Source of the DNA: Promethearchaeia archaeon
Lineage (GTDB): Archaea > Asgardarchaeota > Lokiarchaeia > Sigyniarchaeales > SOKP01
Reading direction: 5' to 3'
Assembly: GCA_046483985.1 (NCBI GenBank)
Contig: JAWOCD010000004.1
Span: 1 to 64,000 of the forward strand
Length of the DNA: 64,000 bases
Each line of letters begins with the position of its first letter. The first letter of the stretch is position 1. The notes beneath the pieces are model-generated. The model had not been told where the DNA came from. It did no database searches and worked only from the letters and a program-made list of their open reading frames with translations. This document shows positions 1 to 64,000 of this stretch, one piece after another. The position numbers and the translations under genes are program-made.

Positions 1-159
1 TTGCTTTTCATGTTTAGAGCTAAAACTATCTCATGAAAACAGAGATCTTTTACCAATAAACATCTTTAAAATGGGCATGATAGTTTGTCCTATCTTTTAG
101 ATCTCGGTGGAACGTATTATATTTTATCAAAGCTCTAAAAAACGGAGGAAGAGCTAAAA

Positions 160-2433
160 ATGGATCATAAAAAATTAGGCTGGTTGCCAATTCCTTTTCT
201 ATTAATATCGTTATTATTTGGTGGTATCGTAGTAGAAGTTTCAAACACTCGAAATACCCCTACTTCTAGCGTTTCCCCCTCCAAAGAGTTGCTTTATTCT
301 TCATCTAGCACCCTTTCTGTCAATGAGAGCCAAAACCCAGTCCAAGTTGGCGATCAAGTCACTATTGCAGCAAAAATTGTCCCTCCCTATGAGGGAGATG
401 TACAAATAGAGATTGACGGAGCAAATCACTCTATGGTACAAATTGATCAATTAATCTGGAGATATAATTGGACTGCATCAAGTCCAGGAGAATTTCCTTA
501 TATTGTGCGCTTTGATGAGGGAGAAAAAAGCGGAACCATTGAAGTACTGGAAAAGGAACCTCCTCAATATTCAAATCTCAAGATTCTTTCCAATCCATTG
601 GAACTGGGTAATAATCTAAATGTTTCCCTCTTAGTCACAGACTCCGACACAGTGAATGAAGTTTTACTTGAATATGAAGGATCTAACCACACATTTGCCA
701 ATCTGGGAGGAGGTTATTATAAAAACGGTGAATGGACTCCCTCCAGTTTGGGAAACTATACATTTACGATTTATATGAAAAAAAATGGTTATACTTGGAA
801 TGTTTATAGTGATCTCTTAGAAGTGGTTCCGGATGCTTCACCGCCCACGTATAAAATTCCGGAGAGTCACAAGGAATCTGTTGTCATAAATGAATCTTTT
901 TCAATAAAATTGGAAGTCTTTGATGCTACTGAGGTAAACCAAGTCCTGATTGAATATGACGGTGCCAACCATTCGATGATTAACAAACCCGATACAAATG
1001 TATGGTATCATGACGATTGGAAACCCGAAACTCCGGGGGATTATCCGTATACTATCTATATGGAAGATGTAAATGGATATTGGAATATGACTACGGGAAC
1101 CCTTACTGTCTTGGAAGCAACTCCCGACACTGCCTCGGGGGGTAATACAGACTTTATATTACCTGTAATAATTATTGCCTGTATTGGAGCGATCTCGGGC
1201 ATTATAGGTGTGAAAAAAATTAGGAAAAAACCAGCCAAACAGAAGGGAAAATTGAAGACCAAGAAAACCATAGGTAAGGTAAACCAACTTGATTCTGGAA
1301 AAAGTAAAGAGGAAGAAGATATTAATAAACATCCCGTTTCGGTGGTCTGTCCGAAATGTAATCGGGATTTCACGGTGAAGATTCCTAAAAATATAATAAA
1401 TGAAGCAAAACAACTTACCACGGTTTCAATCCCGCGTAATTTAGGTTGTGAGCACCATTTCCAAATTTTTATAGACAAAAACTTTACAGTGCGGGGATAT
1501 CAGAAAGTAGATTATGAACCTAGTATATCCCCTCAACATTTAGGAATCGGCGAGGAAAATAAGACTGACACTAAAACAGGGAGATCCCCCGAAAATGAAG
1601 CGCTATTAGAAGTTAAAGAAAAACTGAAAACGGAAGCCAAACATTCGGATCTTATTTCAGACGAAGATAATGCAATTTCCAGAAATTTTGAAAACCCTGA
1701 TGCTATTTATTATGAGATCCGAAAATTTCTCGGAATACCCGATGAAAGTTTTGACCTCTATAAAATAGTCAATCATACCTATGAATCAGACACGGCTAAA
1801 CTTAAGGTTCTGGAAGAAATTTATGTTTTTACCCAAAAGTTCTCGATGTTTAAAGATATTAACCCATTAATGGCTTCCTTGTACTCGTATGTGAGGCAGT
1901 GCATCAACCAAAAACCAGAGGATATGAAAAAAATTGACCAATCTCTGATCAAAACAACGCTCATGGGGTTCATCAGCGAATTCGTTGAATACACCCAAGA
2001 AGAACAGCAAGATAAAGTCTTGGATTTTTTAACCGAGTCGCTTGGCAAACTAAGTTTAGAACCGTTGGTCATAAATTTAGGACTCCTTTTGAAACCGATG
2101 TATGAAGACGAGGAATATCTTAAGGAGTCTACAGCGACAAAGATGGCTGAAGTAGCCTACAGTAAGGATGGAGATAAGGAAACATCAATAAAAGCAGCGA
2201 TCAATAATTGGATTGAAGACCATGAGATCACTCTCAGTTCTCAAGAAAAGATGGAAAGCCAGTTGATGAAGCAGTTTAAAAAACTCGCACGCAAGCATCA
2301 TATTGAAAAGGGAAGTGAGCTTTATAGAACCTTAAAAGTCGACATCAAAGAGATGCTAGCATTAAAATTTACCGTTTCTAGTTTGATGGAGGGAATCTCC
2401 GACGAATCTACGGAGCCAGATCCCCTAAAATAA
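160..2433 (+). CDS. Membrane-anchored protein: N-terminal TM/signal, three Ig-like repeats, TM, cytoplasmic Zn-ribbon and helical domain
   Basis: 757-aa ORF; repeats IEIDGANHSM / LEYEGSNHTF / IEYDGANHSM; second TM FILPVIIIACIGAISGIIGV followed by Lys-rich segment; CPKC...CEHH. Confidence 0.7.
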   Translation: MDHKKLGWLPIPFLLISLLFGGIVVEVSNTRNTPTSSVSPSKELLYSSSSTLSVNESQNPVQVGDQVTIAAKIVPPYEGDVQIEIDGANHSMVQIDQLIWRYNWTASSPGEFPYIVRFDEGEKSGTIEVLEKEPPQYSNLKILSNPLELGNNLNVSLLVTDSDTVNEVLLEYEGSNHTFANLGGGYYKNGEWTPSSLGNYTFTIYMKKNGYTWNVYSDLLEVVPDASPPTYKIPESHKESVVINESFSIKLEVFDATEVNQVLIEYDGANHSMINKPDTNVWYHDDWKPETPGDYPYTIYMEDVNGYWNMTTGTLTVLEATPDTASGGNTDFILPVIIIACIGAISGIIGVKKIRKKPAKQKGKLKTKKTIGKVNQLDSGKSKEEEDINKHPVSVVCPKCNRDFTVKIPKNIINEAKQLTTVSIPRNLGCEHHFQIFIDKNFTVRGYQKVDYEPSISPQHLGIGEENKTDTKTGRSPENEALLEVKEKLKTEAKHSDLISDEDNAISRNFENPDAIYYEIRKFLGIPDESFDLYKIVNHTYESDTAKLKVLEEIYVFTQKFSMFKDINPLMASLYSYVRQCINQKPEDMKKIDQSLIKTTLMGFISEFVEYTQEEQQDKVLDFLTESLGKLSLEPLVINLGLLLKPMYEDEEYLKESTATKMAEVAYSKDGDKETSIKAAINNWIEDHEITLSSQEKMESQLMKQFKKLARKHHIEKGSELYRTLKVDIKEMLALKFTVSSLMEGISDESTEPDPLK

Positions 2434-2469
2434 TAATTTTAATTTTTCTTTTTTTCCAGTTATAATTCA

Positions 2470-2730
2470 ATTTTAGTTAGTGCAAGCCAACTCTCCAAGA
2501 GTTGGCTTTTCGGAGCGAATATTCTTTTGCATTATCTTCTTTTGGTCGAAACCCCGTGTTATTATGGTCGAGATAGTATTACCGTTTGTATCATTTACCC
2601 TATTTCAAGTCCATAAGAACCGATGGAAAGGACAGTAACATTAGTAATCACCCCATTGTTACTAATTTGGAACTTGACGGTGTTATTAATCCAGAAACTG
2701 TTAATCCCAAGATTATCGGAAGTATAGATT
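2470..2730 (-). pseudogene. Frameshifted fragment of a surface-protein (cadherin/Ig-like) repeat
   Basis: Minus strand reads DNLGINSFWINNTVKFQISNNGVITNVTVLSIGSYGLEI, then a 1-nt shift to VNDTNGNTIS. Confidence 0.45.
2484..2508. repeat. Perfect 11-bp inverted repeat (hairpin)
   Basis: AAGCCAACTCT-CCA-AGAGTTGGCTT, downstream of the 160..2433 stop. Confidence 0.6.
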
Positions 2731-2830
2731 TATAAGCTGCAAATAATAAATCATATTTGTATCAATCTTAAATGGGTTTAAGATGAATAAATAATGAGCA
2801 AGAATGTTTAATCAAAAATAAAGTAAATTC

Positions 2831-3075
2831 ATGGATGAGCAAAAGAACGTGGCGTTGATTTATATTGGTGCCGAGATAAATGAGACTGTGAGCGGTATTT
2901 TAACTCATGTGTGGCAACTTGCGAATAATCGGTTAGGAGAGGCGTTCGGTTATAAGTTTAAATTACTGCACTGCCCCGAATGCGGAGGTTCTCTGGATAA
3001 TATGGAAAAAAGCTCAATACAATAAGATGTAAGTATTGTAATACAGAATTTAAAAAATCTGCATTAAGTCAATAA
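2831..3075 (+). pseudogene. Small Zn-ribbon protein frameshifted in an A6 run
   Basis: HCPECGGSL in the ORF 2831..3025; partner knuckle IRCKYC continues in the -1 frame after A6 at 3006-3011. Confidence 0.5.
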
Positions 3076-3093
3076 ATTAATTGAATAAGAATT

Positions 3094-3609
3094 ATGATTG
3101 GATATCTTATCTTTGGTGGGATTATCTTTCTCGGCCTGTTTCTCTTACTTTATTTTGGAATTAAGAAGATAAAGGCCTATCTCAAAAAGAAATATATCCC
3201 CGAAAAGGCGACCTCGTTTAAATGTCTTGACGGGCATGTGGTGCGCTCGAAGGGGGAATTAATTATCGATAACCATCTCCACCGGCTCGGCTTGGAGCAT
3301 GAATATGAGCAAACCATCCGAGTTCGCGGCCGCAAGATCAAATATGACTGGTATCTGCCGAATCATGATATTTATATTGAATATTGGGGATATTATGGGA
3401 AGGATTATATGAAAAGGAAAGAGGAGAAAATTGACCTTTATGAAAAAGGCGGCCATACTCTAATATCGATCGAAAGCGTGATGTTTACGGACATTTATCC
3501 TCAGCTCGAGGAAAAGCTTGAACCATATACGCCCTTGGAAGATAAAACGAGAGAGAAGTTACATTGCCCCAATTGCGGAGAGGAATTAGATAATCGGTTT
3601 CGGAATTAA
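3094..3609 (+). CDS. Membrane-anchored PD-(D/E)XK nuclease-like protein with C-terminal Zn knuckle
   Basis: N-terminal TM; VRSKGELIIDN..L...EYE; YDWYLP..IYIEYWG; CPNCG. Confidence 0.65.
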   Translation: MIGYLIFGGIIFLGLFLLLYFGIKKIKAYLKKKYIPEKATSFKCLDGHVVRSKGELIIDNHLHRLGLEHEYEQTIRVRGRKIKYDWYLPNHDIYIEYWGYYGKDYMKRKEEKIDLYEKGGHTLISIESVMFTDIYPQLEEKLEPYTPLEDKTREKLHCPNCGEELDNRFRN

Positions 3610-3720
3610 TTTCCAATCAGAAAAAATAATTTCTTTAGCCAATTTAAAAGAATTTCTAAGGGCCTTATCTCATGATGTAAAAAATGAAACTGATGAAAAT
3701 AAAATTCAAGGACTAATTTC

Positions 3721-3876
3721 AGAATTAGTACAACAATCTATACAGTTGATGGAATAGGCGAAAAGACAGCTAAAAAGATAATAGAGCATTTTGGAAATTT
3801 AGAAATTGTTTCAAATGTCGGGGAAAAAGCAGCAGAAAAGATATATAACGATGTTGTATATCGATTCTTGGTCTAA
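3721..3876 (+). pseudogene. Helix-hairpin-helix (XPF/ERCC4/UvrC-type) remnant
   Basis: Startless frame TVDGIGEKTAKKIIEHFGNLEIVSNVGEKAAEKIY. Confidence 0.55.
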
Positions 3877-4130
3877 TAGGAACAACGAATCTTGAGGAAT
3901 CGTCTGTAAGATTCGGGGTGTGAGGGAAATACTTTTAATCTCAGTCATTATCTGGGGAATAGCGATATTGCCATAACTCTTATTTGGGCAAGAATTGTCT
4001 TTGGGTTCCGATTTTCTATACAAGTGAAATTTAAATTTGATCTGAGAAAATAATAAATATTTAAATCAATTAATAACAAATATAAGATTACTAAGAATTT
4101 ATACAAAAGAACATTTATAGGGAAAATCAA

Positions 4131-4787
4131 ATGGAGAACTTCAAAAATCAAATTAAAGACTATCTATGGATTATTCCGATAATTGGTGGAGTTTTTTTTA
4201 TAATTTCAACAATAAGCCCAATTGGCTCAATAACAATGTTTATCACAACAAAGATCTACATGACAGGATATTATTCTTCTCCAATGGATACTGGAACTAT
4301 GGAACAACTTATTCCAATCGGTCCAATAACTATGGTTATACTACTTGGAATAGGAAGCTTATTAATCATTACCGGAGTTTTTTTTAAACAGGGAAAAATT
4401 GACCTCGAATTCAATAAAATGCAGTCTTTATGGTTAATACTCGCTATAGGCGGGATGGTCATGATAATTATTTTTATCTCCTTGATAACCACAGAGCTTC
4501 AGCAAGATTTAGGGGGATATGGACAAGTATCTACTTGGGATATAATAGATCCAAGATTTGGAATAATCGGTCCTTTTATAGGGGGCGCTATAGTGGTTGT
4601 TGGATTTATTCTTTCGAAAATGCAAATAATTAATTCTCAAGAACAACTTCAAGGGTCTCAACATCAGAATCTACCCAAACCTCACCAAAAATCTTCATCC
4701 GCTTCAAGTTCTAATATTTGTCCCACATGTAAAAATAGAATAGATTCTAATAGTAAATTCTGCGATCAATGCGGTACCGAAATATAA
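4131..4787 (+). CDS. 4-TM membrane protein with C-terminal zinc ribbon
   Basis: Four hydrophobic helices; CPTC...FCDQCG. Confidence 0.75.
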   Translation: MENFKNQIKDYLWIIPIIGGVFFIISTISPIGSITMFITTKIYMTGYYSSPMDTGTMEQLIPIGPITMVILLGIGSLLIITGVFFKQGKIDLEFNKMQSLWLILAIGGMVMIIIFISLITTELQQDLGGYGQVSTWDIIDPRFGIIGPFIGGAIVVVGFILSKMQIINSQEQLQGSQHQNLPKPHQKSSSASSSNICPTCKNRIDSNSKFCDQCGTEI

Positions 4788-4886
4788 TGAGTAACTATTT
4801 AAGAAATATATCTCCACGAGAGAGACACCCATTATTAACCTTTTCTTTATAATCTTAAGTTTGCTTCTATCTCGTGCAGATATAGT

Positions 4887-4933
4887 TTGAACTCCCACGC
4901 CCTAAAGGACGGTGTTTTCTTTTGCCGTCTATG
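4887..4933 (-). mobile_element. 47-bp IS200/IS605-type single-hairpin miniature element, copy 1
   Basis: Minus strand TTTAT|CATAGACGGCAAAAGAAAACACCGTCCTTTAGGGCGTGGGAGTTCAA|; 2 mismatches to the copy at 44461. Confidence 0.75.
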
Positions 4934-5444
4934 ATAAATTCAATATTTTACTCTTATTCATTATTTCTTTCTGGGACATCGACCTTTTTTTTAACTCATC
5001 CAGAAGATCAACGAACCCATTATCTCAAAAACAGAGATTGAACCATTCTTAGACAAGGCAATAGCTTTCTCACCCGATCCAAAAGAAATAGAGTTTTTAA
5101 ATAATTTAATAAGAAAGAACTTCAATCCCTTTAATTCTGGCGGGATGATAACGTGGATAGTGTGAAATTTTTCATAAACGGAAAGAATCTAAATACTACT
5201 CTTTTAGAAGAGAAAACCTGGAAATTACCCGGAATTTCAATAAAATCATCGACTGATCCCTCTTCACTGACGGTCAAGATTGTCGATGCGGAAGATTTCG
5301 GCACTGATTATGCCGTGCATGGAGACCTTGATACCGTCATGCAAGTCAAATGCGATACCTCATTGATAAAACTGACTGTATCTTAGTTATTTCAAACTTT
5401 TTCTTTTTTTTAAATTAAGAACGGATTACGCTATTTTTTGTAGA

Positions 5445-5770
5445 CTATACTTTTTTTACCATGAAAACCGGTTTGTACGACTCTTTCGCCCGCCGTAGAC
5501 CTTGAACGCCTAAGTCTTGTTCCCTATTGATGTATTTTATCTCACCGCAACAATGTTTCACAAACAATTGATTTATTGCTTGATATGAACCTTGGAATTT
5601 AATGTGTGCTTTTTCAATATGTATGACTGATGTGGTCTCGTTTAATCTTTCCCCAAAGTGTATGCCGCACATTCGTCCTCAATCATAATAAGCCCGCCAT
5701 TGAAGCCAAGTTCCTCGAAATTGTCCAGAGCATGATTGATTGCTTTATTTTCTTCATGTAAGTCCTCGTT
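5445..5770 (-). pseudogene. DUF2156 / aminoacyl-transferase GNAT-like C-terminal remnant
   Basis: INREQDLGVQGLRRAKESYKP; upstream part (ALDNFEELGFNGGLI...AAYT) lies in another frame. Confidence 0.7.
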
Positions 5771-6026
5771 TATCCACCTACATCTATGACGATTTCAGAC
5801 ACCACATCCCCGGATTGACGGTTCCTTCAGAACAATTCTCGCACTAATTTGCATAATATGAAAATTATAGAAATGAATATTAAAAGATCAGTTTTTTAGG
5901 TTATAAACTTATGAACTTCAATTCCATTCTATCAGTTCAATCTGGCATCTCATTTTAATAAATCATAAGCTATAGATTCAAAAACATTGGTTGAATTTGT
6001 CATCATAAACTTAAGAGGTAATTCAA

Positions 6027-6593
6027 ATGGGAAAGAAAAAAATTCAAAATAGTGCATATTTATATCCTCTGCCAATGGTTCTTGTAGGTGCAACCGTGGA
6101 AGAAAAGCCCAATTTTATGCCAATAGCATGGGTCAGTGTGGCTGAATATAAACCGCCGATGATCTCAATTTCTGCAGCTCAGAATCATTATACAAATAAG
6201 GGAATCAGAACACATCAAACCTTTAGTATAAACATTCCTTCGGTTAAGATAGTGGAGAAAATGGATTATTGCGGGATGCAATCTGGAGAGAAAATAGATA
6301 AGTCTGGGATATTTGAGGTATTCTACGGAGACCTGGAAAATGCTCCCATGATTGAAAGTGCGCCGTTAAATATGGAATGCAAAGTAAAAAAGACAATAGA
6401 AACAGGTCATGGGCATGAAATTTTTCTCGGAGAAGTTATCAATTCATATGCCAATGAAGAAATAATCCGTGATGGCATTCCGAACGTTAAAAAACTCCAG
6501 CCACTCATGTATATTACGAAAGATAAGGAGTATTGGACACTGGGAGAAAAATTTGGGAAAGCATGGAACATTGGAAGAAACTATAAAGAATAA
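6027..6593 (+). CDS. Flavin reductase family protein (flavoredoxin-like)
   Basis: YPLPMVLVGA, PNFMPIAW, HYTNKGI, FSINIP, APMIE..PLNMEC, HEIFLGEV. Confidence 0.9.
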   Translation: MGKKKIQNSAYLYPLPMVLVGATVEEKPNFMPIAWVSVAEYKPPMISISAAQNHYTNKGIRTHQTFSINIPSVKIVEKMDYCGMQSGEKIDKSGIFEVFYGDLENAPMIESAPLNMECKVKKTIETGHGHEIFLGEVINSYANEEIIRDGIPNVKKLQPLMYITKDKEYWTLGEKFGKAWNIGRNYKE

Positions 6594-6635
6594 TTATCTA
6601 ATTTTAACTAAAATAAAAAGGTGAAATTTCGATGG

Positions 6636-6929
6636 TACATAAAGAAGATACAAGGTAAATATACATAAAGAAGATACCAAGGTAATTATTTTTATCTCCT
6701 TGATAACCACAGAGCTTCAGTAAGATTTAGGGGGATGTGGACAAGTATCTACTTGGGATATAATAAATAAGGTTTCCATTTAGAAAAAGTTCTACAAGAG
6801 ATGTGAGTTGTCCTATGGACTCCGGTAAGCTCGAAAGCCAATTGTTTTCTATACTAAAGAATTTAAGAACTTTTTAATCTATAGCCAATTGTTTTCTATA
6901 CTAAAGAATTTAAGAACTTTTTAATCTAT
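6636..6929. repeat. Cluster of duplications: ~25-bp tandem pair, 83-bp ectopic copy of 4465-4547, 47-bp tandem pair
   Basis: TACATAAAGAAGATAC(C)AAGGTAA x2 (6636, 6662); 6683-6765 = 4465-4547 with 2 mismatches; 6836-6882 = 6883-6929. Confidence 0.85.
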
Positions 6930-8594
6930 ATTAATATTAACCCTGTTGAATGAATTTAATTCTTTAACTTTTTTCCGAAGCACAATCAAGGTGACAAAAA
7001 TCCCAATAACCCCAATAAGAAGAGTTGTAATATTGAGTGCATTGATAAAAATTCGTTCCCCCGAAGTATCTATCACAATTTTCTCACGGTTATTACAAGA
7101 TCTCGGGGTTATATTGATATTCTCATAGACTACATCGGCATGCCTTATATAGATGCCATAGGCGGGTACATCACCGAACATCCAGACTTCTGGACCTGCA
7201 TCTGGAGCCTCAAGAACAGTGGAGGGAAATAAAAGCCGTTCTGCAGAGTCAAGATATTCCACAGTGAAATTATTAAGGGATATATTAGTAGCTTTAAGTA
7301 CAGAATAGTCCCAACTGTTCCATTTCCACAATTGGGCGCCGCTGATGATGCTCGGCAGCTGGCAATCATAGGAAAAAAGATTTGAGACATTTACATTATC
7401 AATCTGGCTCATGAGGTCCTTATCATCATATTTATTGCGGTTTCCGACACGAATAAATAGCGGTGCCAGCACCCCGTCCATGGAGATATTATTCACCTTA
7501 ATATCCCGTACTTCACTTCCATCTACGGATTCAATTGCTATCCCAGAAATCCCCCCAGGATAAAACTCTGTCGTAATGATCTCGCTATCAACAAAAGTTA
7601 TATTGGTAATGTCTGAATAAGTCTCCGTACCTATCTTAAAGCTGTTACATGTTGATCTTATACGGGCATTTCGGACGGTTATATTAGCCATAGGAACCGA
7701 GGAGTCTAATTTGGGATTCTTAAGCGCGATTCCATCATCCGCCGTTGAAATGAGTACATTATTTATATTCACATTACTAGTTGCAACAATGTCTATCCCG
7801 TCTACATTTCCACCTCTGATATTATTATGTAAAACCGTGTCTTTAACGGAAATTGTATTGGATAATTCAAAAGTCAAGGTCCAGCCGGGAGAATTATTAA
7901 CCAGCAAATTTCTGATACGAATATTCTGACTCTCCTTGAATAAAATAAATGGAGACGGTCTGTTTTCTTTTTTTTCTCGTTTTGCGAGGAAATGGTTTAA
8001 TTGCAGCATCCTGACATCGGAAACTCTAAGGTTAGATTTTAGTGGTTTTAATATCGGGTTATTCCAGAAGTATTCTCCTTCGCCCATTATCTTGCCGCCG
8101 TTGCCCTCAACAGTTACATTACGAATATTTTCGCCAATAATAAAATGCTTGGGGGAATAATCGGCCCTACTTCGACTCCCAATGAGATTTCCTTCTATTC
8201 TTAATGTGACATTGCTCTTTAGCTCGATGGTACCAGAGACATAATTCCCTGCTGGGATGAGCGCCACTCCATCATTAAGGCTTGCATTCTTTATTGCAGC
8301 GTTGATGGCTTCGGTATTCTTTTGAATGATATCTTCATTTATCTCATCTTTATCGTAATATGCATCTATTGCGCCATAATCTGTAATATTGAAAATTGAT
8401 CCTGACTCAAAATCTCCGTAAGGATTATCTGTTAGGTACCTTGTGGTATTTATCTCCTCGAAATCGCTCTCAAACAAAGGAATAGGTTCCTTTTCATAGA
8501 ATTTTATGAATCTATCATTTAACAGATACGTGAATGGCACTGTAATAATAATAAGTATAAAAAATATGAGACAATATTGAAAAGTCCTTTTCAT
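6921..8594 (-). CDS. Glycoside hydrolase family 28 (polygalacturonase-like), TM at both ends
   Basis: NVDGID, ADDGIALK, KIGTE motifs; beta-helix Asn/Ile periodicity. Confidence 0.85.
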   Translation of the reverse strand: MKRTFQYCLIFFILIIITVPFTYLLNDRFIKFYEKEPIPLFESDFEEINTTRYLTDNPYGDFESGSIFNITDYGAIDAYYDKDEINEDIIQKNTEAINAAIKNASLNDGVALIPAGNYVSGTIELKSNVTLRIEGNLIGSRSRADYSPKHFIIGENIRNVTVEGNGGKIMGEGEYFWNNPILKPLKSNLRVSDVRMLQLNHFLAKREKKENRPSPFILFKESQNIRIRNLLVNNSPGWTLTFELSNTISVKDTVLHNNIRGGNVDGIDIVATSNVNINNVLISTADDGIALKNPKLDSSVPMANITVRNARIRSTCNSFKIGTETYSDITNITFVDSEIITTEFYPGGISGIAIESVDGSEVRDIKVNNISMDGVLAPLFIRVGNRNKYDDKDLMSQIDNVNVSNLFSYDCQLPSIISGAQLWKWNSWDYSVLKATNISLNNFTVEYLDSAERLLFPSTVLEAPDAGPEVWMFGDVPAYGIYIRHADVVYENINITPRSCNNREKIVIDTSGERIFINALNITTLLIGVIGIFVTLIVLRKKVKELNSFNRVNINID

Positions 8595-8684
8595 TATTTT
8601 GCTTGACCCATCCTTTAAGTATTATATAAGTTCTTTTAGAATCCTCTGTTACTTTTTAGTTCAGCTTGAGTTATGTATCTTGAG

Positions 8685-11600
8685 TTATGTATAGCAAGTT
8701 CTATTTATAATGATTTTTTTCATCTCATCCGAGAGTTCGTTGAAGTATGCGCAATATCCCGCAATACGTACCAATAGGTTCGGGTATTTTTCGGGATTTT
8801 CATAGGCATCCTCTAATATTTGACGGTTTACGATGTTAGGCTGCAGTTGCATCCCCCCGTTTGTAAGAAATGTCTTAAAGATCGTTGCCAGATTTTCTGT
8901 GCCCTTGTTGTCTTGAAATAATGCGGAATCAACTGTGAGCGTAACAGTTGTCCCGTTCTCAGCATGTTCAGTGAAGTCTACATCAGAAATAGAATTTAGT
9001 GTCGATAACAGATCAGACTGCTCCATTCCGTAGTGAGGAGTAATGCTATTGGCTAAAGGAACACCTTTTAATCTTCCTGAAGGTAAGGCGGGAGTCCTTT
9101 TACCATACGCTGTATTCACAGCTAAGGCATAATAGCCAGCGGAATATCTGCCATTACGGGGACAATTCGGCACCGAATCCAAGGCATTATTGTACATCTC
9201 CATTACTTTATTCATCCACGCTGTAGCCTCTTTTGATGAATCTTCGCCAAATTTCGGTACAGAAAGTAACGCAGATCTGACTTTCTCATATTTTCCTTGG
9301 AAATTGTGCTCTATTGCCTTAATTATCTCATCCATAGTAAAGAGATGTTTCTTGTATACTACCTCATTAATAGCGTGGAACGAATCCGCGACATCAGTGA
9401 CCCCGACTGCCTGAATACCGCAGCTGTTGAACTCAGCACCGCCTTCATAAACGTCCTTTCCGGTTTCGAGACAGTTCTCAAAAAGCGTAGAGGCAAGGGG
9501 TGTCGGAAAATATTTTCGAAGTTTACTTTCAATTTTTTGGTGCTCGGTGAGAATGGATTTTGTCACCTCGTTTAACCTCTCTTGATATCGCTCAAGCAGT
9601 TCTTCCATGCTGGAAGGTGGATTATACTTATAAAGTCCTTTTTTGTAATTATGCCGTTTAATAAGTTTATTACAAATCCTTCTTATAAACCTTGATATTC
9701 GATTTTTTCCTTTAAAGAGAAATTTCATGAAATTAGTGACTAATATTAAAAAATGTTCACTGAGGCCAGGGTTCCACAAATCATGCTCTTGACCCTCGAG
9801 TGCTTGTAAAAGCGGAAATGCTAAATTTACATTTGCGCAATCAGTATTGCCAAAATGGTCATTTGAGGCAGTGGGTTCAACACAACCTACAATAGAATAA
9901 TCTCTTGCGTTTTCCAGTGAGGTGGGATAATGTTTTTGGAGAGCTTCAATATAATTTTCATCGCTGAACAATTGCGGTAAGGGACATCCGCTGATAAAGA
10001 TATCCGCAATCTTATTCAGATATTCAGGCGGGCTATTCTCATGGATACGCGCTCCCATATCGATCGAATACGATTGTAATTTACATGCATCCAAAAACAT
10101 ATAAGTTAGTTCGTTAGTGGCGTCATTCCCTTCTTTATCTACGCCTCCAAATGTCAAAGCTTGATCTGAAGAGCTGGTTTCCACTGTCTTATACGCTGAA
10201 ACAAACGAGTTATCGCCGTCTGTGGTAAGAACGAGCTCATCCATTTTAAGTACAAATAGCGCAATAAGTTCTTTTGCCTCTTCGTAGGTGATTCTTCCCT
10301 CTTCTTTATCCTTTTTGTAATAGGGATACAGCATCTGATCGAGTCGTCCAAAGGATATAGCGTTTTCATATGATTCCATACAAAGTGCTATATGGATGAA
10401 AGTAATACATTGAAGGGCTTCATGAAACGTTCGGGCGGGATATTTGGGGACATGGTCGCAAATCTTGGCCATTTTTTCCAGTTCCTTACGACGTTCTGGA
10501 TCCCTTTCTTTTTTACTTAATTTCGATAAGAGGTTCGCATATCTCTGACCAAACGTCTCTAATCCCTTGAGCGCAACTATAGTGGCCTCATAGAAATTTT
10601 GCTTTTTCTTATCCTCAGAATGTTCTTGCTGCAGTGATTTAATTTTCTCTCTGAGGCCAGACGTACCTAATTTAAGAATGGGATCGTAGTTGGCAACGAA
10701 ATGTGCAATTGCCAAAAGATTATTATTTAACCCGTACTTCATATCAGATGTTCGGGAAATTGCAGCAATGATACCTGAAATTTTAGGATAAACTTTTGCC
10801 ATAAGACTACGAAAAGCCCACCAAGGAAATATCTTTAAATAACAATATAACTTATCTTTCAAGGAAATTTGATACGGCATCGGAGTTTGACGATCGATGG
10901 CATAAAGAAATGAAAACCCAAGCGTACCGTGATATTCCTCCCAGAGTTGGCTTCCCTTTCTTTCCGGAGTAAAATTACCCACAAGTAATTCTTGCGGATA
11001 TATATCGATCTTTTTATTTTCTAACACATGGGAAAGGCGTTCAGCTCTATGAATATAAGGAGACTTTTCAAAACCGTGTTCCTTATAATACTCTGTTTTT
11101 AGTCTTCCGCTCTCAATGCAAAGATGCCTTGGTGCATCTCTAACGTCTTTTTGAATTCGCTTGACACGCGGTGTAAAGGAGGGCTCATATCTTGAATCCA
11201 TATTCAGATCAACGCTGTCGGCTTGAATCCCATAATCCCGGAATAATTTTGCTCCCTTTTCTAATGAAGCTTGGCTTTGTTCGGGCGAAATGCCTAACAA
11301 GGCAATATCCAAACCAAGACGTTCGGCTTTATCCTCGTACATATTATGGTATTTCATTAATTCAATTGAATCATAATCGATAGAGTGAAGAAACTCCGCG
11401 GTGGCTTGTATGTTTTCTTCGATGTCAGTATAACCCGGCACCATCACCATACGGAATTTAACATTGGCCCCTAACTCAAGTAATTTACTGATATTCTCGT
11501 GAATTACGGTGTAATCTTGTTTTGTATATTTAATATGAAGGCCTTCATTGCCGACCACCTTGAGATCAACGAGAAAAAGATCGATATAGGGGGCGGCTTT

Positions 11601-11972
11601 GCTGATAGTTTCCCAAGGTGCATGAAGTGACGTTTCAGCAGTGACCTTAATATTCTCTTCTTTCAATAATTTTAATAAATGTACTAGATTATCGGGGTTT
11701 TGTAAAAACGGCTCGCCGCCACTCAGTGTTACTCCACCGTTGGTTGAGAAGTAATATTTTTTATCTCTGGAAATTATTTCCATTATATCCTCAATTGTAT
11801 AATTACATTCGGAAGCTGCACTTCCATTATGCTTCTGTCCTTCGGGATTTTGACACCAGAGACATCTCAGATTGCACCCTTGGAAAAAAATTGTAGTACG
11901 GATTCCAGGTCCATCATAGACACACGTGCGTTGGATATCAAACGGTTTTAATCTTTTTTGCGTTATTTGCAT
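8685..11972 (-). CDS. Fusion of glycyl-radical activating enzyme (radical SAM) and PFL-family glycyl radical enzyme
   Basis: N-term DGPGIRT, GCNLRCLWCQNPE, SGGEP; C-term SFGRLDQ, VGCVEP (catalytic Cys), RIAGYCAYF (Gly radical loop). Confidence 0.9.
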   Translation of the reverse strand: MQITQKRLKPFDIQRTCVYDGPGIRTTIFFQGCNLRCLWCQNPEGQKHNGSAASECNYTIEDIMEIISRDKKYYFSTNGGVTLSGGEPFLQNPDNLVHLLKLLKEENIKVTAETSLHAPWETISKAAPYIDLFLVDLKVVGNEGLHIKYTKQDYTVIHENISKLLELGANVKFRMVMVPGYTDIEENIQATAEFLHSIDYDSIELMKYHNMYEDKAERLGLDIALLGISPEQSQASLEKGAKLFRDYGIQADSVDLNMDSRYEPSFTPRVKRIQKDVRDAPRHLCIESGRLKTEYYKEHGFEKSPYIHRAERLSHVLENKKIDIYPQELLVGNFTPERKGSQLWEEYHGTLGFSFLYAIDRQTPMPYQISLKDKLYCYLKIFPWWAFRSLMAKVYPKISGIIAAISRTSDMKYGLNNNLLAIAHFVANYDPILKLGTSGLREKIKSLQQEHSEDKKKQNFYEATIVALKGLETFGQRYANLLSKLSKKERDPERRKELEKMAKICDHVPKYPARTFHEALQCITFIHIALCMESYENAISFGRLDQMLYPYYKKDKEEGRITYEEAKELIALFVLKMDELVLTTDGDNSFVSAYKTVETSSSDQALTFGGVDKEGNDATNELTYMFLDACKLQSYSIDMGARIHENSPPEYLNKIADIFISGCPLPQLFSDENYIEALQKHYPTSLENARDYSIVGCVEPTASNDHFGNTDCANVNLAFPLLQALEGQEHDLWNPGLSEHFLILVTNFMKFLFKGKNRISRFIRRICNKLIKRHNYKKGLYKYNPPSSMEELLERYQERLNEVTKSILTEHQKIESKLRKYFPTPLASTLFENCLETGKDVYEGGAEFNSCGIQAVGVTDVADSFHAINEVVYKKHLFTMDEIIKAIEHNFQGKYEKVRSALLSVPKFGEDSSKEATAWMNKVMEMYNNALDSVPNCPRNGRYSAGYYALAVNTAYGKRTPALPSGRLKGVPLANSITPHYGMEQSDLLSTLNSISDVDFTEHAENGTTVTLTVDSALFQDNKGTENLATIFKTFLTNGGMQLQPNIVNRQILEDAYENPEKYPNLLVRIAGYCAYFNELSDEMKKIIINRTCYT

Positions 11973-12179
11973 ATTTAAATTTCCTTTAAATACATACTTT
12001 AATTACTATTTTTAATATTAACTAATATATGAAGTAAGTAATATTTATCTCTTTTCCTCTTACTAAATATGGAGACTATATCCATTACCCTAACTCAGAC
12101 ATATGGCTCAGAGGCTCGGATTTAGAGGCTTTGTTGAGTTACATTTTAATAGATATCATGCAAACGCTTATAATACCGT

Positions 12180-12456
12180 GGGGATCGATTCATGCACCAC
12201 ATGCAGCCGTAGATGTCGAAGTCTTCCAAGAACGGGATAATCCTATTCCCGCTATCGGTCATCACCTCCCAGATCTGGGCTTCTTTCATCTCGAAGGATA
12301 ATACCGTCCCAAGAGATCATCCTCGCCAAATACATGCGTAAAGAACAGGTCACCGGTCACATAATCTGGCAAGATCAAAAAGTGCGCAATCTCAAAGTAT
12401 TGAAAGATGTCCAGAAAGATTTGTTGCAGATCGGACAGCAGCGCGTTCTTAGGAAG
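12180..12456 (-). pseudogene. GC-richer frameshifted coding remnant of unknown family
   Basis: LPKNALLSDLQQIFLDIFQY...; then a second frame FEMKEAQIWEVMTDSGNRIIPFLEDFDIYG. Confidence 0.3.
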
Positions 12457-12553
12457 ATATAATATATATCGTCTATCATATTATCTTTAGATGTTTCTCT
12501 TCAAGCTTTACTAATTGTCTCTTCTGGAAATATTTTTGGATTCAGTTTACATC

Positions 12554-12814
12554 TCATTCTTTTTTCATATCATCGTTATCTGGTTTTTTTTCATATAGCA
12601 TGATCCATATCCACAGAAATCCAATAATAAATGGAGTTAAATAAACAGCTATTATTTCAGGATCGTATTGATGTAATGATGCTATATGATCGACTACTCC
12701 TCCAAAAAAGTATGAATGTGTTGATAAGTACCAAAAAGTATATATCAACAGAGAAATACCTGAGATTATTACGATAGCCCATAGAATCTTTATTTTTGAT
12801 TCTTGATCAACCAT
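12554..12814 (-). CDS. Small 2-TM membrane protein
   Basis: 86 aa, two hydrophobic helices, GGAGG upstream. Confidence 0.6.
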   Translation of the reverse strand: MVDQESKIKILWAIVIISGISLLIYTFWYLSTHSYFFGGVVDHIASLHQYDPEIIAVYLTPFIIGFLWIWIMLYEKKPDNDDMKKE

Positions 12815-13218
12815 CCTTTTTTCACCTCCTTGATTTTGTTGGAGATTCGTTTATACTTGCTTTCCAAACGACTACTTGTCTTATTATTAGACTAGGCTAG
12901 GGAAGTATAATAGTTTAATAAACTGCCATAATTCTTTTCCATCGTCTCTTATAATCTAATCTCAATAGCTAATTTAAGTTCGCTTCCCAATTCAATTTCC
13001 AAGTCTCTTAAGAGTTACGCTTCGGATTCTCGTATTTGAGCACCCTAAAAAGATGAGTCCTCTTTCTCTTGATATAATCTCATAATTGTTTTCTGTGGAG
13101 GAGGAATATAAGTTCAACGAATTAAGTAATACTTCCGAGCAATTGCAATAGACCTTGCATGTAGTCTTTTAATGAAATACAACTTACATTTTTCATCGCG
13201 GATCTCTTCTAATTTCAT
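12800..13218 (-). pseudogene. Decayed ORF with several in-frame stops
   Basis: MKLEEIRDEKCKL...*...LLRDLEIELGSELKLAIEIRL* in one frame, with mixed TGA/TAG/TAA. Confidence 0.3.
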
Positions 13219-13269
13219 CTAAGAACCAAGAAATTTTTCCAATATTATAATGATACTTACCATATTTAA

Positions 13270-13773
13270 ATGATTTGTATTTTCCATAGACGATATTCTA
13301 TCTCTATTCTAAAAGATAGACTACGTCAGATCAAGAGAATCCTCCAAACTCTGCTATTGACTTGGTCTTTCAATAGACATATATTGAAGAAATATTATAT
13401 TTCTTTTTTAATCTTAGTTCAGAGGTTGAAAGAAGATAGTTTTGAAGCTCGGGGAGGGGTTGATTATATAAACGGATATTTGATGGATTCTGCGGATAAT
13501 GTCTATAAAAATTATTCAAAGTATGAAAAAAGAAACTTTTCTTTTATTACAGCGAAAACGGATTCCTATTGCGTGATTTTTGAAAATCCAGCAACTATAA
13601 CTTATTCGCGAACTGTAGTAACTAATATTTCTACAACAGATATAACGCCACAACCGTTTACCTTGAGTTCTCTAGTAATTAACTCTTTGCCAGCGCAACT
13701 CTCAAAAAGACTTTTTTTATATTCTGTTTATATGAGAGAATTTAAGAAGGAAATGAGGGCGATAAAAATCTAG
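13270..13773 (+). pseudogene. Possible GOLD (emp24/gp25L/p24)-like remnant
   Basis: Central part GGVDYINGYLMDS...NFSFITAKTDSYCVIFENPATITYSRTV; flanking sequence looks non-native. Confidence 0.35.
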
Positions 13774-14155
13774 GATTATGATTTATAGTTAGTTTCTCCT
13801 CTTTCTTGAGAAAAGGGTGAAAGATCCGTGCGTCTCTGAGCCTCAGAGAAGATCTGTAGACTCTCAAACGGTATAGGAATAGGGGTAAAATAATCACGCA
13901 AAAAACGCGCAATAACCAAAAGACAAAAATCCAGGGCAACGCACGAATCCTTCATGGAATAATATAAAATGATTCATCTTTTGTTCATAATAGCATTATA
14001 TATTGGGCTTTAAAAACTTATATCTTATTTTCTATTGAGCCAGAGTTCCCATAATTTTTTAAAAAATGTCTTAAAGGTCTTTTAGCAGAGAAATAAGCTT
14101 TATCCGCACGATTATCAGAATAAATCATATTTTAAAAAGATACCTTTCAATAGAG

Positions 14156-15499
14156 TTAATCTACTTTAAGCAGAATTATAAAATTACTCCCTTGGGTATG
14201 ATCTCCTTTTATTCGATTTTCAACCCAGATTTTTCCCCCGCATTCGTCTATAATCTCCTTAACCAGGGACAATCCAATACCCATCCCACCTTTTTTATTA
14301 GCCTCTTGATAATTTTCTTGGAAGATGTGTTTTTTACGATCGTCAGTAATGCCAACACCGTTATCCTTAAATTCTATCTTCACGAATGCCTTACCTTTCT
14401 TCTCTATTTTCTCTATATTTATCCAAATTTTAACCCTTTCCCTCTTATTATGGATTACTGCGTTCATTAAAATGTTTTCAAACGCCTTATTTAATAAATC
14501 TGTTCCCCTAATCTGGTTTAACTTTTGTGGGTAAGTGGTTTGGAGATTAATACTTCTTCTTCGGAAAAATTTCTTGATATAATCGATTGATGATTCAATC
14601 AAAGGCTTTATATCAAGGGATTCGGGCCGTATCATTTGTTTTTCCAATGATGTGAGATTTCGCACATCAGAAATCAATGAACTTCCTAATTCTACTTGTT
14701 CCCTTAGAATTTCCAGAAGATCTTCTTTTTTATATTTTCTTGAAGGGGATTTCTCCCTCATTTCCATTAATTGTATGGATGTTTTCATATTATTTAGAAT
14801 ATTCCCCATATTATGGGAAAGTAAATCCTTATAAAAATTTATCTTATTATAAGATTGCTTTAAATATTGTGTATTCTCCTTTTCTCTTGTTATATCCTCA
14901 TAGACGGCAACGATTTCTCCAGAAGGAAGTTTATATACATAATTATCCCGCCATCCCTCGATATTATTATCTTTATAGAGTTTGGGAGGGTAATATTCTG
15001 GTTTACCGGTCTTCCATACTCTCTGAAAGACTTTCATAAGACCAAAATTTTTAATTCCTGGAAAAATCTTGGTTACTGGTTTTCCAAGTACTTCTTCTCT
15101 TTTAACTTCACCAAGTTTTTCTCCGAATTTATTAATTTCTACAAATTTGAAATCCTTTCCATTATCAATCGCCTCATATATAGCAACTCCGCTGCGTATA
15201 TTATTAAAAAGTTCCCAATATTTTTTTTCTGATTGTTTTAATTGCTGTTTTACTCTTCTATCTCTACTATAGAAATAATTAGCAATGATGCTAAAAGCAA
15301 GAATAAATGATATTCCATATAACCGCATCCAGAGATCATGCAAGCTCGGAAAAGAAAGATTGGCATAAAAAGAGGCGCTTGGTCTAAATATAAAAAAATC
15401 CAAGCATGAATCAAGCAACCAATAGATAATACTAAAGAAGAAGCCAATTAGAATAATTTTATACCTTTTGATAATGTTTTCTGGATAATCTTTAGTCAT
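14156..15499 (-). CDS. Membrane-bound PAS-domain sensor histidine kinase
   Basis: 2 TM; H-box LLSHNMGN; N-box FENILMNAVIHN; DNGVGI; GMGIGL. Confidence 0.9.
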   Translation of the reverse strand: MTKDYPENIIKRYKIILIGFFFSIIYWLLDSCLDFFIFRPSASFYANLSFPSLHDLWMRLYGISFILAFSIIANYFYSRDRRVKQQLKQSEKKYWELFNNIRSGVAIYEAIDNGKDFKFVEINKFGEKLGEVKREEVLGKPVTKIFPGIKNFGLMKVFQRVWKTGKPEYYPPKLYKDNNIEGWRDNYVYKLPSGEIVAVYEDITREKENTQYLKQSYNKINFYKDLLSHNMGNILNNMKTSIQLMEMREKSPSRKYKKEDLLEILREQVELGSSLISDVRNLTSLEKQMIRPESLDIKPLIESSIDYIKKFFRRRSINLQTTYPQKLNQIRGTDLLNKAFENILMNAVIHNKRERVKIWINIEKIEKKGKAFVKIEFKDNGVGITDDRKKHIFQENYQEANKKGGMGIGLSLVKEIIDECGGKIWVENRIKGDHTQGSNFIILLKVD

Positions 15500-15884
15500 T
15501 TTTTTCTAAAGTCTCTTTTATTTTTAATAAATCTTTAATAGTTTTAAGAAGAATGTGAATATCAAAAGGCTTAGTGAGAAATTTGACCGCTCCCATTGAA
15601 AGCGCCCTTTTTTTCACGCTGGGATCAGCACTGGCAAATATTATTTTCTCGTTCTTATTGATATTCAGAATTTCGTTCATAGCATCTATTCCATTCATCA
15701 AAGGCATCCGGTAGTCCATTATGATTAATTCCGGATCAAACTTGGAGCTTTTATATGTTTTAATTGCTTCTCTTCCGTTACTTGCAAATTTTATTGAATC
15801 TATATCTATCTCTGCTAATATTAACTTATACAATCTCTGTACATATTGATCATCATCTACAATCAAAATTTTAGTATTTATCAT
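15492..15884 (-). CDS. Single-domain response regulator (CheY-like)
   Basis: ILIVDDD, MDYRMP.MNG, FLTKPF; overlaps the kinase start. Confidence 0.92.
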   Translation of the reverse strand: MINTKILIVDDDQYVQRLYKLILAEIDIDSIKFASNGREAIKTYKSSKFDPELIIMDYRMPLMNGIDAMNEILNINKNEKIIFASADPSVKKRALSMGAVKFLTKPFDIHILLKTIKDLLKIKETLEKND

Positions 15885-16420
15885 ATAAATAAATCTGTTG
15901 GGGAAATCCTTATATATGTTTAAATTAACATTGCCTTATACGCCTTATATTCTCCGGTATAGTCTCGTGATGATCTCCAATCATTACTAAGGGAAGTTTA
16001 ATTACCCAAAAAAATCCCCGTCGTAGATTTTATCAAAAAGTCTTGCTTGTCATAATCAATAAATTTCTTAAGGGTTTGGAGAGAGAAGCGCCGTTTTCTT
16101 TATTTTTTAAAAACACCATATTTCGGTTGGGTGAGAAAGTTAGTTAGGTAAATATCATTATGGATTATTAAAGCTATTCTTTAAATTCTATAAATGGAAA
16201 TTTAAATTACAATTTTTTTCTTTCTTTCTATTCTCCGTCAATGCCACTATTTTTCTTTTTAAAGACACGTCAATTTTGGGATGTAAACATATCCATATCA
16301 TACCTATAAAAAAAAGAACAAATTAGGTAAAACCGCAAATGGATCTTGAATCGAGTGCAGGTCAGAAAGGATAAAAGGGGGCCCAAGAGGAGAACGCTGC
16401 CGTTCTTAGGTTAAAATTAG

Positions 16421-16471
16421 GGCAAAATCCATCCTCGTCCTAAAGGACGGGGTATTCTTTTGCCTTTAATG
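16421..16471 (-). mobile_element. IS200/IS605-type hairpin element, copy 2 (left-end-like, extended stem)
   Basis: Minus strand TTTAT|CATTAAAGGCAAAAGAATACCCCGTCCTTTAGGACGAGGATGGATTTTGCC. Confidence 0.7.
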
Positions 16472-16520
16472 ATAAAAAAGATTTTTTCTTCCTTATGCTT
16501 CTAAAATTTCAGATCGACAT

Positions 16521-17021
16521 TTAGATGCAGTTTTTGATTCTAAAATTTCGAATTTTAATATACTTATCGAAGTCTTTCAGATTCAAATAATTTTCAAGAG
16601 TTTGCTTGAGAATTTCTTTCATTATCTCAATTCCGTCTTGTAATGCGTCCTTTTTCTTAGCAATGAGTAATAGGTACTCCGAAGTTGCCTTCATAAAATA
16701 ACAGTTCTTATCGAAATCCTTATTCTCATATTCTTCCAAGATGGTGTTGGCTTTATGGATTTTATCGGGGATGGTGAAAATGACCATTAAATAATTTTCT
16801 CCATATTCTGGCTTGATATAAGAGTCGCGGATTCCCACAGCCAATAATGCTTGTTTCAAGTAGCTTTTAAATAAGTATTGCAATGGATTCAAATCCTTTC
16901 GAAAAAAACTTTTATTGTGATAAAACCGGAATTTATTGTTCAATTTTAACGGTTCTCCATCAGAATAAGATATCTCGTTTGGTGCATTATCAAATTCATA
17001 TTCTTTAATATATTCAGACAT
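16521..17021 (-). CDS. Hypothetical protein resembling the GH20 N-terminal (domain 2) fold
   Basis: CYFMKATSEYLLLIAKKKDALQDGIEIMKEIL...IRNFRIKN pattern. Confidence 0.45.
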   Translation of the reverse strand: MSEYIKEYEFDNAPNEISYSDGEPLKLNNKFRFYHNKSFFRKDLNPLQYLFKSYLKQALLAVGIRDSYIKPEYGENYLMVIFTIPDKIHKANTILEEYENKDFDKNCYFMKATSEYLLLIAKKKDALQDGIEIMKEILKQTLENYLNLKDFDKYIKIRNFRIKNCI

Positions 17022-17167
17022 TATTCGTTTTTCACACTTCTTATCTTAGAAATAAAGTTAATTTATTATCACACATGTTATATACTAAAGATATAGTTAG
17101 ATTTTTAAAAAAGTTCTGTATTATAATTCAAAATAGCGCCATCAGATTCGCTTAGAGATATTAGGGT

Positions 17168-18145
17168 ATGAGAATTGAAACCTTAGAACTTAAAAACAAT
17201 CTTTTTTTAGCCCCATTACAAAACGTCACCACCGCACCCTATCGGCGGTTTTGCCGATATTATTCTGAAATTGGGATGGTTTCTGTTCCCATGCTTTATA
17301 TGCTTCGGGTAGCAAACAGTCCAAATTCCGTTAAACCCGAATTAATTAAAATAGAAGAAGAGCGCCCGATAAGCATTCAATTAATCGGAAATAAAAAGCA
17401 AGCGTTAATAGATTCGATTGATTTCCTTGAGAGTTATCGATATGATATGCTTGATATTAATGCAGGATGTCCTTCTCGGAGGGCAATAACTTCTAAAAGA
17501 GGAGGGTATTTAACGGGAAATCTTAAAGAACTCAAAAAGATAATTAAAACTGCCGTTAAATACTCTGCAAAACCCGTATCCGTCAAGATTAGAATAGGAC
17601 TTAATGAAGTTGTGGATGTAAAAAAGTTGAGTACTATCCTTAATGATTCCGGAATTAGTCTGGTCATTGTCCACGCAAGAACTGTTCAAGATCGATTTAG
17701 TAAAGAGGCTTTAAATTTGTCATTCGTAAAGCACTTAACAGAGAAAGTAAACATTCCTGTAATCGGAAATGGTGATATTTGGGATGGAAAAAATGCCAAA
17801 CACTTTTTGAATTTTACGGGAGTTGACGGATTGATGATTGGACGGGCAAGCAAGGGAGATCCCGACGTTTTCAATCGAATCGAAACGTATCTGAAAAATG
17901 AGGAAAAAGTGCCCCACAAGAATTCTATGAGGATTTTACGAGAAAAAGTAAAGACCTATGAAAGGATCATTGATGAATTTTTACAGGACACAGATTTAAT
18001 CAGCGAAAAACCCGATTTTAAATATCATGAATTATTTCGGAATGCCATTTGGCTGACAAAAAATTTGCCAGACTCAACCCAATTACGGAGAGAAATTAGC
18101 CAATGTAGAACAATAACAGAGATTAAGCAATTGCTCAATATCTAA
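17168..18145 (+). CDS. dus: tRNA-dihydrouridine synthase family protein
   Basis: LAPLQ, DINAGCP, VSVKIRIG, VHART, VIGNGDI, GLMIGRA. Confidence 0.92.
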   Translation: MRIETLELKNNLFLAPLQNVTTAPYRRFCRYYSEIGMVSVPMLYMLRVANSPNSVKPELIKIEEERPISIQLIGNKKQALIDSIDFLESYRYDMLDINAGCPSRRAITSKRGGYLTGNLKELKKIIKTAVKYSAKPVSVKIRIGLNEVVDVKKLSTILNDSGISLVIVHARTVQDRFSKEALNLSFVKHLTEKVNIPVIGNGDIWDGKNAKHFLNFTGVDGLMIGRASKGDPDVFNRIETYLKNEEKVPHKNSMRILREKVKTYERIIDEFLQDTDLISEKPDFKYHELFRNAIWLTKNLPDSTQLRREISQCRTITEIKQLLNI

Positions 18146-18477
18146 AGGCTTTTTTAAACTTCTTTAAAGAGTCATTCTTTTATCGAAATCTCATACTCGT
18201 GAAGCTCAGAAACGAAGACACAAAACATAACCGAACAGAGAACAGATCTCCCAGATCGAAGAAAAAATGAGATCTTTTGCGAAAGTCTGGTCCACCAAAC
18301 ACTGCAGTCCAGAAATGGCCGAAAAAATTTTGGAGTTGGCTTTATCCTATCTACTTTAAAATTTCTTCTTTTTTCTTTTAGAAATATTGATTTCAATTGG
18401 AATTCCTAACTTTGGGAATTTAGATCACTTCTTAAGTTCTTTTTTATCAGGAAATTTCGCATTTGTGAACATTCAAT

Positions 18478-19824
18478 TCACCGCTTTTTGGTGATTCTTT
18501 CAATATCATCCAAATCATAGCATTTCACATTTTTTCCCTTATATTCCGTAAGTGTTTGATAAAATGATCGTGCAAATATCATAAAATTTTCTTGTCTCTC
18601 CTTAGAATACCAATCAACATGCTCGGTTTTCTTAATTAAGTTTTTCATAATCCGTTTCGCATTTACATTTTTCTGCCATTTGCACTCAATAAAGGTTACC
18701 ACCTTGTTTAATTGATTAAGTGCTAATAAATCTATTTCGTGGTCTTTCCACCACCATCTTCCTATTTTTGTAAATTCCAGCAAATCCGAAGCCCGAATAA
18801 GAAGGTTTTTGATGATATCTTCGAAAATAGGTCCCAAATAGGCGGGATATTGCTTTTGAATTAATTCAATTTCGAAAACACCTTCCTCAATAGAACTCAG
18901 ATTAGGATAAATAAATCGAAACCAGAACTGTAGAAAATGATCCTTAAGGAAATAGCGACCTCGCCTTGAATTTACATTCTCCGTGATTGGAACCTCTCGA
19001 GTAATCATGTCAACTTCAATTAGGTTTTTCAAGTAGGGACTAATATCAGTTCGTTTGCTCTTGATATACATTTTAATCTCATTTAATGTGTTATTTCCGA
19101 ATGCAATTGCCTCTAGGATTGATTTATAAGTTCCAGGGCGGGTAAATTCATATCGCATTAAAAAATCAATCTCATCAAGGAAAATGGTGCTTTTCTTTTG
19201 AAACTCATTCGCAATCCAGTTCCAAAATGGTAGTTCAATCATGTTTAGGTAATATGGGATTCCATCGGCAAAACTATAGATTTCAATTTGCTCTTTGAGA
19301 TTTTGGCCCGGAAAAAATTGAGCAAAATCGAAAAAATCAAGCGGTTTAAGTTTCAGTGAGGCGGAACGACGCCCATAGAGAGGGCTAGCGTAATCAAGTA
19401 CCTTGGATGTAATTATCGAGACTGAAGAACCGACAAGAAATAGTTTCAAACTTGAGGATTTTAAAATATTATCAGCTATTGATTGGAGAAGATTCAAAAT
19501 ATTGGCATCTTCTTTAATCATTTCTTGAAATTCATCAAGTATTATAACCTCTACTTTATTTTTTAGATGATCAAATAAGATCTCATAATCCTCTTTTAAC
19601 TTGGAAATCTCGGGTAAATTGGAAAGACTTGCTTTATAAAATCGCTCTAAGTTATTTTCGCCAACGGCAAGATAATAGAGTCTTTTTTTATTCTTAGTTG
19701 CTTGCAGTATCAATTCTGTTTTCCCGACTCTACGACGCCCATAAATAATTACAAGTTGAAACTTATCTCGATCTAGTATTTCCTCAAGTTCATTTAGTTC
19801 TTTTTTTCTATTCTGAAATTTCAT
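18478..19824 (-). CDS. Archaeal ATPase (ATPase_2 / DUF234) protein
   Basis: YGRRRVGKT Walker A, IILDEFQ, SPLYGR, DGIPYYL, FWFRFI, EIDLLA...IECKW. Confidence 0.92.
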   Translation of the reverse strand: MKFQNRKKELNELEEILDRDKFQLVIIYGRRRVGKTELILQATKNKKRLYYLAVGENNLERFYKASLSNLPEISKLKEDYEILFDHLKNKVEVIILDEFQEMIKEDANILNLLQSIADNILKSSSLKLFLVGSSVSIITSKVLDYASPLYGRRSASLKLKPLDFFDFAQFFPGQNLKEQIEIYSFADGIPYYLNMIELPFWNWIANEFQKKSTIFLDEIDFLMRYEFTRPGTYKSILEAIAFGNNTLNEIKMYIKSKRTDISPYLKNLIEVDMITREVPITENVNSRRGRYFLKDHFLQFWFRFIYPNLSSIEEGVFEIELIQKQYPAYLGPIFEDIIKNLLIRASDLLEFTKIGRWWWKDHEIDLLALNQLNKVVTFIECKWQKNVNAKRIMKNLIKKTEHVDWYSKERQENFMIFARSFYQTLTEYKGKNVKCYDLDDIERITKKR

Positions 19825-19996
19825 TTTGTATAATCGTGATTAGTATAATCTTTATTATACAATTATTTTTTTATTTTTTAAATTTTTGTATGAACTCCCT
19901 CTACCTTATTTCTATATCTCATCAAATAATTAGAATGTTACATTTTAACAAAAAAAAATAGAAAATAAAAAGAGTAATAAATATAAAAAATAGATC

Positions 19997-21019
19997 TTAT
20001 TGATATCTTTCTAAGAGTTCTTCAGGCGTAAATACCCCGTCTTCGGTAATAATACCGGCGACTAAATTAAACGGCGTAATATCAAAAGCATAGTTCAAAC
20101 ACTCAACGCCATCGGGGACGATCTTGACTTTTCCTAAGACGTTACTAACTTCTGAACTATCACGCTGTTCAATCTCTACATCATCAACGGTGTCCTCCAG
20201 TGAGAGCGTGGAACTCGGGGCAGCTACATAAAAAGGAATATCATTATCGTTTGCCGCAAGAGCGACAAGATATGTCCCAATTTTATTAAACACAGCATCT
20301 GAACTAACCCGATCTGTACCCACAATTACCTTATCTATTTTTCCAAGACGCATCAGTAAGCCAGATGAATTATCAACGATCACGTTAACGGGGATCTCGT
20401 CGTAATGCAGCTCATAGGCAGTTAACCGGGCACCTTGGAGGCGAGGTCTGGTTTCATCGGCAATCACGGTAACGTCTTTTCCTTGCGCCACCGCGGAACG
20501 TACAGGGGCTAAGGCGGTCCCGTATTGGACGGTTGCTAAGGATCCCGCATTACAATGCGTAAGGACGGTATCCCCATCCTCTAATAACTCTGCTCCATGC
20601 TTCCCGATGCCTTTATTCACGTCAATATCTTCTTGGGCCATTCTTTTTGCTTCCTCAATTACGTCCTCCGTAATTGCTCCTGGATCCTTCTCGGATTCTT
20701 TGATTATCTTCCAAATTCGCCTTACAGCCCAAAAGAGATTGGATGCGGTGGGTCTGGTGCTTTTAATGACCTCAGCAGCCTCTTCCATTTTTTGTAGAAA
20801 TTCGTCCTTTGGCAAGGTCTTGTATTCCAAAGCCGCTTGAGCCATTCCCATCGCTGCAGCAACACCAATTGCCGGCGCACCTCGAATATTCATAACTTTT
20901 ATGGAGTTCGCCACATCCCGATAATCATCAAACTCCAAAAATTTCAGCTTGTGCGGTAAGATGGTCTGATCTACCATTTTGACCTTATTATCTTCAGTCC
21001 ATTCAATTGAGGGGATCAT
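19997..21019 (-). CDS. mtnA: S-methyl-5-thioribose-1-phosphate isomerase (eIF2B-like family)
   Basis: IRGAPAIG, TRPTA.NL, LTHCNAGSLAT, ETRPRLQGARLT, NKIGTY, FDITP. Confidence 0.92.
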   Translation of the reverse strand: MIPSIEWTEDNKVKMVDQTILPHKLKFLEFDDYRDVANSIKVMNIRGAPAIGVAAAMGMAQAALEYKTLPKDEFLQKMEEAAEVIKSTRPTASNLFWAVRRIWKIIKESEKDPGAITEDVIEEAKRMAQEDIDVNKGIGKHGAELLEDGDTVLTHCNAGSLATVQYGTALAPVRSAVAQGKDVTVIADETRPRLQGARLTAYELHYDEIPVNVIVDNSSGLLMRLGKIDKVIVGTDRVSSDAVFNKIGTYLVALAANDNDIPFYVAAPSSTLSLEDTVDDVEIEQRDSSEVSNVLGKVKIVPDGVECLNYAFDITPFNLVAGIITEDGVFTPEELLERYQ

Positions 21020-21275
21020 TGTACTTAAAAAAATGTTTGAACCTTTAAAATACTTGATTTTGTCCTTCGATTATTATTCATCTGAATGATCATTCAATTT
21101 CGTAATACTTTTTTCTAAAGGAATAATATCCCGCGAGGTGATTTAAGGAAAGGTCCTTTAATTTCTGTTCATACTGGCTCCTAATCTATTCATATTATCC
21201 TCTATAAGCCAAGAGTTTAAATATAATCTTACGTCAATACTATATAATATAATCAAAACAAATTGCTGATCGAAA

Positions 21276-21404
21276 ATGAAAATCAAAAAGAAAGAAAAAA
21301 CTGTTGTAGCAGCTTGTAAGTGCGGGGGCGGATGCGTCTCTACCAGTTGTAAATGTGGAGGAGGCTGTGCCTCTACGAGCTGCAAATGCGGTTGCGGCTG
21401 TTAG
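21276..21404 (+). CDS. 42-aa Cys-rich repeat peptide (candidate RiPP precursor or metallothionein); absent from the ORF track
   Basis: Translated by hand: MKIKKKEKTVVAACKCGGGCVSTSCKCGGGCASTSCKCGCGC*; repeats differ mostly at synonymous sites; TATA-like TTTAAATA near 21216; U-tract after the stop. Confidence 0.8.
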   Translation: MKIKKKEKTVVAACKCGGGCVSTSCKCGGGCASTSCKCGCGC

Positions 21405-21461
21405 GTCGCAAAAATTTAATAACTCTTTTTTATTCTTTTTTCTATTATTTTTCATTAATAT

Positions 21462-21746
21462 GTGCCCAAGATTATCAAAAAGGAATATGATCGTTATCAT
21501 AAGATCTTAGGAAAAACTAAAATTTTCAAGGAGATTATTAATTGTGTGGAAGATTTAAATGAAACATTTGACTCCATTGAGGCTATAATTTCAGAAGATT
21601 TAGAATCCGGAAGATCATTTATTAATAAGGTTTTTACCAAGGAACCGCAAGAAACCGTTAGCTTTAACCAAGGAACCATAGAAGAACTGTTTGAACTTTT
21701 GAAGTTAGCTCGAAGTAGTTTAAAAGAGCTCGAGCAAAACCATTAA
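21462..21746 (+). CDS. Hypothetical protein
   Basis: 94-aa ORF with typical composition. Confidence 0.55.
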   Translation: MPKIIKKEYDRYHKILGKTKIFKEIINCVEDLNETFDSIEAIISEDLESGRSFINKVFTKEPQETVSFNQGTIEELFELLKLARSSLKELEQNH

Positions 21747-21820
21747 ATAGGACCCTCTTTATATTATATTAACTACATTACACAAAAAGAAAGGTAATAA
21801 GGAGGTAAAACCTATATTAC

Positions 21821-23326
21821 ATGATTTTCATGGAAAAAAAAACAAAACGAATCGCATTAGGCATCATCTTAACAGTAATAATAACCTTTAGTTCTATCGG
21901 TGTCTTTACAATTCTCTTTTTCTGGAATAATTACAGTATTCCTCTGGATGCACAAGAAAGTGTAAATTCGGTCGATCCTGATTATATATTTGACACGGGA
22001 GATCTTACAGAATCCGGTCAAACAGAGGAATATAAGGCGTACAATGAATGGACAACTTCACTAGAAGGAAAAGTTTTTGCCGTTCAAGGCGGCCATGATC
22101 GAGAACATCGAAGAGGTGACCCATATGGTACCGGATTTTTTACTGAATGTAACTTTGATTCTCCCACCGGTGTGCTAAAAATGGGGAATAATGTATTTAT
22201 ATTGATCTCTGAAGACCGATATTATCATCAAGAAGAAAATATATGGATGCATCATATAACTGACCAATTGCATCAATGGATTAGCGAAAAATTGGCAGAA
22301 TATGCAGTAAATGACACCAATATTTTCATTTTCGAGCATTGTCCCATAAAAAATACCGTTGCGTGGTCCGATGGAGAATGGTGGGCAACGGGCAATGATC
22401 CTTGGGAAAAAGTGTCAAATCGCTGGTTGGATCTTATGGGAGAATATGATGACCATATTGTCGCCCATGTTTCTGGACATATACATACTCATTATGCGTG
22501 GAAAGATACACCAAACGATACGGAAAAATACGGCTATGGAGATGGGGATGACGGCATTGAAGATGTAGGTCATTTTGTGAATGGGAGTGATAAAGAGGGG
22601 TTACCTAAGGTTTATTTTCTTAATCCACAAGCCCTCTGCTATACCCATGGAAGTGCATGGACCGAATTTGAAACTGCGGCTATTTATTATTATGATATGG
22701 AGCAGAATAAGGACCAGTTTACCATCAAGACACGCGATATTCACACGAAAAAGGATGTCGATTCGTATACGGTTAAAACCAATTTTCCTATAGATCTGGG
22801 AGACGGACAAATAAACTTTATCGAATCTAAGACCACCATTGTCTCAAAAAGTGAGACTAAAATAGGAAAAGAGGATTGGTTATTGGTCTCTAAGGGAAGT
22901 ATTGTCACTTTTCACAAAAAGTGGAATCTTCCCGTTGATAATTTCAGTATTGAATTTGATCCAGAAGACGTCCATTATACTATAGAAAGTATTGAAGAAG
23001 GAGACAACGAGGTTTTTATGGAGATCAAGTTTGAAGAGCAAGCAATCATTCGAGACGTGAATATCTTACCCTTCAAAAAGAATACAACCGAAAATAATGC
23101 GTCAATAGAGAACAAAAGAATGGTGTTTCTCACCGACATTCATTTTGATTCTCCCAAGAACGGACATCAATTTGGAGGGGTCCAAGTAGATGTATTGGCT
23201 CATTTTGGCATAATTGGGAAATTTCTTGAAAAGCAAAGTCCCATCGTGTTCATTATAGTAGGAAGTTTCACAGTATTACTGTTGCTTGCGGTCGGAGTCT
23301 ATATTTGGCAGAAAAAAAAGAAATAG
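21821..23326 (+). CDS. Calcineurin-like metallophosphoesterase, circularly permuted motif order, TM at both termini
   Basis: TGDLTESG, GGHD, FEH, SGHIH in the N-terminal half; MVFLTDIHF near the C-terminus. Confidence 0.75.
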   Translation: MIFMEKKTKRIALGIILTVIITFSSIGVFTILFFWNNYSIPLDAQESVNSVDPDYIFDTGDLTESGQTEEYKAYNEWTTSLEGKVFAVQGGHDREHRRGDPYGTGFFTECNFDSPTGVLKMGNNVFILISEDRYYHQEENIWMHHITDQLHQWISEKLAEYAVNDTNIFIFEHCPIKNTVAWSDGEWWATGNDPWEKVSNRWLDLMGEYDDHIVAHVSGHIHTHYAWKDTPNDTEKYGYGDGDDGIEDVGHFVNGSDKEGLPKVYFLNPQALCYTHGSAWTEFETAAIYYYDMEQNKDQFTIKTRDIHTKKDVDSYTVKTNFPIDLGDGQINFIESKTTIVSKSETKIGKEDWLLVSKGSIVTFHKKWNLPVDNFSIEFDPEDVHYTIESIEEGDNEVFMEIKFEEQAIIRDVNILPFKKNTTENNASIENKRMVFLTDIHFDSPKNGHQFGGVQVDVLAHFGIIGKFLEKQSPIVFIIVGSFTVLLLLAVGVYIWQKKKK

Positions 23327-23488
23327 ATCAACAAAAAAATCAAGGCAAAGGTTTTTTTCAATCTAAGAGGGCTTAAGTCCTTTTCTAATTATTTGAATCA
23401 CCATTTATCGATAGAAATCATTTCATCGATTTTCGTCGGTCTTAAAATGGCAATTTTCAAAAATAAATTATTCTTATATGAAGTTAAT

Positions 23489-25999
23489 ATGAAAAAAGTT
23501 AATTGGGAAGATTTAAATGCTTTATATAATGTAATTCCTTTAGTTAAACAATTTACTGATAAAAATCCAATAAAAAAATACTCCGCAAATCTTGATAAAA
23601 TTGAGAAAAAAATTAAAAATCTGAGAGAGTCATTAAAAACAGAAAAAAAATCGGATATAATTGAGAAACGATTTAAAAAGATACTGAAAAGATTAAAGAA
23701 GATTATACACAAAGAGGACTTTCCCCCCACCATTTTTATTGTTGGCGCTCACGGCGGTGTCATTGTTAAAGACGTTCCATTTTGTGAGTTTGATTCTCCA
23801 GAGTATGCAATGCATTCTCTTTTTGAAAAGATGAAATTAGCAATAAAAAATGAAATACCTTATAACTTAGAAATAGCAGTATGCTGTTTAGAATGGGTAC
23901 GAAATAACCATTCTAATAACATCTCAACTTTTTTGGACTTATTTCACAAGGGTATGTTTGAAATCATCAATCCCACCTATTCCCAACCATATAATTTACT
24001 TATCGGTGCTGAATCAAATATCAAACAATTTGAATATGGGATCCAAGTTTTGAAGGAATTAGGGCTAAAAGCGAATATCTATTACTGTACCGAAAGCTCT
24101 TTACATCCACAAATCCCCCAAATCCTCAAAGGGTTTGGAATAGAATATGCATCCCTTAGGGTTCGGCTTTTAGGAACAAATCCAACATCTCATTCTGGAA
24201 ATATCAACTGGAAGGGTATAGATAACACAAAAATCAATACACTATCCGATCAACCCGGACTTTACAATGGAGAATATTTTCACGGAACCTTTTTTCAAGA
24301 GATTCCAAACTTGCTATTCCAAGCAGTTTCACGCCCTATCTTGAACAATATTATTTATTCTTCTATAGAAGATTTTGTTATGCCCTTACCGTTTCAAGAG
24401 GATATATGGAGAGTCCATAAATATGCTGATCTTTTTGGGGAATTTTTTTTAAGTACTAAGGTATTTCAGCAATTAGAGAGGAGTGGTACATATAAATATT
24501 CCCGGGACGATTTTTTCTTGGGAGATAAACTTTTTAAGCTTTCCAATTTACTCCTCCAGAATAAAAAAGCAGAAATCTCTCTTATATCAGCAGAAATTTT
24601 TAATGTATTGGCTGGTTTTTTCGGGTTACAAGCAGAAATTCATCTTTTCGAAAAACTATGGAGAGATTTGCTTTTAGCTCAATCGCATGATGCCTACGCC
24701 GTTCCATATATTCGGACGGGAGATTATTCTCGGTTTCAATTAAGTAAAGAGGAAATAAAAAAACTTTCCTTAAAGGATTCGGAGATTTCAATATCAGCGC
24801 TAAGCATTCAGATTTGTAAGGAAATTCAAAAGAAATGTAATCAGTTTATTTCTAAAGGGCTTGAAAATATGACATCTAAAGATAATAAGAGAAAAAGGGT
24901 AAAAAATCAAGGAATTGTTATTTTTAATCCAAGTCCTTATTCCAGAAATGATATTGTTGAAATTTCCTTACCAAGACAAAATATCTCCAAAAGAATTTTA
25001 ACAAGGAAAGAACAAGAATTATTACATATTAAACAAGGTTCAAAAATCAAGTGTATTGTAGATCTACCGCCTTTTGGGTTTAAATTTTTAAAATTGAGCA
25101 ATAGAAAGTACGAACAATCGAACATTCAAGCTGAATATCTTTATGAAGTAGAGATCTCAAAAAATAAAGAAAGAATCCAATTCAAATATAAGGATAACCA
25201 TATCTTTAATATAGGATTTCGTGCCCCAGAATCTATTAGAATTGAGTCTTACGAAAAAGTAAGTACTGATATCGAAAAAAAAGATGTCATAACAGGTTTT
25301 AACCAAGAGGAAAAAGAAATTTTTTCTATGGAGATAATCCAATATTCCAAAATTAATCGATTAGAATTTATACTGGATAACGGAGACTTGGTTGAACTCC
25401 TGATTGAACCAATCATAAATATTCAAAAAACGTTGATTAATTATCCTTTCGGCATAGAAGAAACGAAAAGAAACCAAATAAAAACTCTAGATTTTATGTT
25501 ACTTAAAGGGAAGGATAAGGGGCTAATTTTTATTCAAAAAAATTGCCCTAGGTTTAAAATAAATCACCAGAATTACCATATTACAAATCAAGTTGAAAAA
25601 GGGAGACAGTTTGAATTTTCTATTTCTTTTCTGAAGGATCCAAGTATTAAGACTGCCAGAAGGTATGTCAATTGTTACTTTTATAGATCTTTCGGAGTCT
25701 ATACCACTTTAGGATTAAAAGAGTTCCCTAAAAATGATTTTTTCTCAATGGATAATGCAAGTACTTTTGTAAATTTATGGAGGAGAGGAGAAAAAATATA
25801 TCTCAGGGTGTTTAACCCTTCTGATAGAATGACCAAATTAAAAATATGTGGAAAATTGATGAGGGATCAAGTTGAAATTCTCGACTTTAATCATCGTACA
25901 ATTAAGAACAGTAATCCGAAAATTCTTGAACTAAAACCATGGAAAATAATGACTCTACGAGTTAATGGAGGAGAGGAGAAAAATGCCTACAGCGAATAA
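23489..25999 (+). CDS. Divergent GH38 (alpha-mannosidase)-like glycoside hydrolase
   Basis: YSQPYNLLIGAESNIKQ, LHPQIPQILKGFGI, WKGID, QSHDA, IFNPSPYSR, LKPWKIMTL; ATG at 23489 preferred over the track start. Confidence 0.65.
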   Translation: MKKVNWEDLNALYNVIPLVKQFTDKNPIKKYSANLDKIEKKIKNLRESLKTEKKSDIIEKRFKKILKRLKKIIHKEDFPPTIFIVGAHGGVIVKDVPFCEFDSPEYAMHSLFEKMKLAIKNEIPYNLEIAVCCLEWVRNNHSNNISTFLDLFHKGMFEIINPTYSQPYNLLIGAESNIKQFEYGIQVLKELGLKANIYYCTESSLHPQIPQILKGFGIEYASLRVRLLGTNPTSHSGNINWKGIDNTKINTLSDQPGLYNGEYFHGTFFQEIPNLLFQAVSRPILNNIIYSSIEDFVMPLPFQEDIWRVHKYADLFGEFFLSTKVFQQLERSGTYKYSRDDFFLGDKLFKLSNLLLQNKKAEISLISAEIFNVLAGFFGLQAEIHLFEKLWRDLLLAQSHDAYAVPYIRTGDYSRFQLSKEEIKKLSLKDSEISISALSIQICKEIQKKCNQFISKGLENMTSKDNKRKRVKNQGIVIFNPSPYSRNDIVEISLPRQNISKRILTRKEQELLHIKQGSKIKCIVDLPPFGFKFLKLSNRKYEQSNIQAEYLYEVEISKNKERIQFKYKDNHIFNIGFRAPESIRIESYEKVSTDIEKKDVITGFNQEEKEIFSMEIIQYSKINRLEFILDNGDLVELLIEPIINIQKTLINYPFGIEETKRNQIKTLDFMLLKGKDKGLIFIQKNCPRFKINHQNYHITNQVEKGRQFEFSISFLKDPSIKTARRYVNCYFYRSFGVYTTLGLKEFPKNDFFSMDNASTFVNLWRRGEKIYLRVFNPSDRMTKLKICGKLMRDQVEILDFNHRTIKNSNPKILELKPWKIMTLRVNGGEEKNAYSE

Positions 26000-26354
26000 A
26001 ATTCATCTTAGTTTTGAAATTGGTAAACTTAAAAATCAAGTAATTGAAGCGGGAATAACCAAATCCTTTAGGAAAGACCGTATATTTGAAGAGGTAATTA
26101 AAGAGATTTTAGAGTTTTATCACGGAAAGAAGGAGTTCGAAAAGAAAATTGACTTAAACAAAGTAGAAGTATTTGTAAACCGACCCCCCGAAAAATCTCA
26201 TAAACCTACTGAAGAGAATTTGGACAAATATTGTCCATTAGCAAGAAAAGTGAGGATTCCCTCCCATAAAAAGATGAAGAATAAGAACTTAGAATTGTCC
26301 GTAGAAAAAGTGGTAAAGACATCTAAAATTGGAGTTTTTACAATTTATTACTAA
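25965..26354 (+). CDS. Hypothetical protein
   Basis: 129-aa ORF overlapping the upstream gene end. Confidence 0.55.
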   Translation: MEERRKMPTANKIHLSFEIGKLKNQVIEAGITKSFRKDRIFEEVIKEILEFYHGKKEFEKKIDLNKVEVFVNRPPEKSHKPTEENLDKYCPLARKVRIPSHKKMKNKNLELSVEKVVKTSKIGVFTIYY

Positions 26355-26356
26355 AC

Positions 26357-27205
26357 TCATCCTTCAATCCATTTCTCAACCCTTGGAATCACCGGTTGTT
26401 TCAGAATTTTTCGCAGCCATTCACGGCGAGTTTTTATCTTATCAGGGACTATACTCCCAGGATGATCCCCAATGGGTGTAATTAAATGCCCTTCTATCCA
26501 TCTTCGTTTGAGGATACTATTCCAAAAAACCGATTTTAACACCATTTGTAAGGACTGATGAAGGGGCGCATTTGCCGAATATGGGCTACACTTCCCGGTT
26601 TTCATGGCAGCGACAAGATCATCGGGGTCTTCACTATTTACAGCTACTTGCGTGAAGGCGCACCCAAAAGTTTCCGGGCTATGTGCATCAGAACCTGCGA
26701 TCCTCCTTCCCGTGGGAAATTGACTATAAACCTTATGAGTCTTAATATTTTGATGATAAATTGTCCCGTTTGTCCATTCAATCCCGTCAATGTCCAATCG
26801 CTTTACCACTTCTGGAACCCATAAGCCTTGGTGTGGATTTGAATATGGATGAGCAAGGAAAATTGCGCAGCCTTGTTCCCTCAGATATTCAATTGCGATA
26901 TCTGGATCAATAGTATCCCTTCGATAGGGCCATTCATTTACGCCATAGGCAAGAATATGGTTATAATTTGTAGAAACTTCTATTGCAGATATACACGGTA
27001 AGTTTGCTTCCTTGGCCTCTTTTTTGATCCTTCCCGCTCCTTCCACAGTATCGTGTGCCATCGCGCAGACATAGTTAAAACCTTTCTTTTTAGTACATTT
27101 TATAAAATCTCGAGGGGAAAGTAATCCGTCATGCAAATCAAAATAACTGTGAATATGGGCATCAAAAACTGCCCCAAATTCTTCAATACTGTACTTTATA
27201 GCCAT
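26357..27205 (-). CDS. PHP-domain metallohydrolase
   Basis: DAHIHS, AHD, HILAYG, LAHP, GSDAH. Confidence 0.85.
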   Translation of the reverse strand: MAIKYSIEEFGAVFDAHIHSYFDLHDGLLSPRDFIKCTKKKGFNYVCAMAHDTVEGAGRIKKEAKEANLPCISAIEVSTNYNHILAYGVNEWPYRRDTIDPDIAIEYLREQGCAIFLAHPYSNPHQGLWVPEVVKRLDIDGIEWTNGTIYHQNIKTHKVYSQFPTGRRIAGSDAHSPETFGCAFTQVAVNSEDPDDLVAAMKTGKCSPYSANAPLHQSLQMVLKSVFWNSILKRRWIEGHLITPIGDHPGSIVPDKIKTRREWLRKILKQPVIPRVEKWIEG

Positions 27206-27303
27206 GTAAGTCTGATAAAAATAATTATTTCTCTAATATAAATTACGGGAAAAAGTTTCTAAATTGATCTTGAATAGAAAACCAACAATAAAAATATTTG
27301 CGT

Positions 27304-27351
27304 ACAAAATTCAACCCCGATCTAAAAGACGGGGACCTCTTTTGCTATAAG
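27304..27351 (-). mobile_element. Degenerate IS200/IS605-type hairpin element, copy 3
   Basis: Minus strand TTTAA|CTTATAGCAAAAGAGGTCCCCGTCTTTTAGATCGGGGTTGAATTTTGT. Confidence 0.55.
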
Positions 27352-27448
27352 TTAAAAAGTATAGTCACTCCTTTTCACCTTAATTCATGCTAAAGTCCTT
27401 TTTTATTATTAGCTGAACATTTTTATTCCCAGAATTCTATTCTAACAT

Positions 27449-28723
27449 ATGCATAACAAGTTCATCCCCATCATTCCGAACCATATTGTTTTAAGAAGAT
27501 ATGAAAATATAAATATTTACGACATAAAGTTGGATGAGTCCTATTTAATTGATGAAGAAGCTTATTCAGTTCTTAAATTAATAAATGGGCGAAACACCGT
27601 GGATGAAATTTTAAAAAAGTACCCCATGGATAAAAAAGAAGAGATTAGAGAAGCTTTAGCAACGTTTTCGGATTTAAAAATCATTTCGTTTTTGCCCGAA
27701 AAACCCAAAGATTCCAAAGAGATTAACACAGAACATTTAAATCTTCCCGAGAAAAATCCTTTAAAACAACCTTATTTAAAAAATTTAATGGTTAATATTA
27801 CCGAAAGATGCAATTTAAAATGCAAACATTGCTATATAACAAATAAAGACCCGGTAGATATGGAACTTCAAAAACTAAAAAAGATTATAAAGGATTTTTA
27901 CGAATTACAGGGAATTCGCTTAATTTTAACCGGCGGTGAGCCCTTTATTTATAAGCATTTGAAGGAACTCCTTAGTTATTTAAAAGAATTCGCACTTCAA
28001 AAGGTACTACTCTCTAATGGAACACTTATTACGCAAAATAAAGAATTAATAGATTTATTGAAAGATAATAATGTAGAGATTTTTATAAGCATGGATGGTT
28101 TAGAAGAATCACATAATGATTTTCGAGACGCTAACTGTTTTCAAGACACAATAGACGGAATAAAATTTCTCCTAAGCAATAGCATAAAAACTTCAATCAA
28201 TACAATGGTTCATAAGCAAAATATCGATGAGTTTGAAGAGATGTTTAATTTGATTAATGCATTGGAGGGAAATATAGCAAATTGGTCAATAGATATTCCG
28301 ACGTTCGAAGAAGACATCCCAGAAGGAATAAGAAAAAAGTATGAAGTACCCGGAGAAGAAGGAGGCAAAATCTTAAAACATTATGGGTGGGGCGAAGTAT
28401 ATGAGTCTGAATGTCACAATTTTGCATGTGGTCCAAATTTAATGGCTATAGATGTAAAGGGGATTGTTACGAAGTGCGGATTTTTTTATAGTCGGAATGC
28501 AGGAAATATATTTAAAATCGGGATGGAAAAAGCGTGGAAGCGAATTCAAAAGAACTTGAATTGGACTTTGGATGAATTAAAATGTGAGGATTGTGATTTT
28601 ATTGAAAATTGTCGGGGAGGATGTCGTTATAGAGCATTTAAGCAAACTGGGAACATTCAGGGTATTGACAAGTATAAATGTTATCAATTTGGAAAAATCA
28701 AAAATAATAATAATGTAAAATAA
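27449..28723 (+). CDS. Radical SAM/SPASM protein with N-terminal PqqD-like RRE (peptide maturase type)
   Basis: N-term ~85 aa YLIDEEAYSVLKLINGRNTVDEI; CNLKCKHC; TGGEP; SPASM CG...C...CEDCDFIENCRGGC...C. Confidence 0.85.
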   Translation: MHNKFIPIIPNHIVLRRYENINIYDIKLDESYLIDEEAYSVLKLINGRNTVDEILKKYPMDKKEEIREALATFSDLKIISFLPEKPKDSKEINTEHLNLPEKNPLKQPYLKNLMVNITERCNLKCKHCYITNKDPVDMELQKLKKIIKDFYELQGIRLILTGGEPFIYKHLKELLSYLKEFALQKVLLSNGTLITQNKELIDLLKDNNVEIFISMDGLEESHNDFRDANCFQDTIDGIKFLLSNSIKTSINTMVHKQNIDEFEEMFNLINALEGNIANWSIDIPTFEEDIPEGIRKKYEVPGEEGGKILKHYGWGEVYESECHNFACGPNLMAIDVKGIVTKCGFFYSRNAGNIFKIGMEKAWKRIQKNLNWTLDELKCEDCDFIENCRGGCRYRAFKQTGNIQGIDKYKCYQFGKIKNNNNVK

Positions 28724-28754
28724 TATAATTCTAAAAGAAATAGGTTGATCAAAA

Positions 28755-29000
28755 ATGGTTAAAGAACATGAAATAATCAGAACTGAGGAGGATATCACTC
28801 CTTTAAACCGTAAATTAATTAACACTATCTGCCATAAATGTAATTTCTATGCCGAAGATCAAGAATATTGGGAAAAAGAGTATGAATGTGGAGCTTATAA
28901 ATTAGTTAGGCAAATGGTAAAAGAGAAAATAATCAATATAGATGAAATCGAAGAATTATTCAAGGCAGTGGATCTAAATCCTTCAAGAGACTTAAGGTAA
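28755..29000 (+). CDS. Small Cys-containing protein, probably co-transcribed with the rSAM
   Basis: ICHKCNFY...YECGAY; 31 bp after the rSAM stop. Confidence 0.65.
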   Translation: MVKEHEIIRTEEDITPLNRKLINTICHKCNFYAEDQEYWEKEYECGAYKLVRQMVKEKIINIDEIEELFKAVDLNPSRDLR

Positions 29001-29121
29001 GTTTTTAGATTGTATATTTATGTATCTCTTTACATATTTTTATAGGTTTAACGAAAGGAAAAGACAAAAATTACATTTGTAGAGACGGGAAAATTTAATT
29101 TCGAAAAAGGATTACTACAAT

Positions 29122-30015
29122 ATGATGGCTAAGAATTCTGAAAAATCTCTTCCTTTAAGAACCTTTCCGCTTATTTCTTGTTCTCGACGAACAGATATCC
29201 CTGCATTTTTAATGGAGTGGGTAAAAGAAAAAATAGAGCAAGGATTTGTGGATGTAACAAATCCTTTTAATCGAAACCAGATTACTCGCGTCTCTTTAAA
29301 ACCAGAAGATATAAAATGCTGGTGCTGGTGGAGTAAGAATTATGGACCTTGGATCTGGACATATAAAGCAAATCCTAAACTGTTCAATCAATATAAAGGA
29401 CATTATTTTCAATTTACGATTAATAGCCCTTCAAAGCTTGAGCGAAATCTTAAAATCTCTTTACGGGAACGGTTTTCTCAACTCGAGTGGTTAATAGATC
29501 AGTTTGGAACTACGGCGGTAAATTACCGATTTGATCCAGTTATTCTATACAAAAAGAAAGGAGAGAAAAAAATAAGGAGCAATCTCAGCCATTTTGAGCA
29601 AATTATTAAAAAAGTGAGTTCCTTAGGTCTTGAAGAGATGGTATTTTCCTTTGCAACGCTCTACAATAAGGTAAAAAACCGAATGCCGAAAAGAGGGTTT
29701 AGTCCTATTAAGATCTCCTTAGCGAAAAAGAAAGAAATTTTAGAAAAACTCAAAAGCATATGCGAAAAATATGGCATTCAAATGCGTGCCTGCTGCCAGC
29801 CAAAATTATTAAAAATTGAAGGTATTCAGCAAGCACATTGTATTGACGCACACAAAATCGAAGCAATAATAGGTGAATCTGTTCCGAAAAGAAAAGATAC
29901 TGGACAAAGAGATGCGTGCGGTTGCCATAAATCCAAGGATATCGGAGGGTATACGGGAATCTTCAGATGTAAGCACAATTGCGATTACTGTTATGCAAAT
30001 CCCGCGAGAAAATAA
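29122..30015 (+). CDS. DUF1848 family protein (radical SAM-like)
   Basis: ISCSRRTDIPAF, WSKN, FQFTI, RFDP, C-terminal CGC..SKDIG...CKHNCDYCYAN. Confidence 0.9.
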   Translation: MMAKNSEKSLPLRTFPLISCSRRTDIPAFLMEWVKEKIEQGFVDVTNPFNRNQITRVSLKPEDIKCWCWWSKNYGPWIWTYKANPKLFNQYKGHYFQFTINSPSKLERNLKISLRERFSQLEWLIDQFGTTAVNYRFDPVILYKKKGEKKIRSNLSHFEQIIKKVSSLGLEEMVFSFATLYNKVKNRMPKRGFSPIKISLAKKKEILEKLKSICEKYGIQMRACCQPKLLKIEGIQQAHCIDAHKIEAIIGESVPKRKDTGQRDACGCHKSKDIGGYTGIFRCKHNCDYCYANPARK

Positions 30016-30020
30016 TTAAA

Positions 30021-31694
30021 TTAATCCGCTTTTGGTAAAGTGAGAATAAATTTACTTCCTCGGGTATAATCATCTTCAACTTTATTTTCAACCCGGATTA
30101 ATCCGTTGTAACTATCGACTATTTTTTTAACCAAGGATAAACCTACCCCATGCTGGGAATCCCCTTTTCCGATTTTTGATTTGAATAAACCATCCTTCTT
30201 CTCATCTGGAATCCCAACTCCGTTATCTATAAATTCCATTTGAACCATTTGCTTATCATCTTGGCTTATAATAGACACGTTTATTGTAATTTCTATATGT
30301 GAAGAATCATTATGAATGATGGCGTTCATTATCAGATTTTCAAAAATATCTCGAAGCAGCTCATTCGCTTTCACTTGCAGATCATTAAAATCATAATTGA
30401 GGAAAAAAATGATTTTATGTGATTTATAACTTTTTACTATAAAGTCCATAGTGGTTTTTAACTGATGATAGAGATCGATATTTTGTAGTTGAAAATCTTT
30501 ATTAATTTGAGATAATTTAGAAACATTTTTTATTATTCGAGCTCCTCTTACAACTTGCTCTTTAAGAATATGATTTATTTCTTTAAACTTATCAGATTTA
30601 GGAGGATCTTTCAGATAAATCGAATTGAGATCCACAGAAGTGCGAATGTTTTGTAAAATATTATTCATATCATGGGTAAGGAGATTTTGGTATAAATTCA
30701 CCCTCTGGTAAGCATCTTTGTATTTTTTCTCTGATTGTCTTAAATTTTTGGTACGTGCTCTTACCTTTGATTCCAATTTTTCATTCAATTCTTTAAGTTT
30801 TTCTTTTGATCTTTGGAGTTCAAAGAGTGCTTTCTTTTTTTTGGTGATATCTTGAACGAGACTTATAACATATTTGGGTTTATCATTAATATCACGGACC
30901 AAGGTTGCTGTGAGATCCCCCCAGATAATTTTACCGCTTTTATGAATGTATCTTTTTTCGATGTGGTAAAATTCTCGCTTTCCACATACCAATTCACGGA
31001 ATAAATTTAAGTCGATATCTTTATCCTCTGGATGCGTGAATTCTTGGAAATGGGTATCGTTTAACTCCTCCTCGGAATAACCAAGAAAATTATGGAGATA
31101 TGTATTCATCTCAAGGGGGCGCCCTTTCATATCAACTCGGGCAACTCCAATAGAACTACTGGAAACTATAGCGCTGTAGCGTGATTCCCGATCCTTTAAT
31201 TTTTCTCTAATTCTTTTTATCTTTCTAATATCATTAATAGTGCAGATCATATTTGTAAACTGATTCTGCTCTTTTAACGGAATTAACCATCCTGATCGGA
31301 ATCTTTGGGTTTTTCCAAGAGTTAGAACATTAATACCATCATAAAATATGGGTTTAAGATGTCTTTTTGCTTTATTATAATATTTAATAAACTCTTTAAC
31401 TGACCCTTCCGGAAAATCCGTATAAAGATTCCTTCCAACTATTTTTTCACTTGGGACATCAGCAATTCTCTCTAAACTTTTATTACAGTAAACAATAATA
31501 TCATTCTCATTTGTAATCCAAACACCATTCCGAACAGCATCAAGTATTTTTTGATAAAATTCTTTTTGGTTCTGAAGCTTTTTTTCTAACTGATCTTTAT
31601 CTGCAGTTAATCGCTCTATTTTTTCCTTAGATTTTTGTTTGAATGATTTAAACTCATCAAGTAATCTATCATATTTATCTTTCAGATCCATCAA
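30021..31694 (-). CDS. Cytoplasmic multi-PAS sensor histidine kinase
   Basis: Coiled coil, two PAS (THPED), LTHDMNN, FENLIMNA, DNGVGI, GVGL. Confidence 0.9.
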   Translation of the reverse strand: MMDLKDKYDRLLDEFKSFKQKSKEKIERLTADKDQLEKKLQNQKEFYQKILDAVRNGVWITNENDIIVYCNKSLERIADVPSEKIVGRNLYTDFPEGSVKEFIKYYNKAKRHLKPIFYDGINVLTLGKTQRFRSGWLIPLKEQNQFTNMICTINDIRKIKRIREKLKDRESRYSAIVSSSSIGVARVDMKGRPLEMNTYLHNFLGYSEEELNDTHFQEFTHPEDKDIDLNLFRELVCGKREFYHIEKRYIHKSGKIIWGDLTATLVRDINDKPKYVISLVQDITKKKKALFELQRSKEKLKELNEKLESKVRARTKNLRQSEKKYKDAYQRVNLYQNLLTHDMNNILQNIRTSVDLNSIYLKDPPKSDKFKEINHILKEQVVRGARIIKNVSKLSQINKDFQLQNIDLYHQLKTTMDFIVKSYKSHKIIFFLNYDFNDLQVKANELLRDIFENLIMNAIIHNDSSHIEITINVSIISQDDKQMVQMEFIDNGVGIPDEKKDGLFKSKIGKGDSQHGVGLSLVKKIVDSYNGLIRVENKVEDDYTRGSKFILTLPKAD

Positions 31695-31760
31695 TAAATT
31701 AATTATACTATTACTATATATATATATATATATTTTTTTCTTGTATCAAGCCCCCATATT

Positions 31761-31842
31761 CAAGATATTGGAGGAAACACGAGTGTTTTCTAAATGCAGA
31801 CATAATTGCGGTTATTGTTATGTAAATCCCCCAAGAAATTAA
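31761..31842 (+). pseudogene. Diverged duplicate of the last ~27 codons of the DUF1848 gene
   Basis: QDIGGNTSVF/KCRHNCGYCYVNPPRN* versus KDIGGYTGIFRCKHNCDYCYANPARK* (29935-30015), with a 1-nt insertion. Confidence 0.8.
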
Positions 31843-31884
31843 ATTCCTCTCCCTAAAGGACGGGGTATTCTTTTGCCTTTAATG
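31839..31884 (-). mobile_element. 46-bp IS200/IS605-type single-hairpin element, copy 4
   Basis: Minus strand TTTAT|CATTAAAGGCAAAAGAATACCCCGTCCTTTAGGGAGAGGAATTTAA|. Confidence 0.75.
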
Positions 31885-31951
31885 ATAAAAAGTTTTTTAG
31901 AATTATTGACTATTATTGATCCTTTATATTTTATTAATTCCTAGATGAATT

Positions 31952-32281
31952 ATGAAGATTAAGATTTCCTCAGAAGCGCATGAATTCTTGAAAGAAAAAG
32001 AGAAAGTTACCGGTCTATGGATCCTCATAGATCAAATTGACGAAGAATGCACCAGAATTTACAATCCTTCCATAAAACTTCTTAAAAATAATAATCCCCC
32101 TCCATCTTCGGAAATCGAAAGGAAAATTGAGTCAAGAGACTATAGTGTTTTCATTTCTAAAAGGTTTTCAGAAATCTATGGGGAAGCTGACGAAGTTCAA
32201 ATTGATACGGGAGGGTTTTTTGAAAAGATATTGCTTATTTCTAATATAGATGCAAAATCGAAGAACATTTGTAAGGTCTAG
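31952..32281 (+). CDS. Hypothetical protein, possibly HesB/IscA-like fold
   Basis: MKIKISSEAHEFLK N-terminus; 109 aa. Confidence 0.5.
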   Translation: MKIKISSEAHEFLKEKEKVTGLWILIDQIDEECTRIYNPSIKLLKNNNPPPSSEIERKIESRDYSVFISKRFSEIYGEADEVQIDTGGFFEKILLISNIDAKSKNICKV

Positions 32282-32290
32282 TTAAGTTCC

Positions 32291-33487
32291 CTACGATTTT
32301 CGCATTGTTTTGAATTTTCCCGTTTTCATAACATCACACGGGAGAAAATAGTCTTTTCCTGTTATTTTAGCTATATCCCTTAACCTTTGTGACCATTGTT
32401 CATAATTTCGTTTACCGGGATTAAAGGGGCCTGGAATTCGCATCCCAGCCATCATTGCTTTATCTATTATTCTATATCCGCTCACAATCTCATCGTGTAA
32501 TAATCGACATCCCTCATTGAGGTGAATTGCTAAAAGATCATCTGGCTGAGCCAATCCCGCCCCTTTCTGAGCCTTCTCCGACTCATCAATTTTCTCCCCG
32601 TCCCATTTATAAAACCCTTCTCCAGTTTTTTTGCCCAATTTGCCTTCATTTACTAACGATGTAAGAACTTTTCCAGGACTTATATCTGGATGTAAATTTT
32701 CCTCTAAATATTTAATCGAATTATAGACCGTTTCTAAGCCTAGATAATCCGCTATCTCGAATGGCGCTCTTCCTTTGATTGCTGTTACATCTTTGTCTAA
32801 GTGTGCGGCTTTATATCCCAGTTCGTAGGCTTTATCCAACATTGCCATAAGATATGCCATTCCCACGATATTTAATCGATTCACAATAAATCCTGGACTT
32901 GCTTTTTGAAGTCGGGCAATAAATCGTTTTCCAGAGAGGCAAGGCAGGTTCATTCCCAGTTTTGCGGTGATTTCCATAGTCTCTTTGGAAGTGTGAGCCC
33001 CCCTTATAACTTCAATAAGCGATAATATTGGGATCGGTGTAAAAAAATGCATACCTATCACATTCTCCGGGCAAGATGATGCGGAAGCAATTTCGGTTAT
33101 ATTCATGGTAGAGGTATTGGTAGCTAATATTGTCTCTGGAGGGGTTAATGCACCGATCGTTGAAAAAACATCCTTTTTTATCTTCATCACTTCCGGTACT
33201 GCCTCAATCACAAAGTTTGCTTTGGAAACCGCTGATTGAATGTCTGTTGTCAAAAAAAGATGATTTAAGAGGTCCGCTGGGGTTTGGTCTTTCTCCAGTT
33301 TTCCCTTTGAGTATAATTTCATAAGGGCTTTTTTAATAAAGGCCTGGGCACTATCAAGAGGTGGTTGCTTAATATCGTGCAATATTACTTTAGGAAATCT
33401 ACCCAAAAGAAGTACTTGTGCAATTTCTCGTCCCATTGTGCCGGAACCTATAACTGCTACAGTGGTAATCCAATCCATTTCGTTCAT
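32291..33487 (-). CDS. 3-hydroxyacyl-CoA dehydrogenase
   Basis: GSGTMG, IEAVPE...K, ATNTS, GMHFF, PGFIVNR, GKKTGEGFY. Confidence 0.93.
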   Translation of the reverse strand: MNEMDWITTVAVIGSGTMGREIAQVLLLGRFPKVILHDIKQPPLDSAQAFIKKALMKLYSKGKLEKDQTPADLLNHLFLTTDIQSAVSKANFVIEAVPEVMKIKKDVFSTIGALTPPETILATNTSTMNITEIASASSCPENVIGMHFFTPIPILSLIEVIRGAHTSKETMEITAKLGMNLPCLSGKRFIARLQKASPGFIVNRLNIVGMAYLMAMLDKAYELGYKAAHLDKDVTAIKGRAPFEIADYLGLETVYNSIKYLEENLHPDISPGKVLTSLVNEGKLGKKTGEGFYKWDGEKIDESEKAQKGAGLAQPDDLLAIHLNEGCRLLHDEIVSGYRIIDKAMMAGMRIPGPFNPGKRNYEQWSQRLRDIAKITGKDYFLPCDVMKTGKFKTMRKS

Positions 33488-33532
33488 AATGATAATTTTC
33501 TTTTGCTTTTTTGAAAAAAAGTTGAAAAAAAG

Positions 33533-34636
33533 TTAGAAATCAAAGTGGTATTGATCTAGGCCGAGTTCTTCCTTCATAGTTTTAATATCTTGCTGTAGAC
33601 TCTTATTTAAGGGAATACCTTGTTTGCTCCTTTTCTTTTCCGCTTCATATTCTTTTTCCCCGGCAGTATAGATCTTATCTTCGCCTGGTATTTTTCGGGC
33701 ACTTCGCAATCCGCGCATTATCTCTCCCGCGGTCTTTTTAAAGGAATTTAATCCGGCAAAATTCTCAATATTGACTGCAAGGAAAAAATGTCCTACCTTA
33801 AGGCGTTTTTGCCCGTCTTCTTCAATTCCTAACGTATCTCTAAGATATATCCCGTCTTGAAGTGCAGCAGATAATAATTCAACTATCGTAGCATAGCCAT
33901 AGCCTTTATATCCAGATTTTTCTTCTCCGGGACCTCCTAAGGGAAGCAAAGCGGCTTTTCTCTCCAGCATCTTATCCAAAATCTTTTGAGGATCTCGCAT
34001 AGATTTTCCATTTTCATCTATGACAACTCCTTCAGGTAGGGGCTTGTTCGTTCTGTTATATAATTCTACTTTCCCCCTTTGTATAATGGAGGTTGCACAA
34101 TCAAGGCAAAAGGGAAATTCCTCATCAGTAGGCGCGCCAACCGTTAAAGGATTGGTGCCCAGCAGCGGTTCCGCTCCGAATGTCGGAGGGATGGAAGGTC
34201 GAGCATTAGTCGTGGTTATACCAATCATTCCTTCTTCAATGGCCATTAGGGAATAATAGCCCGCAATTCCAAAATGTGTCGAGTTTCTTACTGCAACAGC
34301 CCCTAAACCGTACTCTTTTGCCTTTTCAATGGCGGTACTCATTGCTTTATGAGCAATGACATGGCCCATTCCACAATTACCGTCCCATAAGGCAGTCGCT
34401 TTCTCATCCTTTAGTACATCGATATTAGTCTTAACCTCATAAATCCCTTTTTTAATACGATCATAGTACATTTTACATCGCTGAATGCCGTGAGTATCTA
34501 TCCCCCGCAAGTCCGAGGTAATTAAGACCTCCCCGATAATCTCGGCATCTTCTTCAGGAACTCCTAATCCGATAAAAACATCCTTCATAAAATGTTTCAA
34601 ACGTTTTGCGTCCATATAGATGACTTCTTCATTCAT
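33533..34636 (-). CDS. Ldh_2 family (malate/L-lactate/sulfolactate dehydrogenase type 2) oxidoreductase
   Basis: DLRGIDTHG, NSTHFG, GTNP, DCATS, GYKGYG. Confidence 0.92.
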   Translation of the reverse strand: MNEEVIYMDAKRLKHFMKDVFIGLGVPEEDAEIIGEVLITSDLRGIDTHGIQRCKMYYDRIKKGIYEVKTNIDVLKDEKATALWDGNCGMGHVIAHKAMSTAIEKAKEYGLGAVAVRNSTHFGIAGYYSLMAIEEGMIGITTTNARPSIPPTFGAEPLLGTNPLTVGAPTDEEFPFCLDCATSIIQRGKVELYNRTNKPLPEGVVIDENGKSMRDPQKILDKMLERKAALLPLGGPGEEKSGYKGYGYATIVELLSAALQDGIYLRDTLGIEEDGQKRLKVGHFFLAVNIENFAGLNSFKKTAGEIMRGLRSARKIPGEDKIYTAGEKEYEAEKKRSKQGIPLNKSLQQDIKTMKEELGLDQYHFDF

Positions 34637-35202
34637 ATTAATTCTCCTATATACTTCTATCTGTTTAAAAATATTTGATTAAATATAGGATTGCAATTCT
34701 TTTTATTCTTTCATATTCAAATTTCAATCCGATTTTCCGTTACCTCGTTTCTGACCGAAATTTTACATATTACGCAGATATTCTATAGTTTTAAAATCCA
34801 AATCAAGATCGTTATAAGTATGAAGCCTAAACAGAATGATGATAGATTACGAGTTGGATTTTCTCAAGAAATGATAGTTGAAGATACGGGGAAAAATATC
34901 ACAGTTCAATTTCCAGATACCCAAAACTTTATCAGCGAGATTGAAAGAAAGAAAAATAGGCAAAATCTTCATAATATCTTAAAGAGAAAATTATGAACAC
35001 ACCCCTCCCCCCAAATTGATAAAACAATTTTTTTCCTCTCTTCATTCTAAATTGAGTCTCTTCAATCTCGAAATTAAATTTGGGCGATTAATCAGATTTT
35101 ATGAAAAGACTTTAAGGAGGATTATGAAGATTCTAATTCTTGAAATAAAAGAAGCAGACTAAAGAGGAAAAAGTTTTTAAATATTCCATACTTATTTAGT
35201 TT

Positions 35203-35511
35203 GGGCAACTAGGGCTCTGCCTGAACCTTCATTGCTAAGGGGAAAGCAAAACGCTCTATAGCTTAAATTGCCCAATCTGAGGCTCCATGAGTCACTAATA
35301 CCCTATATTGTGTTCCGTAGAAGCAGCAGTCAAGCAGGTAGATCTCTGGGCAGTATCCCTTGTAGGGGGGGTATAAGCTCATAATAACCAACCCGACCAG
35401 GCCCGGGAGGGAGCAGTCGTCCGTTGAGAGATTTACGTTGTTTGAATTTGGTGCGGAGGAGCACAGTATTCTGGTCGTATTAGTGGGATTGGGGTCGAGG
35501 ATTGGGCGACC
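35203..35511 (+). ncRNA. ffs: Archaeal signal recognition particle (7S) RNA
   Basis: Helix 8 CGACCAGGCCC-GGGA-GGGAGCAGTCG (35394-35419); helix 6 with GUAG loop; helix-5 pairings CACTAATAC/GTATTAGTG and TTGCCCAATC/GATTGGGCGA; TATA upstream, U-tract downstream; ends approximate. Confidence 0.9.
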
Positions 35512-35632
35512 TTTTTTCTTCTTTTCATTTTAATCCCGGCGAATTCATTTTAAATTTATGAGGAAAGAATTTAAAAAATAAGATAGCAATCTTCAACATG
35601 AACTCCACGTTAAAAAGAGGTCAAATAAATAA

Positions 35633-36301
35633 ATGAGCGATCAAATCGATAAATTTGAAAATCGAACTCAAGCTGGAAAAAAATTGGCAGGCGCCTTGAA
35701 AGATCATAAAGAATTAATCGAACAGAGCATCATCCTTGCAATTCCTAGAGGAGGGGTTCCAGTAGCCTATGAAGTCGCTAACGAATTAAATATCCCTTTC
35801 ACATTAATAATCACTAAAAAGCTTACCTCCCCTCAAAATCCCGAAGTAGCAATTGGCGCTATTGCCCCTGATGGCACCTACAAAATAAATGAAAGAACTT
35901 ACTCGTTTTTGGATATTTCTGATGATAGGTTTGAACGAATAAAGAAAGAGGTGCTCACAAACGTAAAACAAAGAGTTGAGAAATATACGGACAGAAAAGA
36001 ACTAAATCTTGAGGAAAAAAAAGTAATAATTATCGATGATGGAATAGCCACGGGATTTACATCTCTTCTCGCTGCAAAATATGCAAGAAAAAGAGGTGCT
36101 GATAAGGTTGTATTGGCGGTACCCGTTGCGTTATCATCTAGTATTACAACGGTTAAAAAGGCATATGATGACGTTATTTTCATCATCTCTAAGGGAGCAT
36201 TTTCAATCGGTGCATATTATAATGATTTCCATCAAAATACGGATGAGGAATTATTTGATTATATCGAAAAGGCGAAGAAAAAGGGTCTATATTATGATTA
36301 A
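35633..36301 (+). CDS. Phosphoribosyltransferase family protein
   Basis: F.NR..AG, IPRGGVPVA, IIIDDGIATG. Confidence 0.92.
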   Translation: MSDQIDKFENRTQAGKKLAGALKDHKELIEQSIILAIPRGGVPVAYEVANELNIPFTLIITKKLTSPQNPEVAIGAIAPDGTYKINERTYSFLDISDDRFERIKKEVLTNVKQRVEKYTDRKELNLEEKKVIIIDDGIATGFTSLLAAKYARKRGADKVVLAVPVALSSSITTVKKAYDDVIFIISKGAFSIGAYYNDFHQNTDEELFDYIEKAKKKGLYYD

Positions 36302-36372
36302 ACTACTCACACTTGAAGGCGTGAGATTCACACTCCCTAATGTATAATACACACACGAGACAATACGGAGTG
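36298..36372 (-). mobile_element. IS605/IS1341 right-end-like hairpin with an upstream second stem
   Basis: Minus strand CACTCC...GGAGTG TGAATCTCACGCCTTCAAGTGTGAGTAGTTTAA; the end overlaps the PRTase stop. Confidence 0.55.
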
Positions 36373-36405
36373 GTTGATTATACTTTTTAAAGTTTTTTAT
36401 AATTC

Positions 36406-36867
36406 CTATTCTCCGTTTTTAATATTTTCTCTCTTTTCCAATTTTAAGGTATATGAACAATATTTTTCACTGGAATCTAAGATACAATCATGAACGATAT
36501 GTTTATACTTATTTTTTGGATCTAATTCGCTGAGGAAGCCTTGAGAAAAAGGAATGCAGATGCTTTCTTGAATTAACTCAACATTTTCGGGATCGGTAGA
36601 CCCTCCTATGGGGCAAAATCCACCTGGATATTTAGTTTTCACTTTAAACGTGTTTTCATCGACTTTTTCGATGGTGGGAATTCCCTCTATCGCTTCATAA
36701 CTTTTTTTTAATCCCTCAGTCATATCCGCAATCCCCCTTCTTGTATAAACTTTTGCTAATTTAGCTCCTAAATGAGAGGAAATCGTTTTTGGGAAATTAG
36801 GACCCCCTACATTAATCATTTCCCGAATATAAGCATGGAAGAATTTTAAGGCTTCGGTATTCATCAA
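36406..36867 (-). CDS. V4R / methanogen-output-domain-like small sensor protein
   Basis: FCPIGG, ICIPF..G, DCI....YC metal-ligand pattern. Confidence 0.55.
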   Translation of the reverse strand: MMNTEALKFFHAYIREMINVGGPNFPKTISSHLGAKLAKVYTRRGIADMTEGLKKSYEAIEGIPTIEKVDENTFKVKTKYPGGFCPIGGSTDPENVELIQESICIPFSQGFLSELDPKNKYKHIVHDCILDSSEKYCSYTLKLEKRENIKNGE

Positions 36868-36940
36868 AATAGACCTTCAATTAATTATTTTTAATATATT
36901 TAATTTTGGTTGTTCGAATATTTATATTTTTAGGATTTGT

Positions 36941-37546
36941 CTAATCTTGATCTAAGGTGAACCGTAGAAGTCTATCTTTATCTTCTTCCGCATAATCGAT
37001 TCCGACTCGTTTATGAGCTGAGATTTCCTTTTCCTCTTCCTTTCTTTTACTTCCTTCGCAGAAATAAAGCGCTGCATCTGAAGTACACGCATCTTTTCCG
37101 TTAAACAAATCCTTGGTGATTTGGAATGCCATACAGAGTTTACTCGGTCCATCAATTAAGTTTTTATAATTTTTCCCGATTTTGACATCGCGGTTTTCTT
37201 TCATAAGCTCTATTCCGTTGAGTGGATAGCCTTCCCGGATAAATACGGCACAAGGTTTTCCCGTTTCTTCGGTAATTACATTCAAACAAAAATATATGCC
37301 GTAAATGTAATAGACGTAGAGCGTTCCAGGGGGCATGAACATAATTTTTGTCTTTTCGGTTTTCTTATTGCCATAGGCATGACATGCTTTATCATCAGGA
37401 CCAACGTAAGCTTCCGTTTCTGTAATTTTGGCAACCATTTTTCCGTTTGTAGTCTTTCTAACCAAATATTTGCCTAATAAGGCTTTTGCCACTTGTTTTG
37501 TATCACGGGCAAAAAAATCTTTTTTAATTCGCTGAAGATTATTCAA
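36941..37546 (-). CDS. mpg: DNA-3-methyladenine glycosylase (AAG/MPG family)
   Basis: VAKALLGK, ITETEAY, YVYYIYG..CLNV, GPSKLC, RVGI. Confidence 0.93.
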   Translation of the reverse strand: MNNLQRIKKDFFARDTKQVAKALLGKYLVRKTTNGKMVAKITETEAYVGPDDKACHAYGNKKTEKTKIMFMPPGTLYVYYIYGIYFCLNVITEETGKPCAVFIREGYPLNGIELMKENRDVKIGKNYKNLIDGPSKLCMAFQITKDLFNGKDACTSDAALYFCEGSKRKEEEKEISAHKRVGIDYAEEDKDRLLRFTLDQD

Positions 37547-37745
37547 ATTCGGTCTCTCTTGTTTTTCAATCTCAATTATCGACTAGTAAGGTTAGGAATG
37601 GATAAAATTTTAAAATTTGGTATCAAATATTTAATTTCTGAAAGAAGTTACCTAAACAATTTTATAGGACATTAAAAGATATATATATTATTGTATTTAA
37701 TTAATTGAGAAATTTTATATTTAAACAAATTTGGGATATACTAAC

Positions 37746-38468
37746 ATGTTAGGTCAGATTCCAGATACAATGCCAAATGAACATTATCGTCCCATAAATA
37801 TTCATGGGATTATAAATCTATATGCATATATTTTCTTTGCTGTCCTTCTTATCGGATTCGGTATCTATTTTTTCCTCCAAACAAAAAAACAAGAGTTAAA
37901 AAGCGTAAAAAGACTTAAGGTTGGATTGGGGCTATTTGGAATTACCTACGGAATAACCAGAATTCTATTTGTTCTTATGTTTAATATCAATCCCGATGTT
38001 TATTATGATATGTTCGCTTCTTTAGCTTATGCTGTGGGGATGGTCGGATTTACAGCGATGATATGGGCGTTAGAGCAAGTGAAGTATAAAAAACGCTATT
38101 TCTTCTTGGTATCTATAAGTACTACAATTATAGTGATTATATCCGCGGCGATGGTAATTATTTTGACTCTTTCGGGGATCACAGCAACAGAACTACGAAT
38201 AAATATTCTATATGTAATTTATATCGGGTCTGGAATTGCAATGATATTAATAATCTTTCTGTATATTGGTCTAATTCGATTATCCACTGGTCTTATTAAG
38301 AAAAAGGCAATCTATTCATTTCTTGGGTTGATTATAATGACACTGGGAATCTTGCTGGATAGTCAATTTTTCTTAGGTTTAGAGTTCATACCCCTCTGGA
38401 TAAAAATGGATCTCGTACCCATAATTACTATTATCGGATATTTAATATTTGCAATCAATCAAATATAA
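37746..38468 (+). CDS. 7-TM membrane protein
   Basis: Seven hydrophobic helices; ATG at 37746 preferred. Confidence 0.7.
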   Translation: MLGQIPDTMPNEHYRPINIHGIINLYAYIFFAVLLIGFGIYFFLQTKKQELKSVKRLKVGLGLFGITYGITRILFVLMFNINPDVYYDMFASLAYAVGMVGFTAMIWALEQVKYKKRYFFLVSISTTIIVIISAAMVIILTLSGITATELRINILYVIYIGSGIAMILIIFLYIGLIRLSTGLIKKKAIYSFLGLIIMTLGILLDSQFFLGLEFIPLWIKMDLVPIITIIGYLIFAINQI

Positions 38469-38552
38469 TCCAACGAGTCAAAATTTGAATAAAAAATGTT
38501 AAAAGTAAATATTAAATATATTGACTTTAAAGAGGAGATGTGTTGAATAAAT

Positions 38553-39224
38553 ATGGGACATTTAAACTACGATCTAGGATTAAAAACCACATTTTGGATC
38601 ATTGTTATTTGTTACTTGACAATTTTAGCAACCCTCTTTGTGAGAAAATCATTTAAGTCAGAGGAGATATCATCTCAGAAGAACTTGAACAGAGCAATTG
38701 CGATTTTCTTCTATATGTATGTCATTGCACGGATTTTATTTATTTTTTCTGATTTTGAAAGAGATCCAAATGGGCAAACGGCCCTTTATTTCCAATTTGT
38801 AGCAGCCTCATATGTCTTTAACGTTGTGGGTTTCTTAGCATTAATAATTGTTGGAGAAAAATACCTATTCAAACCCGGAAAGTTTGTAATGAGTTATATT
38901 TTAGGAGGAGCCCTTGTCTTCAATATTGTCCTACTGATTTTCTTTCCACAGTTGTTTACTATCGCCCGATACATCAATTATGTAATATTTTATACTGAGG
39001 TGGGGATATTGATATTATTATTTCTCTTCTTAATTAGAAAGACTCCAGGAAAATTAAGAAAGAATTCTATATTTTCACTTATTGGTCTGATAGTAATGTC
39101 TGTTGCTTCTATCCTAGAATCAGATGCGTTGGTTTCGGAAGGGATCGTACAACCCTATTATTCACCATTTTTATTTGCTATAGGGATAACTATATTCGCC
39201 TATGGTCAAATGAAAGGGATATAG
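38553..39224 (+). CDS. 7-TM membrane protein, paralog-like to the upstream gene
   Basis: Seven helices; shared RILF, E at the end of TM3, G.(L/I)(R/K)K..I.S..GLI.M. Confidence 0.7.
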   Translation: MGHLNYDLGLKTTFWIIVICYLTILATLFVRKSFKSEEISSQKNLNRAIAIFFYMYVIARILFIFSDFERDPNGQTALYFQFVAASYVFNVVGFLALIIVGEKYLFKPGKFVMSYILGGALVFNIVLLIFFPQLFTIARYINYVIFYTEVGILILLFLFLIRKTPGKLRKNSIFSLIGLIVMSVASILESDALVSEGIVQPYYSPFLFAIGITIFAYGQMKGI

Positions 39225-39225
39225 G

Positions 39226-40071
39226 CTACAATTCCCTATTTTTTTTTGCGATTTTTTTCAATTCATTCTTCAAAAATGATTCCAGTTTTTTATTTGAGGC
39301 CACCAATGGTATATGTGCATTGATCGTTAACTTTATATCTAAATCAACCCCAAGGCGAGAATATAAATTCCCCCCCGCTTCCCTTATAATCAAATACCCT
39401 GCTGCGATATCCATTATCCTGCTGCTTTCTCGAAAATCAATCAATCCATCAAGGCTTCCTTTGGCAATAAGACATAAACTTAATGCACAGCTTCCCATTA
39501 TTCGGGGACGATAAATTTTTTCAATTATAGAACTGTAATCGATTAAATTTTGCTTGATTTCATTGCTCTCAAAGTCAATTTCAAACATAATTGGGTCCTC
39601 AACTCCTTTCTCTGACACCGTAATCTTCTCATCATTGAGAAACGAGCCTTTTCCTTTTTCGCTCCAGTAAATATCTTTGGTATTAAGATCAATTATCACC
39701 GCCTTAAGAATCTCCTCTAACGAATCACCCTCCGCATATGCAATAGACACGCAGCAAAATGGAATACCTCGTACTGCATTATTTGATCCATCAATAGGGT
39801 CTACAATCAATTTCGCTTGTTTCTTACTTGCTTCTACTTGGTCTCCAATAAAAACTTCGCCAATTTCCTCGCTGATTAGCAAAACATTTACATCGATTTC
39901 TTCCAAAGCGTTTTTAATTACGTCTTCTGCGTGCCTATCTATGATCATGGAAATATCGCCTCCTGCTCCTTCTTCCAATTGAATTGCTGCTTTTTTGGTT
40001 CCTATCAAATCATGAACTTCATCATACACAGAAATTGCCAATTCCTTCAGAAAATCAATCGTAACTTCCAT
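39226..40071 (-). CDS. suhB: Inositol monophosphatase / FBPase (archaeal bifunctional type)
   Basis: SEE, VDPIDGS.N, RIMGS.AL, MDIAAGYLI..EAGG. Confidence 0.88.
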   Translation of the reverse strand: MEVTIDFLKELAISVYDEVHDLIGTKKAAIQLEEGAGGDISMIIDRHAEDVIKNALEEIDVNVLLISEEIGEVFIGDQVEASKKQAKLIVDPIDGSNNAVRGIPFCCVSIAYAEGDSLEEILKAVIIDLNTKDIYWSEKGKGSFLNDEKITVSEKGVEDPIMFEIDFESNEIKQNLIDYSSIIEKIYRPRIMGSCALSLCLIAKGSLDGLIDFRESSRIMDIAAGYLIIREAGGNLYSRLGVDLDIKLTINAHIPLVASNKKLESFLKNELKKIAKKNREL

Positions 40072-40087
40072 TTGAGGTTATTCTCCT

Positions 40088-41338
40088 TTAAGTATTTTTA
40101 GTAAGTTCTCTTTCTTTATCAACTATTTCTTTTACAGTTTTTTTGTCGGTCACGACCATTTTCGTCATACTATTGGTAAAAACCAAACGCGGTCCTTTAT
40201 TTAATTCCTTCTGCACATAGATTTTATCGATTTTTTTTCCGGTCAACCAATCTGAAATTAGTATCCCCTTTCTCTTTTCTCTATCGATAAATTTATTTTT
40301 TAAAAAGTCTTGATGAGTTAAATTACCCTCTTCTAGCGTGAATATGGCAAAATACGGGGCTTCCCCGTACTTATCAAAGATTTTGGAATCCAAATCTTCA
40401 TTTTCTTCTAAGGGCACTGCAATTTTGGTCAAAGATTTCTCCTCAGATTCCGTAATTATAATAGTTTTAAAGATTTTGGGAAAATTTTCCTTAATCTCTT
40501 CGTTAAGACGTTTTTTAAGAGTGTCCATATCGGAGCTTGACAATCGGTGGCTTACAACAACTTCAAGTTCCAGAAAGATATATTTTCCGTATGCGCGTAG
40601 ATCTAAACGCTCAATTCGTTTTACTCTGGAAAATTCTTCAATTAACTCGTGCAATTCCGTTCTCTTTTCAAAGTCAATTACAGCATCCAAAAGTGTTTTA
40701 GTGGAATTGAGAAATATCCCATAGCCCCCTCTTATAATGAATAAAGAAATCAGAATTCCAAATATGGAATCCAAGATGTTCAAATTGATAAGAGCTCCAA
40801 GAAATCCTATGAGCACAGAAAGCGAAATAAAAATGTCAAACCACTTTTCTGAAGCTTCCGATTTGATAATGGGGGATTTAATACGGTTTGCAACAATTCT
40901 CATATATATTGCTACAATTAAAGAGATTATTAAGGATATAATCAAAAAGATAAATACCGGAAATGAAAGGAGCAGGGGTCTTTCGGTTCCGTTAATAAAT
41001 TGAATGATATCGACAATAGATTGTCTGATAATATTATATGCAGTGTAAAAAATCACAATAGAAATGATTAAACTTATGATATTTTCGATTTTATAATATC
41101 CATAAGGAAATTCCTCGCTCGGTTTTTTATTTGCTAAAATAATGCCGACCAGTGCGGCAAATACTAACACCAAATCAGTTAGGTTATCGAACGCATCAGC
41201 TTGTAAGGCCCGGCTATTGGTTAAGTAAGAAAATATAATCTTAGAAATAAACAGCCCAAAATTAACAGTAAAAAGAACAAAATTAATAAAAATGGGCTTT
41301 TCAAAGAAAGGTTTCTCATTCGTTTTTTGAGAACTCAT
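40088..41338 (-). CDS. Cation diffusion facilitator with C-terminal NifB/NifX-like domain
   Basis: ALQADAF, FPYGYYKIE, ZT dimer region, KIAVP....YGEAPYF. Confidence 0.88.
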   Translation of the reverse strand: MSSQKTNEKPFFEKPIFINFVLFTVNFGLFISKIIFSYLTNSRALQADAFDNLTDLVLVFAALVGIILANKKPSEEFPYGYYKIENIISLIISIVIFYTAYNIIRQSIVDIIQFINGTERPLLLSFPVFIFLIISLIISLIVAIYMRIVANRIKSPIIKSEASEKWFDIFISLSVLIGFLGALINLNILDSIFGILISLFIIRGGYGIFLNSTKTLLDAVIDFEKRTELHELIEEFSRVKRIERLDLRAYGKYIFLELEVVVSHRLSSSDMDTLKKRLNEEIKENFPKIFKTIIITESEEKSLTKIAVPLEENEDLDSKIFDKYGEAPYFAIFTLEEGNLTHQDFLKNKFIDREKRKGILISDWLTGKKIDKIYVQKELNKGPRLVFTNSMTKMVVTDKKTVKEIVDKERELTKNT

Positions 41339-41423
41339 ATATAGAATAAAAACATAGTAATCTTTTTTAACGTGACAGTTAAAAAAATTAAAAACCAGTC
41401 ATAAAAATGGGAAACTTAGAAAT

Positions 41424-41729
41424 TTACCTAAGCTCGATTTCGACGAGAACTGACTCCGGAATTTGAATCTTCATAATAAGATGCATGCTTCTTTCATTCG
41501 CAACTACGTCAATCAACCGTTTATGAATTCTCATCTCAAATTTCTGCCAAGTATCGGTACCTTGACCAGAGGGGGCCTTCAATACGGGGACTCTTAAACG
41601 ATTTGTAGGGAGAGGGATTGGACCATGTTTTTTAATGCCCTGCGACTTGCAAACATCTTCTATTTGTTCACAAACTTTTTTTAAGGCAGGTAATTCAGTT
41701 GATGATAATCGAATACGAGCTTTTTGCAC
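41424..41729 (-). CDS. rpsJ: 30S ribosomal protein S10 (uS10)
   Basis: KARIRL, GPIPLPT, P.GQG..TW..FEMRIHKRLID. Confidence 0.97.
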   Translation of the reverse strand: MQKARIRLSSTELPALKKVCEQIEDVCKSQGIKKHGPIPLPTNRLRVPVLKAPSGQGTDTWQKFEMRIHKRLIDVVANERSMHLIMKIQIPESVLVEIELR

Positions 41730-42064
41730 GGAATTTGTTCACCAATTTATAATATTTAAAGCTTACGGTTTATTTTCCATCTATTCAAAAACTTATGTAA
41801 GGACAATAATTATTATTATTAAATAAATTTTTTGTATGGCTTAATAAATTTCCCATACTTTATGGATATATTTTCATTGAGAAATTCTCCATTTCCTTTT
41901 TCTCCAAATTTATTTTTAGTTCCACTTCTACCGTTGTTGCTAATTAATATGGCTTTTCCAGCTTTTTTAATCCTTGAAGAAAGCGTTCCCTTAAAGCGTA
42001 TAAACTCAAGATTGAAGTTAAAGGTCCTTTAGAAATCCAATAAATAGATATCAAAAGTTAATTA

Positions 42065-43201
42065 TTAGTGTAATAAAAATTCATTCCCTAAATGGACATG
42101 TTCAAGGTATGTTTCGGCAATCTCCAAGCATTTGTATGCTTGTTTTTTAGATGTATAAGGGAGGTCCTTCATCATGTAATCTGGATGAAAGACTAAAAGA
42201 GAATAAGGGATTTCGGGATTGATATTGGCAATAAATTTTGCAATCCGCTCAATTTCTTTAGAATTTGTGTAACCCGGTACCAATAAGGTACAACCACTTA
42301 ATTCTGGTAAGGTATTTCTTGTTCCAAAATAATTTTCTCCCAAATATTTGAAATTTTTTAAGGTCCTTTTATTACTTGTGCCACATAAAGCGATATTCAG
42401 CTGTTCATGATAAGTTTTCAAATCGAATTTAATGTTTCCGCCAGTTTTAAGGGCAATCTTCATGCATTGCTCCATGAGATCTTGTCTCCCGCTCCCGTTC
42501 CATTCCCAGCAGACTCTAAACTTTCTATTTTCCTCTCTTGCCTCATCGATTTTTTCCAATACTAATTCAGCTAAATGGACTGTAAAGGGAAGTTGTGGTT
42601 CTGGATCGCCTCCAAAAAAACACATGCAAGTTATATTCTTGTTTTTAAAAATGCGGTCGGCAACGGCTTCTGCCTCCATTAAATCGTCTTTAGTGAAATG
42701 TTTATGGGAGGAGTTTTGGCAAAAGAGACAATCAAAAGAACATCCATAAAGGAAGGCCGCATAACTATATGTTCCAGTTTCATCTCCGTCATATATGGAA
42801 TATTCCGGGTATCCTCTAGATGTGCCCGCGGGACAGAACCATGAATTGCAGCAGTTGGTCGGATTAGAATCCAAGTACCCATGCATATATGCTTTGTCCT
42901 TCGTGGGGTAAGATAAATTACCTTGTTCATTTTTTTGATAATCTCGAAGACCACAGTAACTTTTATCATCCTCTGAAACCTTACATTTATTAATACAGAG
43001 ATTACAACTAAATCTAATATTTTTTTCCTTAGATTTTGGAGGAATAACGGGTAAGTTTTCGCTAAGTCGAACTTTGGAATGCACATTAAGAAGGTGTTCC
43101 TTGACTTTATTTTTATCTGCATTTATTATACATTCTCGACAAATCTGCAATATTTTGGAAACTAAACTGCTTTCCTTACCACAGAACTTACAAGTTGCCA
43201 T
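42065..43201 (-). CDS. Radical SAM protein (PFL-activase-like / AmmeMemoRadiSam-related)
   Basis: GCSFDCLFCQN, FFGGDP, PTNCC, extra CxxC motifs. Confidence 0.85.
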   Translation of the reverse strand: MATCKFCGKESSLVSKILQICRECIINADKNKVKEHLLNVHSKVRLSENLPVIPPKSKEKNIRFSCNLCINKCKVSEDDKSYCGLRDYQKNEQGNLSYPTKDKAYMHGYLDSNPTNCCNSWFCPAGTSRGYPEYSIYDGDETGTYSYAAFLYGCSFDCLFCQNSSHKHFTKDDLMEAEAVADRIFKNKNITCMCFFGGDPEPQLPFTVHLAELVLEKIDEAREENRKFRVCWEWNGSGRQDLMEQCMKIALKTGGNIKFDLKTYHEQLNIALCGTSNKRTLKNFKYLGENYFGTRNTLPELSGCTLLVPGYTNSKEIERIAKFIANINPEIPYSLLVFHPDYMMKDLPYTSKKQAYKCLEIAETYLEHVHLGNEFLLH

Positions 43202-43219
43202 CTTTAGATAAAATATATA

Positions 43220-43897
43220 TCAATCAATTAAATCTATCTTTTTGTGAGTTGACTTTTTTAAAAGCAAGAATGTTTTTCCTGATTTTTGTTCCTCTTTTTC
43301 CTTAATGGAGAAACCATCAAATCCTGCTTTTATAAAGGATTTCTTAAAAATCTCCAACATTTTTTCACTTTCCGGATAAAATTCAATGATAAACCGTCCA
43401 TTTCTTTTCAAAATTTCATTTATATACTGAGCAGTTGTATTGACAATAGAAAATATCTCTCTTTCAGATTTTGAATCATGAGTGATAAAATTATACGCTG
43501 AAATTGAAATTATATGGTCAATCGAACGAGAGCGAATCGGTAATTTCGTAATATCAGCTAATATCAACTCTAAGTCTTTTGATCTTGGCAACGCTTCCTT
43601 CTTTCGTTTACGAGCCAGAGAGATCATATCGGTTAAAATGTCAATTCCAATTACGTGAAAATCATAATTAATTAAAAATTCAGAAGAAAAACCGCTTCCA
43701 CAACCTAAATCAAGGATAAGCGTCTCTGAGGGCAGCGATACTTCTTCCTTGCCTAATTTTGAATCGTAAAGATATTCAATTACCCTTTCTGTGGTCTTTT
43801 TTTGATTTCTTTCCATCCATTTCTCATTATCGTATTCTTTTGCCCGTTCTCCGAGATAGCTATCCGGAAATTTGGGAGTTTTATCCTTTCTTGGCAT
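43220..43897 (-). CDS. Class I SAM methyltransferase, Bud23/WBSCR22-like
   Basis: ILDLGCGSGFS, IISISA, EFYP, AGFDG, KTFLLL. Confidence 0.75.
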   Translation of the reverse strand: MPRKDKTPKFPDSYLGERAKEYDNEKWMERNQKKTTERVIEYLYDSKLGKEEVSLPSETLILDLGCGSGFSSEFLINYDFHVIGIDILTDMISLARKRKKEALPRSKDLELILADITKLPIRSRSIDHIISISAYNFITHDSKSEREIFSIVNTTAQYINEILKRNGRFIIEFYPESEKMLEIFKKSFIKAGFDGFSIKEKEEQKSGKTFLLLKKSTHKKIDLID

Positions 43898-44056
43898 TAT
43901 GACGTATTAGAACAATTTATTCATTTTATTTTATATTATAAATTTAAAAATAAATATTAAAAGAGAAGAGAAGAAATATATATTTAGTTAACCTAATAAC
44001 TTATTTATGGAACTTTTAATTTAATATAAATAAGCATTTACTAATTATATTAATGG

Positions 44057-44464
44057 ATGAGTAAATTGTCAGTGAAAAATTCAGAAAAAAATACCGTATT
44101 AGTAGTTGACGATGAAGTCGACATCCTAAATCTAACTCAAAAATTTCTTAAATTAGCCGATTTTAATACCATTACTACCAGTAATGGGAAGGAAGCAATG
44201 AAAATCCTTGAGAAAAGATATGATGAGATTGCCCTTGTATTATTAGATATTATGATGCCAGGGTTATCTGGGTACCAATGTTTAGAGGAAATTAAAGAAC
44301 ATGAGAAGTATGAGGATATCCCCATAATCCTTTTTACCGTAAAAAGTTTTAACGAAGATATACAAAAGGGGAAAAAGCTCGGAGCCGATGGATACCTTAC
44401 TAAACCTTTCTCAGGTAAAGAGTTAGTAAAATATATTGAGGAAAAATTAGAGATTAAACCTTGA
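44057..44464 (+). CDS. Single-domain response regulator
   Basis: VLVVDDE, LLDIMMP..SG, GADGYLTKPF. Confidence 0.93.
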   Translation: MSKLSVKNSEKNTVLVVDDEVDILNLTQKFLKLADFNTITTSNGKEAMKILEKRYDEIALVLLDIMMPGLSGYQCLEEIKEHEKYEDIPIILFTVKSFNEDIQKGKKLGADGYLTKPFSGKELVKYIEEKLEIKP

Positions 44465-44507
44465 ACTACCACGCCCTAAAGGGCGGTGTTTTCTTTTGCC
44501 GTCTATG
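44461..44507 (-). mobile_element. 47-bp IS200/IS605-type single-hairpin element, copy 5; supplies the response-regulator stop codon
   Basis: Minus strand TTTAT|CATAGACGGCAAAAGAAAACACCGCCCTTTAGGGCGTGGTAGTTCAA|. Confidence 0.8.
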
Positions 44508-44569
44508 ATAAAATTTTCTTAATTTCTTTTTCTTATTTACTTCGTTAATTCATTACATCCATTGCTCAA

Positions 44570-45775
44570 CTATAATAAGGGGATCAATAAATTACGGATT
44601 AAAAACCAATAGATCAATATCAATATTATTCCTATCCCTAACATTTTTCTAAAGATATGAGTCCATGAAATTCCGATGGGATTTCTTTGTTCTTTATCTA
44701 ATAATTCAGGATAAAGGGAGTGATCATGGGGTTCTTTTTGATACCAATATGCTGTGGAAGACCAATCATCTGCACGATGATTATCGTGTCCATGTTCAAT
44801 AGAAACTAAGATTTGTTTATTAAAGTAGATAGGGTCTTCGATATGGTATCGATAATATGTGATCTTACCCCACCAATTAAAACCGCCAGGTTTTATGGTG
44901 CCATGATAGGGCGCCGAATATTTCGTGCGAGGACAATAAGCTTGATTCACATAATCTTCCGTACCCGTGCCATATAGTGTAGGTGTCTTCTCATCGAGAT
45001 CGTCATCAATAAAAATCATATCGTCTCCCTCCCCCGGCCAGTTTATCCACCATGGCATAAACGTGCGATTATCAATATTAAGATGACATCCCACAAAATG
45101 CCCTTTCCCTTTTGCTTCTAAAATTCGATAATTGTACTTTAAAGGCTCAGTGTTCTCTATACCAAATAGATTAAACCGCTTAGGATTTAATTTTGAGATT
45201 TTTTTCCCCTCATTATCTCTCTTTTTTGTGGACGGAGGATTTTCTCGACGCCATTGCACATGGAATCTTCCATAGTCTTGTTCATCGTCCAATCCCCCCT
45301 CATATTTTTCAAAATCGATATAATAATAGAGTCGAAAGCGTTTTGAGTTATCGTTTTCTAGGGTAATCTTAAATCCCTCTGAAAAGGGCATGGGCCACCA
45401 GCAATTTAAACCTTTTCCCCCTTGAGGACTCATTTGAAGGGGAAGAGAAACAAATTCTTTATGCTCAGCGTGTCCTTGTCCAAAAAAATCACCCAATGGA
45501 GCCTCAACACTGGGTTTATCTTTCCTTTCTCCATCCCAATACATTCGAATTATAGCATTTCGAAGTGCATATCTGCTTCTACAACTAAAAGTACACCAGA
45601 TATGGGTAATACACCCTGCATATTCCCCTTCGCCCAAAATAACGGTTTGCTGTGGGTCAATATCAATCCAATCGTAGTTATCACCGCTCTCATCATAACT
45701 TGAAATCCGTTTACGCTTCACCGAATCTGGCTGTAATTTGGCTATATCATTTAGACTTGATTTTCCTAATTCCAT
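44570..45775 (-). CDS. GH172 (DUF2961) glycoside hydrolase with C-terminal TM
   Basis: RISSYD..GDN.D, MYWDGE...PSVEAPLGDFF, WPGEGDD, GTGTEDY, EHGH.N, AYWYQ. Confidence 0.9.
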   Translation of the reverse strand: MELGKSSLNDIAKLQPDSVKRKRISSYDESGDNYDWIDIDPQQTVILGEGEYAGCITHIWCTFSCRSRYALRNAIIRMYWDGERKDKPSVEAPLGDFFGQGHAEHKEFVSLPLQMSPQGGKGLNCWWPMPFSEGFKITLENDNSKRFRLYYYIDFEKYEGGLDDEQDYGRFHVQWRRENPPSTKKRDNEGKKISKLNPKRFNLFGIENTEPLKYNYRILEAKGKGHFVGCHLNIDNRTFMPWWINWPGEGDDMIFIDDDLDEKTPTLYGTGTEDYVNQAYCPRTKYSAPYHGTIKPGGFNWWGKITYYRYHIEDPIYFNKQILVSIEHGHDNHRADDWSSTAYWYQKEPHDHSLYPELLDKEQRNPIGISWTHIFRKMLGIGIILILIYWFLIRNLLIPLL

Positions 45776-45889
45776 TTTATTATATTTATTTTTGAAATTT
45801 AAATAAGTTTTTATCAATTATCCCTACTTAAATCGGTAAGCAGTATCTTGAAGTACAAGAAATATTAACGAATAAAAGTTAATAACAGA

Positions 45890-47776
45890 TTATTGAAGCG
45901 GAAATAGGATAATAAACTTACTGCCTTTTGTATAATCATTCGGAACCCTATTCTCAACCCAAATTTTTCCATTGAAAGAATCAATTATTTGTTTTACAAG
46001 GGTTAAGCCAAAGCCCATATCTTTTTTGGATTTTTTTTTCATTACTTCCTCTTGAAAGATTAATTCTTTATTCTCCCCCTTAATCCCTTTTGCATTGTCA
46101 ATAAATTGGAACTTCACCCAAGATTCTGCATCTTCGATCTCTTTAGTAATCTTTATATCAACCGAAATAGTATCGTGTTCATTATGTTTAACCGCATTTA
46201 TTAATATATTCTCGAAAATATCTCGGATTAGATCATTAGCCTTGATTTTAACATGTTCGTCATAGGTCTCTACAGAAATATCAATTGTTTTATTAGGATA
46301 ACTAGTTTTTACAAATTCAATACTTTCTTCGAGCTCGTCAAATACTTCAATTTTCTTGGTTTCAATCGTATGTTCTTTAATTTCAGAAAGGCGTTGAATA
46401 TTTTTTACCAGCATTTCACCTCTCGTGACTTGTTCAGATACAATCTCCCAAGATTCTTTCAGTTTTTGCATATCTGTATCATCCGAAAGTATAATAGTCG
46501 CTAACTCGGAGGCAGTTTTTATGGTATGTAAAATATTGTTGATATCGTGGACTAAGAGATCTTTATAGAAATTGGCTCTCTTAAAAGCATCTTTATATTT
46601 CTTTCTTGATTTCTTTAATTTTTGTTTTGCAATTTTCTTTTCAGTTATATTGACTAACGCGGCTAAATCTGCTGGCTTTCCATTATATTTAATTGATTTA
46701 GAATATGCGGCTCTCCATTCAATTTCTCCTCTTTTATCCAGAATCCGAAAATCATACCCAGATAAAAGGTCTTGGGAATCCCCCTCTTGTTTCTTTTGGA
46801 GTTGTTCAGCTACCAATTTCCGGTCTTCAGGATGAACAAGTTGGAGAAAGTCTTTTGGGTCCCAATCTTTAATTTTATCTTTTGAATATCCCACATCTCT
46901 CCCGAATTGAGGATTCATATATTTAAATTCATCATCTTGGATAATTGCTATGCTAAGTAGCGATTGATCTGAGATCATTCGAAACATTTGCTCCGACTCT
47001 TTCAATTTACGCTGAGATTTTTTCATCTCTGTGATATCTATTAGCGATATAAAATCTGCAGTTCTACCACAATATTGTATGGTCGTGGAATAATTTTTTA
47101 CCCATATTGGTTTACCAGATTTCTTAATTGCTTTAAATTCGTAATTTTTTATCTGATTGCCTAATCCCAATTGTTTCTTTTTTGCTTGCTCCTTTACTAT
47201 GTCGCGATATTCGGGGTGAATGATCTTTAGAAACCCGCCAGGTTCTAGATTTAGAAGTTCTTCTAAAGAATATCCGCTCATTTCTGTAAACCTTTTATTC
47301 GCATAAATCACCTTATCATCTTGTACTATCGCAATACCCATTAGAGATTGCTCGATCAACTCCTTAAAAAACTCTTCTGAATGAGAGAAGCTTTCAGATT
47401 TATCTCTTTCAGATTTTGGGTCATAGGATAAAAAATCATCAATAATCTCTAATATTATATAGTTTTCATTAATGTAATCAGCATAAAACCAATATTTCTT
47501 TTTTTTCCTTATTCCTCCTAATGATAATGGTTCTCTGACACCACTTTTGTTTTTATAGGCCCTACGTATTAGGTTTATAATTGGTTTTTCTTGCTCAAAA
47601 TAATTTGAGATTTTATATTCTCCCCTTTCTTTAGGAAGTCCGCCAAAAAATTCTTCAGCGGATGAATTTAAATCTACTATCATAAAGTTTCCATTATCTT
47701 TTTTTAAAATCCATAAAGGCTCGGTTTTTTGGTTAAGGATATATCGATAAGTATGGGAAGGTAAGGGAGAATTCAT
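45890..47776 (-). CDS. Multi-PAS sensor histidine kinase
   Basis: IHPE / VHPED PAS motifs; LVHDINN; FENILINA; GFGL. Confidence 0.9.
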   Translation of the reverse strand: MNSPLPSHTYRYILNQKTEPLWILKKDNGNFMIVDLNSSAEEFFGGLPKERGEYKISNYFEQEKPIINLIRRAYKNKSGVREPLSLGGIRKKKKYWFYADYINENYIILEIIDDFLSYDPKSERDKSESFSHSEEFFKELIEQSLMGIAIVQDDKVIYANKRFTEMSGYSLEELLNLEPGGFLKIIHPEYRDIVKEQAKKKQLGLGNQIKNYEFKAIKKSGKPIWVKNYSTTIQYCGRTADFISLIDITEMKKSQRKLKESEQMFRMISDQSLLSIAIIQDDEFKYMNPQFGRDVGYSKDKIKDWDPKDFLQLVHPEDRKLVAEQLQKKQEGDSQDLLSGYDFRILDKRGEIEWRAAYSKSIKYNGKPADLAALVNITEKKIAKQKLKKSRKKYKDAFKRANFYKDLLVHDINNILHTIKTASELATIILSDDTDMQKLKESWEIVSEQVTRGEMLVKNIQRLSEIKEHTIETKKIEVFDELEESIEFVKTSYPNKTIDISVETYDEHVKIKANDLIRDIFENILINAVKHNEHDTISVDIKITKEIEDAESWVKFQFIDNAKGIKGENKELIFQEEVMKKKSKKDMGFGLTLVKQIIDSFNGKIWVENRVPNDYTKGSKFIILFPLQ

Positions 47777-48317
47777 CCAAACTCGGTTTATCTCTTAAAT
47801 TTGTTATTACTTAAATTAAATTTTAAAATATCTCAATTTTTATAATTATCAAAGATATTTTAAAGTTTTAGCTTTTAGCAAAATAATTATAAAGAATTCC
47901 TAAACACTATTAGAATCTCTTATGGCTCGATCTTAATTAAGATCTTTTATATACCGTATCATGGAGCCAAATATGTCTCATAAATTAAGGGCAGTGCAAT
48001 AAAGAAAGCGTTATTTGCAAAATATACAAAATGTTAAAGCTCTCAGTATCGTTTTTTCCCGAAAGGATAACATATAAGAAAATTCTTAGAGCCACCTTAC
48101 CTCATGGGGAATTTGCTGAAGTGCCCGAAGATTATGAGAGTTTTGCATATTGGTATCAACAACATTTAAGCCTACCCTTAAAAATTAAATTTTCAATTCT
48201 AAAGTTCAAGGAGATAATAGAAAAAAAGAAACATATATCGCAAATAAAATAAATGTTTTAAATTTTCCATCAAGATATTAATTAGATAAAAAAACTTTTA
48301 TAACGATTGATTTATTT

Positions 48318-49715
48318 ATGAGTTCGGAAAATAAAACAAAAATTGTTGTTATCGGAATGGGCTATAATTATTAGGGTATCCCTAATAATGGCTAAGTTGG
48401 AATTCCGATGGCAGCTCTCTTAGCTGATGTTCCAGAGTTTTACGTTACTGGGATTCAAAGACGTTCAAAGCGTTCTGGATGGAAAATTGACTGGCTAAAT
48501 GCTGGAAAGAATCCCTTTGAAGGGGACGAGCCAGGATTAGATGACCTAATCGAACGAGTTGTTAAAAATGGAAAGTTTTCAGTTACTCCTGAATATGACG
48601 CTTGCGATACTGCAGATTATATTTTAATAGATGTCCAGACCCCAGTTGATGAAAAACGGGTCCCCAGATATAAATCTTTGAAAGAAGTGTCAAAAAAGGC
48701 CTCAAAACATCTTCATAAAGGAACCACCCTAATAATCGAATCGACCGTTGCCCCAGGAACTACAAACAATATTGTTGAGCCAATATTAGAAGAGGGAAGC
48801 GGATTAACACGCGGAGATGATTTTTATTTAGTCTTCTCTTTCGAACGTGTCATGCCTGGTAAATTGATTGAATATATTACGGACTTTCCGAGGGTGATTG
48901 GAGGAGGATGTGAAAAAGCAAATGAAAAAGCAAAATTTCTTTATGGAAAAGTAGTCAAAAAAGACCTACAAGTTACCGACACATTAACAGCGGAATTAAC
49001 GAAATGCATTGAAAATACTTATCGGGACGTAAATATTGCATTTGCGAATGAAATGGCTTTGGTTGCAGAGGATTTTAAAAGAGATGTATTTGAAATCATT
49101 GAACTTATCAATCATCGACATGACCGAATGATGCATATTCCCGGTTCTGGGGTAGGTGGGCATTGTCTCACGAAAGACCCGTGGTTATTAATGTACGGGC
49201 TTGAAACCTACACCGATAAACAAAATTGGGACAAAGTTAAAATTCTTCCGTTTTCAAGAAAAATAAACAACTCAATGCCGTCACATTTAGTGGATCTTAT
49301 GGAAGATGCATTTAAGGAGGCAGGAAAACCCGTGAATGACTCAAAAATCACCATAATGGGGGTTGCCTATAAACCAAATTGCGATGATACAAGAAATACT
49401 CCCGCAGCAGAAGTCTTCAATATTTTAAATGAACGTTATAATTCTAAAGTCTCTTATATTGCACACGACCCTTATGTCAAGAAAAAATACTTTACATACA
49501 CGGACTTAACGGAAAGTCTTCAAGAAGCAATAAGTAATGCTGATGCCTTGTTATTTGTTACGGATCATAGGGAGTATTATAATTTGGATTTGATGGAATT
49601 AAAAAATAAAGTAAATACCCCCATTTTAATTGATGGACGAAACATTTTCAATAAACAAAAAGTCTTAAATTTAGGCTTTATTTACCGTAAAATAGGGGAA
49701 GGAATAGGAAAATAA
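48318..49715 (+). CDS. wecC: UDP-glucose/GDP-mannose dehydrogenase family (WecC-like), split: join(48318..48365,48396..49715), 455 aa
   Basis: MSSENKTKIVVIGMGY + VGIPMAA after removing 30 nt; ERVMPG, AELTK..ENTYRDVNIAFANE, GVGGHC, GVAYKPN. Confidence 0.85.
48366..48395 (+). other. Candidate bulge-helix-bulge (tRNA-endonuclease-type) intron in mRNA
   Basis: 10-bp stem ATTATTAGGG/CCCTAATAAT; 4-bp helix GGCU/GGCU; bulges AUA and AAG; cuts after the 2nd bulge nt give exactly 30 nt. Confidence 0.8.
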
Positions 49716-49763
49716 GAGATATTGAATAACTAATAATCCATAAATTCCTTTATTCTTTCTTTT

Positions 49764-50276
49764 TCAATTAAAACAGGGATTGTTCCGATCCTTTGGTTCG
49801 GTTGGCTTTTTAGAACCTGTCCAAGCTAAAAAGAGACATCCCATTCCGCCCCAAACGAGACCGCATTGAAATAACCAGCCATAACCCACCAACGGATTCA
49901 AGGGAATACAATTTTCAGGATAACTCAAACAAAATTCTCCCTTGATCCACGTCATAAACTGACCGTAACCATGAAGACCACCGACGCCAATTCCAAGCGT
50001 GATAGCAGCAATCACCCATCCTGAGCTATAGGGTCTTTTCTTTTTTTCTGAGCTTTCATAAGAAAGAAAATACCATGCCAATGCCCAGCCTATGCCAGAA
50101 AACACTGCCCCAGACGACCCTCCATATCCTTCAGTGCCCCGTATTACCCAATAAAATGCTCCATAGGTGCTGAAGATCAAAACAGGGATAATCAGTTCAT
50201 TGATTATGCTTTTCTTATCTTTTCGTAATTCTAATTTGAAAAAAGAATCATCTTTTTCCAGTTAAGGTTCACTCAT
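49764..50276 (-). pseudogene. Truncated membrane-protein gene with an early nonsense codon
   Basis: MSEP*LEKDD...LIIPVLIFSTYG in frame; C-terminus ends abruptly. Confidence 0.55.
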
Positions 50277-50411
50277 AAAAGTATTTCAACGTGATTTAAT
50301 ATAAATTTTGAATTAGAATATTTACTAGATTCTGGATAATTATTCAATAAATTTAATAAGAAAAACTTCTTTTTTATATATAACAAGACTTATAATAAGG
50401 TGTATTTTGTT

Positions 50412-50828
50412 ATGAAATATGCAATTAGTAGTTCAGAAGGAAAGGTTTTTGGACATTTTGGGCGCGCACCTGAATTTACCTTCATAGAGGTTAAAGATGG
50501 AGAAGTGGTAGAAAAAGAGACTTATCCAAACCCCGGGCATAGTGTGGGTAGTATCCCCAAATTTGTTAATAAAAAGGGAGCTGACTATATGATTGCAGGA
50601 GGGATGGGAAGGAGAGCAATACAATTTTTCCAAAAATACGGAATTGAACCTATACTCGGTATTACTGGCTCTATTGATGATATCATTCAAAAGATTCTTA
50701 ATGGGACTCTAGAGGGAAAAGAAAGCATTTGTAAACCGGGTGCAGGTAAACAATCGGGAAGAGGGATACCAAAAGAACTAACTGAGGCAGACTTTAAGAG
50801 AAAGAAAGAAGGACATCATAACCATTAA
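50412..50828 (+). CDS. NifB/NifX (dinitrogenase FeMo-cofactor-binding) family protein
   Basis: HFGRAPEF, NPGH, IAGGMG.RA. Confidence 0.9.
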   Translation: MKYAISSSEGKVFGHFGRAPEFTFIEVKDGEVVEKETYPNPGHSVGSIPKFVNKKGADYMIAGGMGRRAIQFFQKYGIEPILGITGSIDDIIQKILNGTLEGKESICKPGAGKQSGRGIPKELTEADFKRKKEGHHNH

Positions 50829-51006
50829 AATTTTTCATTTTCTTACCAACTCTTTTTATAAAAAAAGTTGATTTCCTTATCTATTTCTTAGTGGTCATAA
50901 TTTTTCTGACAGTTGAGAATTTATTAGTAAAAGCAAAATAATATTTGTGAAGTAGTATTTGTGAACATATAACCAACTTTTATTACTTCACAGAAAAAAA
51001 TCAAGA

Positions 51007-51369
51007 GTGAACAAATTGTTTGGAATTAAAGGGTTAAAAAAGGAAATGGAACAGATGAATAGAGAAATTAAGGAGATGAGCAATAAAATCTCAACTATGT
51101 CAAAAAAGATCGACAAACTTTCCGATGATATCTCCAACTCCATGGATTCTATGACAAGCGAGCTTCACGACACTAATAAGACAATTCAAGAATCGTTAAA
51201 ACTCACCTCCGACACAATCCAAAAAATGAGTGAAAATTTCTCAGAAACTCTGGAGAAAACACTCACCGAAATGCAGAATATGAAAATTAATATGGATGTA
51301 AGAGAGAGCGTATTGAAGAATCTCGGTTTAGAGGGATTATTGCCCGATCTCTTCAAAAAAAAGAAATAA
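51007..51369 (+). CDS. Coiled-coil protein
   Basis: Heptad Met/Leu periodicity over ~90 aa. Confidence 0.7.
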   Translation: MNKLFGIKGLKKEMEQMNREIKEMSNKISTMSKKIDKLSDDISNSMDSMTSELHDTNKTIQESLKLTSDTIQKMSENFSETLEKTLTEMQNMKINMDVRESVLKNLGLEGLLPDLFKKKK

Positions 51370-51396
51370 CTGGTAAAGCAAGTTAAAATAAAAGAT

Positions 51397-52314
51397 CTAA
51401 TCTAAATAGCGATTCATTAATTTAAGCATTATTGCCTTTTGGAGATGTAATCTATTCTCTACTTGTTGGAACACAATGGATTTCTCAGAATCAAGAACCT
51501 CATCCGTAATTTCTAGCCCCCGATGAGCTGGTAGACAATGCATAATGTAGGGGTCCTTACCGCTGGATTTAATTAATTTCTTATTCACCTGATAAGGTTT
51601 AAAGATTGATAACCGTTTTTCCTTTTCTTCTTCTTGACCCATAGAAACAAATGTATCTGTATAAATGACATTCGCTTCTTTCACCGCTTCTTCCGGATCC
51701 TCAGTCAAGGTAAAAATGTGCATTTTTTCTTGCCCTTTTACCCAATCAATAACTTCTTGATGGGGTTGATAACTTTTAGGGGTTGCCACAGCAATAGGAA
51801 TATCAAGCATCATACATCCAAGGATTAAAGAATTACAGACATTATTTCCATCTCCGCTCCAAGAAATCTTAATATCCTCGAAAGACCCGAACTTTTCGCG
51901 GATTGTCATGAGATCAGCAAGAATCTGGCAAGGATGATATAAATCTGACAGACCATTAATAATAGGTATATTAGAAACCCCGCTCATCAGTTCGAGTGTT
52001 TTATGTTCATGGACTCTTGCCATAATCATATCCACATAAGTTGCCATAGATTTAATTTCGTCCCTTAAATCTGCTAAATGAATGTTTGTAGAGCTCCAAT
52101 CAAGATAGATTGCATCTCCTCCCAACTGATATATGCCATTTTGAAAAGAAATACGGGTCCGGGTAGACGTTTTTCGGAAAAGTAAGATAATACATTTTTC
52201 TTTTAACGTGGTTCTGAATTCTCGAGGATGTTTTTTTACATTATCCGCTAAATTTAATAAATTTACAATTGAATCTTTATCTTGAAAATCTGTAATGGTA
52301 AGCAAATGTTTCAT
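51397..52314 (-). CDS. argF: Ornithine carbamoyltransferase
   Basis: STRT, HPCQ, GDGNNV, SMG, HCLP. Confidence 0.95.
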   Translation of the reverse strand: MKHLLTITDFQDKDSIVNLLNLADNVKKHPREFRTTLKEKCIILLFRKTSTRTRISFQNGIYQLGGDAIYLDWSSTNIHLADLRDEIKSMATYVDMIMARVHEHKTLELMSGVSNIPIINGLSDLYHPCQILADLMTIREKFGSFEDIKISWSGDGNNVCNSLILGCMMLDIPIAVATPKSYQPHQEVIDWVKGQEKMHIFTLTEDPEEAVKEANVIYTDTFVSMGQEEEKEKRLSIFKPYQVNKKLIKSSGKDPYIMHCLPAHRGLEITDEVLDSEKSIVFQQVENRLHLQKAIMLKLMNRYLD

Positions 52315-52407
52315 AATTTAAACGTAAGATTTTATAATTTTTATTAATATTTATAATTTGAGAATACAAATAAACTATATTAAAGCACAAATTAATGTGA
52401 TTCAAAC

Positions 52408-53430
52408 GTGATTAAAACAAGAATTACTGAATTGTTTGATCTAAAATATCCCATTATCCAAGCTCCAATGGGACCTTTTTATACAACGGAATTATGTGTG
52501 GCCGTATCAGAGGCTGGTGGATTAGGTGTACTCAGCCATACAAATTTAATGGGAAAAAATTCAATAAAAGAAATGAAGAAAAATATCAATTATGTTATTG
52601 AGCATACCGATAAACCTTTTGGTATTAATATAAGAACCGCGCGAATGCAACCAGATGCAATCCCAATAGCAAGAATGGTTGCAAAAATGATCAATCAAAA
52701 TCCTAAAGTAAGAGAGCAATTAGTTTATGGCGTTACATCAGCGGGGTCACCACGAAAAGTTGCACGTATTTGGAAAAAAAAATGCCCTACCTTACAGCAT
52801 TTCCATGTAGCACCTGCATTATATTTAGCCCAAAAAGTGATAAATGCTGAATGTGATGGTTTGGTCGTGACTGGAATTGAAGGCGGAGGACATCAAAGTT
52901 ATGAAAAAATATCCACCTTAGTTCTTGAGCAACAAGCAGTAAGAGAGTTCCCTGATGTTCCTTTGGTTGCTTGTGGAGGGTTTGCCAGTCCTGAAGGGGT
53001 TGCAATGGGGATTGCGGGTGGTGCAGATGCAATAGCCATGGGAACCCGATTTATTACAACTAATCAGAGTGAATTTCATCAGAAATATAAGGATTTGATA
53101 TATCCCGCTTCGGCACGAGATACCCTTATAACTACTGGGGCTTTTGGACCTATAAGATTACTCAAAAATAAATATTCCTTAGAGCATGGTCAAGTATTAG
53201 CTAAGGAAGAAAAAATTGCCCAAGAAGAAAGCTTCAGTGTAGAAGAGTTACAAAAAGAAATGGAACGATATGAATTAGTGTATCGGGGAGATGTCGAAAA
53301 TGGCGCTGTTTTAGCCGGGCAAACCGTTGGTCTTATTGAGCATGCAATGGATGTCGATGATATCTTATCAACTTTTACAAAAAAGGCCGAGAAACAACTT
53401 AAACGGTCCGTTGGAAAAATTCATTCCTAA
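52408..53430 (+). CDS. Nitronate monooxygenase / FabK-like flavin oxidoreductase
   Basis: PIIQAPM, VSEAGGLG, EGGGH, MGTRF, AGQ.VGLI. Confidence 0.9.
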   Translation: MIKTRITELFDLKYPIIQAPMGPFYTTELCVAVSEAGGLGVLSHTNLMGKNSIKEMKKNINYVIEHTDKPFGINIRTARMQPDAIPIARMVAKMINQNPKVREQLVYGVTSAGSPRKVARIWKKKCPTLQHFHVAPALYLAQKVINAECDGLVVTGIEGGGHQSYEKISTLVLEQQAVREFPDVPLVACGGFASPEGVAMGIAGGADAIAMGTRFITTNQSEFHQKYKDLIYPASARDTLITTGAFGPIRLLKNKYSLEHGQVLAKEEKIAQEESFSVEELQKEMERYELVYRGDVENGAVLAGQTVGLIEHAMDVDDILSTFTKKAEKQLKRSVGKIHS

Positions 53431-53450
53431 ATTTTAATTCAAATTGAACT

Positions 53451-53681
53451 TTAATCTCTTTTGATTTTCTGTTTTTGTAAATCAGATTTATTGGCTTCCG
53501 TTTTTTGCTTTTTTCCATACACGAAATACATTACTCCCAAAGAGAGAAAATAGATAATACAAATTGCCAGCCAAAAATAGAAACCAAATGTATTTTCCGC
53601 TAGGAAAGAAGATATTGCTTTGTAAATGAAATAGATTGAGAAGAGTGATAATAACTGTATTCGAGATTTTAATTTATTCAT
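53451..53681 (-). CDS. Small 2-TM protein
   Basis: 76 aa, two hydrophobic helices, basic tail. Confidence 0.6.
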   Translation of the reverse strand: MNKLKSRIQLLSLFSIYFIYKAISSFLAENTFGFYFWLAICIIYFLSLGVMYFVYGKKQKTEANKSDLQKQKIKRD

Positions 53682-53784
53682 TGTTTTGAGTTGATTTAAT
53701 AACTATTTTTATATTAGATAAAGAATAAATAAAATTAAAACTAATTAATTATAAATAAGATAAAGATATAGTGCTAAATTTATT

Positions 53785-53991
53785 ATGCCTAAAGAACCTC
53801 CTTTTTGTGTCATATGTGAGAAGGATTTTACTGAAAAGTTGGATCAACTTCACTACTGCATCTTCGATAAAGCAGTTTGCCGAGATTGCCTTAATTCTGT
53901 CAGAAAGAATGACAAAATGTGGATTTGTCCAGTTTGCCAAGCTGAAAATGATATAAAATCCACCGAGTTATTTAAGAATGCAGAAAGATAA
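53785..53991 (+). CDS. Stand-alone RING-finger-like protein
   Basis: CVIC...HYC.....CRDC...WICPVC. Confidence 0.65.
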   Translation: MPKEPPFCVICEKDFTEKLDQLHYCIFDKAVCRDCLNSVRKNDKMWICPVCQAENDIKSTELFKNAER

Positions 53992-54157
53992 TATTTATGC
54001 AATAAGTTTACAAAAGAAACAAATCATTCAAAATCAATAGATCATTATACCAATATATAGAAACGATGATGAAATAAACTCATAATATGATTTACCATGT
54101 AAAGATGATTGATATAAGAGGAAGTCTGAGTTTCTAGCTATCTTGAGGTGGACCCCA

Positions 54158-54652
54158 ATGAAAAAAATTTCAAAAGTTTTAGAAATAGATAATTGTCCCA
54201 CAGATGTTCTTTTAAAAGTAATTTATGAACCCAAGTTCTGGGAAGAAATTAGTCCAGTTAGCGAAATCCATGTAAAAAATACAGCACCTAATGTAATTTT
54301 CAGTCAAATTACGGACCATATTAAATATATCAATTTCCCTTTAGAGATGGAGGGAGAATTGGTAATGGTAGATAAAGGAAAACAGAAAGGAAAAGGTAAT
54401 TTAATTGAATTTAATGTGCGAAATAATAAAGACGTCAAGAAATTAGAAGGAAGACTACGTATTAAAGCATTGGGTCCAGATAAATCTAAAGTAGGGATTT
54501 TTATCGTTAATTTCTTATTAGAAAATAGTTTTGTGGAATTACTCGGCAGAGATCTAGCAGAAATGATTCTAAGGAGGAAAATTTCCGGCTTGCTAAGAGG
54601 AGTCGAGCAATACTGCAGAAATAGTAATTTAAAAGATTTAAATTATGATTAA
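54158..54652 (+). CDS. SRPBCC/START (CoxG-like) fold protein
   Basis: N-terminal strand then P..FW..ISP; alternating beta strands; C-terminal amphipathic helix. Confidence 0.5.
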   Translation: MKKISKVLEIDNCPTDVLLKVIYEPKFWEEISPVSEIHVKNTAPNVIFSQITDHIKYINFPLEMEGELVMVDKGKQKGKGNLIEFNVRNNKDVKKLEGRLRIKALGPDKSKVGIFIVNFLLENSFVELLGRDLAEMILRRKISGLLRGVEQYCRNSNLKDLNYD

Positions 54653-54735
54653 AAGAATTTTTAAAAGTATAAAATATTATAATAGTATAATTAATCTCAT
54701 AGATTCTCCATTTATCCAAGATTTGGTGAAAAACA

Positions 54736-55572
54736 ATAAACATATGGATACTTGATTCAGATTCGGGAGTAACATTGTTATATAAAGCTCATTTAGATAT
54801 CTCTATAAATGAAGATCTTGTTTCGGGGTTATTGACTGCACTAAACCAATTTACGATCGTAGAGTTAAAGCAGCCAATAGAATCAATTGAGATGGGAGGT
54901 CTTCGGTGGGTCTATTTAGGACCTACGGAAAACAAGCTTCTTTTTATCGCCGCCGACACGAAAGATGTTGATGCTAAAATCTTAAAATCTCGATTGGAAG
55001 TAATAAAGCAAGCATTTATTGATAAATATATTGAAAATGGAGCATGGAAAGAAGAATTTGATGGGAATACGGAACGTTTCAAACCATTCAAAGATTTAAT
55101 CGATGAATATTATAGTCAATGGTTAGCTGCCGATAAAGTTTCCACGATTGCTGAGTTTTTTGATCTTTTAGGTATTTTCCAACAGATTTTGAATTTAATT
55201 CAAAATATATTAGTAAAAGTAGATGATCCAATGGTGTTTCATAGATTAGATACATTTTTTGAGCATTTTTCAAGGAGACCCGTGATTTTAGAGAACCAAG
55301 AACTGCAAAAGATAAATTTTGATAAGAATTCAGGGTTTAATATCATAACTATAAACCCAAATAATTGCGATATGATTGTGGTTGAGAAACAATTAGTATA
55401 TCTTCTCCGTCAAACAGTAAATATTATAAAATATTCATTAGGTCACGTAGATAGTCTGAATTATTTCTTAGAAGAGAACATTTTTGATTATATTTTAAAC
55501 AACATCGACTTGCTTAGTTCCTTAAATTTAGATAAATTTCTATTGCGACTGTTTCTTACTAAATCGGATTAG
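54736..55572 (+). CDS. Longin-like domain protein
   Basis: INIWILDSDSG.TLLY...DLVSGLLTALNQF...IESIEMGG..WVY; frame open from 54730, start uncertain (ATA 54736 or TTG 54775). Confidence 0.7.
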   Translation: MNIWILDSDSGVTLLYKAHLDISINEDLVSGLLTALNQFTIVELKQPIESIEMGGLRWVYLGPTENKLLFIAADTKDVDAKILKSRLEVIKQAFIDKYIENGAWKEEFDGNTERFKPFKDLIDEYYSQWLAADKVSTIAEFFDLLGIFQQILNLIQNILVKVDDPMVFHRLDTFFEHFSRRPVILENQELQKINFDKNSGFNIITINPNNCDMIVVEKQLVYLLRQTVNIIKYSLGHVDSLNYFLEENIFDYILNNIDLLSSLNLDKFLLRLFLTKSD

Positions 55573-55719
55573 GATTTGAAAAAATTTAATCCAGTTAACC
55601 AAATATTCCAATGATAAGTTTATAACGAGGCAAAAGTTAGATTTATTAAATTAATTAAATTATTCATACTTACTAGATTGGATAACTAATACTCCCATGG
55701 CTTTCAAGAAGGTTTTAAA

Positions 55720-57015
55720 ATGAATCCTACTCTCTTGATATTAATTTTCATCATTTTTGCATTTATTATTATCAGTTATATGATAGAAAAATTAGATTTT
55801 GTGGCAATTTCCCTTTTAGGCTGTTTTATCGCAGCAACTATTACTGGGATAAGTCAGAGCTTGCAGATTCAAACGTTTATATCCTTCATCGAATGGGAGG
55901 CAATTATAATTATATTGAGCATGAGTATCATTACAAAAATTGCCCAAGATTCCAACGTGTTGGAATATATTGCGGTTAAAATGTTTAAAGTTTCGAAAGG
56001 GAATCAGAGAATCTTCTTTTATCTGCTCTGTATTCTTTCAACGCTTTTAGCTTCAATTATAAGCGATGTAGTCGTAGTTCTTATTTTAGCTCCAGTCGTT
56101 ATCAGACTCTGTCATTTTCTTAAAATTAGAGCGGGAACTTACCTCTTAGGAATGACAGTCTGCATTAATATCGGTTCGATTATCACTCCATTTTCAAGTG
56201 GAGAGAATATTATTATTTCCACATACTTTAATATAGGTACGAGTTATTTCTTTCAATATTATTGGATTTTTGCATTTTCCCTTCTTTTTCTTACCACTTT
56301 TCTCCTTGACGCTAAAATGCTAAGTAAAGAACCGAAAATTGAGGCTCAACAAAAATCCTTCGTGTTAGAGTTAGTTGATGCTGATGTTATGATTAAAAAC
56401 AAATTTATCTTTTATTTTAACAGCATCGCAATCATAATCACAGTTATTCTTTTTGTGATTTTACCGTATCTTTATCTTACAGCTGCTATTTCCGCACTGA
56501 TCCTTGTTTTAGTGAATCAGCGGTATACGAACAATAAAATGAGTGATATCTTACAGGATATTGAATGGGAAATCATTTTCTTTTTTATCTCTTTATACGT
56601 GGTGGTAGGCTGTTTACTGGAAGCAGGCTTTCAAGAAATTATTTCAACATTTCCGTTCGCGGATTTTAATCTATTTTTCTTAAGTTTAATTATTTTATTG
56701 AGTGTAAGCTTTTTATCAGGCGCTGTGGCGAATACTCCTACCGCTTTAATCTTTATTCCTATTGTGGGCACTTTAATTGACTTAGGATTTGCACCCATTC
56801 CACTCCTTTTTGCCTTTATAATTGGTATTAATTTAGGGGGTAATTTCTTACCTCAAGGCGCTGCTTGCGATATGATGACCCTTAAAATCGCCCAAGATAG
56901 CGGCGTGGAGAATTTTGATAAAAAACGATTAATTAAATACGGTGGAGCTTATGCAATATTCCACTTGGTTTCATCTATTGGATATCTTTTATTGTTGGTT
57001 TTTTTCTTTGGATAA
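55720..57015 (+). CDS. SLC13 / ArsB / NhaD-type permease
   Basis: NIGSIITP, EWEIIFFF, SG.V.NTP, NLGGNFLP.GA; ~12 TM. Confidence 0.88.
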   Translation: MNPTLLILIFIIFAFIIISYMIEKLDFVAISLLGCFIAATITGISQSLQIQTFISFIEWEAIIIILSMSIITKIAQDSNVLEYIAVKMFKVSKGNQRIFFYLLCILSTLLASIISDVVVVLILAPVVIRLCHFLKIRAGTYLLGMTVCINIGSIITPFSSGENIIISTYFNIGTSYFFQYYWIFAFSLLFLTTFLLDAKMLSKEPKIEAQQKSFVLELVDADVMIKNKFIFYFNSIAIIITVILFVILPYLYLTAAISALILVLVNQRYTNNKMSDILQDIEWEIIFFFISLYVVVGCLLEAGFQEIISTFPFADFNLFFLSLIILLSVSFLSGAVANTPTALIFIPIVGTLIDLGFAPIPLLFAFIIGINLGGNFLPQGAACDMMTLKIAQDSGVENFDKKRLIKYGGAYAIFHLVSSIGYLLLLVFFFG

Positions 57016-57045
57016 AATAAAGAAAAAAAATACGTTTTCAAAAAT

Positions 57046-58239
57046 TTATTTTTGATATTTCTTCCACTTTTTTTCTAAGTCGGGCTTCTTAAGCATCTCA
57101 AGTAAATATTCCGTAAACTGGGCACCCGTTGCTCCTGTTGATCTTCCCGTTAATTCGAATCGTTTTTCATAGGAAGAACAGATATCCAGCGCCATATCTA
57201 ATTTTTTTGCTTTCTTATTAAAATTGATATGTTCTAACATTAAGACTACTGCACGGATTAGACTGGAAGGGTCTGCATATTTCGCACGTCCTTCACGGAC
57301 CATTCGAGGGGCTGACCCATGAATAGCCTCAAACATAGCATAGCGCTTTCCAATGTTGGAGCTACCAGCTGTACCTACGCCTCCTTGCATCTGCGCCGCC
57401 TCATCAGTAATAATATCTCCGTAGAGATTTGGAGCGACAAATACACGAAATTGTGATTGCCGTTTTGGATCAATTAACTTTGCAGTCATAATATCGATAT
57501 ACCAATCGTCCCATTCCACTTCGGGATAATCTTTTGCTACTTTTTCTGCCATGGCAAGGAATTTTCCATCGGTTGCTTTCACCACATTTGCTTTTGTCAC
57601 CACCGTCACCCGATTTATATCATTTTTATTTGCATAGTCAAAAGCCAGCCGAATAATTCTCTCCGCTCCCTGAGCGGTAATTACCTTAAAATCAACTGCA
57701 AGATCATCGGTAACGTTAATCCCTTGGGAACCTAACACGTACGCACCTTCTGTGTTTTCTCTGAAAAACATCCAATCGATATTTTTTTCCGGTACTTTCA
57801 CGGGGCGAATATTTGCAAATAAATCTAGCTCTCGACGCATAGTTACGTTTGCGCTTTCGATATTTGGCCACTTATCGCCTTTTCTCGGCGTCGTGGTGGG
57901 CCCTTTCAATATAACATGACATTTTTTAATTTCTTTGAGCACCTCATCCGGGATTGCCTTGCCTATCTTTGCCCGATTTTCAATCGTTAACCCCTTTATC
58001 TCTCTTAACTCTACCTTCCCACTCTTAATTTCATCTTCTAACAATAAATCAAGCACTTTTTTGGCATGTTTGCTAATTATCGGTCCGATTCCGTCTCCTC
58101 CTACTATTCCAATGATTAGTGGTTCCAATTCTTCGTACTTTATCCAATCTTTCTCACTTTTTAGCCTTTCGACTCGGGATAACTGGTCCTTAACCAAGGT
58201 TTTAAAATGTTTCACGGCTTCATTAATCTCTTTTTCCAT
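57046..58239 (-). CDS. Isocitrate/isopropylmalate dehydrogenase family
   Basis: GDGIGP, KGP.TTP, RENTEG, KANV, NLYGDI.TD, FEAIHGSAP. Confidence 0.93.
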   Translation of the reverse strand: MEKEINEAVKHFKTLVKDQLSRVERLKSEKDWIKYEELEPLIIGIVGGDGIGPIISKHAKKVLDLLLEDEIKSGKVELREIKGLTIENRAKIGKAIPDEVLKEIKKCHVILKGPTTTPRKGDKWPNIESANVTMRRELDLFANIRPVKVPEKNIDWMFFRENTEGAYVLGSQGINVTDDLAVDFKVITAQGAERIIRLAFDYANKNDINRVTVVTKANVVKATDGKFLAMAEKVAKDYPEVEWDDWYIDIMTAKLIDPKRQSQFRVFVAPNLYGDIITDEAAQMQGGVGTAGSSNIGKRYAMFEAIHGSAPRMVREGRAKYADPSSLIRAVVLMLEHINFNKKAKKLDMALDICSSYEKRFELTGRSTGATGAQFTEYLLEMLKKPDLEKKWKKYQK

Positions 58240-58438
58240 AATTGACTCACATAAACTTTATTTTGAATCGTGTTTTGAAAAAATTTGTTCTCCACACTTT
58301 TTAATTATATATACAAAATTCACCTAAAAAGATAAATTTTCAGTCGTCTCTTAATGCTTATAAACAATTTGAATCATTGAGTCTAATTTACTGGGGAAAA
58401 AAACAAAAAAGAAAAAAGCTCAAAAATAGTAGCTAAAG

Positions 58439-59698
58439 TTAGAGCCAACCACGGAGTTTCATAGCATCAATAACTCGTTCAATCGAGATAATGTATGCAC
58501 CCATCCTGTTATTTGATTCATACTCCCTAGCTGCTTCCACTGTACTTTTATAGGCTTTGGTCATAGTGTTATCTAACGCCTCAAACACTTCTTTTTCTGA
58601 CCAGAAATAATGATAATAACCTTGTACCATTTCAAAATAACTTACAGTCACTCCTCCCGCATTACATAAGAAATCGGGGATTACAGAAATTCCCTTTTCA
58701 AATAAAGTTTCGTCTGCTGCCGGAGTAGTTGGACCGTTGGCAAGTTCAGCAACCACTTTTGCCTTAACATTATCGGCATTTTTCTTCGTGATCACATTTT
58801 CTAAGGCAGCAGGAATTAAGAAATCACACTCTAACTCGAGCAATTCTGCATTAGTTATTTTCTCCGTTCCCAGAGTTCCAACCACGGTGGAGGTGTCTTT
58901 TTTGTGTTCAAACGCTTTATGAGGGTTAAAACCCTCCTTGTTTAAAATCGCGCCTTGGGTATCAGAGGCGGCAATGATATCACATCCATATTTGTCATAT
59001 AAGATTCGTGCAGCGTGAGAACCAGCATTTCCATACCCTTGAATTGCAACTTTTGCCCCGTTTAAATTTATACCTAAATCTTTTGCTGCTTCCCGTATAC
59101 AAAAGGTTCCTCCTTTTGCTGTTGCGACAGAACGTCCAGCACTACCTCCCAACTCTAAAGGCTTACCAGTGATAACAGAGGGCGTATGAACTCTTTTAAT
59201 TTTTTCATATTCATCCATCATCCATGCCATTATTTGAGGGGTCGTATACACATCGGGAGCCGGAACATCGATATTAGGGCCGATAAAATCCGCTACTTTT
59301 TGAATGTACGCACGAGCTAAGTGTTCCAATTCATTTTTGCTCATTTCCTTTGGATTACAAATAATTCCTCCTTTTGCTCCTCCAAGCGGAATATCGACAC
59401 ACGCACATTTCCATGTCATCCATGCAGATAATGCTTTTACCAGACTCGCATTTTCATCGGGATGCCATCTAATTCCCCCTTTCATAGGACCTCGGGCTGA
59501 GTTATATTGACATCTGAATCCCTTATAAGTTCTTAAGGTGCCATCATCTAAGCGGGACGTAATTTTAACTTCAATGAATCTCTCCGGTTCACTTAATGCT
59601 GCATAATAATATCGGTCATGACCCATAAGTTTAAGTGCCTTATATAGCTGTTTCTGCGAAATATCGAACGGATCTAGATTTTCCTCTTCTTCCATCAT
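58439..59698 (-). CDS. gdhA: Glutamate dehydrogenase
   Basis: KGGIR, MTWK, GGAKGG, DVPAPD, GYGNAG, ANGP, NAGGVTVSYFE. Confidence 0.96.
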   Translation of the reverse strand: MMEEEENLDPFDISQKQLYKALKLMGHDRYYYAALSEPERFIEVKITSRLDDGTLRTYKGFRCQYNSARGPMKGGIRWHPDENASLVKALSAWMTWKCACVDIPLGGAKGGIICNPKEMSKNELEHLARAYIQKVADFIGPNIDVPAPDVYTTPQIMAWMMDEYEKIKRVHTPSVITGKPLELGGSAGRSVATAKGGTFCIREAAKDLGINLNGAKVAIQGYGNAGSHAARILYDKYGCDIIAASDTQGAILNKEGFNPHKAFEHKKDTSTVVGTLGTEKITNAELLELECDFLIPAALENVITKKNADNVKAKVVAELANGPTTPAADETLFEKGISVIPDFLCNAGGVTVSYFEMVQGYYHYFWSEKEVFEALDNTMTKAYKSTVEAAREYESNNRMGAYIISIERVIDAMKLRGWL

Positions 59699-60160
59699 CT
59701 TTATTATGTAAAATTTTCTAAAGTATAATTTGTTTGAAGAGTATAATTAAAATAACCAATATATACTTGTTCATATTATACAAATATAACTAATATAACC
59801 AATATAATAGAAGTCGAAAAATATCTATTTGATTACTAATCAGCATTTTAATTTATATCCTAAAATCTATATGTTTTAAGGCAAAATGAAACTTCCTCCA
59901 TAAATAAGTGCAAAAGTCATATAAAGAGGTATAATCCAGAAAACCAATTTATGGGATGCCGATTCATTTTTTAATCTCTTAGGTAAAATTTTAAAGTAAA
60001 ATAAAATCTCAATAAATAGATTAGATTGAAAGAAGAGAAGTGCCTATTTAAGCCTTGTGTAAGACAAATTGAAAGTGAAGCAAAATATTAAGTATTCGTG
60101 CATATATCTAAGCATTCCCCAATCTACGAAAATGGTTAGTTTTTCACTTGTTCCAAAGAT

Positions 60161-61576
60161 TCATTTGGTTTTTTTTATATCCATATCAATGGCCCTTGCC
60201 GCTTTTCTTCCAGCGCCCATGGCAGAGATTACCGTAGCACCACCAGTGACAATATCGCCTCCCGCATAAATCCCTTCAAGATTGGTCCGTCCCATCTCAT
60301 CCGTTTCGATATATCCCCATTTGTTTGTTTTTAATTCGGGATAAGTGGAAGTTAATAGAGGATTGGCATTATTTCCAATTGCCACGATCACCAGATCGGT
60401 CTCTATTTTAAACTCAGAGCCTTCAATCGGTATCGGTCGTGGACGTCCAGATTTGTCGGGTTCTCCCAATCGCATTTTAATCACTTCCATTTGCTCAACG
60501 TGTTTGTTCTCATTTCCAATAAAGCGAACAGGGTTTCTTAGTAGGCGAAAACAAACACCTTCGTCCTCCGCATGATGGATTTCCTCCTCACGGGCAGGCA
60601 TCTGTTCTCTTCCACGTCTATAGACAATGGTAACCGAATTAGCCCCAGTTCGAAGGGCCGAACGAGCGGAATCCATGGCAACATTCCCACCGCCAATTAC
60701 GGTGACATTCCTCCCTTTCACGAGAGGAGTATGATACTTCGGAAATTTAAATCCTTTCATCAGATTAACCCGTGTGAGGTATTCATTCGCTGATACCACA
60801 CCACTTAGATTTCTCCCTGGCAATCTTAAAAATCGAGGGGTGCCCGCACCAATCCCAAGAAAGATGGCTTGATTTCCCATCTCCTTCAAATCATCGATAG
60901 TCAAAATTTTGCCTATCACCATGTTGTATTTGAACTTGACTCCCATCATTTTTAGTGTTTCCACTTCATCTTCTACAATGGCTTTCGGTAAGCGAAATTC
61001 GGGAATACCATACGCTAACACCCCTCCCGCTTTATGAAATGCTTCATAGACAGTTACGTCATATCCTTTTCGGGCAAGGTCTGCCGCACAAGTTAATCCA
61101 GCAGGTCCAGACCCTACAACTGCCACCCTAATACCGTTTGGTGGTTGACAGTCGGGACATGACTTTACCATGTGTTCTCGCTCCCAGTCCGCTAAAAATC
61201 GTTCCAAATTCCCAATTGCAATAGGTTCAAATCGCTTTCCCATAACACATTTCCCTTCACATTGGTCTTCTTGCGGGCATACTCGTCCGCAAATGGCGGG
61301 TAAAAGATTGTAATCCTTGATGCAATTAATTGCTGATACAAAGTCGTGTTCCTTGATTTGTTTTATGAATGTGGGAATATCAATATCTACGGGGCATCCT
61401 TCAATACATAAGGGTTTTCCACATTGTAAACACCGGTTTGCCTCTCTTATAGATGTTTCCTCGCTATAGCCTAAATTTACTTCATGGAAATTCTTGATCC
61501 GTAATTTGGGATCTTGTTCGGGCATTTCTCGGCGCAATTTCTTCACTTTTTTACCATTCTTGGTTTCGTTATTCAT
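60161..61576 (-). CDS. nfnB: NfnB / GltD-like NADPH-dependent oxidoreductase subunit
   Basis: RCLQC..P.C..GCP, CGRVCPQ..QCE..C, GSGPAG, GGGNVAMD, GGDIVTG. Confidence 0.88.
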   Translation of the reverse strand: MNNETKNGKKVKKLRREMPEQDPKLRIKNFHEVNLGYSEETSIREANRCLQCGKPLCIEGCPVDIDIPTFIKQIKEHDFVSAINCIKDYNLLPAICGRVCPQEDQCEGKCVMGKRFEPIAIGNLERFLADWEREHMVKSCPDCQPPNGIRVAVVGSGPAGLTCAADLARKGYDVTVYEAFHKAGGVLAYGIPEFRLPKAIVEDEVETLKMMGVKFKYNMVIGKILTIDDLKEMGNQAIFLGIGAGTPRFLRLPGRNLSGVVSANEYLTRVNLMKGFKFPKYHTPLVKGRNVTVIGGGNVAMDSARSALRTGANSVTIVYRRGREQMPAREEEIHHAEDEGVCFRLLRNPVRFIGNENKHVEQMEVIKMRLGEPDKSGRPRPIPIEGSEFKIETDLVIVAIGNNANPLLTSTYPELKTNKWGYIETDEMGRTNLEGIYAGGDIVTGGATVISAMGAGRKAARAIDMDIKKTK

Positions 61577-64000
61577 CAGAATCCCCCCTCTTTAATTCTT
61601 CTAATGCTTTACAAGAATGTTGCTGGTACACCATTTTTTCTGGCTGAGTAAATTGTTTCGTCCGTTCAATTAATTCGTCCCATTTAATCAAATGACCGTC
61701 AAAAGCTGGACCATCAACGCATGCAAATTTCGTAACAATTTCCCCTTCTTTTATAAGAGAGAGTCGACATCCACCGCACATTCCAGTTCCGTCAATCATA
61801 ATGGTATTTAAGCTCACAAATGTGGGAACTTTCCCTTGCTTTTTCGTAAATTCAGAGGCATCCCGCATCATATGCTTACAACCGATAAAGTAACAGCAAT
61901 CAATTTCAGGATGCTCCTGAAAAATAACATCTAAACCTCGCGTGACTTTTCCTTTTATTCCTTTTGAGCCATCAGCAGTACAATAATAAAGGTCGTCGGC
62001 AATTTCTTGGAACTTATCTTGTAGGTAAAATAATAATTCATTCTTAGATTCTAATAAAATAAGTATCCGATTTCCCATCGATTTAAGGGCTTTCGCAATC
62101 GGATATATACCACCAATTCCGTAACACCCTCCGCCCAATAACACAGTTCCGTACTTTTTTATTTCAATTTCCTTGCCCAATGGTCCGACGACACTATAAA
62201 TCGAACTTCCTTCCTTTACGTTCTTTAGTTCCTTGGTTGAGAACCCAGCCTCTTGATAATAGACCGTGATTGTTCCTTCTGAGCGATCCCAATCCGAGAT
62301 AGTGAGCGGTATTCGTTCGCTTCTTTCTGTAGTCATTATGATTAAAAAGTTCCCGGGTTTTGCCTTATTGGCTATTAACGGAGCCTCGATGGTTAATTTA
62401 TAAAAATTGGGAACAATTTCATAGTTAGTATGGATCTTATATGGATAATCAATGTTTTCCTTAGCAGTTTCTGATTCCTCGGGCTTAGCGCCTTTTTCTG
62501 ATCGAAATTCAATCATCTGCTTAAAATCGGGAACTTCTTCGGTTATTTTTCTGCCTCGGTAATCAAAGTTTTCAAACTTACTCAGAGTGCTGGCAGAATT
62601 TGAAAGCATCTCGATTTTTTTAATATCAGCAGGGACATAAATATTGAAAGATGAATCTAAATCTTCTCGTGAATCAAAGATATTTGAAAAGTTAGGATAA
62701 TCTTGAGTGATTTGGTCTAAAACGGCTTCTGGATTCTGGAAAGTTTCTTCAGTTTGAGCCTTCAAGATCTGTTGTCGAAGGTCTTCTAATATGCGCCAGT
62801 CCTTTTTCCGTTGATTATCTAAGTTTTGAGACGTGTGAATTGCTTGTAACCGCCTTCCGGAGTTTAAAAATGTGCCCTCATCCTCTGCAAACGAATTAGC
62901 GGGAATCATAATATCTGATGATTCTGAAATTTCTGAATCAAAGGGAGTCTGCGTGATTAAAAATTCTACTTTCTCTAATACTTCTGTACGTTGAATTGAT
63001 TGGAAAGTATAAAGATCGGTAATTTTCCCTTTAGTAATTCCGTCAAATATTTGGTTGCGCTCCATTACATCTAAATATTGGGCAAGAATCTGATAAACAC
63101 CCTCCAAATTTGTTTCTCTCCACAACGGAAGAAGACCTAACACTGGTACAAAGATGCGAAAATTAGAAATTAATCCGAGCAATGTCTCATAGTACTCTGT
63201 GGAGCAGTCAGAGAAATGCCCCATAATAGATAAAACTTTTCTATCTGCTTTTTGTGCTCGAAAATGATGTAAAATTGTAGTTAAAATAGCCGTATTCTCT
63301 TCACTAAGGTCAAGGTTCTCGAATTTTGCCTTAAACTCATCAATATTTTCTAAATTACTTATATCTTTATCTTGGATTTCTAGAGAATTCAATAATTCTT
63401 TCGTCAGAGCAATAAATAATTCTAATAAATCTGATTTATTAAGAATAAACTCATCGGTCAAAAGTCTCTTAAGTTCAACAGATTGGCTAAACGGTTCAAA
63501 ATTAATCGCGAAGATTTTCGCGCCGTTATTTTTAGCCCTTTTAAGATGGACTTGTAAAACGGGATGAGTTTCTTGTATATTGGTATTTATTAAAAAGATA
63601 GTATCTGAATTTGGTATATCTCTAAACCCAAATCTTTGAAGAAGATGAGAGGAAGTGTGAAGGAAATTATAATAAGCTTTAATAAAGTGCAAATTAGCAT
63701 TAATTGTGATGTTTTTTATGTTTAACTGAGCAGCAATCTTTTTCAAGAGATATGCGGACTCATTAGTCATAAAAGGTGATGCAACAAAAGCCATAGAGTT
63801 TGTTTCGATATTTGCTAATTTTTGTCCCAACTGCCTAATCACGCTTTCCCAATCTACAGGAATTAAAGTCTCCTTCTTTCTAATCATAGGATAATCTAGC
63901 CTCTCTTGGCTGCCGATAACTTGTGGAGTACAAAACCTCCCAACTACACACGCTTGTCCTAAAGTTGAGCCATTCTTTTTCGCGGGAATAGACTCCACGA
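61569..64000 (-). CDS. Fusion of a NuoG/FdhF-like molybdopterin-oxidoreductase domain with NfnA; 5'-partial (runs off the window)
   Basis: CVVGRF, RLDYPMIR, TNESAY, AEDEGTFLN..RR.Q; then PGNF, ERIPLTI, GPLG, MIDGTGMCGGCR, CVDGPAF. Confidence 0.8.
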   Translation of the reverse strand, partial: VESIPAKKNGSTLGQACVVGRFCTPQVIGSQERLDYPMIRKKETLIPVDWESVIRQLGQKLANIETNSMAFVASPFMTNESAYLLKKIAAQLNIKNITINANLHFIKAYYNFLHTSSHLLQRFGFRDIPNSDTIFLINTNIQETHPVLQVHLKRAKNNGAKIFAINFEPFSQSVELKRLLTDEFILNKSDLLELFIALTKELLNSLEIQDKDISNLENIDEFKAKFENLDLSEENTAILTTILHHFRAQKADRKVLSIMGHFSDCSTEYYETLLGLISNFRIFVPVLGLLPLWRETNLEGVYQILAQYLDVMERNQIFDGITKGKITDLYTFQSIQRTEVLEKVEFLITQTPFDSEISESSDIMIPANSFAEDEGTFLNSGRRLQAIHTSQNLDNQRKKDWRILEDLRQQILKAQTEETFQNPEAVLDQITQDYPNFSNIFDSREDLDSSFNIYVPADIKKIEMLSNSASTLSKFENFDYRGRKITEEVPDFKQMIEFRSEKGAKPEESETAKENIDYPYKIHTNYEIVPNFYKLTIEAPLIANKAKPGNFLIIMTTERSERIPLTISDWDRSEGTITVYYQEAGFSTKELKNVKEGSSIYSVVGPLGKEIEIKKYGTVLLGGGCYGIGGIYPIAKALKSMGNRILILLESKNELLFYLQDKFQEIADDLYYCTADGSKGIKGKVTRGLDVIFQEHPEIDCCYFIGCKHMMRDASEFTKKQGKVPTFVSLNTIMIDGTGMCGGCRLSLIKEGEIVTKFACVDGPAFDGHLIKWDELIERTKQFTQPEKMVYQQHSCKALEELKRGDSDE

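Follow-up and report, generated by a model that had tools for sequence, protein, structure and literature searches.

Hairpin repeats in an Asgard-type archaeal genome as probable decay products of IS608-like insertion sequences

Five short palindromes occur along 64,000 nt of a Promethearchaeia genome (hereafter the window, meaning the whole stretch analysed), and two of them lie exactly where open reading frames end. This arrangement raises the question of whether the palindromes are minimal transposons, able to move as they stand and to spare the genes they enter, or the remains of larger elements. The original prediction was that they form one family of 47-bp IS200/IS605-type elements with a single hairpin serving both ends, which insert silently at stop codons; recombination scars of longer elements were named as the alternative.

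Stubs and truncated left ends in the window

The five palindromes are homologous and all lie on the minus strand, at 4887-4933, 16421-16471, 27304-27351, 31839-31884 and 44461-44507, as first described. They are not chance palindromes, since a 25-nt core pattern matched four times in the window and not once in 100 shuffled versions of it. On the minus strand, the sequence immediately 5' is TTTAT at four copies and TTTAA at copy 3 only. What did not hold up is the idea of a uniform 47-bp family, because copy 2 extends over 75 bp and copy 3 over at least 80 bp, and each is a left end standing alone; two or three of the five copies are single-hairpin elements in the sense proposed.

Copy 1 (4887-4933, minus strand) is intergenic and is a 47-bp single-hairpin stub of a type referred to here as mini-B. 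In this copy a left-end lead of 19 nt is followed by a hybrid hairpin with a T-type left arm and by an 8-nt right tail that terminates in TCAA, and its target, TTTAT, occupies 4934-4938 (ATAAA on the plus strand). A paralogous locus elsewhere in the genome (G000:C87:66448|66449) lacks the element, being exactly 47 bp shorter with no duplicated bases. This empty site confirms both the boundaries that had been proposed for the 47-bp copies and the absence of a target duplication.

Copy 5 (44461-44507, minus strand) is also a 47-bp mini-B stub, with a C-type left arm, and is identical in sequence to two further copies elsewhere in the genome. Like copy 1, it has the right tip GTTCAA. This tip provides the TGA stop codon (44462-44464) of a plus-strand gene for a 135-aa response regulator (44057-44464; Pfam Response_reg, E 2.3e-27), such that the final codon and stop, CCT TGA, span the tip. 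Orthologs of the response regulator terminate at about the same residue. The element is absent from the orthologous gene ends in eight related genera, which at ~70% amino acid identity are too diverged for base-by-base reconstruction of the empty site, and an exact-protein look-up of the response regulator, intended to find sister strains, returned no match.

Copy 4 (31839-31884, minus strand) combines a type-A left-end lead with a hairpin and a 7-nt tail (..AATTTAA, right tip TTTAA), and is probably a stub of 46 bp whose right tip has mutated; none of the other copies in the genome carries this tail. The neighbouring DUF1848 “gene” is a mere C-terminal remnant (31760-31842, plus strand) within an 82-codon open frame, and its protein sequence ends in CRHNCGYCYVNPPRN at the right tip of copy 4. 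The intact DUF1848 paralog (29122-30015) ends in CKHNCDYCYANPARK, encoded up to AGA AAA TAA. Removal of copy 4 in silico does yield AGA AAA TAA, as had been calculated. The further claim that this match confirms the boundaries of the element was not borne out: the right boundary is ambiguous, since the intact paralog also has TTAAATT just past its stop codon.

The two remaining copies have no right-end tail. Copy 2 (16397-16471, minus strand) is a type-A left end on its own, 75 bp long, in which the lead and an intact hairpin are followed by ~35 nt from the left-end interior before the sequence breaks off; its homology with other left ends reaches ~16397. Two open reading frames downstream of it, considered as candidates for tnpA and tnpB, encode a response regulator and a histidine kinase. 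Copy 3 (27272-27351, minus strand) is likewise a left end on its own, at least 80 bp long, and belongs to a TTTAA-targeting type (type D), with homology reaching ~27272 and an alignment over 85 nt with a site on another contig (G000:C37, near 48020). In copy 2 an outer stem surrounds the hairpin (z -1.99), and the fold of copy 3 has a z of -2.68. The hybrid hairpins of the stubs are weak folds as single-stranded DNA, with z scores of -0.29 for copy 1, -0.85 for copy 5 and +1.33 for copy 4.

A genome-wide family of IS608-like ends

Searches with nhmmer gave ~160 matches at E < 1e-3 across the genome, and motif scans found ~250 separate ends. A hairpin of the CC-TTTA-GG type, with a T.G mismatch in left stems, is common to left and right ends and occurs at ~130 sites. 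Left ends target TTAC, TTAT or TTAA, and right ends have GAAT...TCAA; in the full right ends (RE1, RE2 and RE3), the GAAT guide stands 5' of the hairpin and TCAA lies ~10 nt 3' of it. The left lead is the 19 nt between the cleavage site and the hairpin foot, and the cleavage site is complementary to a 4-nt guide 5' of that foot. The observed site/guide pairs are TTAC/AAAG, TTAT/AAAA or AATA, and TTAA/AAGT, so that the fourth bases of site and guide covary (C:G, T:A and A:T). This is the pairing rule described for IS608 (PMC3201880), and it bears out the IS200/IS605 ancestry that was first suggested from the window.

Within this family, the mini-B stubs number seven, each of 47 bp (19-nt lead, 20-nt hairpin and 8-nt tail), with a mean identity of 96% and three identical copies. 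They lie at C45:4887 and C45:44461 (copies 1 and 5), C45:82027, C11:21680, C74:22720, C99:47635 and C107:60560. TTTAT precedes all seven. The target, the right tip of TCAA type and the absence of target duplication thus hold up as first proposed. The stubs keep the TCAA tail 8 nt from the stem, and GAAA or AAAA stands where GAAT was.

No TnpA is encoded in the window, as the original prediction noted, and apparently cognate tnpA and tnpB genes lie elsewhere in the genome: 15 matches to tnpA (PF01797, best E 1.8e-36) and 26 to tnpB. All matches to Y1 transposases fall inside IS copies, adjoining tnpB, and the closest relatives of the TnpA proteins are archaeal, with ~50-55% identity. In intact form, TnpA of this IS would have 134 aa. 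Three of three fully assembled tnpA copies are frameshifted; the remaining copies are cut by contig ends.

The consistent orientation seen in the window is a general property of the family inside contigs (statistic of 73.7 against a null mean of 28.0, a value reached in 0 of 5000 simulations), and is not explained by gene strand. Local GC skew, used as a proxy for replication direction in this draft genome, gave no signal (137 vs 150). An RNA motif or riboswitch was initially suggested by apparent covariation in the stem. This reading was rejected, since the covariation arises from the presence of different IS end families; the window has no matches to Rfam. When the pattern was searched for in 60 genomes from the same family, the source genome was the sole match; two metagenome scans, one for the mini-B sequence and one for the left-B lead, yielded 0 matches.

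Origin of the 47-bp stubs

IS608-like elements move by a peel-and-paste mechanism in which a Y1 transposase mobilises them as single strands. The reading that we consider likely is that the repeats are decay products of such elements: the stubs would have arisen by deletion of the element core between hairpin repeats, and copies 2 and 3 would be left ends truncated by other deletions. A full element begins after the target TTTAN with a 19-nt lead and the left hairpin, continues with tnpA and/or tnpB and then GAAT, and closes with the right hairpin and an 8-9-nt tail terminating in TCAA. The left and right hairpins would act as direct repeats, and recombination or slippage between them would delete the core, such that all that is left in a 47-bp stub (copies 1 and 5, and probably 4) is the lead of the left end, a single hairpin and the tail of the right end.

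Several observations support this proposal. First, the 28 nt that form the hairpin and tail of the stub are identical to a right-end family that is preceded by GAATC and lies beside tnpB remnants. A hairpin in a TnpB remnant on contig C33 also resembles that of the stub, but this remnant is excluded as a parent by its different tail. Second, the left-B stem and the RE3 stem have 17 nt in common with one mismatch, and the only polymorphism shared among the seven mini-B copies, T in three and C in four, falls at the one mismatch between the left stem and the matching right stem; all other variants are private to one copy. This pattern would be the expected outcome of different crossover points. 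Third, deletion between hairpins can be seen directly in a pair of alleles. Where contig C45 ends and contig C11 starts, the sequences are ~99% identical and differ by a 103-bp hairpin-to-hairpin indel that gives a 48-bp stub with a different right tail, although the allelic deletion joins two neighbouring elements rather than both ends of one element. Expansion is visible as well, in tandem 54-bp arrays located between a right hairpin and a left hairpin. Finally, stubs make up a larger share where the repeat common to both stems is longer: lineage B, with 17 nt shared, has 10 stubs and no long elements, and lineage A with RE2, with 8 nt shared, has no stubs and 10 long elements. The long repeat of the mini-B lineage would thus explain why nearly every copy has collapsed.

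The right-end hairpin match, the T/C site, the allelic deletion and the tandem arrays therefore favour core deletion, and with it the recombination scars that the original prediction had set down as its alternative, over transposition of a single-hairpin unit. We infer that each stub is a scar formed in situ rather than a transposed copy; stubs may later have been mobilised in trans. Interpretation is complicated by several features of the data. No long element with a left-B end and a matching right end survives in the genome as a parent. A burst of stub transposition would give the same picture of uniform 47-bp length, 96% identity and three identical copies, and an ordinary transition, at what is a T.G wobble position, could account for the T/C variant.

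In a second model, the 47-bp unit is itself a non-autonomous transposon that was multiplied as a unit, with TnpA acting in trans to cut after TTTAT and after TCAA by way of one hairpin. This model would account for seven copies of exactly 47 bp with no long parent, all preceded by TTTAT, for the existence of a precise empty site, and for the restriction of the family to one lineage (none of 60 genomes from the same family has it). Movement of a comparable stub is suggested by six strain-specific insertions of a 52-bp form in Haloquadratum (PMC3119063). In further support of the model, the A-rich tract of the stub offers two registers, offset by one base, in which AAAA pairs with TTAT at 3 of 3 positions and GAAA with TCAA at 2 of 3. 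However, the second pairing is at best partial and native right ends all have GAAT, such that the proposal of one hairpin serving both ends was not supported: no single guide matches both cleavage sites, and the right-end guide is missing. The IS608 transpososome requires both hairpins and both guides (PMC3201880), and the stub, besides lacking GAAT, has a weakened hybrid stem. Moreover, the T/C variant, lying where it is diagnostic, suggests that deletion occurred independently at least twice, the three fully assembled tnpA copies are all frameshifted, and this genome directly shows hairpins mediating both deletion and expansion. Multiplication of the 47-bp unit as a transposon is thus possible but unlikely. 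Somewhat more doubtful again is its strongest form, in which the stub would be a living transposon and the smallest known mobile unit of the IS200/IS605 type, with a dual-register A-rich tract and with NTAAA/TTGAA ends shaped for harmless integration at TAA stops, a safe harbour in a gene-dense genome.

Recruitment of the hairpins by the host, as transcription terminators or REP-like regulatory sites maintained by selection, is very improbable: on the plus strand a hairpin followed by a T-rich tract does lie directly past the response-regulator stop codon, and gene ends are enriched for right ends, but the stub hairpins are degraded and match no Rfam family, the elements are missing at orthologous sites in related genera, copies occur in all sorts of contexts including pseudogene remnants, and flank conservation tracks IS ends rather than a functional motif.

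Known parallels and the stop-codon geometry

Core deletion has a close precedent in the terminal-only PATEs of Haloquadratum walsbyi, where HqIRS46 and ISHwa23 occur as 52-bp forms that arose from repeat-mediated deletion (Dyall-Smith et al. 2011, PMC3119063). Single-hairpin stubs have thus been known from salt-loving archaea since 2011, and the present case is fairly ordinary. In both systems, left and right IS605-type tips are fused around one near-terminal palindrome in a unit of ~50 bp, there are no inverted terminal repeats and no target duplication, the unit arises (here probably) by deletion between two direct-repeat palindromes, and the host is an archaeon in which most transposase genes are broken. 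Differences are the host phylum (Asgard-type here, a haloarchaeon there), the shared repeat (17 nt with one mismatch here, 19-22 nt exact in Haloquadratum) and the fact that no pair of full and deleted alleles was found here at a mini-B site.

With IS608 (ISHp608) of Helicobacter pylori there are similar parallels. A distance of 19 nt separates the left cleavage site from the hairpin foot on its 3' side, a TTAC target is matched to an AAAG guide in one family, right ends have a GAAT guide and a TCAA terminus, the hairpin is imperfect, tnpA precedes tnpB and target duplication is absent. Unlike in IS608, further left-end families use TTAT and TTAA with guides changed to match, and the stubs have one hairpin and lack GAAT. 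REPs mobilised by RAYT (TnpA-REP) are likewise short dispersed single hairpins that are related to Y1/HUH transposases and often lie just downstream of genes. REPs, however, carry a conserved GTAG on the 5' side and flank a single-copy RAYT gene dedicated to them, whereas here genuine left leads and right tails of IS form the flanks, without GTAG, and every Y1 match lies in an IS beside tnpB.

If the preferred reading is correct, this Asgard-type archaeon would display a full IS608-like decay series, from an IS of ~1.8 kb through PATEs of 100-450 bp and 47-bp stubs to a 23-bp hairpin-less joint, and the length of the repeat common to both end hairpins suggests itself as a simple predictor of decay. 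Annotators of genomes should mask the stubs as scars of transposons and not label them as terminators or new RNA genes. Were stubs to prove mobile, the two-hairpin model of the transpososome would be challenged.

The stop-codon effect is real, and is a matter of how the ends read on the opposite strand. Targets read NTAAA and the right tip TTGAA, so that insertion over a TAA stop turns xxN TAA into xxT TGA and the gene survives. Copy 5 fits this arithmetic, as originally calculated, with ..CCT TGA at present and ..CCA TAA once the copy is removed; at copy 4, AGA AAT TAA becomes AGA AAA TAA, as in the intact DUF1848 gene. The claim of silent insertion at stop codons stands as geometry and as a 2.8-fold enrichment of right ends at stop codons, but it describes a minority outcome (13 of 149 right ends, ~9%). 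Rebuilding of the stop would most simply be a by-product of end sequences under selective filtering, with no dedicated function. The geometry is absent from the discussion in the Haloquadratum PATE paper (PMC3119063), and the observation that IS608-type targets and tips fit together such that insertion at a TAA stop regenerates a TGA stop may be new, though small.

Composition of the five repeats

Reading the sequence at each site confirmed five repeats in the window at the coordinates originally claimed, all in the same orientation. A 25-nt core pattern matched four times in the window and not once in 100 shuffles. On the minus strand, the target TTTAT precedes four copies and TTTAA precedes copy 3. 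The repeats had been described as one uniform 47-bp family, a description that was not upheld: some are stubs and others solo left ends, with IS200/IS605 ancestry. Copies 1 (4887-4933) and 5 (44461-44507), both on the minus strand, are 47-bp stubs, each consisting of a type-B left lead (one of several left-end families), one hairpin and a tail ending in TCAA, with the right tip GTTCAA. Copy 4 (31839-31884, minus) has a type-A lead and a hairpin followed by ..AATTTAA, giving the right tip TTTAA. Copies 2 and 3, also on the minus strand, are longer and have no right tail; homology of copy 2 to further type-A left ends extends over 75 bp, to ~16397, and that of copy 3 to a TTTAA-type left end over at least 80 bp, to ~27272. 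Both are solo left-end fragments. The stub hairpins are weak as ssDNA (folding z: copy 1, −0.29; copy 5, −0.85; copy 4, +1.33), and the solo left ends fold better (−1.99 and −2.68).

About 150 bp around copy 1 (4840-5030) has a ~90% identical paralog near a contig end (G000:C87:66430-66560). Aligned across copy 1, this paralogous stretch lacks exactly the 47 bp that run from TTGAAC to CTATG on the plus strand, with zero duplicated bases. This empty site shows that the boundaries proposed for copy 1 are exact and that there is no target duplication. In relatives the comparison reached the level of genera: the response-regulator gene beside copy 5 ends at about the same residue in eight related genera, where the element is absent, but a protein look-up, a pattern search of 60 same-family genomes and two metagenome scans found no closer strains. 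Separately, a T-rich stretch at 33495-33520, directly upstream of the start codon of a 3-hydroxyacyl-CoA dehydrogenase gene (32291-33487, minus), matches the type-C left-end lead (19 nt) and has no hairpin; it could be a relic, which would be the sixth, or AT-rich DNA matching by chance.

IS200/IS605 end families and transposase genes

Genes for ribosomal protein S28e and for four actin homologs (best 440 bits) mark the draft genome around the window (4.06 Mb, 35% G+C, 128 contigs) as that of an Asgard-type archaeon. A genome-wide search with a profile made from the repeat copies, proposed as a check in the original prediction, gave ~160 matches at E < 1e-3. Grouped by flanking sequence, these fall into several IS200/IS605 end families with a single hairpin type in common (CC-TTTA-GG loop region). 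Left ends consist of the target (TTTAC, TTTAT or TTTAA), a 19-nt lead, the hairpin and the left-end interior, while right ends consist of the interior, GAAT, the hairpin and a tail of 8-9 nt that finishes with TCAA. The autonomous element, ordered TTTAA, left end, tnpA (134 aa, Y1 HUH), tnpB (409 aa) and right end, has the same plan as IS608. IS608 is cleaved on the left 3′ of TTAC, at a point 19 nt 5′ of the hairpin foot, and on the right at TCAA, 10 nt 3′ of the hairpin foot; each site is recognised by the four bases 5′ of the foot, which are AAAG in the left end and GAAT in the right end (PMC3201880). The exact TTAC and AAAG pair is present in one family here, whereas other families have TTAT with AAAA or AATA, or TTAA with AAGT. 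Position four of the target and position four of the guide covary (C:G, T:A, A:T), and GAAT and TCAA are kept in all right ends. The proposed IS200/IS605 ancestry is borne out by these IS608-plan ends, by the covariation of target and guide, and by the presence of tnpA and tnpB in the genome.

The window itself contains no TnpA, as originally stated, and no tnpB; the cognate genes, with IS608-like ends, lie elsewhere in the genome. The closest relatives of TnpA in named genomes are archaeal (~50-55% identity). All three fully assembled tnpA copies are frameshifted, each differently (G000:C66:70288-70647, C67:11082-11621 and C97:1242-1610), and six more are broken off at contig ends near codon 40-60.

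Origin and mobility of the stubs

Seven units of exactly 47 bp occur in the genome, all after TTTAT, with a mean identity of 95.7% and three of them identical. Besides these, variants of 42 bp and 43 bp have damaged hairpins, and one unit of 48 bp differs in its right tail. The best explanation of the repeats is that they are deletion scars of a kind already published. In Haloquadratum, a 390-bp PATE (a shortened IS605-type element) and a 1500-bp IS were reduced to 52-bp terminal-only forms via palindrome repeats of 22 bp and 19 bp (PMC3119063), and the stubs fit the same repeat-mediated core deletion. The stub hairpin and tail (28 nt) are identical to the end of the right-end family preceded by ..GAATC (RE3), which adjoins tnpB remnants and in one instance has a type-A left end 1433 bp upstream. 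The type-B left stem and the right stem of this family have 17 nt in common with one mismatch (T versus C). Exactly at this mismatch lies the sole polymorphism shared among the seven stubs, of which three have T and four have C; all other variants are private to one copy each. Crossovers to the left or to the right of the mismatch would yield T- and C-type stubs.

Hairpin-mediated rearrangement is directly visible in the genome in several forms. The end of the contig carrying copies 1 and 5 and the start of another (G000:C45:81730-82116 and G000:C11:31-342) are ~99% identical alleles with one 103-bp indel, which joins the hairpin of a type-B stub to a right-end tail and so gives a 48-bp stub. 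The longer allele holds the stub and an 86-bp left-end element with a spacer between them, and the shorter a lone 48-bp stub with the tail of right-end family RE1; the pair points to strain heterogeneity within the assembly. Outside the window, tandem 54-bp arrays at two contig ends (G000:C127:1-200 and G000:C125:1-100) have a period equal to the distance from a right hairpin to the next left hairpin, each unit comprising left lead, hairpin, right tail and GGGGTTAC. They lie between a right end and a TTAC-type left end and look like products of unequal recombination between hairpins 54 bp apart. The smallest decay product observed is a hairpin-less 23-bp joint, found twice (G000:C85 ~35011, plus; G000:C98, minus), in which a TTAA-type left lead is fused straight to ..CTTCAA. 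When lineages are compared, the proportion of stubs tracks how long the repeat common to both stems is: lineage B (17 nt) has 10 stubs and no long elements, TTAC with RE1 (16 nt) has tandem arrays, TTAA with RE1 (~9 nt) has 3 stubs versus 5 longer elements, and type A with RE2 (8 nt) has no stubs versus 10 longer elements.

A less probable reading is that the stubs are transposed copies, mobile as a 47-bp unit. The seven copies are uniform and no parent element survives, and a 52-bp stub has six strain-specific insertions in Haloquadratum (PMC3119063). However, the high deletion rate expected of a 17-nt repeat accounts just as well for the absent parent, and the IS608 transpososome requires two hairpins and both guide/cleavage pairs (PMC3201880). 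GAAT is absent from the stub, and the A-rich tract of the stub pairs 3/3 with TTAT but just 1/3 with TCAA in the same register, rising to 2/3 only one base earlier, as GAAA. The idea that one hairpin serves both ends is not supported, and scars formed in situ are the favoured origin.

In a side observation, the type-A left end and RE3 right end that lie 1433 bp apart (L064, G000:C41:76479-77911) are correctly oriented and enclose a gene for a 394-aa MFS transporter (Pfam MFS_1, E 3e-56), not tnpA/tnpB; the locus is either an element with cargo or a pair of remnants unrelated to each other.

Orientation and stop codons

Elements on the same contig tend to have one orientation (overdispersion 73.7 versus a null mean of 28.0, reached in 0/5000 simulations). 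Gene strand composition does not explain this bias (rho = 0.24, p = 0.22), which fits strand-specific integration at replication forks. Of the predicted link to replication, the within-contig consistency was observed; GC skew in the draft contigs gave no signal of replication direction.

Seen from the opposite strand, each of the three targets is NTAAA and the right tip is TTGAA, so that insertion overlapping a TAA stop turns xxN TAA into xxT TGA. Genome-wide, 13/149 right ends contribute the TGA stop to an ORF at least 80 codons long; the other two frames give 5 and 3. Measured against the NTAAA sites available at stop codons or between genes, this amounts to 9.7%, where 3.5% would be expected (p = 0.0009). 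The predicted stop-codon geometry is real and modestly enriched but involves a minority of copies, and selection against insertion in genes and promoters is explanation enough.

Within the window, stop rebuilding concerns two cases: at copy 5 the gene is live, and at copy 4 it is a pseudogene remnant. Cutting out 31839-31884 gives back AGA AAA TAA, the same as in the intact DUF1848 gene (29122-30015), as predicted. This does not independently fix the boundary of copy 4, because the intact paralog also carries TTAAATT right after its stop codon. The second DUF1848 sequence, beside copy 4, is a C-terminal remnant only (31594-31842, plus), flanked by copy 4 and by a gene for a PAS histidine kinase (30021-31694, minus).

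Follow-up and report, generated by a model that had tools for sequence, protein, structure and literature searches.

The question raised by this locus is whether a cysteine-rich open reading frame (ORF) of 42 codons, at positions 21276-21404 (+) of the DNA analyzed, is a genuine gene and, if so, whether its product is the substrate of a peptide-modifying enzyme or a metal-binding peptide of the metallothionein kind. The window, by which we mean the whole analyzed stretch of 64,000 nt, covers positions 1 to 64,000 (forward strand) of the Promethearchaeia archaeon contig JAWOCD010000004.1. A preliminary description made from the sequence had assumed an Asgard host, which is right, the organism being a Promethearchaeota (Loki-type Asgard) MAG. 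It had also left two readings side by side, a RiPP precursor or a metallothionein; of these, the former gained support, with an RRE/radical SAM/SPASM gene adjacent to the peptide gene in relatives, and the latter gained none, with no family match and no conserved metal-related neighbors.

Sequence and Codon Pattern of the Peptide Gene

The ORF runs from ATG to TAG and encodes MKIKKKEKTVVAACKCGGGCVSTSCKCGGGCASTSCKCGCGC (translation of the window), in exact agreement with the 42-aa peptide, ten cysteines, and tandem CKCGGGCxSTS repeats described before. The cysteines occupy residues 14, 16, 20, 25, 27, 31, 36, 38, 40, and 42, such that residues 1-13 contain none and residues 14-42 contain all ten, a layout shared by 15 aligned homologues; the earlier division into a Cys-free leader and a repetitive Cys core is borne out by this, as well as by the conservation of the basic N-terminus. 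The leader (MKIKKKEKTVVAA; 21276-21314, +) is Lys-rich, while the core (21315-21404, +) reads CKCGGGC-VSTS, CKCGGGC-ASTS, and CKCGCGC and is followed directly by the stop codon, the last Cys being the end of the peptide. The repeat units had been said to differ mainly at third codon positions, and a codon comparison upholds this, with 8 synonymous and 1 non-synonymous codon differences between units 1 and 2 (11 codons each), 5 and 1 between units 3 and 1, and 3 and 1 between units 3 and 2.

The GC content of the core is 57.5%, against a window mean of 34.9% and 23-30% in the intergenic flanks, and a protein search of the window's own genome found the gene in a single copy. Two antisense ORFs (21158-21385 and 21240-21500) were considered as the gene instead and dismissed because selection acts on the + frame.

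Promoter, Start Context, and Terminator

An archaeal TATA box, TTTAAATA (21216-21223, +), preceded by a BRE-like purine-rich stretch, lies 60 nt ahead of the peptide ATG in the window, and the box is found about 50-60 nt 5′ of the ATG in most of 17 homologous loci. The TATA-like box mentioned earlier was given without coordinates; a second TATA-like stretch (21240-21253) showed no conservation across homologues. Four nucleotides ahead of the ATG is TGATC (21267-21271, +), a putative ribosome-binding motif suggested by its recurrence, as most homologues have a TTGAT/TGATC-like motif some 5-12 nt 5′ of the ATG. Downstream, two T6 runs (21426-21431 and 21436-21441, +) make up an archaeal oligo-T terminator, which accounts for the U-rich terminator noted before, and T-runs are kept 15-35 nt past the stop codon in all 17 of the 17 homologues. 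A scan for sigma-70 promoters and hairpin terminators, uninformative for an archaeal host, returned no hairpin terminator at the peptide gene, the expected outcome for archaea. Among sequencing runs matching window positions 20000-29000, there was no RNA run and a single DNA run, a freshwater sediment metagenome (0.22 of words).

Homologues and Purifying Selection

A protein search among 40 relatives returned clear homologues in 11 of the 24 genomes of the same family, and a profile built from 15 homologues found the peptide in 26 of 400 genomes of the phylum; the search for conserved homologues across Asgard genomes that the preliminary description proposed was thus positive. The distribution is patchy, even within genera. 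Homologues have a leader of 13-15 residues with the pattern M-K-I/V-x-K-K-x-K, followed by one to three C-K-C-G-x-x-C units separated by spacers of 0-4 aa. In the 15 aligned homologues, M1, K6, and K8 of the leader are invariant and K5 nearly so, and C-K-C-G is invariant in every unit of the aligned Asgard homologues. Some homologues carry Asp at unit position 5 or 6, most do not, and those with one unit have only three Cys in 20-21 aa. All end exactly at the last Cys, with the sole exception of one encoded on a metagenome contig (L083), which has an extra C-terminal Leu.

Homologue pairs of equal length gave a pS of 0.34-1.04 and a pN of 0-0.27 (pN/pS 0.0-0.38). The peptide genes at loci L031 and L004 differ by 14 synonymous and 0 non-synonymous changes, the close pair L043/L045 by three changes only, and the window peptide compared with five homologues has a pN/pS of 0.22-0.29. 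The protein-level selection claimed from the repeat units is therefore seen among homologues also, at synonymous sites near saturation. Given homologues in many genomes and a pN/pS of 0.0-0.38 at such near-saturated sites, the ORF did not arise by chance; it is a genuine conserved gene under purifying selection, with its own conserved promoter and terminator.

Six clusters of the peptide are present among 5.8 billion public proteins, two of them labeled "hypothetical protein" in Promethearchaeota MAGs, and the ESM Atlas gave no named look-alike cluster. Neither Pfam (E ≤ 1) nor NCBIfam (E ≤ 10) held a match for the peptide, SCIFF and other Cys-rich radical SAM target families included, a weak negative given that short low-complexity peptides are hard for HMMER; among the papers searched, none contained the motif string CKCGGGC. 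One genome (G003) contains two near-identical peptide genes, on contigs C124 (2826-2942) and C275 (25128-25244), of which one alone adjoins the enzyme gene described below.

Linkage to a Radical SAM Enzyme

When 20-kb contexts were compared, a radical SAM gene of ~420 aa was present at 10/10 of the first peptide loci while the other neighbors varied, and this enzyme gene was found at every peptide locus with enough flanking DNA. Across a wider set of loci from Promethearchaeota MAGs, its position relative to the peptide gene falls into three classes: nine loci have the peptide 67-775 nt upstream on the enzyme's strand, six have it divergent from the enzyme at a distance of 183-320 nt, and a further six, the window included, have both on one contig but 1.9-10.5 kb from each other. 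The adjacency to rSAM-SPASM genes across Asgard genomes, put forward earlier as a check, is accordingly found in relatives, with the enzyme 6 kb downstream in the window.

Across the 400 genomes used for the peptide search, the enzyme (E ≤ 1e-70) occurs in 34, the peptide in 26, and both in 24; these are plain counts rather than a test, as related genomes are not independent. In the two genomes with the peptide only, it sits at a contig end. The enzyme occurs without a peptide hit in 10 of 374 genomes, of which two carry divergent one-unit peptides (MKITRVSKKKKTAACACKKCC and MKITKVSKKETKAACKCSSDC) and one has the enzyme at a contig start. For the remaining seven, no peptide was found, with none convincing within 0.9 kb in G306-G309 and G169 and none in the flanks examined in G005 and G014; the enzyme orthologues of G306-G309 belong to two further families. 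Peptide and enzyme genes are found linked in several Asgard families despite shuffled gene order, and the varied arrangements are a stronger argument for this linkage than the co-occurrence counts.

In the window, the gap of about 6 kb between peptide and enzyme holds five unrelated ORFs (21462-27205), namely a 94-aa ORF, a 501-aa ORF with a weak Metallophos match, an 868-aa GH57/GH38-like ORF, an ORF of 129 aa, and, on the minus strand, a PHP-domain ORF of 282 aa. These were found at no homologous locus, and we read the segment as having been inserted between a peptide and an enzyme gene that were ancestrally paired. The flanks on either side, with mtnA (19997-21019) upstream and the radical SAM gene, an 81-aa gene, and a DUF1848 gene (29122-30015; Pfam E 9.5e-70) downstream, are syntenic with loci L029, L031, and L032. 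Since the peptide gene is transcribed separately from the enzyme operon, which lies 6 kb away, any action of the enzyme on the peptide would be in trans. A DUF1848 gene with a C-terminal CxxxCxxC-like motif trails the module at five other loci too, either directly or past at least one gene.

The RRE/Radical SAM/SPASM Enzyme

The enzyme gene (27449-28723, +) encodes a 424-aa protein, our proposed maturase, with an RRE domain at about residues 1-100 and a Pfam Radical_SAM match at residues 115-269. The radical SAM motif CxxxCxxC (C121/C125/C128) is invariant in nine orthologues, as are all the SPASM cysteines (C327-x15-C343, C379-x2-C382-x5-C388-x3-C392, and C411), which make up the full 7-Cys pattern under the criterion of C-x9-15-G-x4-C ... 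C-x2-C-x5-C-x3-C ... C plus CxxxCxxC. The Pfam SPASM model was below threshold on this protein, and the SPASM assignment is based on the invariant Cys pattern and on collinearity with CteB and PapB. All NCBIfam matches of the enzyme are of the SPASM class (AhbD, NirJ, StsB, PapB, AlbA, QhpD, and others), and none comes near its cut-off.

Profile comparison found the enzyme collinear over its full length with CteB (enzyme residues 23-417 versus CteB 18-436), SuiB (30-400), and TigE (34-419), and the top Foldseek matches of its AlphaFold model were SuiB, CteB, SkfB, and TigE. Residues 1-100 are the best-modeled part (pLDDT of about 90), folding as strands and then helices, and residues 1-110 alone matched PqqD (5sxy; E 0.0027) with residues 6-56 aligned. 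As read from the sequence, the enzyme shares its domain order and its putative Cys ligands with known peptide maturases, CteB and SuiB among them. Two remoter relatives (L084 and L085; 35-38% identity, beside RtcA and peptidase M28) lack such a peptide and probably belong to a different subfamily. In a Eubacterium sp. MAG (L055:5792-5971), a 59-aa ORF ending in LNCGCGAGGSCASSCVSGCSERG, which is Cys-rich in the manner of SCIFF, lies 30 nt before a distant relative of the enzyme (25% identity), a locus that suggests that the wider enzyme clade may act on Cys-rich peptides.

Predicted Complex of the Leader and the RRE Domain

The peptide was folded together with the enzyme, three 4Fe-4S clusters, and SAM, and scored as the median of three runs, which gave 0.76 against 0.00 for the best of three controls. 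In the calibration, 58 of 80 solved complexes attained the pass mark, as did 2 of 110 mismatched pairs; the alignments and riding ligands of this run differ from those of the calibration. The runs agree in at least 27% of contacts, with a partner pLDDT of at least 39. Confident contacts were placed between peptide residues 1-14 and enzyme residues 29-38 (β3 and the start of the next helix), 65-76 (helix 3), and 313-319, while the core was without confident placement. This predicted interface is the classical leader groove of RRE domains; since leader-RRE complexes of this kind have already been solved, the pass may reflect likeness to them and is no proof of binding.

A Small Three-Cys Protein as the Third Gene

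The third conserved member of the module is a gene (28755-29000, +) for an 81-aa helical protein, located directly 3′ of the enzyme in 23 of 27 loci, sometimes as two copies. Residues C26, C29, F31, and C45 are invariant, and the protein shows a tighter linkage to the enzyme than the peptide does. Pfam and NCBIfam held no family for it. The protein was modeled as a four-helix fold (pLDDT 83), with no fold match in the PDB at E ≤ 0.001, and a fold search of the Atlas returned only its own Promethearchaeota cluster and unnamed bacterial clusters. Among 1.84 billion proteins, the three-Cys protein is represented by 86 clusters, in single and tandem-double forms; short contigs with relatives of it offer little gene context. 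We note that the 81-aa protein could itself be a substrate.

In some Asgard lineages (L077:4495-4978, L080:4464-4987, and L038:7283-7874), the three-Cys gene is duplicated in tandem after the enzyme, and the CxxC spacing there is CxxxC. On a short ENA metagenome contig (L088:82-1305), a tandem-double relative adjoins a SAM-dependent methyltransferase with ArsM-like Cys motifs.

Copies of the Module Outside Asgard

The enzyme encoded in a Nitrospira MAG (VGWX01000009.1) shares 33% identity with the window enzyme over its full length. The Nitrospira module (L046:5375-7311) comprises a tandem-double three-Cys protein (minus strand, divergent), the enzyme, and then, at 61 nt, the 20-aa peptide MTIKKVSKRVSMTCKCKSSC, and its flanks contain two genes for rubrerythrin/ferritin-like proteins, one for a 60-aa ferredoxin, and a further radical SAM/SPASM gene (8370-9353). 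NCBIfam held no family for the Nitrospira peptide or for either three-Cys protein. On the 87.7-kb contig L083 of JGI metagenome 3300038380 (2795-4176), the order is instead the peptide MKIKKVKKVQRYAACKCHKSCL, the three-Cys protein, and the enzyme; this peptide uses a TTG start, has the core ACKCHKSCL, and ends one residue past its last Cys. The neighbors on that contig include CcmF, DsbD, MarR, SHOCT proteins, and a DegP-like protease. The three genes stay together across domains, in three different orders.

Proposed Role of the Peptide and Alternatives

Taking the gene content and its conservation together, we consider that the ORF probably encodes the precursor, i.e., the substrate, of a three-gene module formed by the peptide, the RRE/radical SAM/SPASM enzyme, and the small three-Cys protein. 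The Lys-rich leader (residues 1-13) would dock as a strand on β3/α3 of the enzyme's N-terminal PqqD-like domain, the core would thread into the active site, and 5′-deoxyadenosyl radical chemistry, helped by two auxiliary clusters, would modify the CKCGxxC units one after another. The reduced make-up of the core (Cys, Lys, and Gly) tightly constrains the site of chemistry. The likeliest modification would be a thioether that joins the sulfur of a Cys to a carbon in the invariant Lys or Gly residue, and we give this roughly an even chance; Cys thioethers are favored because Cys, together with one Lys, is the only reactive side chain always present, and the core is without the Asp/Asn/Thr-type acceptors of characterized ranthipeptides, so the chemistry is a guess. 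In sactipeptides, the thioether is made to the alpha carbon and, in ranthipeptides, to the beta or gamma carbon. SPASM maturases also carry out other reactions, including the formation of C-C bonds and epimers, and TigE makes cyclopropylglycine (PMC10878394).

No protease, exporter, or immunity gene was conserved near the enzyme, the only constant genes being those for the peptide and the 81-aa protein. A leader protease and/or an exporter is common, though not universal, in such clusters. As none is conserved nearby, the product may have an intracellular role, or its processing may depend on genes located elsewhere. A less likely possibility, and the most novel, is that the module as a whole (a 20-45-aa peptide with a C-terminal CKCxxxC, the enzyme, and the three-Cys helical protein as a dedicated partner) makes a new intracellular Cys-derived product, either a redox/metal-binding cofactor or an undescribed Lys/Gly cross-link, and that it came to be shared by Asgard and Nitrospira through horizontal transfer.

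A related reading, which we think rather unlikely, is that the module yields a small compound derived from Cys, either a cofactor or a metal binder, for intracellular use in the manner of PqqA/PqqD/PqqE and MftA/MftB/MftC, with the 81-aa protein as carrier or partner. PqqA and MftA are very short precursors with a conserved motif at or near the C-terminus, and the minimal peptides here (20-22 aa, the conserved motif reaching the C-terminus or stopping one residue short of it) are of that size, which, together with the lack of a conserved protease or exporter, is what makes an intracellular product of this type possible. The three systems further share a PqqD-type domain, which the RRE of the present enzyme resembles, and a radical SAM/SPASM enzyme; the three-Cys protein is the only constant third gene, and the Nitrospira copy is found among rubrerythrin-like and ferredoxin genes. 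Unlike in the Pqq and Mft systems, however, the recognition domain is fused to the enzyme, which falls well short of the cut-offs set for the PqqE and MftC models, and further tailoring genes are absent. Precursors with two or three units and spacers of 0-4 aa would better fit iterative cross-linking of one peptide, and a patchy distribution within genera is unusual for a cofactor.

The precursor reading must also be weighed against that of an unmodified metallothionein-like peptide, whose thiolates bind Zn, Cd, or Cu directly and whose link to the radical SAM gene is incidental. The window peptide does look the part, being small, with 24% Cys in CxC and CxxxC spacing, no aromatic residues, no His, and homologues that vary in repeat number, as some metallothioneins do. 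Nine or ten Cys is moreover the count of a metallothionein beta-domain. Against this, one-unit forms carry just three Cys, no metallothionein family in Pfam (E ≤ 1) or NCBIfam (E ≤ 10) matched the peptide, and no metal-homeostasis, metal-transport, or metal-resistance gene is conserved at the peptide loci. A metallothionein would also leave without a role the conserved basic leader, which the complex prediction places on the enzyme RRE, and the linkage to the enzyme outlasts both rearrangements and cross-domain transfer. We consequently regard the metallothionein reading, taken by itself, as very unlikely, while the modified product may bind metals; in the literature, nothing was found on Asgard metallothioneins. 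The metallothionein-like look of a small ORF such as this can mislead.

That the window peptide is an orphaned, disused remnant severed from its enzyme by the 6-kb insertion is highly improbable, because, although five unrelated ORFs now occupy 5.7 kb between the two genes and the last unit, CKCGCGC, is a variant absent from all other homologues, no damage is seen in the ORF or in its TATA box, start context, and terminator, the pN/pS against five homologues is low, the enzyme and 81-aa genes are intact on the same contig, and other genomes likewise keep both genes at a distance of 3-10 kb. In RiPP systems, the precursor gene as a rule has a promoter to itself, and its enzyme is able to work in trans. 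Having kept its promoter, terminator, and selective constraint, the peptide should still serve the enzyme in that way, as a precursor.

Comparison with Known Systems

No curated family in Pfam or NCBIfam covers the peptide, the enzyme subfamily, or the 81-aa protein, and nothing was found on any of the three in the literature. We know of no RiPP product of any Asgard archaeon that has been characterized. Radical SAM RiPP clusters in Asgard genomes have been counted by genome mining only (PMC12144867). The module described here is small, cleanly delimited, and easy to express, with a substrate of 20-42 aa, one enzyme, and one small partner, and it holds in the latter a conserved accessory protein without a known family. 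It also illustrates that the substrates missing for "orphan" radical SAM enzymes can be encoded by short ORFs that gene callers overlook.

Among known systems, CteA/CteB (SCIFF, a ranthipeptide of Clostridia; PDB 5wgg/5why) resembles the module in that its precursor is short, with Cys absent from the leader and abundant in the C-terminal core, and CteB, which is among the top fold matches, has the same order of RRE, radical SAM, and SPASM domains with three clusters. In contrast to CteA, the peptide here has no match to the SCIFF model and its core consists of one to three CKCGxxC heptads without Thr/Asn/Asp-type acceptors; the module further adds the 81-aa three-Cys gene, its hosts are Asgard archaea, and its enzyme is far below the cut-offs of all curated maturase families. 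PapA/PapB (a ranthipeptide system with six repeated CxxxD units; NF047865) is similar in that one enzyme iterates on short Cys units, as proposed here, and the PapB model aligns at enzyme residues 111-404, at 71.6 bits versus a cut-off of 340. The invariant unit residues, however, are Cys, Lys, and Gly rather than the Asp of PapA. In an archaeon, CrpC of Methanococcus voltae is an RRE/radical SAM/SPASM enzyme that installs thioether (ranthionine) cross-links in CrpA, a Cys-rich repeat protein encoded nearby (PMC13692751). CrpA, however, is large, containing CxxQ/D motifs and ten repeats of 17 residues, and CrpC is a member of TIGR04463, whereas the peptides described here have 20-45 aa and a 7-residue unit, and their enzyme falls into no curated family.

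What the first reader, a model, noticed from the sequence alone, without database searches (positions are those of the whole stretch)
48318..48410. Candidate bulge-helix-bulge spliced intron inside a protein-coding gene (WecC-like dehydrogenase)
SEEN: the ORF track starts this gene at 48408 without its NAD-binding loop. ATG 48318 reads MSSENKTKIVVIGMGY, then 30 nt (AAT TAT TAG GGT ATC CCT AAT AAT GGC TAA, two stops), then VGIPMAA in the same frame. The insert folds into a perfect 10-bp stem (48367-76/48380-89, UAU loop). Beneath it, GGCU 48360-63 pairs with GGCU 48390-93 (G.U, G-C, C-G, U.G), each followed 3' by a 3-nt bulge (AUA 48364-66, AAG 48394-96). The exons close the structure with G.U and AUCGGAAU/AUUCCGAU (48351-58/48402-09). 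KNOWN: archaeal splicing endonuclease EndA cuts BHB motifs after the second nucleotide of each bulge and RtcB ligates the exons. The classic archaeal mRNA example is the crenarchaeal cbf5 intron. Applying that rule removes exactly 48366-48395 and gives GGC TAT|GTT GGA ATT CCG = the canonical GxGYVGxP Rossmann motif. The remaining 439 codons are intact, including the catalytic Lys and Cys motifs. Treating the insert as a transposon footprint with a GGCTA duplication gives GGC TAA (stop), so only the BHB register rescues the gene. INFERENCE: tRNA-type mRNA splicing of a cell-envelope sugar gene in a probable Asgard archaeon, possibly a regulatory switch reminiscent of Ire1/HAC1-type non-spliceosomal splicing. 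A competing register (GCUA/UGGC helix, UAA bulges) would excise 28 nt and frameshift the gene.
Basis: partly seen in the sequence, partly recalled or inferred. Interest (0 to 1): 0.95.

Follow-up and report, generated by a model that had tools for sequence, protein, structure and literature searches.

The report
tRNA-type mini-intron in Asgard sugar-dehydrogenase gene
A 30-base insert that breaks the NAD-binding loop of a sugar dehydrogenase gene in a Loki-type (Asgard) archaeon has the shape cut by the tRNA-splicing enzyme and recurs at the same spot in ten related alleles with compensating mutations, so the mRNA is very probably spliced, something confirmed in print for only one archaeal gene family (cbf5).

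Summary
Window 48366-48395 is a 30-nt insert with two stops that splits the GxGYVGxP Rossmann motif of a nucleotide-sugar dehydrogenase (TIGR03026, closest to UDP-ManNAc dehydrogenase). It folds as a 4-bp helix with two 3-nt bulges and a 10-bp hairpin.

No RNA data could be obtained.

- **Recurrence:** ten further alleles (four species genomes, six metagenome contigs) carry 29-, 30- or 31-nt inserts at this site. About 100 orthologs have none.
- **Correct product:** the BHB cutting rule restores ...GMGY|VGIP... in all 11 alleles.
- **Covariation:** the hairpin covaries (8 of 10 pairs). One central-helix pair swaps C-G to G-C.
- **Exon co-adaptation:** the synonymous Gly third base that pairs with the intron is never A in intron alleles, against 44 of 82 intronless ones.
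- **Selection:** dN/dS against intronless kin is 0.05-0.12.
- **Machinery:** the genome encodes one EndA and two RtcB. Its tRNA introns have the same architecture.
- **Other cases:** at least two more 30-nt introns of this kind split the aEF-2 and AMP-phosphorylase-like genes.

A competing 28-nt register cannot be excluded structurally. Nothing supports a regulatory switch. The scan has already noted this phenomenon, in this genome and in other Asgard genomes.

The parts
48318..48365 (+). Exon 1: start codon and 16 codons (MSSENKTKIVVIGMGY), the first strand and first half of the GxGYVGxP NAD-binding loop
   Evidence: Translation. Intact orthologs read ...IVVIGMGYVGIPMA... without interruption. 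Exon 2 begins at position 11 of the NCBIfam model TIGR03026, whereas an intact ortholog begins at position 2.
48366..48395 (+). 30-nt BHB mini-intron: third nucleotide of bulge 1, a 23-nt hairpin, the 3' strand of the central helix, and the first two nucleotides of bulge 2. It contains in-frame TAG and TAA.
   Evidence: Homologous inserts sit at the same site in 10 other alleles. It is single-copy in the genome.
48396..49715 (+). Exon 2: 439 codons plus the stop. It holds the rest of the NAD domain, the central domain with the catalytic Cys (GGHCLTKDP), and the UDP-binding domain.
   Evidence: Pfam PF03721, PF00984 and PF03720. TIGR03026 at 336 bits against a cut-off of 190. It is 63-74% identical to orthologs in the same family.
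48360..48363 (+). Central helix H, 5' strand (GGCU, exon: the Gly codon GGC plus the U of the Tyr codon)
   Evidence: It pairs with 48390-48393. The Gly third base (48362) is C, U, or a compensated G in 10/10 intron alleles and never A. In intronless alleles it is A in 44/82.
48364..48366 (+). Bulge 1 (AUA). The predicted 5' cut lies between 48365 and 48366.
   Evidence: Geometry. The cut rule, between the second and third bulge residue, is as stated for cbf5 introns in PMC2738675.
48367..48389 (+). Helix h': a perfect 10-bp stem (48367-76/48380-89) with loop UAU 48377-79
   Evidence: Eight of its 10 pairs show changes on both sides across 9 alleles.
48390..48393 (+). Central helix H, 3' strand (GGCU, intron)
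   Evidence: Across 9 alleles the three inner pairs are paired in 27/27 cells, including one C-G to G-C swap. The outermost pair is paired in 5/9.
48394..48396 (+). Bulge 2 (AAG). The predicted 3' cut lies between 48395 and 48396.
   Evidence: Geometry. AAG is invariant in the nine 30-nt alleles.
48345..48359 (+). Exon side of outer helix h, 5' strand: G48359 (pairs with U48397) and the 14-nt distal strand 48345-58
   Evidence: MFE fold. All 14 pairs form in 5/10 intron alleles against 1/82 intronless alleles.
48397..48415 (+). Exon side of outer helix h, 3' strand: U48397, a 4-nt asymmetry UGGA 48398-401, and the distal strand 48402-15

Best explanation
Window 48366-48395 is a genuine archaeal bulge-helix-bulge (BHB) intron inside the coding sequence of a nucleotide-sugar dehydrogenase of a Promethearchaeota (Loki-type Asgard) archaeon.

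**Proposed mechanism.** In the pre-mRNA, the exon bases GGCU (48360-63) pair with the intron bases GGCU (48390-93) to form the 4-bp central helix. Two 3-nt bulges (AUA and AAG) sit on opposite strands. A 10-bp intron hairpin (h') lies on one side. On the other side lies an exon-exon helix (h), made of one G.U pair followed, after a 4-nt asymmetry, by 8-14 bp. The genome's splicing endonuclease EndA cuts after the second nucleotide of each bulge, and RtcB joins the exons. This removes exactly 30 nt and produces GGC UAU|GUU GGA, which is the GxGYVGxP Rossmann loop, and so a 455-residue enzyme.

**Shown here:** the structure; its conservation and covariation in 11 alleles; co-adaptation of exon synonymous sites; purifying selection on the exons; the presence of EndA and RtcB; and the identical architecture of tRNA introns in the same genome.

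**Inferred:** the cutting and joining themselves, and which register the enzyme uses.

**History.** The intron looks old within this family, because intron sequence similarity follows the gene tree. It has been lost precisely many times, or replaced by intronless alleles through recombination.
For: 1. **Recurrence at one site.** Of about 110 orthologs in 135 family genomes, plus one metagenome scan, 11 distinct alleles carry an insert exactly between the Tyr and Val codons. All others are uninterrupted.
2. **Length is not constrained to multiples of three.** Inserts of 29, 30 and 31 nt all leave the downstream frame open (438-444 codons, or to the contig end) only if the insert is removed.
3. 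**The BHB rule gives the right product in 11/11 alleles.** This includes the 29-nt allele of G004, where the 5' cut shifts by one base and yields G|TC = Val.
4. **Covariation.** 90% of cells are paired, against 29-43% when partners are slid. Thirteen pairs change on both sides, and 0/500 shuffles reach this. Eight of 10 h' pairs covary, and H contains one C-G to G-C swap.
5. **Exon co-adaptation.** The synonymous Gly third base that pairs with the intron is C in 8, U in 1 and a compensated G in 1 of 10 intron alleles. In intronless alleles it is A in 44/82. The 14-bp exon helix is perfect in 5/10 against 1/82.
6. **Purifying selection.** dN/dS is 0.045-0.115 against the nearest intronless alleles at dS 0.16-0.39.
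7. **Machinery.** EndA (PF01974 and PF02778, 200 aa) and two RtcB genes are present.
8. **Same architecture elsewhere in the genome.** tRNA-Pro and tRNA-Arg carry 29-nt introns built from H, two 3-nt bulges and a 9-bp hairpin. Two further 30-nt BHB inserts split aEF-2 at AHID|HGKTT and an AMP/thymidine-phosphorylase-like gene at KHS|T|GG. In both, a Pfam domain resumes at exon 2: GTP_EFTU at model position 14 and Glycos_transf_3 at model position 11.
9. **Not a repeat, not an artefact.** The insert is single-copy in the genome and occurs in independently assembled MAGs and contigs.
Against: - No RNA evidence exists. Nothing shows the joined form or a circular intron.
- The BHB is not the minimum-free-energy fold.
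- The exon-side helix h next to bulge 2 is only one G.U pair, so the motif is relaxed (HBh'-like).
- The outermost pair of H is unpaired in 4 of 9 alleles.
- A competing 28-nt register shares three H pairs, is paired in 36/36 cells, and would frameshift the gene.
- Only one EndA subunit was found, although Asgard archaea are reported to use (alpha-beta)2 enzymes with broad specificity (PMC5829648).
- The window's own allele sits on a long branch (at most 74% identity, dS saturated), so its own dN/dS could not be measured.
Confidence: 0.86

Rival explanations
1. The insert is a BHB substrate, but EndA cuts largely or partly in the competing 28-nt register (helix GCUA/UGGC, bulges UAA and NAA). 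Much of the transcript would then be frameshifted. Productive splicing would be inefficient, or tunable, and would act as a throttle on expression.
For: In nine 30-nt alleles the 28-nt register's central helix is paired in 36/36 cells, against 32/36 for the productive register. The variable column 54 (U, C, A or G) behaves like an unpaired bulge base. The scanner finds both registers in the window.
Against: The 28-nt register has no exon-side pair at all (G opposite G) and gives a stop after about 10 codons. All 11 alleles conserve the frame that only the 29/30/31-nt excision restores. In G004 only the productive geometry forms. The pairs that would discriminate between registers (A25, A28, U50) are invariant, so comparison cannot decide.
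Confidence: 0.07
2. The gene is a pseudogene. A small palindromic element or insertion scar landed in the Rossmann loop, and the gene is decaying or is used only as a truncated protein from ATG 48408.
For: The insert carries two in-frame stops and is flanked by a 5-nt direct repeat (GGCTA), which resembles a target-site duplication. Most orthologs lack it. The intron alleles are scattered singly on the gene tree.
Against: Eleven alleles carry the insert, all with intact exons 1 and 2 and no other lesion. dN/dS is 0.05-0.12. The direct repeat is explained as the two strands of helix H and covaries. Exon synonymous sites are adapted to pair with the insert. The insert is single-copy in the genome. 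Exon 1 would have no reason to stay open and conserved. A protein starting at 48408 would lack the GxGxxG loop.
Confidence: 0.04
3. The insert stays in the mRNA and is skipped by the ribosome (translational bypassing, as in phage T4 gene 60 or the byp elements of Magnusiomyces mitochondria; this comparison is from my own knowledge).
For: A stop codon follows soon after the take-off region, and a stable hairpin lies in the gap. Bypassing, like splicing, is indifferent to gap length (29, 30 or 31 nt).
Against: There are no matched take-off and landing codons. The triplet before the resume codon is UAA, CAA, AAA or GAA, not a Tyr codon, and a landing on the repeated GGC would be followed by UAA. 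The conserved feature is the exact two-bulge, 4-bp geometry shared with tRNA introns of the same genome, which bypassing does not need.
Confidence: 0.02
4. The 30 nt are an assembly or binning artefact.
For: The window comes from a draft genome of 128 contigs. The raw reads of the source sample could not be inspected.
Against: Homologous inserts occur at the same site in four other species-level genomes and six metagenome contigs from other projects.
Confidence: 0.01

Closest known systems
BHB intron in the cbf5 (pseudouridine synthase) pre-mRNA of Crenarchaeota (Watanabe 2002; Yoshinari 2006; Yokobori 2009, PMC2738675)
   Same: Both are short introns inside a protein-coding sequence that fold into a (relaxed) bulge-helix-bulge. 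Cuts are predicted between the second and third bulge residues. Both interrupt the codons of a catalytic or binding motif, are present in some lineages and absent in close relatives, and are thought to be removed by the tRNA splicing endonuclease and ligase.
   Different: The gene differs (nucleotide-sugar dehydrogenase) and so does the phylum (Promethearchaeota/Asgard). The architecture here is a uniform minimal 29-31 nt. Presence varies even between alleles that are 96-98% identical in protein. It is one of several such introns in the same genome. cbf5 splicing has cDNA and enzymatic support, and this one has none.
[quoted passage not shown]
   Same: The geometry is identical, and in this genome so are the size and build: tRNA-Pro and tRNA-Arg carry 29-nt introns made of a 4-bp helix, two 3-nt bulges and a 9-bp hairpin. 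The enzymes are presumably the same.
   Different: The host is an mRNA, so the exon half of the motif must be built from codons. Here it uses a Gly third base and a Tyr codon. Mis-cutting by one register destroys the reading frame instead of a tRNA fold.
Ire1-dependent HAC1/XBP1 mRNA splicing joined by tRNA ligase or RtcB in eukaryotes (from my own knowledge; RtcB's role in XBP1 splicing is mentioned in the abstract of PMC8718801, listed)
   Same: Both are non-spliceosomal removal of a short intron from a coding mRNA by an endonuclease plus the tRNA ligase, and both change the reading frame or product.
   Different: The endonuclease differs (Ire1 recognises stem-loops, not a BHB), and the eukaryotic case is a regulated stress response. 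Nothing here indicates regulation.

Membership tests
Archaeal BHB intron (substrate of splicing endonuclease EndA) | [quoted passage not shown] | tested here: met
   The helix is GGCU 48360-63 with GGCU 48390-93, and the bulges are 48364-66 and 48394-96. Across 9 alleles the three inner pairs are paired 27/27 and the outer pair 5/9.
Archaeal BHB intron (substrate of splicing endonuclease EndA) | Flanking helices h' (intron side) and h (exon side). A relaxed motif lacks one of them. | tested here: inconclusive
   h' is a perfect 10-bp helix and covaries. h next to bulge 2 is a single invariant G.U pair, followed by a 4-nt asymmetry and an 8-14-bp exon helix. This fits a relaxed HBh'-like motif rather than a strict hBHBh'.
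Archaeal BHB intron (substrate of splicing endonuclease EndA) | Cutting after the second nucleotide of each bulge yields a functional RNA | tested here: met
   In silico the rule restores GxGYVGxP and a single open frame in 11/11 alleles with inserts of 29, 30 and 31 nt.
Archaeal BHB intron (substrate of splicing endonuclease EndA) | The genome encodes EndA and an RtcB-type ligase | tested here: met
   There is one EndA of 200 aa (PF01974 100 bits, PF02778 32.5 bits) and two RtcB genes (571 and 554 bits). No second EndA subunit was found with these queries.
Archaeal BHB intron (substrate of splicing endonuclease EndA) | Excision and exon ligation observed in RNA, or by enzyme assay | not testable with these tools
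   No RNA run is listed for this DNA. The one DNA run that was laid did not cover the site.
cbf5-type archaeal pre-mRNA intron | Located in the cbf5 gene of Desulfurococcales or Sulfolobales, at the catalytic Asp codon | tested here: not met
   The host gene is a nucleotide-sugar dehydrogenase and the relatives are Promethearchaeota. The mechanism may be the same, but this is not the same intron family.
Nucleotide-sugar dehydrogenase (TIGR03026; UDP-ManNAc dehydrogenase-like) | Three-domain architecture with an N-terminal GxGxxG NAD loop and a catalytic Cys | tested here: met
   PF03721, PF00984 and PF03720 match. TIGR03026 scores 336 bits against a cut-off of 190. GGHCLTKDP is present. The GxGYVG loop exists only after the 30 nt are removed. 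The archaeal UDP-ManNAc dehydrogenase equivalog scores 307 bits, below its cut-off of 750, so the exact substrate is not assigned.
Translational bypass element (T4 gene 60 / byp type) | Matching take-off and landing codons flanking the gap | tested here: not met
   The take-off codon would be UAU or UAC. The triplet before the resume codon is UAA, CAA, AAA or GAA.
MITE or insertion-sequence footprint | Multiple copies in the genome, and a target-site duplication unrelated to function | tested here: not met
   The palindrome occurs once in 4.06 Mb with up to 3 mismatches allowed. The GGCTA repeat forms the two strands of helix H and co-varies.

The most novel reading that the evidence does not exclude
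Loki-type Asgard archaea routinely splice protein-coding mRNAs with the tRNA-splicing machinery. A family of minimal introns of about 30 nt, heritable and repeatedly lost, sits preferentially in the codons of highly conserved glycine-rich nucleotide- or phosphate-binding loops. In this one genome those are GxGYVG, AHIDHGKTT and KHSTGG. Exon synonymous sites co-evolve with the introns. Their site preference would reflect either targeted spread (homing or reverse-splicing-like mobility into conserved RNA motifs) or use as a splicing-dependent control on expression. Non-spliceosomal mRNA splicing would then have been an established layer of gene expression in the archaeal relatives of eukaryotes.
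Probability: 0.3. Interest if true: 0.92.

Novelty: new member of a known kind. Interest (0 to 1): 0.8.

Why it matters
In the papers I could search, endonuclease-mediated splicing inside an archaeal coding sequence is confirmed only for cbf5 of Crenarchaeota. PMC2738675 states there was no confirmation for other genes, only predictions. I found no paper reporting BHB introns in Asgard protein genes.

This locus offers an unusually complete comparative case:
- 11 alleles with three intron lengths;
- helix covariation;
- exon synonymous sites tuned to the intron.

It sits in the archaeal lineage closest to eukaryotes, in a genome where the aEF-2 gene carries the same kind of intron.

There is a practical consequence. 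Standard gene callers truncate such genes or call them pseudogenes. Here the ORF list starts at 48408 and misses the NAD loop, so metabolic reconstructions of Asgard MAGs will under-count functional genes.

Conceptually, it makes testable the idea that tRNA-type splicing of mRNAs was already in routine use in Asgard archaea.

Tried and rejected
- **RNA evidence.** The look-up of sequencing runs listed no RNA holder and only one DNA run, with a 0.07 share of words. Laying that run gave short pieces at 48926-49276 only and nothing over the intron. This is uninformative either way.
- **Rfam and tRNA scans of the window.** No matches.
- **Genome-wide census of coding-sequence BHB introns in G000.**
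  - I used my own scanner (strict geometry, then relaxed) with ORF merging and a hexamer coding score.
  - Frame-shifted controls passed as often as the real register: 47 real against 46-58 for controls at L 25-36, and 49 against 53-69 in the last filter.
  - Operon junctions swamp the signal, so no count can be given.
  - Only candidates that also had a strong hairpin (dG of -7 or lower) stood out. Two of them were verified by Pfam.
- **A fourth candidate.** G000:C71:11355-11387 (33 nt) has no Pfam support on either side. It is not claimed.
- **Earlier scan leads.** A quick look for the HDAC-family and dnaG introns in this genome did not recover a clean canonical BHB with my parameters. They remain untested leads.
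- **Second-site insert.** The 30-nt insert at GGH|CLTKDP in G059 has no canonical BHB in any of the four frame-restoring registers. It is not counted as an intron.
- **MITE or repeat hypothesis.** Rejected, because the palindrome is single-copy.
- **Second EndA subunit.** Not found with PF01974, PF02778 or the EndA protein as queries. The genome is 97% complete, so absence is not shown.
- **Regulatory-switch idea.** Nothing in the sequence bears on it.
Full report
**1. The observation**

The sequence is exactly as described.
- ATG 48318 opens 16 codons ending IVVIGMGY.
- 30 nt follow (48366-48395) with an in-frame TAG and TAA.
- VGIPMAALL... then runs open for 439 codons.
- The mechanical ORF list starts the gene only at ATG 48408.

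All the structural elements are present:
- the 10-bp stem 48367-76/48380-89;
- the two GGCU tetramers (48360-63 and 48390-93);
- the bulges AUA and AAG;
- the G.U pair 48359/48397;
- the exon-exon helix.

The 81-nt region folds at -31.4 kcal/mol with z = -4.84. The MFE itself pairs the first GGCU with AGUU 48395-98, so the BHB is an alternative of similar energy and not the predicted optimum. Geometry this good occurs about 2 x 10^-6 times per position and length in this genome. The palindrome is single-copy in the genome.

**2. The gene and the organism**

Exon 2 carries the three domains of the UDP-glucose/GDP-mannose dehydrogenase family. It passes the NCBIfam nucleotide-sugar dehydrogenase model. 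Its best, though sub-threshold, equivalog is the archaeal UDP-ManNAc dehydrogenase. Exon 2 starts at model position 11, whereas an intact ortholog starts at position 2. The missing positions are therefore those encoded by exon 1.

The genome (4.06 Mb, 128 contigs, 97% complete) has one EndA (200 aa, both Pfam domains) and two RtcB genes. The 80 closest loci in species-representative genomes are titled almost entirely Promethearchaeota/Promethearchaeia or 'uncultured archaeon', with a few carrying other Asgard labels. Promethearchaeota is the Asgard phylum that holds the former Lokiarchaeota.

**3. Comparative test**

In 135 genomes of the same family, 112 have an ortholog. Almost all read ...VIGMGYVGIPMA... 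without interruption. Four other species genomes carry an insert at exactly this site:

| Genome | Intron | Length |
|---|---|---|
| G062 | L065:231-260:+ | 30 nt |
| G106 | L067:1423-1452:- | 30 nt |
| G046 | L070:1416-1445:- | 30 nt |
| G004 | L071:1424-1452:- | 29 nt |

A pattern scan of metagenome contigs required only the flanking codons and a gap of 28-43 nt. It returned six more alleles:

| Locus | Intron | Length |
|---|---|---|
| L160 | 452-482 | 31 nt |
| L161 | 302-331 | 30 nt |
| L162 | 780-809 (-) | 30 nt |
| L163 | 841-870 (-) | 30 nt |
| L164 | 3437-3466 | 30 nt |
| L165 | 4770-4799 (-) | 30 nt |

In all 11 alleles the downstream frame is open (438-444 codons, or to the contig end) only when the insert is removed. 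The 29- and 31-nt inserts put the two exons in different genomic frames. That is the signature of something removed at the RNA level and not of a tolerated in-frame insertion.

In G004 the BHB geometry forms one base further 3' on the 5' side (helix GGUA/UACU). It predicts a 29-nt excision that rebuilds a Val codon from G|TC. This was an independent test of the cutting rule, and it passed.

**4. Covariation**

On the nine 30-nt alleles (alignment A2), the proposed structure has these properties:
- 90% of cells are paired, against 29-43% when partners are slid by 1-3 columns.
- 13 pairs have changes on both sides.
- 0 of 500 shuffles reach the observed values.
- Eight of the 10 h' pairs covary.
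- The three inner pairs of the central helix are paired in 27/27 cells. They include G.U/G-C variants and one full C-G to G-C swap.
- The outermost pair of H is paired in only 5 of 9.

**5. Exon co-adaptation**

The third base of the Gly codon (window 48362) pairs with the intron strand of H. In intron alleles it is C (8), U (1) or G with a compensating C (1), and never A. In 82 distinct intronless alleles it is A in 44 and C in 10.

The 14-bp exon-exon helix is perfectly paired in 5 of 10 intron alleles against 1 of 82 intronless alleles.

These alleles are relatives of one another, so the counts overstate independence. The direction is what selection on an RNA structure that spans exon and intron would predict.

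**6. Selection and history**

Against their nearest intronless alleles, intron-bearing genes show dN/dS of 0.045-0.115 at dS 0.16-0.39. The window's own allele is on a long branch with saturated dS, so only its intactness can be cited.

On a protein tree of 78 alleles, the five species-genome intron alleles are scattered and need five changes. Their intronless sisters are 91-98% identical in protein.

Intron sequences resemble each other in a way that follows the gene tree. G046 and G004 share the 5' half of the intron and lie in one starred clade. I therefore favour one old intron with many precise losses, or replacement by intronless alleles through recombination, over repeated independent insertion. 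This is inference.

**7. The same thing elsewhere in the genome**

ARAGORN finds only 29 tRNA genes in this nearly complete genome. Several have introns of 26-29 nt. In tRNA-Pro, a 4-bp helix CUGG/CUGG, two 3-nt bulges and a 9-bp hairpin give a 29-nt intron at position 37/38. This is the same build as the mRNA intron.

My genome scan could not produce a census, because frame-shifted controls passed as often as the real register. Three candidates combined exact geometry, a length of 30 nt and a strong hairpin. One is this locus. The other two are:
- G000:C115:48042-48071, which splits aEF-2 at AHID|HGKTT. GTP_EFTU resumes at model position 14 in the first residue of exon 2.
- G000:C32:149428-149457 (-), which splits an AMP/thymidine-phosphorylase-like gene at KHS|T|GG. 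Glycos_transf_3 resumes at model position 11.

Both were checked. The only other EF-2-family gene in the genome is 34% identical. All three introns lie in codons of glycine-rich nucleotide- or phosphate-binding loops.

Earlier notes of this scan report these two and further introns in this genome and in other Asgard genomes. I used them as leads only. I found the two above with my own scan before I read the notes on this genome.

**8. Rivals**

- **Pseudogene or insertion scar.** This is contradicted by 11 intact alleles, covariation, exon co-adaptation and low dN/dS.
- **Translational bypass.** It lacks matched take-off and landing codons and does not need the two-bulge geometry.
- **Assembly artefact.** It is excluded by independent assemblies.
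- **The competing register.** This is the one open structural issue. A 28-nt BHB (helix at columns 22-25/50-53) shares three H pairs and is paired in 36/36 cells, but it frameshifts the gene. The bases that would discriminate between the registers are invariant, so comparison cannot decide. Only the conserved reading frame argues that the 30-nt cut is the one that matters. Whether the enzyme also makes the unproductive cut is an experimental question.

**9. Comparison with what is known**

The closest published case is the cbf5 pre-mRNA intron of Crenarchaeota. It has the same cut rule, a relaxed BHB and patchy presence (PMC2738675). That paper says no other archaeal pre-mRNA splicing had been confirmed.

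Papers on Asgard introns that I could find deal with tRNA genes only (PMC11291895; bioRxiv 10.64898/2026.10.13.758758). Asgard EndA is described as (alpha-beta)2 with a loop that confers broad specificity (PMC5829648). I found only one subunit here.

This locus is a new member of the known kind 'BHB intron in an mRNA'. It lies in a new gene and a new phylum, has a minimal uniform architecture and unusually good comparative support, and has no RNA proof.

**10. Verdict**

Confidence that the insert is removed from the mRNA by EndA and RtcB is about 0.86. The regulatory-switch idea is untested.

Noticed in passing
L154:243-272 (= G000:C115:48042-48071, + strand): A 30-nt BHB insert (helix AUUG/CAAU, bulges AUU and AAC, 9-bp hairpin) splits an aEF-2 gene in its P-loop at AHID|HGKTT. 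Pfam GTP_EFTU resumes at model position 14 in the first residue of exon 2. The only other EF-2-family gene in the genome is 34% identical.
   Followed up: partly
L153:1229-1258 (= G000:C32:149428-149457, - strand): A 30-nt BHB insert (helix CAGC/GCUG, bulges ACA and AAG, 10-bp hairpin) splits an AMP/thymidine-phosphorylase-like gene inside the KHSTGG phosphate-binding motif. Glycos_trans_3N lies in exon 1, and Glycos_transf_3 resumes at model position 11 in exon 2.
   Followed up: partly
window 48366-48395; L154:243-272; L153:1229-1258: All three verified coding-sequence introns of this genome sit in codons of glycine-rich nucleotide- or phosphate-binding loops (GxGYVG, AHIDHGKTT, KHSTGG). All are exactly 30 nt and end in AA. 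This may be chance, ascertainment bias, or a site preference.
   Followed up: no
L069 (G059:C129:6550-8250, - strand), about 30 nt between the codons for GGH and CLTKDP: Another species has a 30-nt stop-containing insert at a second site of the same gene, just before the catalytic Cys codon. It has a 7-bp hairpin but no canonical BHB in any frame-restoring register. The same locus has an 84-nt duplicate fragment of the gene (residues 238-265) upstream.
   Followed up: partly
L015 / L072 (G008:C68, about 13020-13120): A run of 100 N covers exactly the 5' end of the ortholog, including the intron site, in this genome. Presence of the intron there cannot be scored.
   Followed up: no
G000 whole genome; tRNA-Pro at C102:94534-94639 (-), tRNA-Arg at C102:72006-72110 (-): ARAGORN finds only 29 tRNA genes in a 97%-complete genome, 12 of them with called introns. 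This suggests that many tRNA genes are hidden by non-canonical or multiple introns. The 29-nt introns of tRNA-Pro and tRNA-Arg have the same mini-hairpin build as the mRNA introns.
   Followed up: partly
L032:1171-1770 (G000:C32:38230-38829, +): Only one EndA-like gene (200 aa) was found with PF01974, PF02778 or the protein itself as queries. Published work assigns Asgard archaea a two-subunit (alpha-beta)2 enzyme (PMC5829648).
   Followed up: partly
G106:C149:2658-4031 (-) and G106:C186:1067-2263 (+): One genome bin holds two copies of the dehydrogenase gene, one with the intron and one without (77% identity to the query, cut by the contig end). This could be strain mixture, contamination or a true duplication.
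   Followed up: no
L155:456-488 (G000:C71:11355-11387, +): A 33-nt BHB-like insert with a strong hairpin (dG -7.3) would join two open frames of 27 and 127 codons. Neither side has a Pfam match, so it remains only a candidate.
   Followed up: partly
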